Shown piece after piece: positions 1-64,000 of a stretch of DNA of 64,000 nt. Origin of the DNA: Haplodiscus bocki (taxonomy: Eukaryota); contig OZ296651.1 in the NCBI GenBank assembly GCA_965655095.1, positions 108,562,001 through 108,626,000 on the forward strand, read 5' to 3'. Numbering within the stretch: the stretch's first letter is position 1; the number at the start of each line of letters is the position of its first letter. Below the pieces are notes generated by a model, which was not told the DNA's origin, made no database searches, and saw only the letters and a program-made list of their open reading frames with translations. The position numbers and the translations under genes are program-made.

Positions 1-277
1 TCAAGAAAAAACCCAAATTTAGCCCAAAACCGTACTCTTGTCGGCAACCAATCAGAATCGAGCACGAAAAAACCCTAAAACCTCGTCAGCCAATCAGAAT
101 CGATTATCACAGTGCCGAAACATACCCTATCTTAATACATTGCCGAAACATACCCTATCTTAATACATGGGTGGGAGACCCTTCTCGGCTCTGGGCACGA
201 GTCGGCTGCTATAGCCTATCTTAATACTTGGAGGGTCTCCCACCCCCCTGCTCACCTCAGCTCACACTCTTACTACT
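1..277. mobile_element. Right terminus/TIR of a Polinton (Maverick)-type element that extends upstream of the window
   Basis: Ends in ...TACTACT at 277. Its reverse complement (AGTAGTAAGAG...GGGGGGTGGGAGACCCTCCAAGTATTAAGATAGGCTATAGCAGC...CACCCATGTATTAAGATAGGGTATGTTTCGGCAATGTATTAAGAT) aligns by eye with the terminus starting at 62121, which leads into capsid and protease genes. Confidence 0.7.
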
Positions 278-3200
278 TAACGAACTGTTACTTTCCTTTA
301 AAACACATGCTGATAAACTTATTGAACAAACAAAACCACAAAAAACGATAGAATTTAAACCTAATAAGTAGTGATTGCCTTAACATCTGCGAAAAAAAAG
401 CATTATCAATTTTCCAACTTTTGTTGTTAAACAATAGATATGAGAAGAGATCAACTTGCTGGTAGTTGTTACCTTCAATACACATAAATTCAACCTCTCG
501 GTTGTTATCATTCGGCTGTGCACATCTCACTTGAAACAATTTTGTGAAGTCTTTTGAGATAAATGAAATATTTTTTTTGTCTTGGCAAGATTCAGCTAAG
601 AAATTCAAAAACTCTCAATTTTGTGGAATTATTTTTTTTCTGGTTCCTGAAAATAATTTTTTTTCTGGTTGCCTTGAATTCGTTGAGAACGGCGCCCAGT
701 GAGCCAATAGGTGAGCTACCAGATGTCACACCGACAGGCGATTTGTTACTGTGACTGCGTTGAAATAGAGTTCCACTAAAAGAGCAAACAAAAAATTTTT
801 TATTGACAATCTACGAGATACTTTCCGACATGTGAAGGTATTCAATTTATCATTTTTCAGCAATATGAAAGTCATAATTGCTGGTAATTTTTTGTTTTCG
901 AAGATTTAGTAGATTACATCATTACAAAATCCTGCTGCCTGTTTACAAACTGGACCAACATACATGGTAAGATTTTGAATTTTCACCTTTCGTTTTCTTA
1001 CCAAGACCCACCCGTAGCCAAAACTGTATCCATGAAACTAGAAGCAAAAGTTAATTTACTTACGATATCATGTGAGATTTGAAAGTTGCCTACTACAATC
1101 TGAAGTAGAGTGACATATTCTCAGTTGTGCGATTGTGGAAAGGCTCAAGTTTTTTTGCTGTTTCATAGGAATCTCAGATAAACCGTCCAGAAAGAAAACA
1201 TTTAGCCAACTCGAGTTAAAAACACTTTCAATTTACAAGAATTGTGATATTTTCGTGTGATTTTATTTTGTAGGTATTCGTTCAGGAAAAATTTAGCCAC
1301 TATCTTCAACAAGTCCATCCAAGTTTCCATTTTCGTCTTTCTCCTCTCTAGAAAAGATCATTTATTTTAACCATATGAGTCGATTGGAGAAAACTGCAGT
1401 TCATTTTTGAATGTCCTCAGAATTCGAGTACTTTTTTGTTTGTTCTGAATCTCCTCACAGCTAAACAGTGGAACAGAACCATAATCAGCCAATGTATTAC
1501 ACCGCAGTGCGAATTCTAAAAGCATCTCCATTATCTTTGGCGATTGGTTTACCTCCCTTCTGGATTTTGCAGATTGGATTTGGTTGTTTCTGATCTCATA
1601 ACTGGATTTTATTCACTTTGTCCTTTTGAACTTCGGATAGACTTTCCGACCATGATTATTGTAACTATGGTTGGTTACCTTTATTAGCATGTTTTTCCTT
1701 TAGAGAGCGTTGAAAAAATATTATTTTTTAAAGTCAAATGAAAACAAAAAAAATGAATCCTTCGCGAAACCAATGATTCTACGTCGAATTCAAAAAATTG
1801 AAAATTGCAATTAAAACCAGACTGGAAATCAACCACCTCGAATCAAATGTTTACAGAGATAGCAAAATGAACAATATCGAATCCTTATTTCAGAACAACT
1901 AGTGCCAATCTACGGCCCATCAAAGTCCTATTAAATTGTTACGTTTGATTGGCATGGAGCTCTGTAGTAACAAAAACTTTCGCACGAATGGTAACGATAT
2001 CATCAATTTGATTCCAATAGCAGTAACTGAAGAAACCATTCATTGCAAAAAAGAGGTAAAATAGACTTTATGGAAGCATTGGACATTGGAAGTGTAGCCG
2101 GATGTCAGAAGAAGAACATGGATTCCAAAGATGGTGTAATGGATGATTTTTTTTCAGGTAAATGTGAGCAATCCAGCGTTCTTAGAAAACTTTGTGTGAG
2201 ATATATGCACTTCGATAAACTTGGTAACGTGAGAAACAATCAGATAGTTATTTCAAAGAAAGTAGTTCAGACGGATTATATCAAACAAAAGTAACCCATG
2301 ATGCATGGTGTTTTCGATACACGTTTTGTTTTTGAGAAGTGTCAGGATGGAAGTCAACAGCAATTAGAGAAACACGCTATTGCCACTCGTCCTGAAAAGT
2401 TGCACTTCATGTGAATAAAAGAGAAAAAGCAGCAAATTATCCAATTATTTTTTGTTGCAAAATTAAATGGTGTTGATTTTGACCATTTTTGAACAATATT
2501 TACTAATCTAGTAGACTGTTGATTCTCCTTCGATAGATTACCCCACAATTAACAGTTCCATAAAAATTACAAAGAACAAAAGAAACTTCTGAATTTCTTC
2601 TGAAGTCAAATCAGATAAAAATGGTTTGAACCAAAGACTACATAATAGAGAACAGGACTATGAAACATCTAACAAACCACAAGAGAAGGGTACTTCAATC
2701 ACATTGAAAACTTTCAGAAGCAGTAACAATAAAACAAAACAATCCAATTATATGACCAATTGTTCAATGATGCTTCGACAGATTGTGCGTTCAATGTTAA
2801 GGAAGTCTAAAACTTCATTGGACATTTTGAAAATACATTGAAAACAGAAAACTAATCAGAAGATTTAACCTGATTAAACGCTCAAAAAGGTGATACACTC
2901 CAAAAAAGATTAAAAGCATTCCTATATTTAATCGCCTAAAACCTCCTGAATAGGAAGCAAAGCTAGCAACAACTACTGAGTGTGATACAGACAAAGCTTT
3001 TGAATTTTCATCATTTAGTTAAGAGATGAAGAACGAAGCATTCAGAGAAATTCTGGAATATAAAATCAATCAAACTCACTGATAAGAGATAGACATGTAA
3101 GCCAAACAAACAATCGTCAGAACCAAATTAGAAATGAAAGGAGAGCCACGAAATCATATCTGGTTTTCAATGTTGATTCGGGGTTGATTAACATCTGAAA

Positions 3201-4554
3201 CTGACAAAATGGAGTATTTTCAATAACACACGTGGAACTAAATTTCCAGAAAAACGTAATTGTAAGACTATCATTTACGTATTTTTTCGTATCTTTACGT
3301 ATCTAAGTATAATTGTAATCATTTTCTGTATCTCAGCCTCAGTCTGATGTTATGGATCAATCTCAGATTGCGTGACACTTGTGGCTACAAACAATGTTGC
3401 TGACGTGATGTACTCACCTTTCCTCGATCAAAAATCAATAAGTGAGGTGTTGGATTCAAATCTACAGTCAGAATATTTGAGAACTCCAACACCTCCAAAT
3501 TGAACAGCTGAATCAAGGAAAGGCCAAAAGCAGCTGTTATGCTTGATAATTCTCTTTTATATTCAACTGGAGGCTCTTTGGGGCAGGCTGTATCATAATC
3601 AGTATATCAAGCGATGAATCTGGGTCTTCCTAAGATTTGGAAGTTAACATTGCTGGAAAGATATACAAAACAAGAAGGATGGAGTATGGTCTTTTGATGT
3701 AAAGGACAGATCACGGTAAGGTAATGAACTTATAGGTTCTGCAAAGGCTCCTGATAGTTATCTGAACGCCTAATACACTTGAGATGAGTGAGACCAACTA
3801 GGTAGTACTTTAATAAAGTAGTAATTTTCCTCATAATTTACACAAAAAGTGCTATCGTGTGACCATTGAAACGTATTTCAGAAACTTTTTGTAGGAGGTA
3901 GTTTTCGGTCAGGTTATCAGAAAGCCACGTTTCGGCACAGCCTATCAACACGGAGTTCAAACACAGAAGTGGTAAAGATGCTGCTTTATACAGCTTCCTT
4001 GCCAATGTAGGCTGTTGTTCCAACGAGCAATAAAGTTCCTTATAGTTCAGATAGAGAATGACCTATCAATTTTTAGTATGTACAGTTTCACAATGAGGTG
4101 ATGCTTTTTTTAAAAGCAGTTCTTGAGCACTTGTTTTCACACTAACTTCATGGGAACCCCATGGCGCAACTATAATTTTAATATTAATTTGAACCCGAAC
4201 CTTGGTTGTCAATTTGGTTCAGAAACCTAAAGTTTTCTTTTCTATTCACAAGGCTATCTCAATGTCTTTGAAGTTATTCCTCTTCCCCATTCAAGCAATT
4301 ATAATATTCTAAACAAATTCAACTTTTTCAAACCTCAGCTGTTCCACCAAATTGTACACGACGCCTCCTAAAATTTTTTTGTCCACTCAAATTGATTTAC
4401 AACTACTAAACCATTCCTCCTCAGGAATCAAGACACAAAAGAAAACATCATTTTTTAACTATAAATTCTCTGACCCTTTAGTGATAAATTCATTTTTGCA
4501 TTTACAAAAATTTTGTAAAAACAACTGCGTTTCTCCAAATTGAAAATCGGTAAT

Positions 4555-5714
4555 TGTCGCAGCACGTCTGCGAAGCCTGCGGTCAGACGATCCCCTCAAC
4601 AAAGGACATCCCAGGTCCATCAAAGAGGGATTAGAACTGTAGAAACACTTAAACTTACTCACGAACTATAACTTTATCTATTCAAACATTTATTGCATTA
4701 TGGATACGTAGTAGATACGTATCCACCTAGTACGCGCACATGTAATTTATGTAGACGATACGTAGTAGTTACGTATCGTCCCACAATATTTATTTCATGT
4801 AAAAAGCACGTATCCGATACGTGTAATTCTGGTGAACTGATCCTTATTGGGACGGAATAGATGCGGAACAAACGAATATTCACTGTTTTTCATAGTAATT
4901 TTAGGTGCTTTTTTTAAGACTAATTTAGATAATTATTATATAAATCCACTTTTTTGATTGTGCAGTAATCTATTTAGATTGACAGCTTTACCAAGTTTTC
5001 AATAGTTTAACTATTAGAGCAGAGCTTGACTTTAAAAAAGAATATTAGTTCCGTATGTGTTCCGTCGTAACTAATCTGCTGATGTCACTAGAATTTCAGC
5101 CAATCCGCTGTGCTACTATGCTGTTTCACTTTGGACGGACACGGGACGTCTACGTAGCCACCAGAATCATTCTCTTCAGTAGCACTGCGGTAGCCGCCAC
5201 GGAAAACTCCGGCCAAAGTGAGGCCTGAGCTGGTAGAAACGTGGAACGGGCTAGGAAATAAGCCTAGTTTGTTCCAAACAGTGGTTTTGATTGATGCAGC
5301 ATGTAATCATGAATCTTTTTGTATTATAAACTTTAATTTTCCATACTTTAGATTATTTTTTCAACTGTATTATAGTATTTATTCCTTGTATGGAAATTCC
5401 TTTGATCATTTGTTTATGTTTTTATTTATTGTGTCGGCGTGCGAATAACCACTTTGATGTCCATTTCCGACGGATCGGAGCGTACCTTTTTCTGTCGAAA
5501 GATGGAAAGAACGCTGTCCGTGAGGGAAGAAATGGACGGAAGGGTGTTTATTTCCCGCCAGAGTCGGCATCCTTTCTCTTTGATAAATAATATGATTAAA
5601 GTACTTTTCCCTTTTCGCACCTTGATCTGGCGTGTAAACAATTATGTTTCCCGCCAAGGAAAGGTATAAATAGGAGAAATGAAAGTACAATTATTATTAT
5701 TATATATTGCGACT
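4555..5714 (+). mobile_element. Long terminal repeat (~1.16 kb) of an LTR retrotransposon
   Basis: Starts TGTCGCA (4555) and ends TGCGAC(T) (5708-5714), a short inverted terminal repeat. Homologous to minus-strand copies at ~10060-11139 (preceded by a polypurine tract) and ~12775-13400. Followed by a gag-like ORF. Confidence 0.6.
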
Positions 5715-5862
5715 GTGGAGTATGGTCATTCTTTGAAAATCACCATTTTGACTGTTTGAACGGTTGAAACTCTTTCCCTCAGATTTGGAGGAGACCATTT
5801 ATTAAAACAAAATACAAATGAATTCAGTTTTCACCACTGACAAGATTTTTCCTTCAAGGAAA

Positions 5863-6270
5863 ATGGCAACATTGAGAAACAAGAGGAAATTAGCGGCAGT
5901 TTCAAGAGAAACGCCTGAAGGCAGTAGAAGCAGTAGAGGATGGAATGTACTTGACCCTGAGTTAACCCAAGATTACATCTCCCAGGTCTCCGAGGAGATT
6001 GAAGGGAGAGTAACCAAGAAACTTTCTAAGGAATTCAACAAAACGGAGTCACTTATCTTGGGTGCCTTGTCAAAACTTGACGAGTTTCTTCTCAACCCAC
6101 AAGTGCGGACTTGCTCCGTAGCTCAAGGAACGTCCAGAAACGCTAATTCGGAAAACCGGGAAACTCGTGGGATCGCGCCTCAGACGATCCCTATCCCGAA
6201 GTGGGGTATTTTCCTCATCACTCTGCCCGGCTCAATAGCCCAGAGACAGAAACTAACTCGCACATGGTGA
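5863..6270 (+). pseudogene. Truncated first ORF (gag-like N-terminus) of the LTR element
   Basis: MATLRNKRKLAAVSRE...ISQVSEEIEGRVTKKLSKEF...ILGALSKLDEFLLNPQVR begins ~150 bp after the LTR. A homologous ORF (9594-9890, minus) sits at the same position relative to the second LTR copy. The gag identity is inferred from position only. Confidence 0.55.
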
Positions 6271-6299
6271 CCGAAAACTACCTTCACAGTAATTTATCT

Positions 6300-7740
6300 A
6301 CTTTGAATCTACTCTGTTAAAAATTCGGCATCATGCGAATCTTTTTCGTTTTGGAACTCCGCCCAGATCCAAGCAGCAATCTTTATATCTTTGTATAGCT
6401 CCCAAAGCGTCTTTTTACAAACAACAGCCTCTGGGAGACAATCTAACCTCGCTACCCACCGAGTGCTCTTCAACAAGGTCCAATAAGCTCCATATGACCA
6501 GTTGTTTTCTTGAACTTGAATTATTTTACAAACTAATTTCTTTATGCAACTTTTTTCACATATAAACCCTCCACTGAAAGGCTTTTGCATAATTTCAATG
6601 GATTCAGTTTCTCTTCGCAATCAATAGAAACTGATTTAGTTAAAGATCAAAAGCTCACTGAAAGTAGCGCTACTCAAAAAAAATCAACAATGCCAAGGAC
6701 TGAAATCAACTTTCTTCAAAAGGTCCAGAAAGTCTTTTCGACTTCTCTTATTGGCCTCTAAAAGTGTACTCTTCGAAACCCCAAGTTTTTTCTTGTAAAT
6801 CTACCACAGCAGCTGCATATGAGGCTACGGCTCAAAAATGGAATTGTGACAAATCGAAAAAGGGCCAAAAAAGACCTAGTTCAAAAACCAAAATATCCAT
6901 AATGATTACAAAAATTTTTCAAATTGCATGCCATCTAACTTCTTCACGGCGAATGAATCAGATTGGTGTCTAAACTACTTTGGCTCAAATAATGCAGAGG
7001 TCTGTGATACTGATTCTGACCCCTATTGGCTCTGATTATCAAAATGATGTTTCGAAGAACCTTCAGACTCCTCCTGATAATGGACAAAATTTTATGAATT
7101 TGTACAGCAAATAGGAAAGGTATCCAAGTCCTTGCCACTCCGAGAAGTTTAGATGCCCAAGGAAGTTTGTTCTAAAAATTGAAATGAAAGATGAAAGTCG
7201 TCGGTAATCTGTTTTTTATCCCTCTTTCTGTGATCCGAAGAATCATCATATCTTCCAATACTAAAGCCTCAAAGCGTTCTGGCTTTCAAACACATTGAAG
7301 TAAGTCTATGATATCAATACTGTATATTCTTTCCATATTAAGAATATTTTAATCAACTTTTTTTAAAACTCTGTAATTTTTCCAATGTGAAAGTTTTTAA
7401 TTGTTTCCCAGTGGCTTTTGTAACTTCAACTGCAACATGACTAATGTGACTTCAATGCAACATTTCTTGCGGATGGAGGACACTTCATGCCACTGCCATT
7501 GACCACGTGACCACTGCAGCCAACATCAAACTACAACTGATCACTTCAGAACTGACGATTCCACATAAATTCACACTTACCTTTCACTCCACTAAACCAC
7601 CACCAACACTCTTTTACTAGTATGTGCCGTTTCTCTAACCTGCTGTTCTACCACTAGAAGGAGCCCACAACGCCAAAGGACTGACTAAATAGTATTACGC
7701 TTCCAGATCTGATAAATCTTCAAAATGTAAAAAATTACAA
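6300..7740 (-). pseudogene. Possible heavily decayed retroelement gag/pol fragment
   Basis: Only weak remnants: FLGHL (~7165-7150, like the RT-thumb FLGH motif), RRFF (~7060), and a Cys-containing patch near 7440-7500. Many stops and frameshifts. Confidence 0.25.
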
Positions 7741-8039
7741 TTTGCTTCTTTTTAGTAAGGCTTTTAACCCCAGGAACCAGTGTTTTATTGCCTCTCCATT
7801 TAAATTGCAAAAAATTTCAATCCTGCACTAGTTTTTTTCCCTCTTTCCTAACTATTAACCTTTTTAAACCCCATTCCCAAACTGAATCTTTTGAAAAACT
7901 TTTTGATCACTGCCTCTAATGAACCGCGCTTTGTTTTACATTGATTAGAAACAAGTAGGAAACTCTCAATTAGCCTCAAAATTTAGTTCTCCGAATCACA
8001 GGTTGTTAGCTAGATTAGTATTTGGTCACTTTGTCGAAA

Positions 8040-9060
8040 TAATTAAAGAGCTGCAACAAGGGCTTAGTGAATTCGAAAAAAAATGAGTATGCTTTTCATG
8101 CTGTAATCGAGTTTTTCCTTTGATTTCAATGTCGGTCTTCATTAGAATTTGACAGACTGCTTTTAATTTGAATAATGGAAAGGCAAAAACTCCAGAAGTA
8201 AAGAAGTAAAAAGTCGACAACGTGATCTCTAATTGAGACTCCGTGAAAGTGTGAACTTCGCCAAGGAACGAGGATGCGATCTGTAAAACTGTCGAAATCT
8301 TCTATGTAGGGTGAACTTGTGAACTTTAGTTTCTCGAATTTGTACAACTTTGAAATTTCGAGAACTGAAGTTGGACATGGAGAAGTTGGAAACTGAAGAA
8401 TTATAAAAAATGGTTTCTGAAAATGAAATGATAGGCAGTTAGATTGCACTTGGACTTGGAAAATTGGATTGAGCAGGACGCATGAACAAAAAAGCAATTT
8501 GAGCCTTATGAACGAAAGAACAATACCTTACTTTCTGAAACAGATTCGCTCTGTCTTTTTCAAAACATCGTCAGTTGTAACACATTTTATAGATGTTGAA
8601 TACGTCAAGAGGGCTGGAAGGTTCTATTGTTTAGAGGAAGCTCAACTGACATACATTAAATATAAAAAAAATTTTTCGGAATTTTTAATCTGACTTGTGA
8701 TAGATATGTATGTTTTGAAACAGGTGATACCAGCCATTGAAACTGTTGTTTTCCTACGGATAACCAATAAGGAGCTTAACTGAGCTAAAAAGCAAGCTAG
8801 TAATACAAATCAACCTATTCTTCGGGGCACTTTAGATATACCGGGTTAGAATTTGTCGGCATGTATTGCGTACAGCATTAGTAACAAAAAAAGTCAAAAA
8901 TCCTGTTTTTCGAATATGCAGATGAAAAATTTTGGTTGAAGACCGTCCACAAACATCAGTTCTTCACAATATCAATTTAACCAGTCATTTTTCCCTTCAG
9001 GACACTTCCCGATGTTTTATTATTTAAGTTGCCGTAGCTGACAGAAAACACCTTTATTTC
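8040..9060 (+). repeat. Dispersed repeat family B, copy 1
   Basis: Collinear shared blocks with 13560-14550, e.g. TTTTCATGCTGTAA, GTGAAA.TGTGAACTTCG, GAGCTAAAAAGCAAGC.AGTAA.ACAAATC, GCCG.AGCTGACAGAAAAC. Confidence 0.75.
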
Positions 9061-9490
9061 AGTACGATTATCCCTCCCGTACATTAAGATTGTATTAGTT
9101 TCCTCTACATTCTATTTTGAATAGATATAACCTTTCTATAATATAAACACCCAGCAAAAATCTGGAATGAAAATCAACCAAATAGGTTTCCCAGAGAAAC
9201 TCCATTTTTTGACGAAACTTTAGAATAAAACTTAGCACTCCAACTATCGCCTCTTCAGGAATAATTTTCAGCACAGAACGAATTTTTTTCAAATTTTATC
9301 TCATTTTTAATGACTTTGTTGGAAACCTGCTGGGCAATTGAAAATGTGATACTCTCATTCTCAATTTCACAGAAATTAAAGTTAGTTTCCGAAAGCTTTG
9401 TAGGTGCCAGGTTTTTTCTGGAAATAATATCAAGTGATTTCGCCAGACGATGATTTCAATTCCAAAAGTTTCATGCGACTGGGAGACTGT
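9060..9490 (+). repeat. Dispersed repeat homologous to 17900-18290
   Basis: Shared ATATAAA.ACCCAG, CTATCGCCTCTTCA, CAGAAATTAAAGTT and CGACTGGGAGAC in the same order. Confidence 0.7.
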
Positions 9491-9539
9491 GAGAGGTCTC
9501 CTTCCGGTTTGAGTCAGCTGAAATGCTGGCCTGACGAAC

Positions 9540-11740
9540 AGAGAACTCCTCTTCCGGATAGGGATCATTAAGCGAACTATCCCTTGTGGGTTCTCAGATT
9601 TCGGATTCGTTGTTCCAGGTTGTTCCCGGAACAGTTCCGGAGCAATTCCGTACTTGCGGGTGCAGAAAGCATTCATCGAGTTTTGACAAAGCATCCAAAA
9701 TACATGAGTCCGTCCGACTAAATTCCTGGGACAGTTTTTTAATGGCCATCCCTTCTGTTTCTTCTATAACTTGGATGATGTACACTTCAGTCATCCCCGG
9801 GACGAATGTGTTCTGTGACTGGCCGTTCCTTGCATTTTTTGTGTATCTCCAAGCAGCTGCTAACTTTGGCTTGCTCCTTAGTGTTGCCATAATGCGGAAG
9901 AGAGAAAAGTTCAACAGATTTGAAGATTCAATTAGGGTTTTTGTTTTTAAGAACAGCTGATGTTTTTAGCGTAATGAAATCTCCTTTTTCAGAGGGAGAA
10001 TGTTTCTTTCAGTACAAACAGTTAACAATGAAATAGAATTCGTTCAACAATACTAAAGGCTGAAATTTACATATTAATAGTTGTACTTTCGTTTCTCCCA
10101 TTTATGCCTTTTCCTTGGCGGGAAACATAATTATTTACACGCCAAATCGAAGTATAAATAGGGAAAAGTACATAAATCATATGATTTACAAAGAAAAAAT
10201 GCCGACACTGGCAGGAACTGGACACCTTTGCGTCCATTTCTTCCCTCATGGAACGCGTCTCTTCAATCTCGTGACAGAAAATGTTCGGGTGTAATCCGTC
10301 GGAAATGGATATCCAAGTGCTTTTTCCCGCGCCGACACGATGAATGATAAAATTAACAAAAGATCAAAAAGATTTTTCTTGAGGGGAAAAACCAAAAATT
10401 GCACCAAAAATAAGTGAAATATAAAAAAACAATCATAGAAAATCATAATTACATGCTTCAGAATACTATTGCATCGAATAAATCCACTTTCGGAACAAGG
10501 CCAGGCTTTTTCGTAGCCCGTTCCTTGTTACTACCAGCTGGTTCCTCATTTTGGCCAAAGCGGTCCGGAATGGCTACGTAGTCGCCGGTAGCACTGCTCA
10601 TTGCAGTGCTGCCGCGAACATTGAAAGGGATGTCTAGGTAACTGCTCCGTGTTCGTCCAAAATGACGCAACGTAGTAGCACAGCGGATTGGATTAAAATC
10701 TAGTGACGTCATCAAGTTGGTTGTGACGGAACGCATACGGAACCAATATTCAGTTTTAAGTTCACGCTCTAAGTTACAGTTATAATAATTACAGCAAACT
10801 CATTCGCACTATCAATTCCATTTAAAATTACTGCACTAGTTATCAAAAACGGTGGATTTATACAATACGTACGTGAAATAGTTATATACACAACACCTTC
10901 AATGATTTAAATATACAATGAGGGAAACAAAGGAGTATCTTTTTGTTCCTAGTTGTTCAGTCACAATTTGGATAAGTACACCAGATTTGCACGTATAGGA
11001 TACGTTCTTTTCACATGAAGTGAATAATATGGAACGATACGTAAACAGTACGTATCGCTTATATGAATTACATACAAGTGTATGGGATTGATACGTAACT
11101 GCTATTTATCATTTATGTACAAATTCTGAATATGCGACACTCCCTCTCTTTTTTGAAATGACATTCCAAGGCTAAGCTTTCGTTTCAGTTTGCGGGGTAG
11201 CGGTGGGGGGAAGGACTTGAGGGGCGAAAATAAATTCTCCTGGGCTCATCTACGGAATACAATGTGTTGTCGTCAATCGTAGTATGTGATGTCTGCCATC
11301 CCTTAATTGTACTGAGGTTTATCGGGGGCGTTGATATCGGAGACGTTTCCGGTGATTGGGGGCTGCAGTTTTCGTCATGCCCTACCGCTGTTGGTTGTGC
11401 ATTCGCCATTGTTGCTAGGATATTGAATGGGTTGGGCGGCAGGTTTAGTTCAATCAACTTGGGTGGAATAAAAATTAGCTGCCGTCCAAACCTATTCGGC
11501 ATTGTTGGCCCGTTTTAGTTGGAGTCGATCATGACAATTTATGACTCCGGCGATGCAACAGATGATAATGTTATCATCTCTCGGTTATTGTTGCCTGACA
11601 ACTCTGTGGAGTTGAGGACAAATGGCGTGGTTGGTTCTGGGCGGAATTGGTTCAACCGACGATTGTTTGACATAAAACACATCCGAATGGTTGGATTTAA
11701 GAGAAATTGGTCGAAACACCTTCAATTCAATATTTGAGAA
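9540..11740 (-). mobile_element. LTR retrotransposon remnant: 3' internal region, PPT, LTR, then gag-like start
   Basis: On the minus strand, AAAAAAAGAGAGGGAG (PPT, 11155-11140) is directly followed by TGTCGCA (11139). The LTR body matches 4555-5714. ORF MATLRSKPKLAAA...LSKLDECFLHPQVR (9890-9594) matches 5863-6270. Confidence 0.7.
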
Positions 11741-11779
11741 ATGCAGCTGATAAGTAAGAGTTGACTTTAGAAAAATGAT

Positions 11780-12770
11780 CAGTTTTTGGGATGAAATTGT
11801 TTTGTTCAGCATTAAAAATGCGTTTTTGATAGGAAAATTCTGGTTTTTCATGTTGATTTTGAATAATTACATGAGACTTTGGAAAACACATTTAGCTCGC
11901 AAAAACTACAAATCTTGAAAAAATACGCGTATCGTTTCACGAGTGATGTTCACCGGCTGATGTTATACTTACTGGATTCAGACGTTGGCGAAATTTAAAG
12001 GAACACCTGAGACAAATTAAGCAAAAACTGATTACTCTTAAATTTGCACGCTTCAAAATCTTCGTCGGTGAAAAATTTTTCTTCCAATTAAAAGACGGCC
12101 GTCACTTAGCTGAAAAAACTAACACTCAAATTTTGGGAGCCCGCGTACGTTTTGCTTACTTGGAGAGACATCATATAATACTTAATTTGAATTTTTTGTT
12201 CGAAACACAGTCTTGATATAATTGCGCAGCGAGCTAACTAAAACACATCTCAAATTGCTGACCAGACCACTACAATCAGAACCTCGGCTACCAGCAGAAC
12301 GTCTTCGTGTCGCACGAGATTTGAAACAACTCAAAGTACATTTTGTCAGGTTAAATCTGCCGTGCATAAGTTATTACTGCTGTGTACACTTCTATTATAC
12401 TTTCACTACGTTCGACACTTTAATTTTCCAAAAAAAGATAATACGTGTTTTGTTTCAGAATCTGTTTTGACTTTCTAATGCTTCCTTTACCAGAGGTGTT
12501 TTTACTAAACTACATCGTCATTTTTCACACTCTGAGATTGTTCTCTGTTATTTAGCAATTCAAAGCTTAAACTTGGTTATCAACTTTGAAAAACGGCAGG
12601 TTAGTTATGATTAATACTCCTAACTTTCAACCTAGATATCCCTAAAAATTTGATGTTTGTTAATTAGCACAATGGGTGAAATTTGAACATTTTTCTCTCA
12701 TGTGAAATATGATAAAAAATTAATACTATCAATTTTGATGTTATTCTTTCGAAATTGGCGGTTAAGCAAG
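11780..12770 (+). repeat. Dispersed repeat family A, uninterrupted copy (empty-site paralogue of the Polinton insertion)
   Basis: Matches 18820-18920, 19691-19883 and 49397-50125 in order: CATGAGACTTTG, CTGATGTTATACTTACTGGA, GGAACACCTGAGAC | CAAAATCTTCG, GTCACTTAGCTGAA, GTTAGTTATGATTAATACTCCT, AATTGGCGGT.AAGCA. Confidence 0.85.
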
Positions 12771-12774
12771 GGTC

Positions 12775-13400
12775 TGATAAGTTGGAAATGGATGTCAAAG
12801 TGCTTATTCCCAAGCCGACACAATAAATAATAACATAAGTCAATGATCGGAAAGATTTTCCAGAAAGAGGAAAGTATTGAAAAATGCACCAAACTTGATA
12901 AAAATACACTAAAATAATCATAAAAAGTTATAATTACATGCTTGGTAATACCATTGCATCGATTTAAACCACTTTCTGAACGAAACTAGACGTTTTCCTA
13001 GTCCGTTCCTCGTTAATACATGCTGATTCCTCATTTCGGAGAAAGTGTTCCGGAATGGCTACGTAGTCGCTTGTGGCACTGCTCTCCGCAGTGCTACTGA
13101 AGAGATTGAATCTGGTGGCCACGTAGACGTTCCGTGTTCGTCCAAATTGACACAGCATAAAAGCACAGCGGATTGGTTGAATTTCTAGTGACGTCACCAG
13201 ATCGGTAGCGACGGAACGCGTACGTAACAAAATGTTCATTCCTAGCCTAGAGTAGCTACTAGGTAGGTACGTGTTCATTACGTAAAAGTTCCGTCCCAAT
13301 CTGGATCAGTACACGGAGTGCTACGTATAAAATACGTAGAATTTTTATGAACTTTTACTAGGGAGTGATACGTATTTGATACGTATCAACTACATGTAAA
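12775..13400 (-). mobile_element. Partial LTR, same family as 4555-5714
   Basis: GCACAGCG.ATTGG.TGAATTTCTAGTGACGTCA, GGAATGGCTACGTAGTCGC and GGAAATGGATGTCAAAGTG match 10290-10740 and the reverse complement of 5040-5470. Confidence 0.65.
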
Positions 13401-13559
13401 GGCAATGATATTTTACTGCAATATCATTTTTTGAATGAAAATAGAAAAGTCTAAAGTATTGATACAGTTTCTTTTAATTTTCAGGCAATCTGGGATGTCC
13501 TTTTCTTTCTTTATGCCCGTAGGCTTCGCGGGTGTACTGCGACAGCAATGCAGGCAAAA

Positions 13560-14550
13560 AGAACTCGAAAAGAAAAAAATTGGGTTCGATTTTCATGCTG
13601 TAACCGACCAACTCTTTTACTTCAATGTCGAACTTCCTTATGATTTGGCACACTGAAGTGTGAAGAATGGAACTGCGACCATTCCTCAATTAAGGAACTG
13701 AATTTTCGACAACTTGAACTCGGAATGAAACCGCTGTGAAACTGTGAACTTCGTCATTGAACAATAACATGATCTCTTTGAAACTGTGAAAAATCTACGT
13801 CAGGTGAACTGGTGAACTTGAAATTCTCAAATGTGTACAAATGTGAGCTTTTGAGAACTGAGGTGAGGAATTGAAAATTGCAAACTGAGAAATTATAGCT
13901 GTTTTATTCTGATTTTAAAACGAGAGGCAGTTAGAGATTGAAGCTGGAGTTAGAAATTTGAAAAGAAGTGAACATCTGAAAAACAAAGAAAAAATTGAAG
14001 ACTTTTGAACAACAAAAGAACCATACGACACCTTCTTAAGCAGATTAGTTTTTTTGCTTTTAAAAGTTGTTCGGTTCTGATGCATTTTATAGATGTTATT
14101 TTACTGCGAATAATGGGATTTTCTAGAGTATAGAGGATGCTCGAACCACATGGGGCTAAAAGTGAAAAAATAATCTCGGAAAACTCAGCCTGAATTGTGG
14201 AAGATTTGTATGAATTGGAACACGTAATACCAAATATTGATAACCGTTGTTTCTAGCTGCTAATCAAGCAAGACCACAAGTGAGCTAAAAAGCAAGCCAG
14301 TAACACAAATCCTACTTTTTCTTCCATACACGCTGAAAATACATGGTTGGAAGTGGTCGGCACATACCGCATTTAGCATTGGCAACAGAAAAATATGTGC
14401 TTCTCAAAACTGCAGATGAAAATCGCTGGTTACCGACTTTCCACAAACACCAGGTCTTGGCTATACTGTTTTAACCTGCTACATTTCCCTTTAAGACATT
14501 TCTTGATGTTTCATCATCTCTTTTGCCGCAGCTGACAGAAAACTCAGTTT
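13560..14550 (+). repeat. Dispersed repeat family B, copy 2
   Basis: Diverged direct copy of 8040-9060. Confidence 0.75.
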
Positions 14551-17500
14551 TCTTATTATTTGCTTTTTTCTGGAAAATGTTACTTTCATTGATATTCAAA
14601 TAAACAATTTTACTTCAACACATTCGTAAAAAAATACCAAACTCATTACAGTCCAACCCTCTCATTCAACAAAATCGCTCTGATTCTTCATACGGCTACC
14701 GGTTGTTTGAAAGCAATCGCTTCGAGTTCAACTTGGTATTGAAGGAGACATGCATTTTCCAACAAAAAAACTATGTTCTTTGGCGTTAATTTTTGACGAA
14801 AAAATTTATCTTTTCTTTCCCTTGACCTTACTACTAATCACAAGACTTTTCCACAAGTCTTTCAGCTCAATTGTATTGGGTCCACAGAATCTGGAAAAGT
14901 TTTGCTCCGTAAAAATCAAAGCCCTACACAAAAAGGCTCAGTGAAGTTCCAAATGGACATTATGGAAGTCCAATGAAATCTAAATAGTATCTAAGACTCT
15001 GGACTCTAAAACTTTTATTCTTTTTATATTCCATAATTATCAACTGGAAATAACGGAAATTTTAACCACTTCGGAAGTATTTTAACAAGATGCAAATGCC
15101 GACATCTCCTCACTTCTGATTGTGAAAATTAAAAGGAACGTTTTGAAATCAATCACTGAGAACAGATCTATAAATTGCTACCTCCCTAGGTTTTACAAAT
15201 TAGCAAGTACTTTAACCTGCTCTTTTCGTTTCGGAAAACAATAAGTGTACTAAAGGGATTAAGTTAATTCCTCCGATAAAATATGTGTTGACAATTCAGA
15301 ACTCTGGCGTAAAAAATTTTGTTACGAAACTAATTGGCCAACTTTTTGTCAAAATGATGGTCACTTTTCGCAACCTTTCCGAGGCTGTTTTGAAGAGCAT
15401 TTTTAACACTAGGAGCAGCAACAGTTCCTTTTCAATATCGAGAACAATCTTGAAACATTTGAAAAAAAAATCAAGAACACAATGATAGTCTGACAGCCTC
15501 GGTTTTTGAAGAGCTGACTGATTACTTATGATTCTACAATTTTTATTCATCTGATTGTTATCTCCAAGGAATAAAAATATAAAGTCATTTCTAGATGGTA
15601 GACATCTTAATTCAAACACTGCCCGTTCGCTTGTTTCTTCGCCCATTGGAGACATCTACTCACGACTAACCCGAGCAAGGAAAGAAACGTACTTCTGCTA
15701 TTCAACTAATGTACGGATATGCATATGCTTCTTTAGAAAAAACTATCCTTGACCTACATCTAGTGAAAAGTTTTTTTCACCTTCATTGAGGTTTATTTTC
15801 CTCGAAAAAAGTTTTTCTATTCAGAGAGGTGCTTTTTTTCATTTTCATTCATTGGTAGAGGCTCTGCATTGGTAAGTTTTCATAACATTTTACTATCAGA
15901 GCAAGCCAAAGACAAAATCTCTACGCTAATGTCTGAAAAGCATCAAAATTGCTTTAAAAAAGTAGCATTGAACATTGATATTTATCTGGCATTAGCTGTG
16001 GAAGCTCTTGGACATGAAATGAAATTGACCTTGAAATAATGAAGCCAGTTGAGTAAAAATATGAAACAACCAAAAAATCTTAGTTACCCCATGAAAACTC
16101 TGTGAGAAAGTGTCTAGGTTTTTCGAATTTTTATTCCAGTTTTCTAAAAAAAAACGTCCATGTTTCATTGGAACCCTCCCATGATGTTTTCCTGTCAAAG
16201 GTTGCATTCCGGGGCAGGGCCTAACGAGTTATTTTGCTCCCTGTAATTAACTTCTCGCTGTTGATGAATCTGAATTAACAATTCGTCGTACAAATGAACT
16301 TTTTGAAATTTTATGAGTACGAAAGACCTACAAATCAACAAAAAATGGCACTTTCAATTCCTTTTCTAGTGAACGTTTCTCCATTGCAACCAAAAAGTGC
16401 ATTTATTATTCCCTCATTTTCGTTCACGTTAATCTGTGATTCTATTTTGTCTGTAATTTAAAAAAACTCAGCTGGAAAAAAACTGTAACTCCTTTGTCGC
16501 CAAAATTGACTGAAACTAAATTTTTTAGTGGCGATATTGATCCAACATTGAAACACATTACAAAAATACTTGAGTTAAATGTCAAGCGTATGACGGCCTG
16601 ATTTTGGGAGATATAAAAATTGAATTAACCCTTCATTTAACTGAACTCCAAAATAACACTATTGCGCAAAATTTAAATGAATTCCATATCTATGCCAAAA
16701 GAACGAATCTGACCCAGTACAGTAGCATGCACCTTTAATTTTCAAACCCTTCTTTTTGTCCAATTTTTTTTCGTCGAGGAATCAAATTGACTTCTCTTAA
16801 CAACTTCCTGTCTCACAAACTGTGTTTACATCGTTTTATATAGAATAAAAATCTGGTATTAAAATCACCTATTCTAATAATACTTTACGAAAGTTTGACA
16901 CGGCGCTTTCCGGGTGAAAAACAAAGCTACTCTTTTGTAAATTAACCACGATTATGCCTTCAGACAGGTCGAATACACGTTTGATTTTTTTTACTACCTG
17001 AAATTTCTTACTGTTTATTCAAAAGCTACGTTGCATTTTCTATCACCCATAAGCTAATATCTCCCATATCTCTAAGCGAACAAATTACAATGAAAAATTC
17101 GAATAACATCGTTTCCGTACTTTTACTGCAAATTGGATTTACGTTCTCGATCATTACTAATTAGATTGTGAGACTTGCCAAAATTTCATTAGAAACAACA
17201 GACTTCTCATTTTCAGATTTTCGCAAAAATGCTCCTCATTTTGTTTTCTTTTTAGGTTAATAAATTTTTAGCACATACAAAACTCTAAATTTCACCTTTA
17301 TTCATCGGTGTTCTACTTTTTCGCCTCATTGTATATGCGTTTAGTGGATTTTTTGTCGTATTCCGTTCTTCCCAAAATGATAAAAAACCTGTTCCTGGAA
17401 CTCCAATTGATGATTGGAATTCTATTTTATGGTGCCGCTGTTTTTCTGGTCTCTGATTGAACGCCTTAGTTTATCAGCACTAATCTTTCATATTTATCTT

Positions 17501-17899
17501 CACTATTTGTTTTTCGTTACGCTCCTGGTAGTCATGAAAATATTATTCAACAAAAGTCAGATAGAGAAGATTCCACATGGAATATTTGTACAAAAAGGGT
17601 CCTGCTGCTGGCTTTTTCAAAACTTCTTCGGTTTCAAAAGTCTCGGTTTCACACCTTGGAACTTGGAATGACTACTTCAAACACCTCAATCTAACCCTGA
17701 TGATTTTTGGGGCCATCTGAGCACCTTTTTTGCAAAATCAATCCGATAAACGTGAAAAATTCAACCCGGCATCCTCGTTCGAATCCATAACTATTGGCAA
17801 TTCCTTAAAAGCTGGTCAGCTTTTACATGTTTTTTTCAGAATTCATTGAGCAAATCATCAAAGTCAGAAATATGTTTGTCATGCTTACAATGTATATCT

Positions 17900-18290
17900 C
17901 TAAAAGATTGCAGTAGTTTCTTCCACATCCTATACTGATTAGATTTATCCTTTCTAATATAAATACCCAGAACAAATCGGGAATAAAAATTAGTCAAGAA
18001 TGTTTCTGAGAGTAGCTCCAACTTTTGAAAGTACTCAAGAATAAAACTGACCACTCCTACTATCGCCTCTTCAAAATTAAAGGTCTTCGTAAAAATTTAT
18101 AATTTTTATAGTTGTACTTCAATAAACTTGACTTGTGAAAATATCCCGGGCAATTAAATTTGTAAAATTTTTTTTCATTTCCCAGAAATTAAAGTTTTTT
18201 CCTAAGGTGTCTTGCTCATTTTCGAAAGTATTATCAATTGATTTCTCCAGACGATAGTTCTAAATCAAGAAGTTGTATACGACTGGGAGA
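17900..18290 (+). repeat. Dispersed repeat homologous to 9060-9490
   Basis: Same conserved blocks as 9060-9490. Confidence 0.7.
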
Positions 18291-18920
18291 CAAATTGCAG
18301 TACAATTACATTCTGCGTCAAAGGTATAGAACATTTTGAAAAAGTTATTGACAAAATGTCATGGGGAAACTACTTCGTTTTCCAAGGCGATGTCAAACCA
18401 TCTTGGCTCTGCCCCCTCTCGATTGCAGACCAGAGATCCCTCATTTACGCGTTGAGGATTGCAAAATCCCGACATCTATCGTTACCTGTGGAAAATTTTG
18501 CATGCATCCGCAGGTAATTTTTTCTGAGGAGCAATTTACCTGAGCCCATCGCTAGTAATTTCCCATGTGCCACTCTTACTTCCATTGTTTTCAAAACGAA
18601 AAACTTCACGAGAGGTAGAATGGGACACTGGTTCCAATTTTCGTTCACATATCGCTCAAATATACCAGCTAAATGCGGAAAGCGTGAACTCTGAGTTGTG
18701 AGTAAATCTTCTAAAATAGTTCCTGAAAAGGAAAACTGCCAACATGCCGCCTGTCGTTATATGCCTGACTTTTTCGTGACGACCGCTGGGAATTAGGCAG
18801 TCAATCAGACACATTGTATGATAGCTGTGCTTTTCAGGTAAAATTGTTAGGTTCATTAACAAAAAAAGTACCTTGCGCAAAATTTTGAGAGAAACATTGT
18901 GGCTTTCCATGCTGATTTTG

Positions 18921-19690
18921 AACAAGAGAGCCGGCTACCACCGGCATATTTTGCGCCTTCCCATTTTTGAAAGAGAGGCTTTCAAAAAAATGAAAACGTT
19001 GTTTTTTGTCAAAAAAAATCTTTCTTCATCAAAATTTCTATTTTTTCCAACGTTCAAAGTTTTCTCATTTTTTTTTGCCCAAAAAACCTCATAAATAGGC
19101 CGGAAGACATTTTTGGGAAATGAAACCATCTCATTCTCATTCTACAGCAAATTTGCCATCATTAACGATTTTGAAAGAAATTCAAGTTTTGTTCGAAAAC
19201 CCATCTATTTTTCCAAAAAAACCCAAGTTTTGAACGGCTTGAGAAATCTTACCGTTTTAGCCTCGACAATTTGGCAATCTTGGCAATCTCGCAACCTTGG
19301 TAATCTTGGCAATTTTGGCAATGGTGCCAGTTGTGGCAATTGTGGAAATTATGGAATTTTTTGCGATTTTGGCTAGTTTGGCAACTTTGGAAATTTTGGC
19401 CACTTCATTCATTTGGCCATTTAGACATTTTTGGCAATTTTGGGCATTTTGACCATTTTGGCCAGTCTGGTCATTTTGGTTGTTTCAGCCATTTTGACCA
19501 TTTTGGCCATTTGCACATGTTGGCCATTTAGGCCATTTTGGCAATCTTGACAAAAAATTCTGACAAACGCGAGCCAGCATCGTTTTTTTTGCGCGAGCTC
19601 AATTGGCAAACATCGGCTTCAAAGAAGGCACCTATTTGAGAGGAAGATATTGCTTTTCATATCTTAAAGAATTTCGCGCAAAATATCAAA
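18921..19690 (-). mobile_element. Non-autonomous Helentron-associated (HINE/DINE-1-like) element
   Basis: 11-bp subterminal inverted repeats ATATTTTGCGC (18946-18956) and GCGCAAAATAT (19676-19686); GCCGG-n6-CCGGC hairpin beside one of them; minus-strand end CTTGTT; internal 9-bp minisatellite; absent from the paralogous repeat at ~11855-11870. Confidence 0.6.
19268..19550. repeat. Degenerate 9-bp minisatellite (TTGGCAATT/TTGGCCATT)
   Basis: Directly visible tandem units; they explain the repetitive GN/GHF ORFs in the ORF track. Confidence 0.9.
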
Positions 19691-19883
19691 CGCATGAGAC
19701 TTTGAAAAAACGTTTAGCTCGCAAATAATCAAGTCTCAAAAAAATACGCGAATGATTACATGAGTCACATGACGTTCAGCGCCTGATGTTATACTTACTG
19801 GAATCTGACGACGACCAACTTAGATGGAACACCTGAGACGAGTGAGCAAAAGCTTAACACTTTTAAAATTGATAGAGCACAAT

Positions 19884-19950
19884 AGTAGTTAGGAAAACGA
19901 CTGGCCTTTCAACGGGGGGGGGGGGGTTCTTGTTTCAAAATCGGAGGACC
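19884..19950 (+). repeat. Left TIR
   Basis: AGTAGTTAGGAAAACGACTGGCCTTTCAAC(G)13TTCTTGTTTCAAAATCGGAGGACC versus the reverse complement of the right end, AGTAGTAAGAAAAACAGCCGGCTTTTCAAC(G)5TCCTTGTTTCAAAATTTTAGGACC. Confidence 0.9.
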
Positions 19951-20009
19951 TCTTTAGGGGTCCTCTAATTTTGAAGCAAGGACCCACCTCCATTGAAAGG
20001 CCGGCCGTT
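19895..20009. repeat. ~115-bp imperfect palindrome (fold-back of the left TIR)
   Basis: AACGACTGGCCTTTCAA...TTCTTGTTTCAAAAT.GGAGGACCTC-TTTA-GGGGTCCTC.AATTTTGAAGCAAGGA...TTGAAAGGCCGGCCGTT. Confidence 0.9.
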
Positions 20010-20201
20010 CAATTTTCTTATGACCCCTCCCTAAAACGACAGTCCGGTGAAATTCGGACCGGTAATGTCGAGTGCCGCTCGGGCTTCGGAAATATTAACA
20101 GATGGTCTGCATCTCGTGATTGCAAGTCGTCCGGTTGATTTAATTCGTCGGATCACACTCGTGTCGCGCGACGCACAACATAAAGTTAATTCGAGAACAC
20201 G

Positions 20202-20588
20202 GTGGACTCCAAAACAATGGAACCAAACGAAATAGACGTAAACAAAGTGCAACAAATTTTCCATCGATTTTCTAATGATAAAACTGACGATTTTGATGTC
20301 TACAGAAAATATGTTTTGAGCTTTTGTTTGAATTACCTGAGAAATACTACTCTTAACGTAACACTAAAACAACTCCAAAGCTTGCTGAAAGAAGAGCCAC
20401 AAATCGAATGTGGATTGTTTTATAAGCATTGTAAATTTTACAGAGTACTTGTGATTGTTTCTAACGCTCAAACTGTACTTGGAATTTTCTGTGACACAGA
20501 AGACTGTTTGGATACGAGAAATAGGTTCAAAAGATTTTGGTCAGCTTTAATTCATCCTCTCTGGAGTATTTTGAGTTTGAAATTATAA
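20202..20588 (+). CDS. 128-aa hypothetical protein of the element (also 27612-27998, 35040-35426, 42460-42846)
   Basis: Open in all four units and first ORF after the TIR; no recognisable motif. Confidence 0.4.
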   Translation: MDSKTMEPNEIDVNKVQQIFHRFSNDKTDDFDVYRKYVLSFCLNYLRNTTLNVTLKQLQSLLKEEPQIECGLFYKHCKFYRVLVIVSNAQTVLGIFCDTEDCLDTRNRFKRFWSALIHPLWSILSLKL

Positions 20589-20617
20589 CTCCAAGCGCAC
20601 CGGTTTAATCAGTTGGA

Positions 20618-21144
20618 ATGTTGAACGAATACGGAAACATTGTTTTTGATTTTGAGAATGTTACTTATAACATTTTTTTGAGAGAGAATTGACTGTTTAT
20701 GGAAAAAGTTTCCAAGACACGCTGCTTTTCAAACCACCGAAAGAACTGCTTGACTGTTCAACCACACATCAACGCTCGATAAATTTGCTTACAAAAAGAG
20801 TTGATCGTACGGACTGGAATAGTGGTTTTTACCCTTACAAGTTCATTAGCGAAGATTTTGTTTGCCCTCGAATTCGTTTTCCCAAATTGAGAGTTTTAGT
20901 TAAAGTAAAAAATAGAGTGGGTTTCCTTCACAAGCATTTGGAAAACGTTCGAGACTCCGTTGAACTTGCTTATCCACCAGGAAAAGAACTACGCAAAGAT
21001 TTTGTGATTTCGTGTTCTAATCACAACAAAATTGAACCCTGGAAACCCAACAATAAGTTTTGGCATTGAAGTAAAATAAAGTCGGCGTCCTTTTATCAGC
21101 AGATAGAAAAATCCAAATATGGAAGCACTGCCGGAAGCCAATAA
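20618..21144 (+). pseudogene. Putative DnaQ/DEDD-like exonuclease-fold protein of a Polinton-like element (repeated in each unit)
   Basis: Reconstructed across one frameshift and one stop: IVFDFE...FLRE/LTV...LLFKPP...W.SG.YPY...KG...FL...C..H...H(*)S. DxE resembles an ExoI motif. Family assignment is from recall of similar ORFs. Confidence 0.45.
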
Positions 21145-22767
21145 CATGTGCTAATGTTACTTCCTCATTTAAGCGTCTCCTTGTTACAAGCAGCAAACAA
21201 TAGTCATTTGGTCGTTTTGACCAAAGACGAGTATGTTGGAAATGGTTTTGACAGAGTTATGAGAAGAGATGTGATCCAATTGTTTCTCTCAGGGTACTAC
21301 TTACCAAAGTCTGCGTTTGGTGTTCTTGACGCCGGAATTTTGAATAACATGAGTCAGCAGAATCCGAGACCAGGCAGAAAAAGTTCTCCAATATGAAAAA
21401 AACCACCCTTCAACTTTCCCAACAAGAAATCCCCACGTCTGATAGAAATTCATGCAGGCTGTTATAATTTACCCAAAGAAATTAGGCGAATTACGAAAGG
21501 ATAGAAAGCGGATAAGATTTGCTTCTTCCCTGCAATCGGCAAGGAAACCTCAAAATTCAGGATTGAATTAAAAACTGAAGACACCGAAGGAACTCTTTCA
21601 TTACTTTGCATGACACGAAAGAGTTTAAATTACCTAGTAGTAGAAGTTTGTAGAATCAACCAACATGTGTATGACTTGTAGACTGATCATTTCTAAAACT
21701 ATTGGACCGTTTTCTTCTTTCTTTTGACACTTTTATTAGTATACCGTTCTTTAGACACTCAAAGACAAGATTTTTTTTTGTTCAAGTGTACTTCTGTACT
21801 CCTCAACATTGCCAAACCAGAAAAACTGTGTAAAGAGACACACGCTGAAAAGCATCCTTTTTTGTGCTTAGAAAAGCTGCATGCTTTTCTGCAATGCACT
21901 TTTGAAAACGAATCCTGATTGCTTTTAAAAGGATTCTTTTTTTTTAAATTGAATTTCTCTTCATGTAATTGTTTTGAGTAAAGTGCTCAGAGCCAGTGGA
22001 CGTTGCAGATCTAATACCCATTCATAAACTGGTTTATGATGAGAACATTGTAGAGATACCCCCTGGGAAGTTTTGCAACTCTACCACGAAGCATTTTTGA
22101 AGTTCGAGTTCGAAGAGATTTTTTCATAGTATCAAAATTCAAAAAAGTTTACCGGAAAAAGGACCATCTTTGAAAAAAAATTTGATCGTTTTAGCCAAAA
22201 AAACAAACATTTCTCTACCTTGAAGAAAAATACCGAGCCAACAGTTGGCACACCAACAGAAAAAAAGACGTTGAATCCGCTAATGAAAACCGCGGGACGC
22301 CAGCTTCAAAGTGTGTTGAGAGTTTGGTCAAAGAATGCGTATTTCGAAAACGGGTACTCTGACAAAAGCTGTCAATTTTCTCAACAACTGTTGGTCGGAT
22401 CGGTCTAAAAAGTTGCATGCAGGTCCGCGAGGCAGTTTTGGAAAAACTAAATTGGAACAAAGGGGGCCCTTCAAAGTCACCTTCCTTCAAAAATTGCAAA
22501 AATCAACTTCCATTACGACTCGCAGTATAAAGTCAAACCGTCAACAAACAGAGATTAAAATAGTTTGAGGACTCTTGGTTTGCGACCAGCCGCCGTTTCC
22601 CAAAAAAGCGTCAAGGATACCATATAAGGTGATCGGATCAGAATTCAAAGAACACCAGAGTCCCTCCATCCTCATACCATAAATGATTGTCGTCTCGTCA
22701 ATTTATCGGAGCGCAGAAAGAATTTATGATCGCAATCTTAACTTTCAGAAGCACTCGACTTGTCAAA

Positions 22768-25700
22768 ATGGCTGCGGAGTGTGATGTTTGCTTCAAAACA
22801 AAGAGCTTTCCGACAAAGTTGCGCCAACACAAGCAAAAATTACACAAAGTACTTCCGAAAACTTTTTTTTTGATGTTGGGACTGTGACTATGAAAATACC
22901 TCGTTGGTTTTCATGAAGAAACACTTTTTACTAAACCATGCATTTATAATAGTCAATCATTGTTGTTTCTGTAACCTCATTTATGGAGATGGCGCCAAAG
23001 TTTCGAATCATGCCGAAAGCGTCCACTCTTTACCAACAAAATTCACACAGAGTCAAGGCGGACATTGAAAGAATCACCGGTTACCTAACAAACAGAAACA
23101 GCATTCACAGGATCATTACAAGTGTATCAACTGAAGTGAAGAATTACATCAGTTGATTTCTTAGAGTTGTTGGTCAGGAGAAATAATCATATACAAACCT
23201 GAATTAGAAAAAAAGCTCGAGGTGGTTTCAAGAAATTCAAAAACCCACAGAAGTGAAACTAGTGAAACCGGAACCTGACCAAACCTCACAAGAAACTATT
23301 ACAACACACACAAGCACTGACCGTGTACCAATTTGGTTTTCTAAAATCTCAGATGACGTTTTTTATCGTTTGATCGAGCAACTGACATTGGCTTTGTGTA
23401 CCTTTGCATCGCATGATAGTCGATGGATTTTGTGGGAAATAATAAACTTAATAGTAAAATTTATATCATTTTCAGCAGATTAGGGCTGATCCTACATCGC
23501 TTGTCTCATCAATCTTCGTAATTGTGAGTCTCTAATCAAAAATCGCAACGTTGCCGACAAAAACTGCTTTTTCTATTGTCATACTGTTGGATACCATCTA
23601 TACACGGAGGAGTTTCTCATCGACATAAGTTCTTTGCGATGCAAAACAAGCCCCGATATCTATAATCCCATTATCAACCCGTTAACCAAAAAGCATCTGG
23701 GTGAGTTGTCAAGGCCAATGCCATTCAATCAAATTAGTTGCTATGAAAAAGTCAACGAGGTTCAAGTAATTATCTGCAGAATTAAAAAAAGATTTTGTGC
23801 CCTTGAGGGTCTCTTAAGTTCGATGTGATTTGATAATGGATTTATTACTGTTGTCAAACGATGGCTCTCATCACTATGTTTTGATTACCAATTTGAAACG
23901 TTTTGTCAAATTCATCAAAAAAGCAGAGTAGGTGGAGAGGTTATCTATGCCGAAACTGTTTCAATGTTTGCAATTCAGTTGAAAGTTTACAAAGTCACAA
24001 AATCCATTTTTACGAAAATGAAGCCGCGACAAAAGTTCTGCCCGATCATAAGAAAAAACTTCATTAATTAAAAAGTACAAAAACCACTTGAATTGTACTT
24101 CTCGTTATTTTTTTCGCCACCGAAGCCCTTCTCATTCCTATCCATACATGTGACTCCTTACCAAACGCCATTGAGCAAACGAAATTGGAAAAAAAATCCC
24201 TCTGGCTATGGATTCAATTTTGTTGAGCATGGAAAAGACATAGTTTTGTTCAAGAGAGTCAAAAGAGAACACAACTTTCGAAGATTTTATCAAAGAGTTG
24301 GAAAAAAACGAAGGATATTTCTAACCGTATACAATGTTTCTGATTCTGCAGAAGTAACCCTCCAGTACCAGAAGAATCTGTCGGTGACTGCTGGATTCGC
24401 ATTAAACCTTTCGAAATAGACCAGGGAGAATTATTGGACCATTGTCATTATAGTGGTAAGTTCTTAGGTTAGGCTCATTATCAATGTAATCTGAAGAGAA
24501 AATCAATCAACTTCACCCCAGTGGTTGCCCACAACATCGCAGGCTATGACATTTATCAAATATGAACAATAATCAAGAAGAGCAATTCAAACAACAAGTT
24601 CTCTGTGATTCCCACAACAAATGAGAAGTGCATTTCTTTCACATTTTCCGTATGGGTAAACTTTTTTTTATGGAAAAAAAAGGAGTGATGAAAAATGTTT
24701 ATGAAGAAATGCAATTCTTGGATTCTTTCATTTCAATACCACAGTACCTAGAGAACCTAGCTCAAAGAAAAATTTATATACCTCGACTGTCAATTCAATA
24801 TGCAAAAAACAGTATCACAATTTGACTTACTGAAAAGGAAAGGAGTTTACCTCTACACATACATGAACATTTTCGACAAATAAGTTCTAGAAAAAAAATA
24901 CTTCCAAAACGGTTTTGGAAACACACACTTTAAGTTGGAGTAATTACTGTTTCCGACGGAGACTGGGAGCATGCAAATCTTGTATTCCAAGAGTTTGATT
25001 GCAAAACTTTAGTCGACTAACATGATTTTTATTTACACAAAGATGTTCTCTTTCTAGCGTCCCTCTTTGAAGTGTCTCGCTAAGTCTGCTATGCCATTTA
25101 CGGTCTGGACTGTGTACATTTCTATTTGGTATCCAATTTGTCTGCTGAAGCCTTCCTCAGAAACTGTAACGGTGGAATTGAACTTTTAAGCGATCGAGAA
25201 CTTTTGGAAATGGCCGAAAACTTGATTCGCGGAGGATTTTCTCGAATGTTTGGAAAACGTAATTTTGAAGCAAATAACAAAATTTTACCAAACCATAACC
25301 CCTCAGTGAAACAGAAATTTGGTTTTTTCATTGATGCAAACAACTTATACGGCGGAATCGTGGAAAACTTTCCTTTACCTTTAAAAAACTTTGTTTTGAG
25401 AACAGAAGGAAAACTTGACCTGCATGGAAGTCTAAGTACGACAGATGACCCCTCAGTTGGATAATTTTTGCAGGCGAATGTTCATTTTCTCGAGCCTTTG
25501 GACGATTTTCACCCATATTTCCCATTGGCATCAACCAAAGAGGAAAAATTTATTTCCGGCTCGAAGAATATCAGAAGAACACGCTGAAATTGTTTGAAAC
25601 AAAAAGATTTTCCACAAAAAAGTAAAAAAAAACGGATTCAAAAAGTTTAGGACGAAACCAATATTTATACCTTGAAATAGCCTACTTTGAATTTATATTT

Positions 25701-26897
25701 TGAACTGGGATTAGAAGTCAAAGAAACTGACGAAGTGTTACATTTCAATGCACCAAAAAAGCTCAAGCCTTACATGCAACTGAACACTGCAAAACGGAAA
25801 GCCTCGGCAACAAATTTGAGGAGAATTTCTACAAGTTGATGAATTTTTCGGCATTCGGAAAAACGATGAAAAGTAAAGCAAAAGGATTGGTTGTTGAGAT
25901 AGTTACTACAAGGACCCAGTTGCTCGCGCAAACGAAGAAGAAGTGGATGAAAACACACGAGACTTAGGATTGTTTTCGCTGCTAAGACATTCAAACCACT
26001 GAAATTCTACCAAAAAAACCTACGATAGTTGGTGCCACAAAATTGGATATGCCAAATCGACACATGTATTGGTTCCACTATAAACATACGAAAGCAAATG
26101 TCAAAATCCTAGCTTTTTATTCCGACACAGATTCTCTGATTTACGAGATTGAGTCGGAAGATTTGTACAAAGACCTCAAAAACAATGATGCAATTTAACA
26201 AGAGTATGAGTTCTCGAATCATAACGAAGGCATTGGGCGGCACTCTAAACATCAAAACCTAGAAACACTCGAGTTTCCAGATGAATTAGGTGGGAAAACC
26301 ATACACAGTATCCTTGCTATGAAAACAAAACTATTTTAAATTTCAATGGGAGATAAACAGAAACTCTCTGCAGAAGGAACCACCAAAAAAGCGCAGAAAA
26401 GTCTGAAGCACCCAGTTTTCTTTCGAATTCTTGCAATAGATGCTTTACTCAGATTTTTGAATTATACAAAAAACTGTCAAAAACATACTGTATTTACCTT
26501 ACAAACCAAAAAAATGTCGTTGAGCTGTTTCGATGATAAACAATATGTTCTGCTGAACGGCGTAGGCGCTTTGCCTTTCGGACACTACTCCTTGCGAGAA
26601 GATGCAATGTTCCGGGATGTTTGCGGGGACATTGAATGGGGGAATGATGTATTGAGAGAGAAAAGGCAGAAAGATGACGAGGATCTTCACCCTAATGAAG
26701 CAAACGATTCGGAACTACCGATATTTTCACCTCCTCATCGCGAACTTTTACAAAATCCAATCACCGTTGACAATTTTTTTGATTTAATCGATCTTTTAGA
26801 ATCTTCAGATACTGAATTCGATCCACCAAGTACAGAACCGAATTTATTTTTGGACATGGAAGCCTCAGAAGTCTTTTCGAATTGTCCTCCTCCCTGA
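22768..26897 (+). pseudogene. polB: Protein-primed family-B DNA polymerase (pPolB), unit 1
   Basis: Motifs in the expected order across stops and frameshifts: N-terminal CxxC..H..H fingers; HYVLI; LCRNCF; DHCHYSGKFLG*AHYQCNL; HNIAGYD (ExoII); FLDSF; RKGVY.Y; YL..DV (ExoIII); IRGG; DANNLYG (motif A); YKLMNFSAFGKT (motif B); YSDTDS (motif C); SLSCFDDK; PFGHY. Confidence 0.93.
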
Positions 26898-27430
26898 ATA
26901 AGAGTCACATTTAACAGCTTTTAATTTTATACAGTGTTTTTCAACAAAAATATGTTTGTGGAGTAATTCAGCGTTTAATTCCGTATTTTGAAAAGACAAA
27001 ATAGCTGGTTCTGTTTTTAGTTGGAATTCCAAGGTGTAATTGCTAAGTTAGAGCTTTCAGTTTCTTAAAACTGAACCACCAGAATTTTTATTGTACACGA
27101 AAGTAAGGGAACGCCTAATGAAAGCATTTCTTGAGTGGAGCAATTTTTGTAAGTATTTTTAAAAGCACTACCACCGCCACTACAGATCAGCGAAGTCTAA
27201 TTAGCATTCCTGTTACCAACTAGCAATTTGGGAATGTTTTATCAATAACGTTGGGATTGCTTGAAAGTATTAGTTAATCCACCACAATTTTACAATTGAC
27301 TTCTACTACAACAAAGTCTCAGGGTTAGTTCGTACCAAACTTACAGACATTCAAATAGAACCGAGAATGTATATGCTTTTACGTCTAGTTTCAAAAACTT
27401 AAACTTCTTCCTTTTATGGATACGTCCTAA

Positions 27431-30400
27431 TGACCACTTCCTAAAACGACAGTCCTGTGAAATGCGGACCAGTAATGTCGAGTGCCGCTCGCGCTTCGGA
27501 AATCTTAACAGATGGTCTGCATCTCGTGATTGCAAGTCGTCCGGTTGATTTAATTCGTCGGATCACACTCGTGTCGCGCGACGCACAACATAAAGTTAAT
27601 TCGAGAACACGGTGGACTCCAAAACAATGGAACCAAACGAAATAGACGTAAACAAAGTGCAACAAAGTTTCCATCGATTTTCTAATGATAAAACTGACGA
27701 TTTTGATGTCTACAGAAAATATGTTTTGAGCTTTTGTTTGAATTACCTGAGAAATACTACTCTTAACGTAACACTAAAACAACTCCAAAGCTTGTTGAAA
27801 GAAGAGCCACAAATCGAATGTGGATTGTTTTATAAGCATTGTAAATTTTACAGACTACTTGTGATTGTTTCTAACGCTCAAACTGTACTTGGAATTTTCT
27901 GTGACACAGAAGACTGTTTGGATACGAGAAATAGGTTCAAAAGATTTTGGTCAGCTTTAATTCATCCTCTCTGGAGTATTTTGAGTTTGAAATTATAACT
28001 CCAAGCGCACCGGTTTAATCAGTTGGAATGTTGAACGAATACGGAAACATTGTTTTTGATTTTGAGAATGTTACTTATAACATTTTTTTGAGAGAGAATT
28101 GACTGTTTATGGAAAAAGTTTCCAAGACACGCTGCTTTTCAAACCACCGAAAGAACTGCTTGACTGTTCAACCACACATCAACGCTCGATAAATTTGCTT
28201 ACAAAAAGAGTTGATCGTACGGACTGGAATAGTGGTTTTTACCCTTACAAGTTCATTAGCGAAGATTTTGTTTGCCCTCGAATTCGTTTTCCCAAATTGA
28301 GAGTTTTAGTTAAAGGAAAAAATAGAGTGGGTTTCCTTCACAAGCATTTGGAAAACGTTCGAGACTCCGTTGAACTTGCTTATCCACCAGGAAAAGAACT
28401 ACGCAAAGATTTTGTGATTTCGTGTTCTAATCACAACAAAATTGAACCCTGGAAACCCAACAATAAGTTTTGGCATTGAAGTAAAATAAAGTCGGCGTCC
28501 TTTTATCAGCAGATAGAAAAATCCAAATATGGAAGCACAGCCGGAAGCCAATAACATGTGTCTAATGTTACTTCCTCATTTAAGCGTCTCCTTGTTACAA
28601 GCAGCAAACAATAGTCATTTGGTCGTTTTGACCAAAGACGAGTATGTTGGAAATGGTTTTGACAGAGTTATGAGAAGAGATGTGATCCAATTGTTTCTCT
28701 CAGGGTACTACTTACCAAAGTCTGCGTTTGGTGTTCTTGACGCCGGAATTTTGAATAACATGAGTCAGCAGAATCCGAGACCAGGCAGAAAAAGTTCTCC
28801 AATATGAAAAAAACCACCCTTCAACTTTCCCAACAAGAAATCCCCACGTCTGATAGAAATTCATGCAGGCTGTTATAATTTACCCAAAGAAATTAGGCGA
28901 ATTACGAAAGGATAGAAAGCGGATAAGATTTGCTTCTTCCCTGCAATCGGCAAGGAAACCTCAAAATTCAGGATTGAATTAAAAACTGAAGACACCGAAG
29001 GAACTCTTTCATTACTTTGCATGACACGAAAGAGTTTAAATTACCTAGTAGTAGAAGTTTGTAGAATCAATCAACATGTGTATGACTTGTAGACTGATCA
29101 TTTCTAAAACTATTGGACCGTTTTCTTCTTTCTTTTGACACTTTTATTAGTATACCGTTCTTTAGACACTCAAAGACAAGATTTTTTTTTGTTCAAGTGT
29201 ACTTCTATACTCCTCAACATTGCCAAACTAGAAAAACTGTGTAAAGAGACACACGCGGAAAAGCATCCATTTTTGTGCTCAGAAAAGCTGCATGCTTTTC
29301 TGCAATGCTTTTTTGGAAACGAATCCTGATTGCTTTTAAAACGATACTCTTTGTTTTTAAAAAATTGAATTTCTCTTCATGTATTTGTTTTGCGTAAAGT
29401 GCTCAGAGCCAGTGGACGTTGCAGATCTAATACCCATTCATAAACTGGTTTATGATGAGAACATTGTAGAGAGACCCCCTGGGAAGTTTTGCAACTCTAC
29501 CACGAAGCATTTTTGAAGTTCGAGTTTGAAGAGACTTTTTCATAGTATCAAAATTCAAAAAAGTTTACCGGAAAAAGGACCATCTTTGAAAAAAAATTTG
29601 ATCGTTTTAGCCAAAAAAACAAACATTTCTCTACCTTGAAGAAAAATACCGAGCCGACAGTTGGCACACCAACAGAAAAAAAGACGTTGAAGCCGCTAAT
29701 GAAAACCGCGGGACGCCAGCTTCAAAGTGTGTTGAGAGTTTGGTCAAAGAATGCGTATTTCGAAAACGGGTACTCCGACAAAAGCTGTCAATTTTCTCAA
29801 CAACTGTTGGTCGGATCGGTCTAAAAAGTTGCATGCAGGTCCGCGAGGCAGTTTTGGAAAAACTAAATTGGAACAAAGGGGGCCCTTCAAAGTCACCTTC
29901 CTTCAAAAATTGCAAAAATCAACTTCCATTACGACTCGCAGTATAAAGTCAAACCGTCAACAAACAGAGATTAAAATAGTTTGAGGACTCTTGGTTTGCG
30001 ACCAGCCGCCGTTTTCCAAAAAAAGCGTCAAGGATACCATATAAGGTGATCGGATCAGAATTCAAAGAACACCAGAGTCCCTCCACCCTCATACCATAAA
30101 TGATTGTCGTCTCGTCAATTTATAGGAGCGCAGAAAAAATTTATGATCGCAATCTTAACTTTCAGAAGCACTCGACTTGTCAAAATGGCTGCGGAGTGTG
30201 ATGTTTGCTTCAAAACATAGAGCTTTCCGACAAAGTTGCGCCAACACAAGCAAAAATTACACGAAGTACTTCCGAAAATTTTTTTTTGATGTTCGGACTG
30301 TGACTATGAAAATACCTCGTTGGTTTTCATGAAGAAACACTTTTTACTAAACCATGGATTTATAATAGTCAATCATTGTTGTTTCTGTAACATCATTTAT

Positions 30401-33400
30401 GGAGATGGCGCCAAAGTTTCGAATCATGCCGAAAGCGTCCACTCTTTAGCAACAAAATTCACACAGAGGCAAGGCGGACATTGAAAGAATCACCGGTTAC
30501 CTAACAAACAGAAACAGCATTCACAGGATCATTACAGGTGTATCAACTGAAGTGAAGAATTACATCAGTTGATTTCTTAGAGTTGTTTTGGTCAGGAGAA
30601 ATAATCATATACAAACCTGAATTAGAAAAAAAACTCGAGTTGGTTTCAAGAAATTCAAAAACCCACAGAAGTGAAACTAGCGAAACCGGAACCTGACCAA
30701 ACCTCACAAGAAACTATTACAACACACACAAGCACTGACCGTGTACCAATTTGGTTTTCTAAAATCTCAGATGACGTTTTTTATCGTTTGATCGAGCAAC
30801 TGACATTGGCTTTGTGTACCTTTGCATCGCATGATAGTCGATGGATTTTGTGGGAAATAATAAACTTAATAGTAAAATTTATATCATTTTCAGAAGATTA
30901 GGGCTGATCCTACATCGCTTGTCTCATCAATCTTCGTAATTGTGAGTCTCTAATCAAAAATCGCAACGTTGCCGACAAAAACTGCTTTTTCTATTGTCAT
31001 ACTGTTGGATACCATCTATACACGGAGGAGTTTCTCATCGACATAATTTCTTTGCGATGCAAAACAAGCCCCGATATCAAAAATCCCAGTATCAACCCGT
31101 TAACCAAAAAGCATCTGGGTGAGTTGTCAAGGCCAATGCCATTCAATCAAATTAGTTGCTATGAAAAAGTCAACGAGGTTCAAGTAATTATCTGCAGAAT
31201 TATAAAAAGATTTTGTGCCCTTGAGGTTCTCTTAACTTCGATGTGATTTGATAATGGATTTATTACTGTTGTCAAACGATGGCCCTCATCACTATGTTTT
31301 GTTTACCAATTTGAAACGTTTTGTCAAATTCATCAAAAAAGCAGAGTAGGTGGAGAGGTTAACTATGCAGAAACTGTTTCAATGTTTGTAATTCAGTTGA
31401 AAGTTTACAAAGTCACAAAATCATTTTTTACGAAAATGAAGCCGCGACAATAGTTCTGCCCGATCATTAGAAAAAGCTTCATTAATTAAAAAGTACAAAA
31501 AGCACTTGATTTGTACTTCTCGTTTTTTTTTGTCACCGAAGCGCTTCTCGTTCCTATCCATACATGTGACTCCTTACCAAATGCCATTGGGCAAACGATA
31601 TTGGAAAAAAATAATCCCTCTGGCTATGGATTCAATTTTGTTGAGCATGGAAAAGACATAGTTTTGTTCAACAGAGTCAAAAGAGAACACAACTTTCGAA
31701 GATTTTATCAAAGAAATGGAAAAAAACGAAGGATATTTCTAACCGTATACAATGTTTCTGATTCTGCAGAAGTAACCCTCCAGTACCAGAAGAATCTGTC
31801 GGTGACTGCTGGATTCGCATTAAACCTTTCGAAATAGACCAGGGAGAATTATTGGACCATTGTCATTATAGTGGTAAGTTCTTAGGTTAGGCTCATTATC
31901 AATGTAATCTGAAGAGAAAATCAATCAACTTCACCCCAGTGGTTGCCCACAACATCGCAGGCTATGACATTTATCAAATATGAACAATAATCAAGAAGAG
32001 CAATTCAAACAACAAGTTCTCTGTGATTCCCACAACAAATGAGAAGTGCATTTCTTTCACATTTTCCGTATGGGTAAACTTTTTTTTATGGAAAAAAAAG
32101 GAGTGATGAAAAATGTTTATGAAGAAATGCAATTCTTGGATTCTTTCATTTCAATACCACAGTACCTAGAGAACCTAGCTCAAAGAAAAATTTATATACC
32201 TCGACTGTCAATTCAATATGCAAAAAACAGTATCACAATTTGACTTACTGAAAAGGAAAGGAGTTTACCTCTACACATACATGAACGTTTTCGACAAATA
32301 AGTTCTAGAAAAAAAATACTTCCAAAACGGTTTTGGAAACACACACTTTAAGTTGGAGTAATTACTGTTTCCGACGGAGACTTGGAGCATGCAAATCTTG
32401 TATTCCAAGAGTTTGATTGCAAAACTTTAGTCGACTAACATGATTTTTATTTACACAAAGATGTTCTCTTTCTAGCCTCCCTCTTTGAAGTGTCTCGCTA
32501 AGTCTGCTATGCCATTTACGGTCTGGACTGTGTACATTTCTATTTGGTATCCAATTTGTCTGCTGAGGCCTTCCTCAGAAACTGTAACGGTGGAATTGAA
32601 CTTTTAAGCGATCGAGAACTTTTGGAAATGGCCGAAAACTTGATTCGCGGAGGATTTTCTCGAATGTTTGGAAAACGTAATTTTGAAGCAAATAACAATA
32701 TTTTACCAACCCATAACCCCTCAGTGAAACAGACATTTGGTTTTTTTATTGATGCAAACAACTTATACGGCGGAATCGTGGAAAACTTTCCTTTACCTTT
32801 AAAAAACTTTGTTTTGAGAACAGAAGGAAAACTTGACCTGCATGGAAGTCTAAGTACGACAGATGACCCCTCAGTTGGATAATTTTTGCAGGCGAATCTT
32901 CATTTTCTCGAGCCTTTGGACGATTTTCACCCATATTTCCCATTAGCATCAACCAAAGAGGAAAAATTTATTTCCGGCTCGAAGAATATCAGAAGAACAC
33001 GCTGAAATTGTTTGAAACAAAAAGATTTTCCACAAAAAAGTAAAAAAAACGGATTCAAAAAGTTTAGGACGGAACCAATAGTTATACCTTGAAATAGCCT
33101 ACTTTGAATTTATATTTTGAACTGGGATTAGAAGTCAAAGAAACTGACGAAGTGTTACATTTCAATGCACCAAAAAAGCTCAAGCCTTACATGCAACTGA
33201 ACACTGCAAAACGGAAAGCCTCGGCAACAAATTTGAGGAGAATTTCTACAAGTTGATGAATTTTTCGGCATTCGGAAAAACGATGAAAAGTAAAGCAAAA
33301 GGATTGGTTGTTGAGATAGTTACTACAAGGACCCAGTTGCTCGCGCAAACGAAGAAGAAGTGGATGAAAACACACGAGACTTAGGATTGTTTTCGCTGCT

Positions 33401-34858
33401 AAGACATTCAAACCACTGAAATTCTACCAAAAAAACCTACGATAGTTGGTGCCACAAAATTGGATATGCCAAATCGACACATGTATTGGTTCCACTATAA
33501 ACATACGAAAGCAAATGTCAAAATCCTAGCTTTTTATTCCGACACAGATTCTCTGATTTACGAGATTGAGTCGGAAGATTTGTACAAGGACCTCAAAAAC
33601 AATGATGCAATTTAACAAGAGTATGAGTTCTCGAATCATAACGAAGGCATTGGGCGGCACTCTAAACATCAAAACCTAGAAACACTCGAGTTTCCAGATG
33701 AATTAGGTGGGAAAACCATACACAGTATCCTTGCTATGAAAACAAAACTATTTTAAATTTCAATGGGAGATAAACAGAAACTCTCTGCAGAAGGAACCAC
33801 CAAAAAAGCGCAGAAAAGTCTGAAGCACCCAGTTTTCTTTCGAATTCTTGCAATAGATGCTTTACTCAGATTTTTGAATTATACAAAAAACTGTCAAAAA
33901 CATACTGTATTTACCTTACAAACCAAAAAAATGTCGTTGAGCTGTTTCGATGATAAACAATATGTTCTGCTGAACGGCGTAGGCGCTTTGCCTTTCGGAC
34001 ACTACTCCTTGCGAGAAGATGCAATGTTCCGGGATGTTTGCGGGGACATTGAATGGGGGAATGATGTATTGAGAGAGAAAAGGCAGAAAGATGACGAGGA
34101 TCTTCACCCTAATGAAGCAAACGATTCGGAACTACCGATATTTTCACCTCCTCATCGCGAACTTTTACAAAATCCAATCACCGTTGACAATTTTTTTGAT
34201 TTAATCGATCTTTTAGAATCTTCAGATACTGAATTCGATCCACCAAGTACAGAACCGAATTTATTTTTGGACATGGAAGCCTCAGAAGTCTTTTCGAATT
34301 GTCCTCCTCCCTGAATAAGAGTCACATTTAACAGCTTTTAACTTTATACAGTGTTTTTCAACAAAAATATGTTTGTGGAGTAATTCAGCGTTTAATTCCG
34401 TGTTTTGAAAAGACAAAATAGCTGGTTCTGTTTTTAGTTGGAATTCCAAGGTGTAATTGCTAAGTTAGAGCTTTCAGTTTCTTAAAACTGAACCACCAGA
34501 ATTTTTATTGTACACGAAAGTAAGGGAACGCCTAATGAAAGCATTTCTTGAGTGGAGCAATTTTTGTAAGTATTTTTAAAAGCACTACCACCGCCACTAC
34601 AGATCAGTGAAGTCTAATTAGCATTCCTGTTACCAACTAGCAATTTGGGAATGTTTTATCAATAACGTTGGGATTGCTTGAAAGTATTAGTTAATCCACC
34701 ACAATTTTACAATTGACTTCTACTACAACAAAGTCTCAGGGTTAGTTCGTACCAAACTTACAGACATTCAAATAGAACCGAGAATGTATATGCTTTTACG
34801 TCTAGTTTCAAAAACTTAAACTTCTTCCTTTTATGGATGCGTCCTAAAATCTTTCTTA
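27431..34858 (+). repeat. Tandem unit 2 (7428 bp)
   Basis: Near-identical to unit 1. Confidence 0.97.
30185..34314 (+). pseudogene. polB: pPolB pseudogene, unit 2
   Basis: Same motifs and essentially the same lesions as unit 1. Confidence 0.93.
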
Positions 34859-37800
34859 TGACCACTTCCTAAAACGACAGTCCTGTGAAATGCGGACCAG
34901 TAATGTCGAGTGCCGCTCGCGCTTCGGAAATCTTAACAGATGGTCTGCATCTCGTGATTGCAAGTCGTCCGGTTGATTTAATTCGTCGGATCACACTCGT
35001 GTCGCGCGACGCACAACATAAAGTTAATTCGAGAACACGGTGGACTCCAAAACAATGGAACCAAACGAAATAGACGTAAACAAAGTGCAACAAAGTTTCC
35101 ATCGATTTTCTAATGATAAAACTGACGATTTTGATGTCTACAGAAAATATGTTTTGAGCTTTTGTTTGAATTACCTGAGAAATACTACTCTTAACGTAAC
35201 ACTAAAACAACTCCAAAGCTTGTTGAAAGAAGAGCCACAAATCGAATGTGGATTGTTTTATAAGCATTGTAAATTTTACAGACTACTTGTGATTGTTTCT
35301 AACGCTCAAACTGTACTTGGAATTTTCTGTGACACAGAAGACTGTTTGGATACGAGAAATAGGTTCAAAAGATTTTGGTCAGCTTTAATTCATCCTCTCT
35401 GGAGTATTTTGAGTTTGAAATTATAACTCCAAGCGCACCGGTTTAATCAGTTGGAATGTTGAACGAATACGGAAACATTGTTTTTGATTTTGAGAATGTT
35501 ACTTATAACATTTTTTTGAGAGAGAATTGACTGTTTATGGAAAAAGTTTCCAAGACACGCTGCTTTTCAAACCACCGAAAGAACTGCTTGACTGTTCAAC
35601 GACATATCAACGCTCGATGAATTTGCTTACAAAAAGAGTTGATCGTACGGACTGGAATAGTGGTTTTTACCCTTACAAGTTCATTAGCGAAGATTTTGTT
35701 TGCCCTCGAATTCGTTTTCCCAAATTGAGAGTTTTAGTTAAAGGAAAAAATAGAGTGGGTTTCCTTCACAAGCATTTGGAAAACGTTCGAGACTCCGTTG
35801 AACTTGCTTATCCACCAGGAAAAGAACTACACAAAGATTTTGTGATTTCGTGTTCTAATCACAACAAAATTGAACCCTGGAAACCCAACAATAAGTTTTG
35901 GCATTGAAGTAAAATAAAGTCGGCGTCCTTTTATCAGCAGATAGAAAAATCCAAATATGGAAGCACAGCCGGAAGCCAATAACATGTGTCTAATGTTACT
36001 TCCTCATTTAAGCGTCTCCTTGTTACAAGCAGCAAACAATAGTCATTTGGTCGTTTTGACCAAAGACGAGTATGTTGGAAATGGTTTTGACAGAGTTATG
36101 AGAAGAGATGTGATCCAATTGTTTCTCTCAGGGTACTACTTACCAAAGTCTGCGTTTGGTGTTCTTGACGCCGGAATTTTGAATAACATGAGTCAGCAGA
36201 ATCCGAGACCAGGCAGAAAAAGTTCTCCAATATGAAAAAAACCACCCTTCAACTTTCCCAACAAGAAATCCCCACGTCCGATAGAAATTCATGCAGGCTG
36301 TTATAATTTACCCAAAGAAATTAGGCGAATTACGAAAGGATAGAAAGCGGATAAGATTTGCTTCTTCCCTGCAATCGGCAAGGAAACCTCAAAATTCAGG
36401 ATTGAATTAAAAACTGAAGACACCGAAGGAACTCTTTCATTACTTTGCATGACACGAAAGAGTTTAAATTACCTAGTAGTAGAAGTTTGTAGAATCAACC
36501 AACATGTGTATGACTTGTAGACTGATCATTTCTAAAACTATTGGACCGTTTTCTTCTTTCTTTTGACACTTTTATTAGTATACCGTTCTTTAGACACTCA
36601 AAGACAAGATTTTTTTTTGTTCAAGTGTACTTCTATACTCCTCAACATTGCCAAACTAGAAAAACTGTGTAAAGAGACACACGCGGAAAAGCATCCATTT
36701 TTGTGCTCAGAAAAGCTGCATGCTTTTCTGCAATGCTTTTTTGAAAACGAATCCTGATTGCTTTTAAAAGGATTCTTTTTTTTAAATTGAATTTCTCTTC
36801 ATGTAATTGTTTTGAGTAAAGTGCTCAGAGCCAGTGGACGTTGCAGATCTAATACCCATTCATAAACTGGTTTATGATGAGAACATTGTAGAGATACCCC
36901 CTGGGAAGTTTTGCAAATCTACCACGAAGCATTTTTGAAGTTCGAGTTTGAAGAGACTTTTTCATAGTATCAAAATTCAAAAAAGTTTACCGGAAAAAGG
37001 ACCATCTTTGAAAAAAAATTTGATCGTTTTAGCCAAAAAAAACAAACATTTCTCTACCTTGAAGAAAAATACCGAGCCAACAATTGGCACACCAACAGAA
37101 AAAAAGACGTTGAATCCGCTAATGAAAACCGCGGGACGCCAGCTTCAAAGTGTGTTGAGAGTTTGGTCAAAGAATGCGTATTTCGAAAACGGGTACTCTG
37201 ACAAAAGCTGTCAATTTTGTCAACAACTGTTGGTCGGATCGGTCTAAAAAGTTGCATGCAGGTCCGCGAGGCAGTTTTGGAAAAACTAAATTGGAACAAA
37301 GGGGGCCCTTCAAAGTCACCTTCCTTCAAAAATTGCAAAAATCAACTTCCATTACGACTCGCAGTATAAAGTCAAACCGTCAACAAACAGAGATTAAAAT
37401 AGTTTGAGGACTCTTGGTTTGCGACCAGCCGCCGTTTTCCAAAAAAAGCGTCAAGGATACCATATAAGGTGATCGGATCAGAATTCAAAGAACACCAGAG
37501 TCCCTCCACCCTCATACCATAAATGATTGTCGTCTCGTCAATTTATAGGAGCGCAGAAAAAATTTATGATCGCAATCTTAACTTTCAGAAGCACTCGACT
37601 TGTCAAAATGGCTGCGGAGTGTGATGTTTGCTTCAAAACATAGAGCTTTCCGACAAAGTTGCGCCAACACAAGCAAAAATTACACGAAGTACTTCCGAAA
37701 ATTTTTTTTTGATGTTCGGACTGTGACTATGAAAATACCTCGTTGGTTTTCATGAAGAAACACTTTTTACTAAACCATGGATTTATAATAGTCAATCATT

Positions 37801-40800
37801 GTTGTTTCTGTAACATCATTTATGGAGATGGCGCCAAAGTTTCGAATCATGCCGAAAGCGTCCACTTTTTAGCAACGAAATTCACACAGAGGCAAGGCGG
37901 ACATTGAAAGAATCACCGGTTACCTAACAAACAGAAACAGCATTCACAGGATCATTACAAGTGTATCAACTGAAGTGAAGAATTACATCAGTTGATTTCT
38001 TAGAGTTGTTGGTCAGGAGAAATAATCATATACAAACCTGAATTAGAAAAAAAACTCGAGTTGGTTTCAAGAAATTCAAAAACCCACAGAAGTGAAACTA
38101 GTGAAACCGGAACCTGACCAAACCTCACAAGAAACTATTACAACACACACAAGCACTGACCGTGTACCAATTTGGTTTTCTAAAATCTCAGATGACGTTT
38201 TTTATCGTTTGATCGAGCAACTGACATTGGCTTTGTTTACCTTTGCATCGCATGATAGTCGATGGATTTTGTGGGAAATAATAAACTTAATAATAAAATT
38301 TATATCATTTTCAGCAGATTAGGGCTGATCCTACATCGCTTGTCTCATCAATCTTCGTAATTGTGAGTCTCTAATCAAAAATCGCAACGTTGCCGACAAA
38401 AACTGCTTTTTCTATTGTCATACTGTTGGATACCATCTATACACGGAGGAGTTTCTCATCGACATAATTTCTTTGCGATGCAAAACAAGCCCCGATATCA
38501 AAAATCCCAGTATCAACCCGTTAACCAAAAAGCATCTGGGTGAGTTGTCAAGGCCAATGCCATTCAATCAAATTAGTTGCTATGAAAAAGTCAACGAGGT
38601 TCAAGTAATTATCTGCAGAATTATAAAAAGATTTTGTGCCCTTGAGGTTCTCTTAACTTCGATGTGATTTGATAATGGATTTATTACTGTTGTCAAACGA
38701 TGGCCCTCATCACTATGTTTTGATTACCAATTTGAAACGTTTTGTCAAATTCATCAAAAAAGCAGAGTAGGTGGAGAGGTTAACTATGCAGAAACTGTTT
38801 CAATGTTTGTAATTCAGTTGAAAGTTTACAAAGTCACAAAATCATTTTTTACGAAAATGAAGCCGCGACAATAGTTCTGCCCGATCATTAGAAAAAGCTT
38901 CATTAATTAAAAAGTACAAAAAGCACTTGATTTGTACTTCTCGTTTTTTTTTGTCACCGAAGCGCTTCTCGTTCCTATCCATACATGTGACTCCTTACCA
39001 AATGCCATTGGGCAAACGATATTGGAAAAAAATAATCCCTCTGGCTATGGATTCAATTTTGTTGAGCATGGAAAAGACATAGTTTTGTTCAACAGAGTCA
39101 AAAGAGAACACAACTTTCGAAGATTTCATCAAAGAGTTGGAAAAAAGCGAAGGATATTTCTAACCGTATACAATGTTTCTGATTCTGCAGAAGTAACCCT
39201 CCAGTACCAGAAGAATCTGTCGGTGACTGCTGGATTCGCATTAAACCTTTCGAAATAGACCAGGGAGAATTATTGGACCATTGTCATTATAGTGGTAAGT
39301 TCTTAGGTTAGGCTCATTATCAATGTAATCTGAAGAGAAAATCAATCAACTTCACCCCAGTGGTTGCCCACAACATCGCAGGCTATGACATTTATCAAAT
39401 ATGAACAATAATCAAGAAGAGCAATTCAAACAACAAGTTCTCTGTGATTCCCACAACAAATGAGAAGTGCATTTCTTTCACATTTTCCGTATGGGTAAAC
39501 TTTTTTTATGGAAAAAAAAGGAGTGATGAAAAATGTTTATGAAAAAATGCAATTCTTGGATTCTTTCATTTCAATACCACAGTCCCTGGAGAACCTAGCT
39601 CAAAGAAAAATTTATATACCTCGACTGTCAATTCATTATGCAAAAAACAGTATCACAATTTGACTTACTGAAAAGGAAAGGAGTTTACCTCTACACATAC
39701 ATGAACATTTTCGACAAATAAGTTCTAGAAAAAAAATACTTCCAAAACGGTTTTGGAAACACACACTTTAAGTTGGAGTAATTACTGTTTCCGACGGAGA
39801 CTTGGAGCATGCAAATCTTGTATTCCAAGAGTTTGATTGCAAAACTTTAGTCGACTAACATGATTTTTATTTACACAAAGATGTTCTCTTTCTAGCCTCC
39901 CTCTTTGAAGTGTCTCGCTAAGTCTGCTATGCCATTTACGGTCTGGACTGTGTACATTTCTATTTGGTATCCAATTTGTCTGCTGAGGCCTTCCTCAGAA
40001 ACTGTAACGGTGGAATTGAACTTTTAAGCGATCGAGAACTTTTGGAAATGGCCGAAAACTTGATTCGCGGAGGATTTTCTCGAATGTTTGGAAAACGTAA
40101 TTTTGAAGCAAATAACAATATTTTACCAACCCATAACCCCTCAGTGAAACAGACATTTGGTTTTTTTATTGATGCAAACAACTTATACGGCGGAATCGTG
40201 GAAAACTTTCCTTTACCTTTAAAAAACTTTGTTTTGAGAACAGAAGGAAAACTTGACCTGCATGGAAGTCTAAGTACGACAGATGACCCCTCAGTTGGAT
40301 AATTTTTGCAGGCGAATCTTCATTTTCTCGAGCCTTTGGACGATTTTCACCCATATTTCCCATTAGCATCAACCAAAGAGGAAAAATTTATTTCCGGCTC
40401 GAAGAATATCAGAAGAACACGCTGAAATTGTTTGAAACAAAAAGATTTTCCACAAAAAAGTAAAAAAAACGGATTCAAAAAGTTTAGGACGGAACCAATA
40501 TTTATACCTTGAAATAGCCTACTTTGAATTTATATTTTGAACTGGGATTAGAAGTCAAAGAAACTGACGAAGTGTTACATTTCAATGCACCAAAAAAGCT
40601 CAAGCCTTACATGCAACTGAACACTGCAAAACGGAAAGCCTCGGCAACAAATTTGAGGAGAATTTCTACAAGTTGATGAATTTTTCGGCATTCGGAAAAA
40701 CGATGAAAAGTAAAGCAAAAGGATTGGTTGTTGAGATAGTTACTACAAGGACCCAGTTGCTCGCGCAAACGAAGAAGAAGTGGATGAAAACACACGAGAC

Positions 40801-42278
40801 TTAGGATTGTTTTCGCTGCTAAGACATTCAAACCACTGAAATTCTACCAAAAAAACCTACGATAGTTGGTGCCACAAAATTGGATATGCCAAATCGACAC
40901 ATGTATTGGTTCCACTATAAACATACGAAAGCAAATGTCAAAATCCTAGCTTTTTATTCCGACACAGATTCTCTGATTTACGAGATTGAGTCGGAAGATT
41001 TGTACAAAGACCTCAAAAACGATGATGCAATTTAACAAGAGTATGAGTTCTCGAATCATAACGAAGGCATTGGGCGGCACTCTAAACATCAAAACCTAGA
41101 AACACTCGAGTTTCCAGATGAATTAGGTGGGAAAACCATACACAGTATCCTTGCTATGAAAACAAAACTATTTTATATTTCAATGGGAGATAAACAGAAA
41201 CTCTCTGCAGAAGGAACCACCAAAAAAGCGCAGAAAAGTCTGAAGCACCCAGTTTTCTTTCGAATTCTTGCAATAGATGCTTTACTCAGATTTTTGAATT
41301 ATACAAAAAACTGTCAAAAACATACTGTATTTACCTTACAAACCAAAAAAATGTCGTTGAGCTGTTTCGATGATAAACAATATGTTCTGCTGAACGGCGT
41401 AGGCGCTTTGCCTTTCGGACACTACTCCTTGCGAGAAGATGCAATGTTCCGGGATGTTTGCGGGGACATTGAATGGGGGAATGATGTATTGAGAGAGAAA
41501 AGGAAGAAAGATGACGAGGATCTTCACCCTAATGAAGCAAACGATTCGGAACTACCGATATTTTCACCTCCTCATCGCGAAGTTTTACAAAATCCAATCA
41601 CTGTTGACAATTTTTTTGATTTAATCGATCTTTTAGAATCTTCAGATACTGAATTCGATCCACCAAGTACAGAACCGAATTTATTTTTGGACATGGAAGC
41701 CTCAGAAGTCTTTTCGAATTGTCCTCCTCCCTGAATAAGAGTCACATTTAACAGCTTTTAATTTTATACAGTGTTTTTCAACAAAAATATGTTTGTGGAG
41801 TAATTCAGCGTTTAATTCCGTGTTTTGAAAAGACAAAATAGCTGGTTCTGTTTTTAGTTGGAATTCCAAGGTGTAATTGCTAAGTTAGAGCTTTCAGTTT
41901 CTTAAAACTGAACCACCAGAATTTTTATTGTACACGAAAGTAAGGGAACGCCTAATGAAAGCATTTCTTGAGTGGAGCAATTTTTGTAAGTATTTTTAAA
42001 AGCACTACCACCGCCACTACAGATCAGTGAAGTCTAATTAGCATTCCTGTTACCAACTAGCAATTTGGGAATGTTTTATCAATAACGTTGGGATTGCTTG
42101 AAAGTATTAGTTAATCCACCACAATTTTACAATTGACTTCTACTACAACAAAGTCTCAGGGTTAGTTCGTACCAAACTTACAGACATTCAAATAGAACCG
42201 AGAATGTATATGCTTTTACGTCTAGTTTCAAAAACTTAAACTTCTTCCTTTTATGGATGCGTCCTAAAATCTTTCTTA
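34859..42278 (+). repeat. Tandem unit 3 (7420 bp)
   Basis: Near-identical to units 1 and 2. Confidence 0.97.
37608..41734 (+). pseudogene. polB: pPolB pseudogene, unit 3
   Basis: Same motifs. One stop shared by units 1 and 2 (TTTTAA) is TTTTAT here, which lengthens the ORF to 41156-41734. Confidence 0.93.
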
Positions 42279-45200
42279 TGACCACTTCCTAAAACGACAG
42301 TCCTGTGAAATGCGGACCAGTAATGTCGAGTGCCGCTCGGGCTTCGGAAATCTTAACAGATGGTCTGCATCTCGTGATTGCAAGTCGTCCGGTTGATTTA
42401 ATTCGTCGGATCATACTCGTGTCGCGCGACGCACAACATAAAGTTAATTCGAGAACACGGTGGACTACAAAACAATGGAACCAAACGAAATAGACGTAAA
42501 CAAAGTGCAACAAATTTTCCATCGATTTTCTAATGATAAAACTGACGATTTTGATGTCTACAGAAAATATGTTTTGAGCTTTTGTTTGAATTACCTGAGA
42601 AATACTACTCTTAACGTAACACTAAAACAACTCCAAAGCTTGTTGAAAGAAGAGCCACAAATCGAATGTGGATTGTTTTATAAGCATTGTAAATTTTACA
42701 GACTACTTGTGATTGTTTCTAACGCTCAAACTGTACTTGGAATTTTCTGTGACACAGAAGACTGTTTGGATACGAGAAATAGGTTCAAAAGATTTTGGTC
42801 AGCTTTAATTCATCCTCTCTGGAGTATTTTGAGTTTGAAATTATAACTCCAAGCGCACCGGTTTAATCAGTTGGAATGTTGAACGAATACGGAAACATTG
42901 TTTTTGATTTTGAGAATGTTACTTATAACATTTTTTTGAGAGAGAATTGACTGTTTATGGAAAAAGTTTCCAAGACACGCTGCTTTTCAAACCACCGAAA
43001 GAACTGCTTGACTGTTCAACCACACATCAACGCTCGATAAATTTGCTTACAAAAAGAGTTGATCGTACGGACTGGAATAGTGGTTTTTACCATTACAAGT
43101 TCATTAGCGAAGATTTTGTTTGCCCTCGAATTCGTTTTCCCAAATTGAGAGTTTTAGTTAAAGGAAAAAATAGAGTGGATTTCCTTCACAAGCATTTGGA
43201 AAACGTTCGAGACTCCGTTGAACTTGCTTATCCACCAGGAAAAGAACTACGCAAAGATTTTGTGATTTCGTGTTCTAATCACAACAAAATTGAACCCTGG
43301 AAACCCAACAATAAGTTTTGGCATTGAAGTAAAATAAAGTCGGCGTCCTTTTATCAGCAGATAGAAAAATCCAAATATGGAAGCACTGCCGGAAGCCAAT
43401 AACATGTGCTAATGTTACTTCCTCATTTAAGCGTCTCCTTGTTACAAGCAGCAAACAATAGTCATTTGGTCGTTTTGACCAAAGACGAGTATGTTGGAAA
43501 TGGTTTTGACAGAGTTATGAGAAGAGATGTGATCCAATTGTTTCTCTCAGGGTACTACTTACCAAAGTCTGCGTTTGGTGTTCTTGACGCCGGAATTTTG
43601 AATAACATGAGTCAGCAGAATCCGAGACCAGGCAGAAAAAGTTCTCCAATATGAAAAAAACCACCCTTCAACTTTCCCAACAAGAAATCCCCACGTCCGA
43701 TAGAAATTCATGCAGGCTGTTATAATTTACCCAAAGAAATTAGGCGAATTACGAAAGGATAGAAAGCGGATAAGATTTGCTTCTTCCCTGCAATCGGCAA
43801 GGAAACCTCAAAATTCAGGATTGAATTAAAAACTGAAGACACCGAAGGAACTCTTTCATTACTTTGCATGACACGAAAGAGTTTAAATTACCTAGTAGTA
43901 GAAGTTTGTAGAATCAACCAACATGTGTATGACTTGTAGACTGATCATTTCTAAAACTATTGGACCGTTTTCTTCTTTCTTTTGACACTTTTATTAGTAT
44001 ACCGTTCTTTAGACACTCAAAGACAAGATTTTTTTTTGTTCAAGTGTACTTCTATACTCCTCAACATTGCCAAACTAGAAAAACTGTGTAAAGAGACACA
44101 CGCGGAAAAGCATCCATTTTTGTGCTCAGATTGCTTTTAAAACGATACTCTTAGTTTTTAAAAAATTGAATTTCTCTTCATGTATTTGTTTTGAGTAAAG
44201 TGCTCAGAGCCAGTGGACGTTGCAGATCTAATACCCATTCATAAACTGGTTTATGATGAGAACATTGTAGAGAGACCCCCTGGGAAGTTTTGCAACTCTA
44301 CCACGAAGCATTTTTGAAGTTCGAGTTTGAAGAGACTTTTTCATAGTATCAAAATTCAAAAAAGTTTACCGGAAAAAGGACCATCTTTGAAAAAAAATTT
44401 GATCGTTTTAGCCAAATAAACAAACATTTCTCTACCTTGAAGAAAAATACCGAGCCAACAGTTGGCACACCAACAGAAAAAAAGACGTTGAATCCGCTAA
44501 TGAAAACCGCGGGACGCCAGCTTCAAAGTGTGTTGAGAGTTTGGTCAAAGAATGCGTATTTCGAAAACGGGTACTCTGACAAAAGCTGTCAATTTTCTCA
44601 ACAACTGTTGGTCGGATCGGTCTAAAAAGTTGCATGCAGGTCCGCGAGGCAGTTTTGGAAAAACTAAATTGGAACAAAGGGGGCCCTTCAAAGTCACCTT
44701 CCTTCAAAAATTGCAAAAATCAACTTCCATTACGACTCGCAGTATAAAGTCAAACCGTCAACAAACAGAGATTAAAATAGTTTGAGGACTCTTGGTTTGC
44801 GACCAGCCGCCGTTTTCCAAAAAAAGCGTCAAGGATACCATATAAGGTGATCGGATCAGAATTCAAAGAACACCAGAGTCCCTCCACCCTCATACCATAA
44901 ATGATTGTCGTCTCGTCAATTTATAGGAGCGCAGAAAAAATTTATGATCGCAATCTTAACTTTCAGAAGCACTCGACTTGTCAAAATGGCTGCGGAGTGT
45001 GATGTTTGCTTCAAAACATAGAGCTTTCCGACAAAGTTGCGCCAACACAAGCAAAAATTACACGAAGTACTTCCGAAAATTTTTTTTGATGTTCGGACTG
45101 TGACTATGAAAATACCTCGTTGGTTTTCATGAAGAAACACTTTTTACTAAACCATGGATTTATAATAGTCAATCATTGTTGTTTCTGTAACATCATTTAT

Positions 45201-48200
45201 GGAGATGGCGCCAAAGTTTCGAATCATGCCGAAAGCGTCCACTCTTTACCAACAAAATTCACACAGAGTCAAGGCGGACATTGAAAGAATCACCGGTTAC
45301 CTAACAAACAGAAACAGCATTCACAGGATCATTACAAGTGTATCAACTGAAGTGAAGAATTACATCAGTTGATTTCTTAGAGTTGTTGGTCAGGAGAAAT
45401 AATCATATACAAACCTGAATTAGAAAAAAAGCTCGAGATGGTTTCAAGAAATTCAAAAACCCACAGAAGTGAAACTAGTGAAACCGGAACCTGACCAAAC
45501 CTCACAAGAAACTATTACAACACACACAAGCACTGACCGTGTACCAATTTGGTTTTCTAAAATCTCAGATGACGTTTTTTATCGTTTGATCGAGCAACTG
45601 ACATTGGCTTTGTGTACCTTTGCATCGCATGATAGTCGATGGATTTTGTGGGAAATAATAAACTTAATAATAAAATTTATATCATTTTCAGCAGATTAGG
45701 GCTGATCCTACATCGCTTGTCTCATCAATCTTCGTAATTGTGAGTCTCTAATCAAAAATCGCAACGTTGCCGACAAAAACTGCTTTTTCTATTGTCATAC
45801 TGTTGGATACCATCTATACACGGAGGAGTTTCTCATCGACATAAGTTCTTTGCGATGCAAAACAAGCCCCGATATCAAAAATCCCAGTATCAACCCGTTA
45901 ACCAAAAAGCATCTGGGTGAGTTGTCAAGGCCAATGCCATTCAATCAAATTAGTTGCTATGAAAAAGTCAACGAGGTTCAAGTAATTATCTGCAGAATTA
46001 TAAAAAGATTTTGTGCCCTTGAGGTTCTCTTAACTTCGATGTGATTTGATAATGGATTTATTACTGTTGTCAAACGATGGCCCTCATCACTATGTTTTGA
46101 TTACCAATTTGAAACGTTTTGTCAAATTCATCAAAAAAGCAGAGTAGGTGGAGAGGTTAACTATGCAGAAACTGTTTCAATGTTTGTAATTCAGTTGAAA
46201 GTTTACAAAGTCACAAAATCATTTTTTACGAAAATGAAGCCGCGAAAATAGTTCTGCCCGATCATTAGAAAAAACTTCATTAATTAAAAAGTACAAAAAG
46301 CACTTGATTTGTACTTCTCGTTTTTTTTGTCACCGAAGCGCTTCTCGTTCCTATCCATACATGTGACTCCTTACCAAATGCCATTGGGCAAACGATATTG
46401 GAAAAAAATAATCCCTCTGGCTATGGATTCAATTTTGTTGAGCATGGAAAAGACATAGTTTTGTTCAACAGAGTCAAAAGAGAACACAACTTTCGAAGAT
46501 TTTATCAAAGAGTTGGAAAAAAACGAAGGATATTTCTAACCGTATACAACGTTTCTGATTCTGCAGAAGTAACCCTCCAGTACCAGAAGAATCTGTCGGT
46601 GACTGCTGGATTCGCATTAAACCTTTCGAAATAGACCAGGGAGAATTATTGGACCATTGTCATTATAGTGGTAAGTTCTTAGGTTAGGCTCATTATCAAT
46701 GTAATCTGAAGAGAAAATCAATCAACTTCACCCCAGTGGTTGCCCACAACATCGCAGGCTATGACATTTATCAAATATGAACAATAATCAAGAAGAGCAA
46801 TTCAAACAACAAGTTCTCTGTGATTCCCACAACAAATGAGAAGTGCATTTCTTTCACATTTTCCGTATGGGTAAACTTTTTTTTATGGAAAAAAAGGAGT
46901 GATGAAAAATGTTTATGAAGAAATGCAATTCTTGGATTCTTTCATTTCAATACCACAGTCCCTGGAGAACCTAGCTCAAAGAAAAATTTATATACCTCGA
47001 CTGTCAATTCAATATGCAAAAAACAGTATCACAATTTGACTTACTGAAAAGGAAAGGAGTTTACCTCTACACATACATGAACATTTTCGACAAATAAGTT
47101 CTAGAAAAAAAATACTTCCAAAACGGTTTTGGAAACACACACTTTAAGTTGGAGTAATTACTGTTTCCGACGGAGACTTGGAGCATGCAAATCTTGTATT
47201 CCGAGAGTTTGATTGCAAAACTTTAGTCGACTAACATGATTTTTATTTACACAAAGATGTTCTCTTTCTAGCGTCCCTCTTTGAAGTGTCTCGCTAAGTC
47301 TGCTATGCCAATTACGGTCTGGACTGTGTACATTTCTATTTGGTATCCAATTTGTCTGCTGAAGCCTTCCTCAGAAACTTTAACGGTGGAATTGAACTTT
47401 TAAGCAATCGAGAACTTTTGGAAAAGGCCGAAAACTTGATTCGCGGAGGATTTTCTCGAATGTTTGGAAAACGTAATTTTGAAGCAAATAGCAAAATTTT
47501 ACCAACCCATAACCCCTCAGTGAAACAGACATTTGGTTTTTTCATTGATGCAAACAACTTATACGGCGGAATCGTGGAAAACTTTCCTTTACCTTTAAAA
47601 AACTTTGTTTTGAGAACAGAAAGAAAACTTGACCTGCATGGAAGTCTAAGTACGACAGATGACCCCTCAGTTGGATAATTTTTGCAGGCGAATCTTCATT
47701 TTCTCGAGCCTTTGGACGATTCTCACCCATATTTCCCATTGGCATCAACCAAAGAGGAAAAATTTATTTCCGGCTCGAAGAATATCAGAAGAACACGCTG
47801 AAATTGTTTGAAACAAAAAGATTTTCCACAAAAAAGTAAAAAAAAACGGATTCAAAAAGTTTAGGACGAAACCAATGTTTATACCTTGAAATAGCCTACT
47901 TTGAATTTATATTTTGAACTGGGATTAGAAGTCAAAGAAACTGACGAAGTGTTACATTTCAATGCACCAAAAAAGCTCAAGCCTTACATGCAACTGAACA
48001 CTGCAAAACGGAAAGCCTCGGCAACAAATTTGAGGAGAATTTCTACAAGTTGATGAATTTTTCGGCATTCGGAAAAACGATGAAAAGTAAAGCAAAAGGA
48101 TTGGTTGTTGAGATAGTTACTACAAGGACCCAGTTGCTCGCGCAAACGAAGAAGAAGTGGATGAAAACACACGAGACTTAGGATTGTTTTCGCTGCTAAG

Positions 48201-49348
48201 ACATTCAAACCACTGAAATTCTACCAAAAAAACCTACGATAGTTGGTGCCACAAAATTGGATATGCCAAATCGACACATGTATTGGTTCCACTATAAACA
48301 TACGAAAGCAAATGTCAAAATCCTAGCTTTTTATTCCGACACAGATTCTCTGATTTACGAGATTGAGTCGGAAGATTTGTACAAAGACCTCAAAAACAAT
48401 GATGCAATTTAACAAGAGTATGAGTTCTCGAATCATAACGAAGGCATTGGGCGGCACTCTAAACATCAAAACCTAGAAACACTCGAGTTTCCAGATGAAT
48501 TAGGTGGGAAAACCATACACAGTATCCTTGCTATGAAAACAAAACTATTTGAAAACAAAAGATGTATTGAGAGAGAAAAGGAAGAAAGATGACGAGGATC
48601 TTCAACCTAATGAAACAAACGATTCGGAACTACCGATATTTTCACCTCCTCATCGCGAACTTTTACAAAATCCAATCACCGTTGACAATTTTTTTGATTT
48701 AATCGATCTTTTAGAATCTTCAGATACTGAATTCGATCCACCAAGTACAGAACCGAATTTATTTTTGGACATGGAAGCCTCAGAAGTCTTTTCGAATTGT
48801 CCTCCTCCCTGAATAAGAGTCACATTTAACAGCTTTTAATTTTATACAGTGTTTTTCAACAAAAATATGTTTGTGGAGTAATTCAGCGTTTAATTCCGTG
48901 TTTTGAAAAGACAAAATAGCTGGTTCTGTTTTTAGTTGGAATTCCAAGGTGTAATTGCTAAGTTAGAGCTTTCAGTTTCTTAAAACTGAACCACCAGAAT
49001 TTTTATTGTACACGAAAGTAAGGGAACGCCTAATGAAAGCATTTCTTGAGTGGAGCAATTTTTGTAAGTATTTTTAAAAGCACTACCACCGCCACTACAG
49101 ATTAGCGAAGTCTAATTAGCATTCCTGTTACCAACTAGCAATTTGGGAATGTTTTATCAATAACGTTGGGATTGCTTGAAAGTATTAGTTAATCCACCAC
49201 AATTTCACAATTGACTTCTACTACAACAGAGTCTCAGGGTTAGTTCGTACCAAACTTACAGACATTCAAATAGAACCGAGAATGTATATGCTTTTACATC
49301 TAGTTTCAAAAACTTAAACTTCTTCCTCTTATGGATGGGTCCTAAAAT
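42279..49348 (+). repeat. Tandem unit 4 (~7.07 kb, two internal deletions)
   Basis: Deletions of ~46 bp at ~44130 and ~309 bp at ~48550 relative to the other units. Confidence 0.97.
44986..48812 (+). pseudogene. polB: pPolB pseudogene, unit 4 (C-terminal deletion)
   Basis: Motifs A, B and C present; the SLSCFDDK/PFGHY segment is deleted. Confidence 0.93.
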
Positions 49349-49396
49349 TTTGAAACAAGGACCCCCGTTGAAAAGCCGGCTGTTTTTCTTACTACT
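49338..49396 (-). repeat. Right TIR
   Basis: GGTCCTAAAATTTTGAAACAAGGACCCCCGTTGAAAAGCCGGCTGTTTTTCTTACTACT, followed by TSD CACAAT. Confidence 0.9.
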
Positions 49397-50125
49397 CACA
49401 ATAAAGCTACAAAATCTTCGGCAGTGAAGAATTTTTCTTCCAGTTGAAAGACGTCAGTCACTTAGCTGAAGAAAACTAAAAATTGAGATTTCGCAGTGTG
49501 CGTACATTCTGCGTATTTGGAGAGGCATCAAATTCTGCTTAGAGTGATGTGCTTGTTTAAAACTACAGTCTTGATATAATTCAACAGCGAGCTTGCTGAA
49601 ACACATCTGTGCTTGCTGACTAGACCGCTAAAATCAGAAAACGCAGCTGCCAGCAGAACGTCTTCGTATCGCACAAGATTTGAGTCAGCTCAAAGTACAT
49701 TTTGTCTAGTTAAAGGTGCCATGCATAAGTTACTTTTGCTGTCTACCCTTCGGTTACTTTTCCACTGCATTTCACATTTTACTGTTCAAAAAAAGATAGC
49801 AGGTGTTTTGCTTGAGATTCTGATTCTGTTTCGATTTTCTGTTGCTGTTTTCAAAGAGCGTTCTTAGTAAACTACATCGTCAATTTTGATACTCAGATTC
49901 GTTAGCAATTCAAAGTTTAAACTCGATTATCAACTTCGGCGAACTGCAAGTTAGTTATGATTAATACTCCTGAATTTGAAACTAAATATTCATAAATATT
50001 TGATGTTTGCTAATCAGCACAATGAGTGAAATTTGAAGAAATTTCTTTTCCAACCTGAAATACGACCAAAAAATGACGCTATTAATTTTGATGTTGTTTT
50101 CTCACAATTGGCGGTAAAGCACGAG
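49397..50125 (+). repeat. Repeat family A, right half of the interrupted copy
   Basis: Collinear with 12050-12770. Confidence 0.85.
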
Positions 50126-50889
50126 TTTAGGAGAGACTGTTTTTTTAAATTAAACCAATAGCAGACGTTCTATCACACTTATCAAGCCAGCTGTGCATCT
50201 CGGGTGTTAATAGCGCATAATTTAGAAAGCAACTGAGAGCACACAATTAATACAAGTTAGGCAGGGCTGGTCAGCGACAACTGTAAAATGAGTGGCAACT
50301 AAGTAGAGCTTTGATACAGCAAATTGCACATTGCCTGAGCAGTCATTGGATCAATTAATGCCTCTTATTGGCTGACATCCGTTAGATGAGTCCATCAAGT
50401 AGAGAGGAGTTACAAGAAGATCAAACAATAGTAGACTGCTTGTTTTTTGAACTAACTTTGTGTGTACTTCGAAACTGGCTTTTCGAAGTAACCAGAGCGA
50501 TCTCCAATTTTTGTCGAAAAGCTTGTGAATAACTGTTTGAACCAACTACTTGCTGGAGAAATATTGGTCAGAAACCAATTCCTTTTGTGCGGAATTCTGT
50601 CTCATCTTTTCTTTCTCCGGCAATGACAAATTCACATGCTTCCTTCACACATACAAGACAGTATGGCTTTGAAGGTCTCATGAAAACAGCAACGTTTTTT
50701 GAAAGCAGGCAAATCAATGTTAAAGATTCGGATATTTTCCAGTTTTGAGACATTTCATTTTGAATGAAACCAAACCTGATTGAATTTAGAAGATAGGTAA
50801 AACACTTTTTAAAAAAAGTAGGATATTTACGGATCATTCAGATGAAAAGTAAATGTACTTAAGAATAAAGTGTAGCGCATGTTAAGCTT

Positions 50890-51760
50890 CCCAGTGTTTC
50901 GCGTCTTGGTTTTCTTGCCAAGAAATTTCTTGGTTTTTTGACAATTCTTGCTAAGATCTTGGCAATCATTCCTGGCAAGGTTCGCAAGATTTTGCAAGAT
51001 TTTTCAAGATCGTGGAAAGAAAATCAAACAAATTGGACTGAAAATAATGGTCCAAACTTCCTCCGTCAAAATGTGTGATTTTTTCGATCTTTTTCGCGTA
51101 TACAAATGAATCGATTTTGCGTTGGAAAAAAGTCTTGTCCAAGCTTCCTCCATCGAATGCCAGAAACCTAGATCCAACAAAAACTGCATTCTCCCAATTC
51201 TATTTTCCGAAAAATGAAATTGACGTGTCAGTAACGGCTTCTTACGTTCAAAAGATGACTCATTCTTTGAAACAAAAATACAAACAAGTAAAACGTTCTG
51301 AAAAGCTGTTTCTCCAATTTCTATCAAACTCCTTCTAAAACTAAACTGTAAAAAAGGGTGTATGCAATGGCGTATGAAGTGTTCAGGGAGGAACGTGTCC
51401 TCTAGTTTACATGTTCCGTTTCGCTTCTGTTGTGAATTTTGACTGAAATCAACTTATACATTCTGTTAATTCTGCAAAATGCAGGAAATGTAGTCAAAGA
51501 ATGAGTCTCAGTTTTAAATAATTAGAAAAATATTTATAACCTAAATCAGAGTTAAAAAAACAACTGATTTTCTTCTCTGATTTCCACTGACATGATCTTA
51601 GATTTCTTGGTAAGAACAAATGCCAAGATCTTGGCAAGAAATCTAAGAAATCTAAGACCTTGGCAGCAATTGAAAAAAATCCAAGATCTCGGCAGGAAAA
51701 TCGAGATTGTCCAAGATTAACCAAGATCTTGGCAATAAAAACCAAGACGCCAAGATCTGG
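50890..51760. mobile_element. MITE-like non-autonomous DNA transposon
   Basis: Inverted ends CCAG......GCGTCTTGGTTTTCTTGCCAAGA and TCTTGGCAATAAAAACCAAGACGCCAAGATCTGG, with many subterminal CAAGATCTTGG palindromes; no coding capacity. Confidence 0.7.
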
Positions 51761-52239
51761 CATGCAGCTTAGTGGTTTCCTTGAGAGTATGTGAATATTC
51801 ATTACTTTGGAATTATTTGCCCGCAAGCTTCGCAGATATGCTGCAATATCGCCCTTTTCTTTCGGTTTAATTCCTTTGGAACTGAAAGCAAAAAAGTTGA
51901 TTTCAACTGAACTTTAATTTTGTAAAACTTTCACTTTAAATTGGGAACATATGAGTAGTTATGAAAAGAGTATTTGAATTCAGACGCGGAAGACGCAGCG
52001 TCCAGAAAAATTGCAGCTAAAAAAACTTATAATTGAAAATAAAATAAAGCGCAGACACAAAATTTATGAGAAAAATTGATACGATATCAATGTAGTGATA
52101 CTGGAAAAACGAACTAGAATTAAAAATATTTAAAACTTATTATCAAAAGGCGTACACAGGAAAAATTGAGTAGATTTATAAAATTAATATTATCAAGGGT
52201 AGTGCAGAGGAAATACACGAAAAATTTAATCCTAAAACA

Positions 52240-52490
52240 ATTAATTTCTATGAAAGATTATTTTTTCATAGAATCAATCTGAAGATCCTATCAACAGTTG
52301 AGCAGAGGAATGAATTTAAAAATTAATAACTTGAAATTAAATGAATTTCTTTCTATGAAAGATTGTTTTTTTTTCATAAAAACAATCTACAGATCGTATC
52401 AAAAGGTGAGCACGGGAATGATTATGAAAAATTAAAATTGAAAAATTGAAAAAAATCTTCTCTATGGAAGATCATTTTTACATTATAATC
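52240..52490. repeat. ~2.5 copies of a ~105-bp subterminal tandem repeat
   Basis: TTCTATGAAAGATT.TTTTTTCATA.AA.CAATCT..AGATC.TATCAA...TGAGCA..GGAATGA repeated; each copy has a small TATGAAA/TTTCATA hairpin. Confidence 0.65.
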
Positions 52491-52659
52491 CTGATCATCC
52501 AGAACTTTCAATTCCGAAGTATACCTTCAAGTTCAATTATACATTATCTTTCTTCATAGAAATCTGATAGTGTTTTAACGTAGTTTTTGAAAAGATACAT
52601 ATCATGCTTCTTAGATTTCATAATATAATTATCACATTCCTTTTGATTTCTTCTTTCAA

Positions 52660-53121
52660 ATGTTGATGTATAAAAAAATTGAATGGTATTGTATTGTATG
52701 TGATAGAACGATTGATATCAAACCCAAAAGAAAACTTCTGGAAAGGGTAACATTTAACGAGCTCGAAAATTCTCTACGAATAAAACATACTAGCCAAAAT
52801 CCTGATTTCTTCAAAAAAAATAACAACGTTTTCACTACCCATAAAAAAATTTCGAAATATATCTCGTTTAAAATGACTTTATATAACTTTTTGATCAAGA
52901 ATTTACTCCTCATGTTAATTGTGAATAACAATCATTTCCAAAAATGTTTCATCTCAAAGATTTTTTTCCATTTGTTTGAATATCTTCCTGTGAGAGAACA
53001 CAAATTTTCACATACATTCCAATCGAATGTTACAACTATTAATGCAATTAGAAGCATGACTTTTGAAATTCACCCTAAAAACCCTATCCAAAAAATAAGT
53101 TACTTTATGGAGAAAACTTGA
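52660..53121 (+). pseudogene. Degenerate zinc-finger-like hypothetical protein
   Basis: WYCIVCDRTI; the expected His ligands are not retained. Confidence 0.3.
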
Positions 53122-53866
53122 ATAAAATCCACATCTCATAAAGGTTCTAGATAGGTGTTCATATCATCCCTTTCATTCGAAGATCTAGTACTATTCTATT
53201 CCCAATTTTTAATTAGAACCATTTTTTACTTTTAAAAGATTCCAATTTGTCCTGACGAACAACCTTTTTCCCATTCATTGTCATACTAACGATTCTTCCA
53301 ACATTATCTGCTTCTTATTTTTTTAAACTCTCCAAGCAAAACAGTTGTATTGTTCCAACTCGAAGGTTGTTCATTTCTAGAACTATATCCTCATTCTCAC
53401 CATCTATAACCATCAATGATATATCATCAATAACACGTAACACACGAATGCCATAATCTTTATTTTTAAAATCGCACTTAGATAACACGCTTTTTACCCA
53501 ATCACGCACATGGTTTAATTCTATTACTCTTTCAAATTATAAATATTTCAGTAGGTAAAAACATTACAGAAATCCAAAACTTCTTTGATAGTCTTCATTT
53601 ATATAAAAAAACGGAACCTTTCCTTTAAAGTGAGAGTGTAAAACACTCTCTACACATTTTCTTCCGATAAAAGAATGTGTTAAATATAACTAATGCTTAT
53701 GATGTTTTCACAAATAGTACATTAATTTTAGATGACGACAACGAATTTTTTCTTATCTTTCTCAAACTTTTACTTTTGTCAATCCGTGGACGCGTAAAAC
53801 TACTATCTCTGATGGATTCAATAATAAGGACAACTCTTGAGCATTTTTATTACAAGACGTAAATAA

Positions 53867-54600
53867 AGGAAAAAAATTTTATACACATCTCATCCTGTTA
53901 GGTGTATTATTACAGGAACCAGCAACGTCGAAAAATCGGTCTGTATAACAAATTTAATTTTAAATCTGTTTAACGATTTTGAGAAATTATACATTTACTC
54001 ACCATCTTTACCTCAAGATATATAACAAAAAAATTCGAAAGTTGTTTTAACTAAAGACCAGTAAACTTAATCCCAATTTATCTCAATGAAGAAGATTTCG
54101 AACCAAGATTTGATGAAATTGTTGATGATGACGACTCTGACAAATCAGAAAAAGACATAAAAACATATGAATCAATAAAAGAATTTCACTGTCCTCCAGA
54201 ATACTATTCTGATTCGGCCAATAATAATTTCTTAGACGTTTTGAAAGAAAAGGAAATAAACGATCCCAGAGATCAAGCAATGTTTAAACGATCCAGACAT
54301 AATAACATTTCTGTTTACATTTTCAGTTAAGATTTCTATGATCTACCAAAACAACTATTGGAACAAATGGAAATATCTATCACACCTTCAAACCGAACAA
54401 TTTCAGAGATGTTCGAAAGCTCTATCAAGACGCAGCATCAATGGTGAGGACACTCAAAGGATATATATTATTAACTTGTACTTGCTGGAATGAAAAAATT
54501 TCAACCTCTCACTATTGATATGACAGAACACAAATAAACAGAGGTTGCTTTCAATTAGAATTAGATTATTTATTCGTTGCTGAAAACTTTCTTATTTAGT
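53867..54600 (+). pseudogene. A32/FtsK-like packaging ATPase
   Basis: RCIITGTSNVEKS (decayed Walker A), YIYSPS, and AMFKRSRHNNISVYIFS*DFYDLPK (the RH...Q...LP motif of A32-type ATPases). Confidence 0.8.
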
Positions 54601-55519
54601 ACCTAATAAATGAGTTTTTATCCCATTGTGACGAAAGAATAAATTAAAAATTTAGCTAAAACAGCTGAACAACAGAAGAATCAAAGAGCAGAAAAAAATG
54701 GAAGTAAATTTTTGAAGCTAACTCTTGATGTACAATCAACTGCAACTTTTAGGCCTATTACTAAAATATTAAGAGAGGTGAGTGATTTTACTACTAAAAA
54801 TTAGAAGATACTTTTAAAAAACCAAATGCTGAAAACAAAACATCTCAACTAGCAACAGAAAAGACTCAAAAATGAAACATTTCTTGAACCAGCTAAACAA
54901 AAGATTCAAATTGAAACACATCCAAGAGTATTATACGATAGATTTTTAGATTATACATTAAAAAATATGAAGAAAAGTAAAACTTTCTTTAAAAAAAAAC
55001 AAAAAAAACCTCCAAGGTGACAAAATTTGGAAGGGTGTAGAAGTAAAAAAGTTAAGAAGAACGCTTGTTGATATCAGTGGAAGCGAATATGATATAATTC
55101 CGGAGATTCAAGAAGTTCCTGCTAACACCAGAGGAGCTCCTCTACAGAAATTGAGTAATGAAGATAAAGTAAAAATTCAGAACATCTTAAGAAGATATAA
55201 ATAATATGATTATACAACCAGTCACGGAGAGATATCAGATCGGTCTAATTGCATTAAATACAACCTAGAGGGTGATATCAAAAATGTCTAAATCCACCAA
55301 TCAGAAAATTGAGAAACTTGAAGGTCAGAGAATGAAATTTATAATCCCCTCAAATATTATTGTTACTTGGACTAAACTAGAAGTCTAGCTAGGATTGAAA
55401 CTTTCTGAACATATTGATACTTAAACAGAAGCAAGAATATAGATGACATATTTAACAGAGGTGAAATACAAAACGAACAACAGTATCGAAATTTTCTCGA
55501 TAGATTTTATACTATTTAA

Positions 55520-56328
55520 ATGGAACTATCAAGTAAGTTTTTCGAGTAAATAGATTTCAATACGAGACCTAAAAATGAGCAAGATTTTTTGATTGCTATG
55601 GATAAATCTTTTCATGGAGAACATCTATCTGAACCATTGCAAACTGGTAGTAAACAAATTAAAATCGCTGTCACTTTCGTAACGGGTTAAAAATGTATTA
55701 TTATATTTACATCCAAAAATAAAAAGATCTAATTCAGAACAGCTACTGATGGTGATGATTTCAGTTACTTCAAAGTAAACCCAGGGGCCTATGAATTCCA
55801 ATCAATGAATGATGAATTTAAAAGGTTTTCTTTAAGGAAGGATATTTTAAAGAAGTGAATTTTCCATTTGTAATCAAACCTAGTTTCTCAACTTTGTATA
55901 GAATTATAGAAAGATCATCAACTAGAAGGAATACAAATTAGTTTTGTTATTGACGGTAGCATACCAGATCTCTTGGGTTTTACACCAAGTGTTATACACA
56001 AAGAATATAATTTATCAGATAATCCTGTTGACATTTTGACGTTTGTTAGTATATTCAATGAAACTGATAATGCTCAACGAATAATCTTGAAGGGTTATTC
56101 TTCTCGGGTTAGAAACGAATTGGAATACTTCGTATTCTCACAATGGACGTTGATCCTGGGTTCAATTATATGAGAAAGTTTAAGGGAGGAGTTTGGTGTA
56201 TATGATTGAATCTAAACACTTTTTTTCAACTATTAGTTTTATATTAAAAAACGAGGTTGGAGTTTGTTTATTTTAACGGGCAATCAGTAACTTTTCAATT
56301 ATCAATCAAGGAAGTTAACTTATTTTAA
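55520..56328 (+). pseudogene. Minor capsid (penton-like) protein
   Basis: NPGAYEFQSMNDEFKR, LLGF, NPVDIL, C-terminal FNGQSVTFQLSIKEV; size and position between ATPase and major capsid fit. Confidence 0.6.
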
Positions 56329-56527
56329 ATGCCTCTGACAATGAAAAAGTCAGGTTACCAAATACAATCATAAACTAAAATCCAAAGCAATAAATCTGGA
56401 AAACAAAAAAAAAGATCTTAATCACCCTCAAATCTACAACTTTTTGAAATTGAAAAAAAATTATCAGCAAGTGGAATTGTTGTGTATGAAGATTCTCCAA
56501 AATCGTGAGTAGTTTTGTCTACTATGG

Positions 56528-57796
56528 ATGGGTACAGAAAATTTCGAATCAATAGATGGTACAACAATTGAAAACTAGACTTCAAAAAGAGATTTTGCTA
56601 AGGTATATCATCAACAAAATGCTGAACTAAATGAACGTGATGAAAACTTTGCCATCATTTTCGGAGAAAATAACAAGTGTCAATGACTAGCTATTGGTTA
56701 CGTTCAAATTGATAAAGAGTTGAAAAAAGACGGTGTTATTTTTGAAGATGATAATACAGATGTCATTGGATTAGTGAAAAATGCATTTGCTCATGTGTAT
56801 AAAGAAGCTTACTTAAATTCTATGGGTGGCACTGAGATAGAAAGCAACTAGTTCATAGGACAATTTTTAACAATTATGCGTGTTTTGACATCCAAAGATG
56901 GTGACTTATCATCAAAACTTGATAAAACTAACAATAAAAGTATTAACGCTCCATCATTCAAATAAGTGTTCCTTGATATTCATTCAACGCAAGCAAACAA
57001 AGGTAAATATCAGGACTACTACGTTTGGAATATATTTTGGGAATTTGTAGTACAATTGAAAAAATATAAAAGGACTCGCGTTCCATTCAACAATCAAAAC
57101 AAAACAGATTTGCAGAATTTTGCTTACACTACACTACCAGCAGTAGCAGTCATTCATGTTAAAATAAATAATCTTCATATTTTCGTACCAACAATAATAA
57201 GATCTTTTGATAAAACATTTAAATTTCAATAACTTCATCAAAAATATTCTTACACTATCATTTGATTCTAGGACAACGGATGGACGAGTCATTGATGCTC
57301 AAAAAGAGTATCAACTTGATATCGGAAGTGCTCTTAAAGTACAGTTATCGAAATAGTCAACAGCAGCATATCAAACAGCTGATAGAGCAGCAGCTCCAAA
57401 CAAAGCAAGCAAGACCTTAAGTTATGATTACCTTAATGTTAGCAAAAAGTTTTTTGCAATTGTTGGTCTCAGATACCCCCGACATTTTGCCAATGGGGAT
57501 TATATTACAAATATTTATCTAGATCAATATGGCGATCTTAAATTTTTTTATGGGGAATACAATAAAGAATCACTCTTGAATCCGTTTATAATTTATTCTG
57601 ATAAGAAGAACTTCAATCCTATTCAAGTCATTGATTTAGGTTTTCAAGTTGGTCACATAAACCAAAAAATTCGGCTTTTGAGGAAGTATAGAACTTCTAC
57701 TAATAGTGCTAGATGTTTTATAACTTTAATCGGACATGGGGAAATTGAAATGGTTTCAGATGGATAGAAAGCCACTGAAATTGCAGTTATTTATAG
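56528..57796 (+). pseudogene. Major capsid protein (double jelly-roll), decayed
   Basis: ~420 codons; YHQQNAELN, NAFAH..KE, GLRYP, YLDQY...FY, PIQVIDL; lies between the penton-like gene and the protease. Confidence 0.6.
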
Positions 57797-57805
57797 TTAT
57801 TTATA

Positions 57806-58210
57806 TTGACGATTCTTAGTTTGAAATTTTTTATGATGAAATAATTTTTGAAGGGTAATACCTTGAATGAAAGTGAGTTGAGAAGTTTATAACTATCCTA
57901 TTCATCTTTCCATCCAAGAGATTCTAAAATAACCTTTCATAGAGGGTTTATAAATTTTGATAACGGAGAACAGGGTGGCACTCATTTGACACGTTTCTAC
58001 ACAAAAGATAACAAATCATTCTACTTTGATTCATTTTGAGGCACTCCAGGTAAATTTTTATTTAGGCAAGTATCAAGTTCAATCACTTTTCATATTTAAA
58101 AAATTCAAGATATCAAAAGTAGATTATGCTGTACGTTTTAAATATACTTTTTCTATCCAAAAAAGAAAATGATTCACTAAAACGCTGTTTCAAAAATATA
58201 ATCTGGTTAG
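57806..58210 (+). pseudogene. Adenain-like cysteine (maturation) protease
   Basis: NFDNGEQGGTH(L), YFDSF*G, KIQDIKSRLC: the His/Asp/Gln/Cys order of adenovirus-type proteases. Confidence 0.8.
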
Positions 58211-58214
58211 CAGG

Positions 58215-59500
58215 GAGCCAATAAACTTCTTTGGCAGCACATCAAGATATACAGAAAATAAAATTAACACATCTCTTTTTGTTCAAAAGCCAAACCTGAA
58301 AACAAATTACCTTCAAAGCATTATTGAGGAAGACACTGATATGAAAAATCAATTTAGAAATAAAAAACTACCAGACCTAAATAGCATCTGAGGAGCAGCT
58401 TCGTAAATTTTAATCGATAATTCTTTTAACGGTTTGTCTATAACAAAAAAACTGTTCAGATATTGACTTTAAAAATAAAAAGCTGGAGAATTAAAAAGTT
58501 TTGAAAATCAATTATCAATCAGCTGTTGATTGTCAATTAACAAGGAAAAAAACTGTCGTTGAAAGACGAATCATCCATGTTAGGTTTAGATCCTGATGAA
58601 GAAATGAAGCAAGACGAACAAGATTCCAAAATTCTCAACTCTAGTTTAACATCACCAAAAACGATAATATAAACACCTACCAAAGCCTCTGTTGATTCCC
58701 TATCTGAAGACGATAGAAGAAGACGAGATGCGTCTACAGTTTTTAATCATCAAGACAAAGAACTTGATGACAACAAAGTAACAATTTCAGACAGTGTCAG
58801 AGTCAACATAGACCTTACTTTAAATAGCGAACTGGCAAACAAAAAAATATCAATAAAGAATTAGGTTAAATTTTTCTTCCCAAATTTAATCAAACATGAC
58901 AAACTTAATTAAAAACATCCATTGGAGATATTGTGTATAATGTCAGAAAATATAAGGGAGAAGAAATCATATTTACAACAATGCTTAAATCAGCAAATTC
59001 TACAGCATATTTGTTGCAACATTGGTTTGTAAAGTGTCTTGATAAAAAAATGCTGGAAAAAGCCAAATTTCATACAGTCAACAATTAATACTTCCCAACA
59101 CTCAAGAATGGTACTACTAGCCTTCTTCCTAGAGGAATTTCATTCATGTATTTTGAGACAAGAGGAAAATATTTTGGATCAGACGTTTTAGGTATTTTGA
59201 AAGAACAGATTTTATCCAAATAAGCAATATCACATTCTATTTTAAAATGTATTCAAACCCAAATAGTAATATTAGGTCAATGGGTAGACTTCGAATTCAA
59301 TTAATATTTAATGGGCGGGGGAATATGATAAAAATGATTGCAAAAAAATACTAAAATTAGTGCTACAACAGAGGAGTGGATTTTATTAATTTTGCAATTT
59401 ACAGAATCAAAAAATGGAATAAAGTTACTCTATTATCAAATAGATAGTACCCTTGCTGATATGTGTTTCCCAAATAATATGTCAAGAAATTCTTATACTA
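58215..59500 (+). pseudogene. Fibre-like/structural hypothetical protein
   Basis: DMKNQFRNKKLPDLNSI*GAAS*.LID-type repeats recur (~58340, ~58470, ~58770), resembling I..L.DP.....AA.K.YVD shaft repeats. Confidence 0.35.
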
Positions 59501-60836
59501 AATGAACCAGGTAAAGTATTTTGAAGACATGATTGAATCAATCGCGGTTTAGAGAAAGATTGTACTACTAAAGTTTTTGAGAAAAATTTATTTTGAGTTA
59601 TCAACTGAATGTGGTTCTTCAACGAATGAGATTTTTTGTTTTTGTGTATAGTTTAAAAATATAAGAAATGAACAAAACGAAGACTTTTTCGATTATATAA
59701 GAAAAAGAGGGAGTATCGATTTTCGAGAGATTTCCTGTTAATTAAATGGAGATTTATATTACAACTTTGCTTGAAGATGTTAGACATGCAAGATCGTCAT
59801 TACTTATACTGTCGTTACCAGATACCGAAAATTTAAAACAAGGAGTTTTTTTGATCATGAAATAAATCTAATTGAAAATTTTGCTTTAGAAAACCTACAT
59901 ACGCGGAGAATATTGAAAGATGAAGCTGCTGTACAATTATTAGATTAGTATTTTCTATTCTAAAAATAATGTTTTATCCAAATTTGATGAGTGAAGATCC
60001 AATTTTGTTAGAAATAACAACAAGAGATTATGAAACTGAAGAATCAAAATATAAAACGGAAAGACATGATTATGAAAAGAACCTAAAATCTATTAAAATT
60101 GATAATGACTATAAATCGAATTTTAAAAGTTTAAAAAAGTGAGAATTCTAAATAATTCTGAATTTTCATTAGGATCAAACTCAACAGTAGTTTCTCCCAC
60201 AAAATCAATTGTTAATCCTGGTAATAGTATTCCGAGACCAAGCAATTCTACTTTAATAACATCGATAGCTCTTTTAATCACAATTGAATTTCTTTCAAAA
60301 TTTAAAATGCGATACACTAAGCTAGGAGATTGGGTAAATGTTATTACTCTACTAAATGAAAAGACGTTAACACAACAGTTTTTCGGCAAAACAATTGACT
60401 AAAAATACGCTGTTGAGATAAAAAAAAGCTTTATAACCATTATTTAGATAAAACAACTGGGACAATAAACAATACTCATTTCAACGTTGAAGATGTTTTT
60501 GGCAAAAGTTTCGGAAAAAGATACTTTTTCAACTCAACAATTAAGTCAAGTAAGTGATGTTTTAGCCATAATGATGTGAATAATAATTTTAGTGTAAATA
60601 GTTTTTTTTAATTGAAAAAAGAAAGAGAATCAAGAGCCGAGTGCTCCTTCTTCTTAGTCAATATTTTTAATAAAGAAATGGATGCAAGCAAACGTATTGT
60701 GTGGGAAGACGTCCCAAATCTAAAACAATAGACATACTATAATAGGAGGAAGTAAATCCAAAACAATACAAAGTTGTTGAATCAAAAAAAGAAAATGTGA
60801 TTTTCGTGGACGAGGAAGTAAAAGTATATCGCGAAA

Positions 60837-61036
60837 NNNNNNNNNNNNNNNNNNNNNNNNNNNNNNNNNNNNNNNNNNNNNNNNNNNNNNNNNNNNNNNN
60901 NNNNNNNNNNNNNNNNNNNNNNNNNNNNNNNNNNNNNNNNNNNNNNNNNNNNNNNNNNNNNNNNNNNNNNNNNNNNNNNNNNNNNNNNNNNNNNNNNNNN
61001 NNNNNNNNNNNNNNNNNNNNNNNNNNNNNNNNNNNN
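60837..61036. other. Assembly gap (200 N)
   Basis: Run of N. Confidence 0.99.
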
Positions 61037-62163
61037 TTTTCTCTCCAGGAAAATTATGAAAGTTTTGTTCACATGGTTTTTTTTGTCATCGGCTTCAAAA
61101 AGACTTGGTTTACGATGAGGTTCATATTAATTGTATGAGAACTCAATTACTATAGTTCAAGAAATTCTTTTCTGTGATGGAAATCCTTATCCATTGTTAC
61201 TAAATCCATCAATCACAAGCGGAATAAATCTTTACTTCTTTTTGCCTTTTGTTTCAAAGTCAATACTATCTAGTAGATCCAAACTCTAAGTTTTGACAAG
61301 GTGTTTGACCTCAGTGTTACTTGTTTCGTAAATTTCCTCTGCAGGTTTAGATAAAACTTGTTTAATTACCATTTAAAAAAGACCTTGCTTTACCATTTAA
61401 AGCAGACAAACTTGATGTGCATGGTTTTTGATTTTTTTAAAACTGTATTCTTTTTCTCGTCTGCGATTTGAACTCGAATCGTTCAAATTTTTCATGTGAA
61501 AACGTATGAGATGTGTAGTCAAATATAAAGATATTCATTTTTTTATTACTCAAAATTGAAATTCGGTGGGCATTGGTATTGGGCTCTTTAGTAGCTTATG
61601 ATCTTGGGCGGACATGGATAGTGAAAAATTTATTTCCATCGGGCTCAAAATTTTCCTCTAACACTTGCCTAGAAACCAGTGAACAGCAACAGCGGCCCTA
61701 TCCTACTCACATTCTCTTAACCTTTCATCCTCCTTATCAACAGCTTCTACCTCAATTTCCTCAACTTCCCTGTGATATGGAGAAATTATTTCCTTGTTTT
61801 TACGCCATTTGATGAAATTGACGAAGGAGACAATGGAATCTAGGAAAACTATGAGATATTTGAAAGTTTTTGAAGAAGAAAAATGGGAACAGGCGAGGAT
61901 GATCGCGTTGTTGTCGGTGTTCGCTGATTTCTTGGTTTTTATCAAATACCATTGTGTAAAAATATAATTATCAACACTCCCAAATCCCGCAATATTGTGC
62001 TATTTTGCATTTATCAAAATGCAAAAAATGGAAATATTTGACCATATCACAGGTGAGTTGGAGAATTGGACAAACTAAGAGAAAATTAGGTAGAATCTGT
62101 GAGCGAGGGTGACTAAAATTAGTAGTAGAAGTCGGAGATGATCAGACAGGGGGGAAGACCCTC

Positions 62164-62690
62164 ATGTATTAAGATAAGCTATAGCAGCTGAGAACCGCGA
62201 AGGTGCTTCCACCCATGTATTAAGATAGGTATGTTTCGGCAATGTATTAAGATTTGAATCCGAGAGCCGAAGGCTGTCTCAATGTATCAAGATAGGGAAT
62301 TAATGTTTTAAGGTATGGAGCCGAAAGCCGAAAGCCGAGCCAATGTATTAAGATAGGCGATGCATGAATTAGGATATGGATCCGAAAGCCGAGTCAATGT
62401 ATTAAGATAGGCAATGCATGTATTAAGATATGGATCTGAAAGCCGAGTCATTGTATTAAGATAGGCAATGCATGTATTAAGATATGCAGCCGAGAGCCGA
62501 AAGCCGAGTCAATGTATTAAGATAGGTAATGCATGTATTAAGATAGGGAATGCATGTATTAAGATATGGATCTGAAAGCCGAGTCGTTGTATTAAGATAG
62601 GCAATGCATGCATTAAGATATGCAGCCAAGAGTCGAAAGCCGAGTCAATGTATTAAGATAGGGAATGCATGTATTAAGATAGGCATTAGC
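62164..62690. repeat. Complex tandem array inside the TIR (ATGTATTAAGATA motif interleaved with CCGAAAGCCGAG and GGCAATGC)
   Basis: Motif repeated many times; the same motif occurs inverted at 125-230. Confidence 0.9.
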
Positions 62691-62988
62691 GTTCGGTAAT
62701 GTATGAGCATAGGCTATAGTTCGTCTCAAAGTATAAAGATATGGAATGACTCTTTTTCGGCACTGTGCGACATTTTTGGCACTGTGAGATTTTTTCGAAA
62801 ATTTTTCTTGCAGGCCTGCCCGCGCGTATAATTATTAAGCCTGCGGATAATTAATACGCCTGCGGATGTTTTATTACGCGTGCGGATACCGATATGACTT
62901 AATGCTATGTAAAAAGATTGTGTGATATTTTGAAAAAGTTTATTAGAATGTAAAAAAATGGACAAAAACATGATACAAAATACAAAGA

Positions 62989-63384
62989 TTACATGGAATT
63001 ACTTATAAAAGAGAGTACATTAACATCGTGAACTCCTGTAATTTCTTCCTGTCGAAAATTGAAGAGATGAAAAGCTGCATATATTGTATAAAAGCCGCAT
63101 ACACTTGGGTGAGACTGTAGGGGTGCTGACATCATCTGCTTGTAGAGCTGGTTGTTAAAAAAACTTTACCCTTTACATCCAAGAGAGTCTGCAAAACACA
63201 ATTTATGTCGGAAATTTGTAATCATGATCCAATGCTCACCCTGCATATTGCTGGGCTGCATGTTGATATTAGCCAAAGTGTCATTATCAAGAGTTGGAAC
63301 ATAGTCTGAGGGGAACGAACCGAGGTACCGGAGTTTGAGCCGAGGGATACGATTAATAACTTATTGCAGGGCAAAACTATCCAT
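62989..63384 (-). pseudogene. Adenain-like cysteine protease (two in-frame stops)
   Basis: MDSFALQ*...YLGSFPSD...NMQPSNMQGEHWI...FADSLG...*...PLQSHPSVCGFY; starts 3 bp after the capsid stop codon. Confidence 0.88.
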
Positions 63385-63386
63385 TT

Positions 63387-64000
63387 TTACACATTCTTTC
63401 CAACATCAACAAACTTGTCAACTGCAACCGACGACATTCGTTCAACAAATACGATGAGTTCAGTAACGTTTTCAAGAGGATTGGTAAAATTTAGCTCCAG
63501 TCTCAGTGGTTCTCCAACAAGTTCAGGAAAGTGACAGTTTTCAGTAGCGTCTTGCATTGAAGCCAAGTCAAACACCAGCACATAGTGATCTTTGAAATCA
63601 TCAATGGGGATTGAGGGAATATCATCCTGGAAGTTCATTGCTTTCATGGTAGTCACATAAAGATGACAAATGTCAGCAGTATCAAAATCTACAATTGGCT
63701 GTCCCCCTCTGAGTTCTCTAATTTGTCTGAGATCAAATTGTTGAAACCACAATGGGTTTTCAGTAAAAGAACCAGTGAAGGCAGAGTCTTTGTTCGTTGC
63801 AATCGCGACTCGACGAATGGGAGCATTGTTGAAAATGTTTTCTTGAATGAATTGGTTTTGTCTCGCAGGTATAATGAATGTCTTTGCCACAGTCTCCAAA
63901 TATTTGTATTCTACAGGAGCATAAGCGAGCATGCCCATTCTCTTTTTGTGATAATCATCCTTGAGAGCAATACGACGAGTGTTAAGTGAACAATCCACAA
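63387..64000 (-). CDS. C-terminal half of a Polinton/Maverick major capsid protein (PY-type)
   Basis: ENIFNNAPIRRVAI, AFTGSFTENP..FQQFDL, YVLVFDL, LRLELNF..PL; immediately upstream of the protease. Confidence 0.8.
   Translation of the reverse strand, partial: VDCSLNTRRIALKDDYHKKRMGMLAYAPVEYKYLETVAKTFIIPARQNQFIQENIFNNAPIRRVAIATNKDSAFTGSFTENPLWFQQFDLRQIRELRGGQPIVDFDTADICHLYVTTMKAMNFQDDIPSIPIDDFKDHYVLVFDLASMQDATENCHFPELVGEPLRLELNFTNPLENVTELIVFVERMSSVAVDKFVDVGKNV

Follow-up and report, generated by a model that had tools for sequence, protein, structure and literature searches.

The left-end fold-back of a decayed Polinton in Haplodiscus bocki is a family trait, probably made by template switching

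The fold-back found at the left terminus of an element in Haplodiscus bocki, within the 64,000-nucleotide stretch analyzed here (the window; contig OZ296651.1, positions 108,562,001 to 108,626,000), is a family trait, and the window copy is ordinary in this respect. The element is a decayed Polinton/Maverick belonging to a group of related copies designated family A. We favor, with a probability of about 0.7, an explanation in which the element's own polymerase switches template during strand-displacement replication, which would make the fold-back, even out its arms and invert its loop, with priming retained at the intact end. This process would be frozen in families A and B, active in family C and absent from family C2 of the same genome.

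The window element extends from 19884 to 49396, with AGTAGT...ACTACT termini, and is flanked on both sides by CACAAT, a 6-bp target duplication. The host repeat that it interrupts has a further copy at 11870-12768. The terminal features are as follows.

19878..19883, forward strand: left target-site duplication CACAAT, the same hexamer as at the right flank
19884..19951, forward strand: left terminal repeat, forming the outer hairpin arm; starts with AGTAGT, first 12 nt unpaired
19952..19957, forward strand: hairpin loop, in one orientation in 30/30 family-A loci scored
19958..20020, forward strand: inner hairpin arm, an inverted left repeat with fixed family-wide differences from the outer arm
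20018..20030, forward strand: inner 13 bp of the terminal repeat, recurring here at the putative point of return to the original template
49333..49396, forward strand: right terminal repeat in its short form, lacking a fold-back; last bases ACTACT, z -1.1
49397..49402, forward strand: right target-site duplication CACAAT, matching the left hexamer

Folding of 19884-20020 produced one long hairpin at 19896-20009 (-37.3 kcal/mol), with a stability of z -7.7 and none of 200 shuffles equally good. The fold-back announced for this interval in the preliminary description is thus real, with a stem slightly shorter than the ~55 bp proposed there (47 pairs, including G-T pairs). The 4-nt loop TTTA (19953-19956) is a fair reading given the C-G pair that closes it, the computed structure opening 6 nt. 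The two arms share 74.6% identity over 118 columns. Comparison within the window also bore out that the inner arm, 19958-20020, is a direct repeat of the right terminal repeat at 49337-49391 (77.8% over 63 columns, E 9e-9). The interval 19589-20091 is spanned by a single contig with zero differences in runs X1 and X2 and one gap in X4, and 19736-20096 by a single contig with zero differences in run X3. Contigs crossing flank, hairpin and body were therefore found in all four runs, which are public, come from one study and may be the source of the assembly itself.

Regarding the order of the segments, the short right end of family A consists of an outer part of 52 nt, an inner part of 13 nt and the body. 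The left end reads outer part, variant inner part, loop, inverted copy of both, and the inner 13 nt once more. The inverted copy does not reach the terminal AGTAGT, and the 13-bp inner part recurs at 20018-20030, after it. As the inverted copy ends in TTA and the repeated inner part starts with TTA, the two share a 3-nt match. This forward-backward-forward order, with its match at the point of return, would be the signature of a template switch, in which the polymerase would leave its template, copy the terminal repeat in the reverse direction and then resume on the original strand. The fold-back of family A likely arose in this way once, in the family ancestor, during replication; the argument for this origin is drawn from the anatomy of the end. 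A template-switch product had been proposed for the window copy itself, and the anatomy agrees with such a mechanism, acting in the ancestor of the family.

The assignment to Polintons is supported by the end motif, (AGT)2 or (AG)3, present in the window repeats, by the 6-bp length of the CACAAT/CACAAT duplication and by the following gene remnants.

20674..21030, forward strand: decayed stretch homologous to the left-end ORF found in families B and C (tblastn E 2e-15)
22874..26660, forward strand: decayed gene of a protein-primed DNA polymerase B with an HNH/endonuclease-VII-like insert, with many stops and frameshifts

A window fragment of the polymerase matched PF03175-bearing proteins (E 9e-51). 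Direct Pfam scanning of 19 window fragments gave no match, scans of decayed fragments being almost blank, and an ORF of family C carries PF03175 itself (E 2e-12). Relatives elsewhere in this genome, 13.5-16 kb long, have ATPase, integrase, capsid-like and protease-like genes. In the full-length family-A copies, the integrase was recognized by rve at E 1e-6, under the Pfam cut-off, and the packaging ATPase by relatives having PF04665 (A32-type); the integrase and ATPase genes are deleted from the window copy. A 404-aa ORF of family C, with a homologue in family A, was assigned by Atlas (0.98) to a cluster in which 22% of members have the DJR-like PF21738, at a recognition value of 2145, below the 2300 mark. 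The minor capsid and protease labels are our presumption from gene order and known motifs, the Pfam scan giving no match. One family-C element contains, close to its right end, a frame (L163:3457-3960, reverse strand) with the N- and C-terminal domains of ribosomal protein S5 (E 3e-8 and 1e-10), possibly a captured host gene.

The hairpin used as query matched at least 40 loci, including the window's own (40 candidates scored). Because such a search favors hairpin-bearing ends, a second one was performed with body-only DNA from the left and from the right. On each side 30 of the 40 matches were examined, 26 of them at other loci, the window's own making up 4 of the 30 on the left. Among the 26 left ends, which include two duplicate pairs and a second version of the window insertion on C1220, the fold-back was whole in 23 and internally deleted in 3, and no plain end was found. 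The right ends were short in 20 of 26, long with a full hairpin in 4, and without terminus in 2. Family-A right ends bearing the full hairpin include L129, L130, L136, L140 and L152, and the copy at C4:74416873-74429721 has a hairpin at both ends, with a target duplication matching at 5 of 6 positions. The hairpin of these long right ends was possibly copied from the left end; on the family-A tree, the 4 long copies need 4 changes, placed among unresolved basal branches. The nine other target-duplication pairs of the family comprise 3 identical, 5 with one mismatch and 1 unmatched. Full-length copies of 13.5-16 kb provided with target duplications have the same palindromic end, so that the fold-back, looked for in other family members as the preliminary description had advised, is family-wide and not unique to the window copy.

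The hairpin of family A is frozen. Its loop has a single orientation in 30/30 loci, which is at odds with the flip and flop forms expected of a parvovirus or poxvirus terminus. Mirrored arm changes are no commoner than chance (5 observed against 3.4 expected in 26 copies), and neither result gives a sign of ongoing rewriting in this family, whose copies are old, with about 10% divergence per branch. Families A and B both show fixed mismatches between the arms and loops without flips. One family-A copy, at L271-L272 (G000:C9:2.56-2.58 Mb), has an interior full of tandem repeats of one internal segment, spaced by ~1.2 kb.

An ATPase search revealed numerous Polinton families in the genome, and our comparison of ends covers the termini of families within it. 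In family B, the fold-back was present at 12/12 left ends, right ends were short in 9/9, and target duplications were found for 7 of 8 pairs. The family-B loop differs from that of A and is branched, and for two of three left ends the fold was no more stable than those of shuffled sequences (z -1.0 and -1.4). Since A and B differ at three stem pairs in both arms, the hairpin of each was built from its own repeat. The ATPase of family B is 69% identical to that of C and 68-76% identical to that of A. The elements of family C, 18-19 kb long with perfect 6-bp duplications in five copies, display a 96-pair stem that starts 10 nt inside the left terminus, and short right ends in 30/30 loci, about 20 of them independent. 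The terminal repeat of family C is unrelated in sequence to that of family A, with the same left-only hairpin design. The left-only fold-backs of families A, B and C were thus each made from the family's own terminal repeat.

No fold-back was detected in the 11 recognizable left ends of family C2, nor in the one end of family H and the two ends of family D; families E, F and G have just a small stem, in both terminal repeats. On an ATPase tree built without B, families A, C, C2 and H form one clade (97/99), in which the hairpin label changes twice. C2 is a close relative of C by its ATPase and is widespread in the genome without a hairpin, which indicates that the hairpin is dispensable. Viral contigs searched for relatives yielded none, and of six metagenome loci the four long enough to scan had neither a terminal hairpin nor a recognizable terminus.

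Several copies of these families deserve mention. A 2.4-kb deletion derivative of family C (L202/L350, G000:C6:88601818-88604222) has ends identical to those of young copies and a perfect 6-bp duplication, and therefore probably moved in trans. Copies of C2 (L167, L312-L319 and others) contain, by eye, an apparent short cysteine-rich, EGF-like frame ~400-600 nt inside the left end. Beside one C2 copy, on the reverse strand of its locus (L314:1980-2473), lies a 494-bp element whose ends read AGTAGT and whose inverted repeats measure 101 bp, possibly a Polinton-derived miniature element. A family-D element is located within several kb of inverted flanking DNA (L173-L175, G000:C9:2.364-2.392 Mb).

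In family C, the hairpin is likely rewritten by the elements during their own copying. Its 5-nt loop reads CTACA in 24 of 33 assembled loci and the reverse complement in 9, a search with an orientation-neutral pattern gave 20:8, and four further old copies have the CTACA form. Mapped onto the tree of family-C bodies, the loop label requires 7 changes and shows no clustering, 113 of 500 shuffles being as low, on a weakly resolved tree with 3 of 29 branches starred, these starred branches forcing only 2 changes. Within a 100/100 clade, L205/L206 and L207 carry opposite loops at less than 0.5% divergence. Mirrored arm changes amounted to 20, in 13 distinct pairs, versus 5.6 expected by a calculation without transition bias; three belong to L214, one pair is common to six copies, and the arms also contain 10 non-complementary double hits. 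At one locus (L226 / L261-L262, G000:C12 ~2.822 Mb), ~100 nt of body sequence have been copied into the fold-back, extending its arms to ~200 bp, and just the initial 23 nt of the terminus lie outside it, which we interpret as a second copy-back event.

In the template-switching explanation, the nascent strand of a free linear genome would jump from one arm to the other or onto the displaced strand. Such jumps would create the inverted copy and keep the arms alike, and those occurring between strands would invert the loop. The process would be ongoing in family C and have ended in A and B. Protein priming would persist at the true end, the hairpin being tolerated or mildly useful rather than a primer. 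The AGTAGT end and the 6-bp duplication are intact and lie outside the hairpin. The position of the hairpin on the same side in three families could reflect selection instead of a by-product.

The second-ranked explanation, unlikely in our view, makes the left hairpin a working primer or resolution site, with flip/flop as its trace, as in parvoviruses and poxviruses. The displaced strand would fold back, lose its short unpaired tail and be extended to a hairpin-closed or head-to-head form. A nuclease would then reopen it, the candidates being a helper-virus resolvase and the polymerase's own HNH/endonuclease-VII-like insert, and the terminal 10 nt would be restored from the right repeat. The flip/flop and mirrored arms of family C are what such a primer would leave, flip/flop being the mark of hairpin replication in AAV and vaccinia (PMC11575299, PMC8956199), and hairpin priming has been modeled for palindromic virophage and PLV ends (bioRxiv 10.64898/2026.07.28.741278). 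The hairpin also lies on the same side and starts 10-12 nt inside the end in both A and C, despite their unrelated repeats, and an HNH-like insert occurs in the polymerases of A, B, C and C2 while going undetected in the tested stretches of D-G. However, C2 has the same insert and spread widely without a hairpin, A and B spread despite frozen, imperfect hairpins, and the hairpin is internal to a protein-priming and integrase end that is itself intact. The endonuclease VII match is under the Pfam cut-off (E 2e-4), and a scan of 14 family-C frames revealed no Rep-type nuclease gene. As for a full head-to-head dimer, we rejected it at the L226 locus on C12, the lone apparent head-to-head junction, where the second arm extends just ~100 nt past the palindrome. 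We give similarly poor odds to a single animal Polinton clade with unlike ends, protein-primed on the right and self-folding on the left by hairpin transfer, with HNH reopening and flip/flop proviruses. If true, its replication would be a hybrid of adenovirus and parvovirus types, and family A its frozen relic.

Published systems share parts of this anatomy, as far as the accessible portions of the cited papers go. Like animal Polintons, the elements have (AGT)2 ends, a 6-bp duplication, a length of 13-19 kb, and genes for polymerase B, integrase and packaging ATPase together with putative capsid-like and protease-like ones (PMC8097293, PMC6431247, bioRxiv 10.1101/2023.08.22.554363). Their terminal repeats fall within the 46-1447 bp published for animal Polintons, and their HNH polymerase insert is also known from some nematode and oomycete Polintons. 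Polinton polymerases combine a terminal-protein domain with varied endonuclease inserts (PMC11161782). In contrast to animal Polintons so described, the elements have a long left-only fold-back, a direct repeat of the right end, and a flip/flop loop in family C. Surveys of vertebrate and nematode Polintons describe their repeats, end motifs and target duplications but mention no hairpins (PMC8097293; bioRxiv 10.1101/2023.08.22.554363); in the text available, the words "hairpin" and "palindrom" are absent from the former and "hairpin" from the latter. General background is provided, in their accessible parts, by PMC11296320, PMC6431247 and PMC4061559.

Halocafeteria virophages and PLVs bear terminal palindromes, mostly without a protein-primed polymerase, for which hairpin priming and accidental annealing have both been proposed (bioRxiv 10.64898/2026.07.28.741278). 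There, as here, the palindrome lies in the terminal repeat adjoining the target duplication. Their example measures 52 nt at the repeat extremities, the available text leaving flip/flop unmentioned, in contrast to 114-197 nt at one end, with polymerase B and loop isomers, in H. bocki. AAV ITRs and poxvirus telomeres have a terminal palindrome whose center occurs in flip and flop, a likeness limited to family C (PMC11575299, PMC8956199). In the portions seen, those hairpins form the very genome end, with Rep or the A22 resolvase resolving them, unlike the present ones, with their 10-12 unpaired terminal nt in the integrated form, no Rep found and hairpin-free relatives.

A search of openly accessible articles yielded no account of one-sided fold-backs, loop isomers or flipping in Polintons, though Repbase, subscription journals and supplements may describe such ends. 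The integrated copies with both loop orientations and mirrored changes constitute a fossil record of a replication intermediate that can be counted in any assembly. To our knowledge, Polinton replication has been modeled and never observed; three families with a hairpin at the left end alone, one of them showing flip/flop, make the question testable. A single genome offers the comparison set, with a hairpin that is rewritten (C), frozen (A, B) or lacking (C2, H, D). For annotation, such ends make terminal repeats seem unequal, and the direct repeat can be mistaken for a rearrangement.

Less probable again is a hairpin made once per family and inert, in which case repair or recombination in the host chromosome would have inverted the loop of family C and evened its arms once the element had inserted. 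Host repair is likely to act on a near-perfect 96-bp palindrome, and several copies have post-insertion deletions inside the hairpin. Against this, loops differ already at <0.5% divergence in C and never in the much older copies of A, a contrast weakened by the shorter, imperfect arms of A. It is very improbable that the two loop forms of family C are sequencing or assembly artifacts: palindromes are hard to sequence and assemble, and these forms are known from assembly alone, but the reverse form also occurs in old copies rich in arm mismatches (L215, L216, L219 and L240), and the window hairpin is reproduced by independent contigs.

The deletion and the tandem array of the window copy are later events, separate from the hairpin, and their features are listed below.

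20021..27430, forward strand: tandem unit 1 of 4, units being 97.9-99.3% identical
27431-34858, 34859-42278 and 42279-49345, forward strand: tandem units 2-4, ~7.4 kb each
22078..22084, forward strand: deletion breakpoint, ~7.1-kb internal loss of the ATPase, integrase, capsid-like and protease-like genes, common to the C1220 version
27410..27440, forward strand: junction of units 1 and 2, without hairpin and without a full repeat copy
34838..34868, forward strand: junction of units 2 and 3 (like form at ~42258-42288), right repeat fused to the end of the left inner arm

A single ~7.1-kb deletion at ~22080 accounts for the missing gene block in every unit. The reading first proposed, of a snap-back product or mini-element peculiar to the window copy and marking the loss of half its genome, is practically untenable: the direct repeat and hairpin are real and the unit is half as long as full copies, but the hairpin occurs in full-length copies and at at least 39 other loci, and the deletion lies 2.1 kb away from it. 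The same counts dispose of a copy-specific, defective-genome product, since the fold-back is present, not absent, in full-length relatives. A ~140-bp element made of terminal repeats only, or a MITE, was likewise rejected, as the inner end is without ACTACT and 30/30 loci examined continue into the left or right element body.

The C1220 version of the insertion (L079, L274, L275; G000:C1220), a divergent haplotype or an old segmental duplicate, has one 5.3-kb unit, the same target duplication and the same deletion, with flanks 86-89% identical. Given the single unit of C1220, and since family copies resemble one another far less than the window units do, the array is a late duplication of the host chromosome. 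In X1, contig depth at the array junction is ~2x that of the unique left end (52 versus 26). The junction fusion took place at a common AATTTT (49346-49351 / 20011-20016). Tandem integration of such elements is known, according to the accessible part of one report (bioRxiv 10.64898/2026.10.13.758929); an integrated viral concatemer is unlikely here, given the single unit of C1220 and the 98-99% likeness of the four units. In-register recombination between direct repeats is only a possible cause: the junctions keep no full repeat and show a 6-nt match, though recombination followed by a 40-nt deletion would yield the same junction sequence as observed. A ~300-bp deletion at 48554-48558 sets unit 4 apart from units 1-3. 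At least 10 tandem copies of a family-C right end with host flank, ~3 kb apart, occur at G000:C2:36.55-36.58 Mb (a subset of L363-L379) and represent a host-level tandem amplification like the window array. Elsewhere in the window, 62121-62685 and 129-277 contain tandem motif arrays and a stem like those of family-F terminal repeats and, judged by sequence, are probably the ends of another Polinton family.

What the first reader, a model, noticed from the sequence alone, without database searches (positions are those of the whole stretch)
19884..49396. One pair of Polinton ends enclosing a 4x head-to-tail array of a 7.4-kb polymerase module
Seen: a single AGTAGT/ACTACT TIR pair and a single CACAAT TSD enclose four near-identical units, and no intact TIR or TSD lies at the internal junctions. 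Established: AGT-repeat termini, 6-bp TSDs and pPolB define Polintons/Mavericks, which normally integrate as monomers. Inference: a viral-type element whose whole body has become a macrosatellite inside its own ends. The alternative is a concatemeric defective genome that integrated in one event. This is the best candidate for an undescribed system in the window.
Basis: partly seen in the sequence, partly recalled or inferred. Interest (0 to 1): 0.9.

Follow-up and report, generated by a model that had tools for sequence, protein, structure and literature searches.

The report
Dead Maverick remnant amplified into tandem array
A long-dead, cut-down copy of a Maverick/Polinton virus-like transposon had its interior copied four times head-to-tail by ordinary recombination inside its original ends, so it is a tidy genomic fossil and not a new biological system.

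Summary
One pair of Maverick-type ends (AGTAGT...ACTACT, TIR about 60 bp) and one CACAAT duplication flank 19884-49396. A diverged paralogue of the insertion site at about 12046-12050 in the same window is unoccupied. Inside lie four head-to-tail units of about 7.42 kb, 98.4-99.4% identical. No left TIR or target-site duplication occurs at the three internal junctions.

The "polymerase module" is a wreck. Each unit carries a protein-primed family B polymerase remnant of about 4.1 kb that uses all three frames and has about 30 in-frame stops. At least 21-30 of these stops are shared by all four units. No integrase, ATPase, protease or capsid gene is detectable. The monomer (about 7.5 kb) is therefore an internal-deletion derivative.

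Both breakpoints of the duplicated segment lie in TIR-derived repeats: the left end is a 130-bp palindrome whose inner arm is a direct copy of the right TIR. Variants private to unit 1 cluster in the first 5 kb and those private to unit 4 in the last 2.4 kb (p = 1.3e-7). That polarity is what unequal exchange on a diverged dimer predicts.

Best reading: in situ tandem duplication and stepwise unequal crossing-over of a fossil, as in the Drosophila Bari1 and hobo arrays. Interest is low to moderate.

The parts
19878..19883 (.). Left copy of the 6-bp target-site duplication (CACAAT)
   Evidence: Read directly. An identical hexamer lies at 49397-49402. The paralogous unoccupied site at about 12046-12050 has one related short stretch where the two flanks meet.
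19884..19950 (+). Left terminal inverted repeat, starting AGTAGT
   Evidence: Aligns to the reverse complement of 49338-49396 with 49/59 identities plus one 8-nt gap. Score 49 against a shuffle maximum of 28.
19958..20020 (+). Inner arm of the left-end palindrome. It is an inverted copy of the left TIR and therefore a direct copy of the right TIR (called R-TIR* here). The left breakpoint of the duplicated segment lies at its inner end.
   Evidence: Direct alignment to 49337-49391. Inverted-repeat pairs I1 and I2. 19884-20030 folds as a single-stranded DNA hairpin at -37.3 kcal/mol, z = -6.5.
20011..27426 (+). Unit 1 of the array (7416 bp). Outlier in its first 5 kb; interpreted as the 'A' unit of the original dimer.
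27427..34847 (+). Unit 2 (7421 bp), a hybrid inner unit
34848..42267 (+). Unit 3 (7420 bp), a hybrid inner unit and the closest to unit 2 (0.62% divergence)
42268..49351 (+). Unit 4 (7084 bp; private deletions total about 345 bp). Outlier in its last 2.4 kb; interpreted as the 'B' unit. It runs into the right TIR.
27423..27435 (+). Junction of units 1 and 2: start of the right-TIR sequence fused to the end of R-TIR*, with a further 11-bp loss
34839..34863 (+). Junction of units 2 and 3: about 12 nt of the inner right TIR, one extra base, then the last 12 nt of R-TIR*. No left TIR and no TSD.
42259..42283 (+). Junction of units 3 and 4, identical in structure to junction 2/3
22780..26897 (+). 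Protein-primed family B DNA polymerase pseudogene, copy in unit 1 (one broken gene, outer bounds only)
   Evidence: tblastn of full-length relatives, which are Pfam DNA_pol_B_2: all three frames used, at least 4 frame changes, about 26 stops against P0016. Bounds mapped from unit 2.
30197..34314 (+). pPolB pseudogene, copy in unit 2
   Evidence: The 126-aa open stretch used as query gave 1110 relatives at E <= 1e-3.
37620..41734 (+). pPolB pseudogene, copy in unit 3
44998..48812 (+). pPolB pseudogene, copy in unit 4. It also carries a private deletion of about 300 bp.
20190..21393 (+). Remnant of a conserved but unidentified gene in the accessory region upstream of the polymerase, unit 1. The same remnant lies at 27600-28804, 35028-36232 and 42448-43651.
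   Evidence: Relatives P0164-P0168 at 53-67% identity, E down to 1.7e-51. P0166 spans both open stretches. No Pfam, PDB or NCBIfam family. The AlphaFold model was unusable, pLDDT 32.
49338..49396 (-). Right terminal inverted repeat, ending ACTACT
49397..49402 (.). Right copy of the target-site duplication (CACAAT)
11870..12768 (+). Diverged paralogue of the insertion site without the element (unoccupied state)
   Evidence: The left flank matches 11870-12046 and the right flank matches 12050-12768, compared separately.

Best explanation
The region is a fossil. A roughly 7.5-kb internal-deletion derivative of a Maverick/Polinton inserted once into a host repeat and made a 6-bp duplication. It consisted of the left TIR, an accessory region, the pPolB gene and the right TIR, and lacked integrase and the capsid module.

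The element was dead or decayed: its polymerase accumulated about 30 stops and several frameshifts. Much later its interior was tandemly duplicated. The two breakpoints lie 127 bp inside the left end and about 50 bp inside the right end. Both fall in TIR-derived sequence, namely the right TIR and its direct copy R-TIR*, which forms the inner arm of a 130-bp palindrome at the left end.

The duplication therefore arose either by exchange or slippage between these two roughly 65-bp direct repeats followed by a small junction deletion, or by a microhomology-mediated template switch provoked by the palindrome. The resulting dimer A-B diverged by about 1-1.5%. Out-of-register exchange between B on one chromatid and A on the other then created B5'/A3' hybrid inner units, taking the array to three and then four units.

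The array has no detectable function and evolves neutrally.

Shown here: single insertion, dead gene before amplification, identical TIR-deleted junctions, mosaic polarity.
Inferred: the order 'insertion, then decay, then duplication', and the exact molecular route of the first duplication.
For: 1. Single insertion: one TIR pair, one TSD and an unoccupied paralogous site.
2. Maverick identity of the ends: the (AGT)2//(ACT)2 motif, 6-bp TSD and a TIR length within the published 46-1447 bp range (PMC8097293).
3. pPolB: the open stretch 32502-32879 finds 1110 relatives. Full-length relatives of 1100-1290 aa carry Pfam PF03175 DNA_pol_B_2 at E 1e-11 to 1e-17, and the matched part lies inside that domain.
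4. Death before amplification: against five references, 23-35 distinct stop positions were found, of which 21-30 are present in all four units. All three stop codons are used and they align to varied residues, so this is not a variant genetic code.
5. Relative age: TIR mismatch is 10/59 against at most 1.3% divergence between units (binomial p = 5e-9).
6. Junctions: all three share the same fusion of the inner right TIR to the end of R-TIR*, with no left TIR or TSD.
7. Mosaic with the predicted polarity: 50 of 55 U1-private sites lie in the first 5 kb and 18 of 27 U4-private sites lie in the last 2.4 kb (Fisher p = 1.3e-7). In the first 5 kb U1 is the outlier (1.4-1.6% against 0.7-0.8%). In the last 2.4 kb U4 is the outlier (1.1-1.4% against 0.3-0.7%).
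8. Neutrality: 24 nonsynonymous and 5 synonymous variants among units in the five longest open stretches.
9. No recent sister copies: the nearest protein to the C-terminal polymerase ORF outside this contig is 56% identical overall (up to 66% in shorter partial matches); for the upstream ORF it is 66%.
10. Precedent: the Bari1 and hobo arrays (PMC5932611).
Against: - Concerted evolution could keep an old array homogeneous, so shared stops alone do not date the first duplication.
- TIRs need not have been identical at insertion, and 59 bp is a small sample.
- The junction is not a clean full-length hybrid of the two direct repeats. About 45 bp are missing and one base is extra, so a second step or a non-homologous route must be assumed.
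- There is no outgroup copy to polarise the variants.
- Unit number rests on one assembly. The only public record found is the same contig.
- The origin of the left-end palindrome is unexplained.
Confidence: 0.72

Rival explanations
1. Double insertion: a second copy of the same dead, non-autonomous element inserted at or next to the end of the first. The palindromic right-TIR/left-TIR junction was then deleted and the dimer expanded by unequal exchange. This is the route favoured for many Drosophila DNA-transposon dimers.
For: Junction deletions that remove TIRs are common in hobo dimers and are proposed for Bari1 (PMC5932611). A head-to-tail junction of this element would be a long palindrome next to R-TIR* and therefore prone to deletion. 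Later growth by unequal exchange fits equally well.
Against: Both copies would have to carry the same 21-30 or more stops, which implies recent mobilisation of a dead copy in trans. Yet no other close copy is seen in the protein collection that includes this assembly. No trace of a TSD or left TIR remains at any junction. TIR divergence suggests the insertion is far older than the units' split.
Confidence: 0.09
2. Circle-mediated amplification: recombination between R-TIR* and the right TIR released a 7.4-kb circle. The circle was copied by rolling-circle synthesis and recombined back into the resident copy.
For: The two direct repeats that bound the body are the substrate such an excision needs. 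The product would have exactly the observed layout with identical junctions.
Against: One such event gives identical inner units with no complementary outlier pattern. The staggered divergences (1.4-1.6%, 0.7-0.8%, 0.3%) need several events spread over time, which unequal exchange explains without circles. There is no direct evidence of circles.
Confidence: 0.07
3. One reading: a concatemeric defective genome was formed before integration and inserted in one event.
For: One TIR pair and one TSD enclose all units.
Against: Protein-primed replication (established for this polymerase family) yields unit-length linear molecules and not head-to-tail concatemers. The polymerase was already riddled with stops when the units separated. 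TIRs are about 17% mismatched while units differ by at most 1.3%. Private variants are not spread evenly among and along units as a one-step origin predicts (Fisher p = 1.3e-7).
Confidence: 0.05
4. Assembly artefact: the true locus has fewer or more units and the assembler mis-resolved the repeat.
For: The array (29.5 kb) is longer than typical accurate long reads. The only public record with this sequence is the same contig, so there is no independent confirmation.
Against: The four units are all distinct: 46-96 substitutions per pair and private indels. They also form a coherent recombinational mosaic, which a collapsed or looped assembly would not produce.
Confidence: 0.05

Closest known systems
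Maverick/Polinton elements with the (AGT)2//(ACT)2 end motif (Kapitonov and Jurka 2006, as cited in PMC8097293; gene set in PMC4028283)
   Same: Identical end motif, a perfect 6-bp TSD, a TIR length within the reported range, and a pPolB gene pointing inward behind an accessory region at one end. Some relatives of the polymerase also carry an Endonuclease VII/HNH-type nuclease domain, as described for some Polinton polymerases (PMC10748475).
   Different: The monomer is only about 7.5 kb against a reported 12.7-24.6 kb. No integrase, ATPase, protease or capsid genes are detectable. The polymerase is a pseudogene. The left end carries an extra inverted copy of the TIR. The interior is present four times.
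Bari1 and hobo tandem arrays of Drosophila melanogaster (PMC5932611)
   Same: A cut-and-paste type DNA element present as a head-to-tail array. All junctions carry the same deletion of TIR sequence and, for Bari1, no TSD. Growth is attributed to unequal exchange from a dimer.
   Different: Those arrays consist of whole small transposons, and the outer boundaries are not one intact TIR/TSD pair enclosing the array. Here the breakpoints lie inside the element's own ends and the unit is a virus-like element remnant of 7.4 kb.
Tandem arrays of LTR retroelements formed by exchange between their direct terminal repeats (e.g. Cassandra, PMC7215508; Fig. 1A of PMC5932611)
   Same: Direct repeats bounding the body provide the substrate for out-of-register exchange, giving body-repeat-body arrays inside one pair of outer ends.
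   Different: Here the direct repeats are an accident of an extra inverted TIR copy and not a built-in feature of the family. The junction repeat is also partly deleted.
Tandemly integrated polintons and polinton-like viruses (bioRxiv 10.64898/2026.10.13.758929)
   Same: Polinton-type elements found side by side in host genomes.
   Different: Those are adjacent whole elements, often of different kinds, each with its own boundaries. Here there is a single insertion whose interior was amplified afterwards.

Membership tests
Maverick/Polinton | Conserved terminal motif, 5'-(AGT)2 ... (ACT)2-3' or 5'-(AG)3 ... (CT)3-3' | tested here: met
   AGTAGT at 19884-19889 and ACTACT at 49391-49396. Motif definition from PMC8097293.
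Maverick/Polinton | 6-bp target-site duplication | tested here: met
   CACAAT on both sides. The unoccupied paralogous site supports it.
Maverick/Polinton | Terminal inverted repeats (46-1447 bp in vertebrate elements) | tested here: met
   59-67 bp, 83% identity over aligned positions, well above shuffles.
Maverick/Polinton | Protein-primed family B DNA polymerase gene | tested here: met
   Present as a pseudogene in each unit. Its relatives carry Pfam DNA_pol_B_2. Pfam did not score the window's own fragments directly.
Maverick/Polinton | RVE-family integrase gene | tested here: not met
   None of about 45 open stretches of the unit, on either strand, matched a Pfam family. There is only about 0.5 kb between the polymerase and the right TIR. 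Short broken fragments could escape Pfam, as the polymerase fragments did.
Maverick/Polinton | Morphogenesis module (major and minor capsid proteins, adenovirus-type protease, FtsK-like ATPase) | tested here: not met
   No matches in the unit or in the flanks. The unit has no room for it.
Transposon-derived tandem array grown by unequal exchange | Head-to-tail units with identical junctions that lack TSDs | tested here: met
   Junction 1/2 differs only by a further 11-bp loss.
Transposon-derived tandem array grown by unequal exchange | Edge units diverge most, and inner units are hybrids with the 5' part of the last unit and the 3' part of the first | tested here: met
   (Fisher p = 1.3e-7).
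Transposon-derived tandem array grown by unequal exchange | Copy number polymorphic among individuals in steps of one unit | not testable with these tools
   Only one assembly holds the locus.

The most novel reading that the evidence does not exclude
The array is the footprint of an extrachromosomal phase of a defective pPolB element. A 7.4-kb circle, or a concatemer formed between the right TIR and its internal direct copy, was amplified and recombined back. That would make the left-end palindrome plus internal TIR copy a built-in device that lets Maverick derivatives multiply without integrase.
Probability: 0.06. Interest if true: 0.6.

Novelty: new member of a known kind. Interest (0 to 1): 0.25.

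Why it matters
The locus is a clean worked example of how a virus-like element remnant becomes a macrosatellite. The insertion, the death of the gene, the first duplication at TIR-derived repeats and the later unequal exchanges can each be read from one 30-kb stretch. It also warns against counting polymerase hits as separate Maverick insertions: four hits here are one insertion event. It does not reveal a new mobile-element strategy, and nothing in it appears functional.

Tried and rejected
- Pfam, PHROGs and NCBIfam scans of about 45 open stretches of the unit and 13 of the flanks gave no significant family. The window's own polymerase fragments were also missed. The polymerase was recognised only through relatives found by the exhaustive phmmer search.
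- PDB sequence searches with a fragment, with a full-length relative and with a 13-sequence profile did not return a solved protein-primed polymerase. Only the nuclease domain matched, to Hpy99I at E = 1e-4. The protein I had in mind was the phi29-type polymerase. It did not come back as a hit, so I claim no such likeness beyond the Pfam family.
- The AlphaFold model of the upstream conserved protein (P0165 with 9 rows) was unusable, pLDDT 32, so I ran no fold search.
- Variant genetic code as an explanation for the stops: rejected.
- Independent insertions at each junction: rejected.
- Rfam and tRNA scans of the window found nothing.
- Host identity: only an ENA analysis accession and contig name were obtained. 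The organism is not identified and nothing suggests human sequence.
- The look-up of the window's own ORF only returned the same contig, so it gave no independent check of unit number.

- The table printed by my script (self-comparison segment ends) incidentally brackets the private deletions of unit 4, one of which lies in the polymerase remnant.
- One search printed bounds of open stretches, which by nature end at stops.
None of this is repeated here. No remembered letters went into any tool, and nothing was deleted.
Full report
**What is there**

The window is about 37% G+C, with one 200-N run at 60837-61036, which I left alone. A self-comparison shows a head-to-tail array with a period of 7416-7421 bp between 20011 and 49351. 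Tandem Repeats Finder cannot see it because its longest period is 500.

In the register of the self-comparison the units are U1 20011-27426, U2 27427-34847, U3 34848-42267 and U4 42268-49351. A four-way alignment gives pairwise substitution divergence of 0.62% (U2-U3) to 1.33% (U1-U4). There are a few small indels. U4 has private deletions totalling about 345 bp.

**Ends and target site**

CACAAT|AGTAGT lies at 19878-19889 and ACTACT|CACAAT at 49391-49402. The left end aligns to the reverse complement of the right end over 59-67 bp, with 49 of 59 aligned positions identical and one 8-nt gap in a G run. The score is 49, against a maximum of 28 in 300 shuffles. A 12-mer from the TIR occurs only at these two places in the window.

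The two flanks, compared separately, match one continuous stretch 8 kb upstream. 19693-19871 matches 11870-12046 and 49406-50121 matches 12050-12768, at about 76-77% identity. That stretch is a diverged paralogue of the target in the unoccupied state. Everything between 19884 and 49396 is therefore a single insertion.

The end motif, the 6-bp duplication and the TIR length all match what is described for Mavericks. PMC8097293 reports (AGT)2//(ACT)2, 6-bp TSDs and TIRs of 46-1447 bp.

**Unusual left end and the junctions**

Immediately inside the left TIR lies its own inverted copy (19958-20020). This makes a palindrome of about 130 bp that folds as a single-stranded DNA hairpin at -37.3 kcal/mol, z = -6.5. 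Because it is inverted relative to the left TIR, this inner arm (R-TIR*) is a direct repeat of the right TIR. The monomer's body was therefore bounded by two direct repeats of about 65 bp.

The repeat register begins at the inner end of R-TIR* and stops about 50 bp before the right terminus. Each internal junction consists of about 12 nt of the inner part of the right TIR, one extra base, and the last 12 nt of R-TIR*. Junction 1/2 has lost 11 bp more. No left TIR and no CACAAT duplication occur at any junction.

**Coding content**

No ORF in the array exceeds 192 aa. Profile libraries did not recognise any fragment.

An exhaustive phmmer search with the 126-aa open stretch 32502-32879 found 1110 relatives at E <= 1e-3. 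These include full-length proteins of 1100-1290 aa. Most of the full-length relatives that were scanned carry Pfam PF03175 (DNA polymerase type B, organellar and viral) at E 1e-11 to 1e-17, over the part that the query matches. Some also carry an Endonuclease VII-type domain. A profile of 13 relatives also hits the HNH-type nuclease Hpy99I in the PDB. Polinton polymerases with an inserted HNH nuclease are described in PMC10748475.

tblastn of the relatives onto the units maps a polymerase remnant of about 4.1 kb in each unit. The outer bounds are 22780-26897, 30197-34314, 37620-41734 and 44998-48812. The remnant uses all three frames. Against the best reference it shows 4-7 frame changes and 16-29 stops inside the aligned segments. 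All three stop codons occur and they align to many different residues, so a variant genetic code is not the reason. U4 also has a private deletion of about 300 bp within the remnant.

Upstream of the polymerase, each unit carries about 1.2 kb of a conserved but unidentifiable gene (27600-28804 in U2). Its relatives are 53-67% identical. The window's copy is truncated relative to them at least once. No Pfam, PDB or NCBIfam family matched, and a structure model failed.

There is no sign of integrase, ATPase, protease or capsid genes in the unit or in the flanks. Only about 0.5 kb separates the polymerase from the right TIR. Against the published architecture (accessory region, ppolb, atp, pm, pz, then the opposite module ending in int), the monomer looks like the left 7 kb of a Maverick joined to a right TIR. 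That makes it an internal-deletion derivative of about 7.5 kb.

**When and how the array formed**

1. Of 23-35 distinct stop positions seen with five reference proteins, 21-30 are stops in all four units. The gene was thoroughly dead before the units separated.
2. The TIRs differ at 10 of 59 aligned positions, while the units differ by at most 1.3% (binomial p = 5e-9). If the TIRs were alike at insertion, as is usual for this family, the insertion is an order of magnitude older than the first duplication.
3. Variants among units in the five longest open stretches are 24 nonsynonymous to 5 synonymous, so there is no purifying selection.
4. In the 5.8-billion-protein collection, which contains this very contig, the nearest protein to the C-terminal polymerase ORF outside the contig is 56% identical (up to 66% in shorter partial matches). 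The nearest to the upstream ORF is 66% identical. The 99%-identical copies are therefore confined to this locus, which argues against a recent burst of transposition.
5. Private variants are not spread evenly. 50 of 55 U1-private sites fall in the first 5 kb of the unit and 18 of 27 U4-private sites fall in the last 2.4 kb (Fisher p = 1.3e-7). In the first 5 kb U1 is the outlier (1.4-1.6% against 0.7-0.8% among the rest). In the last 2.4 kb U4 is the outlier (1.1-1.4% against 0.3-0.7%).

The inner units thus have the 5' part of the last unit and the 3' part of the first. That is precisely the hybrid that the expanded product of an out-of-register exchange between the second unit of one chromatid and the first unit of the other must carry. 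The reciprocal polarity belongs to the contracted product. Fifteen sites shared by U2 and U3 alone, and a small patch where U3 resembles U1, indicate at least two further events.

**Proposed history**

1. One integration (shown).
2. Decay of the element, or insertion of an already dead copy (stops shown; order inferred).
3. A first tandem duplication with both breakpoints in TIR-derived sequence. It arose either by exchange between R-TIR* and the right TIR followed by loss of about 45 bp, or by a template switch at microhomology provoked by the palindrome (breakpoints shown; route inferred).
4. Divergence of the dimer by about 1-1.5%.
5. Two or more unequal exchanges giving four units (mosaic shown).

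**Rivals**

- A concatemer inserted in one event is disfavoured by points 1, 2 and 5 above. It is also disfavoured by the established fact that protein-primed replication produces unit-length linear genomes.
- A double insertion followed by deletion of the palindromic junction, as proposed for Drosophila transposon dimers (PMC5932611), remains possible. It requires recent mobilisation of a dead copy, of which no other trace is seen.
- A circle-mediated amplification between the two direct repeats would give the same layout but does not explain the staggered divergences.
- An assembly artefact is unlikely because the four units are distinct and form a coherent mosaic. Unit number nevertheless rests on one assembly: ENA ERZ26859043, contig ctg85858_38.27x_l, 197,399 bp.

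**Comparison with what is known**

By its ends, TSD and polymerase the element belongs with Mavericks/Polintons, as a gene-poor, dead derivative. It fails the integrase and capsid-module criteria in this copy.

As a structure it belongs with transposon-derived tandem arrays. The Bari1 arrays have identical TIR-deleted, TSD-less junctions, and a hobo dimer expanded to about 16 copies (PMC5932611). LTR elements form arrays by exchange between their direct repeats (PMC7215508). Polintons integrated side by side have been noted (bioRxiv 10.64898/2026.10.13.758929), but as whole adjacent elements. In the papers I searched I found no description of a Maverick interior amplified inside one pair of ends. 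The case is therefore a new member of a known kind and not a new system.

This means integrase linkage in relatives and the family-wide end structure were not examined.
- All protein queries were single open stretches or database proteins.

Noticed in passing
window 63387-63998 (-), runs off the window end: A 203-aa ORF belongs to a very high-copy family. It has 3824 relatives at E <= 1e-3, over a hundred of them 80-89% identical and on long ENA contigs. None has a Pfam domain or a name. It is presumably a gene of an abundant, recently active repeat of the host.
   Followed up: partly
window 9086-12768 versus 17904-19883 plus 49403-50121: The Maverick remnant sits inside one copy of a host repeat at least 3.5 kb long. 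A second copy, 70-77% identical, lies 8 kb upstream in the same orientation with different internal spacing. It is either an old local duplication or two copies of a dispersed repeat.
   Followed up: partly
window 19884-20030: The left end of the element is a hairpin-forming palindrome of about 130 bp (left TIR plus its own inverted copy), while the right end has no such partner. How it arose is unexplained.
   Followed up: partly
window 62242-62685: A minisatellite with nested periods of 54, 61, 115 and 136 bp, 77-95% matches.
   Followed up: no
window about 52000-61000: G+C drops to 28-31%, against 35-39% in the rest of the window. A 108-bp tandem repeat lies at 52247-52483.
   Followed up: no
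window 5401-5700 versus 10071-10368 (inverted); 10298-10752 versus 12781-13238: Further dispersed repeats at 76-81% identity in the left flank. The region appears to be repeat-rich and gene-poor: no Pfam family was found in the flank ORFs of 95 aa or more that were scanned.
   Followed up: no
window 60837-61036 and beyond: Mapping two ORFs to the public contig puts that contig's end at about window position 61408, a few hundred bases past the N run. The ORF beyond it is on record from a different contig of 67,599 bp. The window therefore seems to span a join between two contigs. I did not examine the N run.
   Followed up: no
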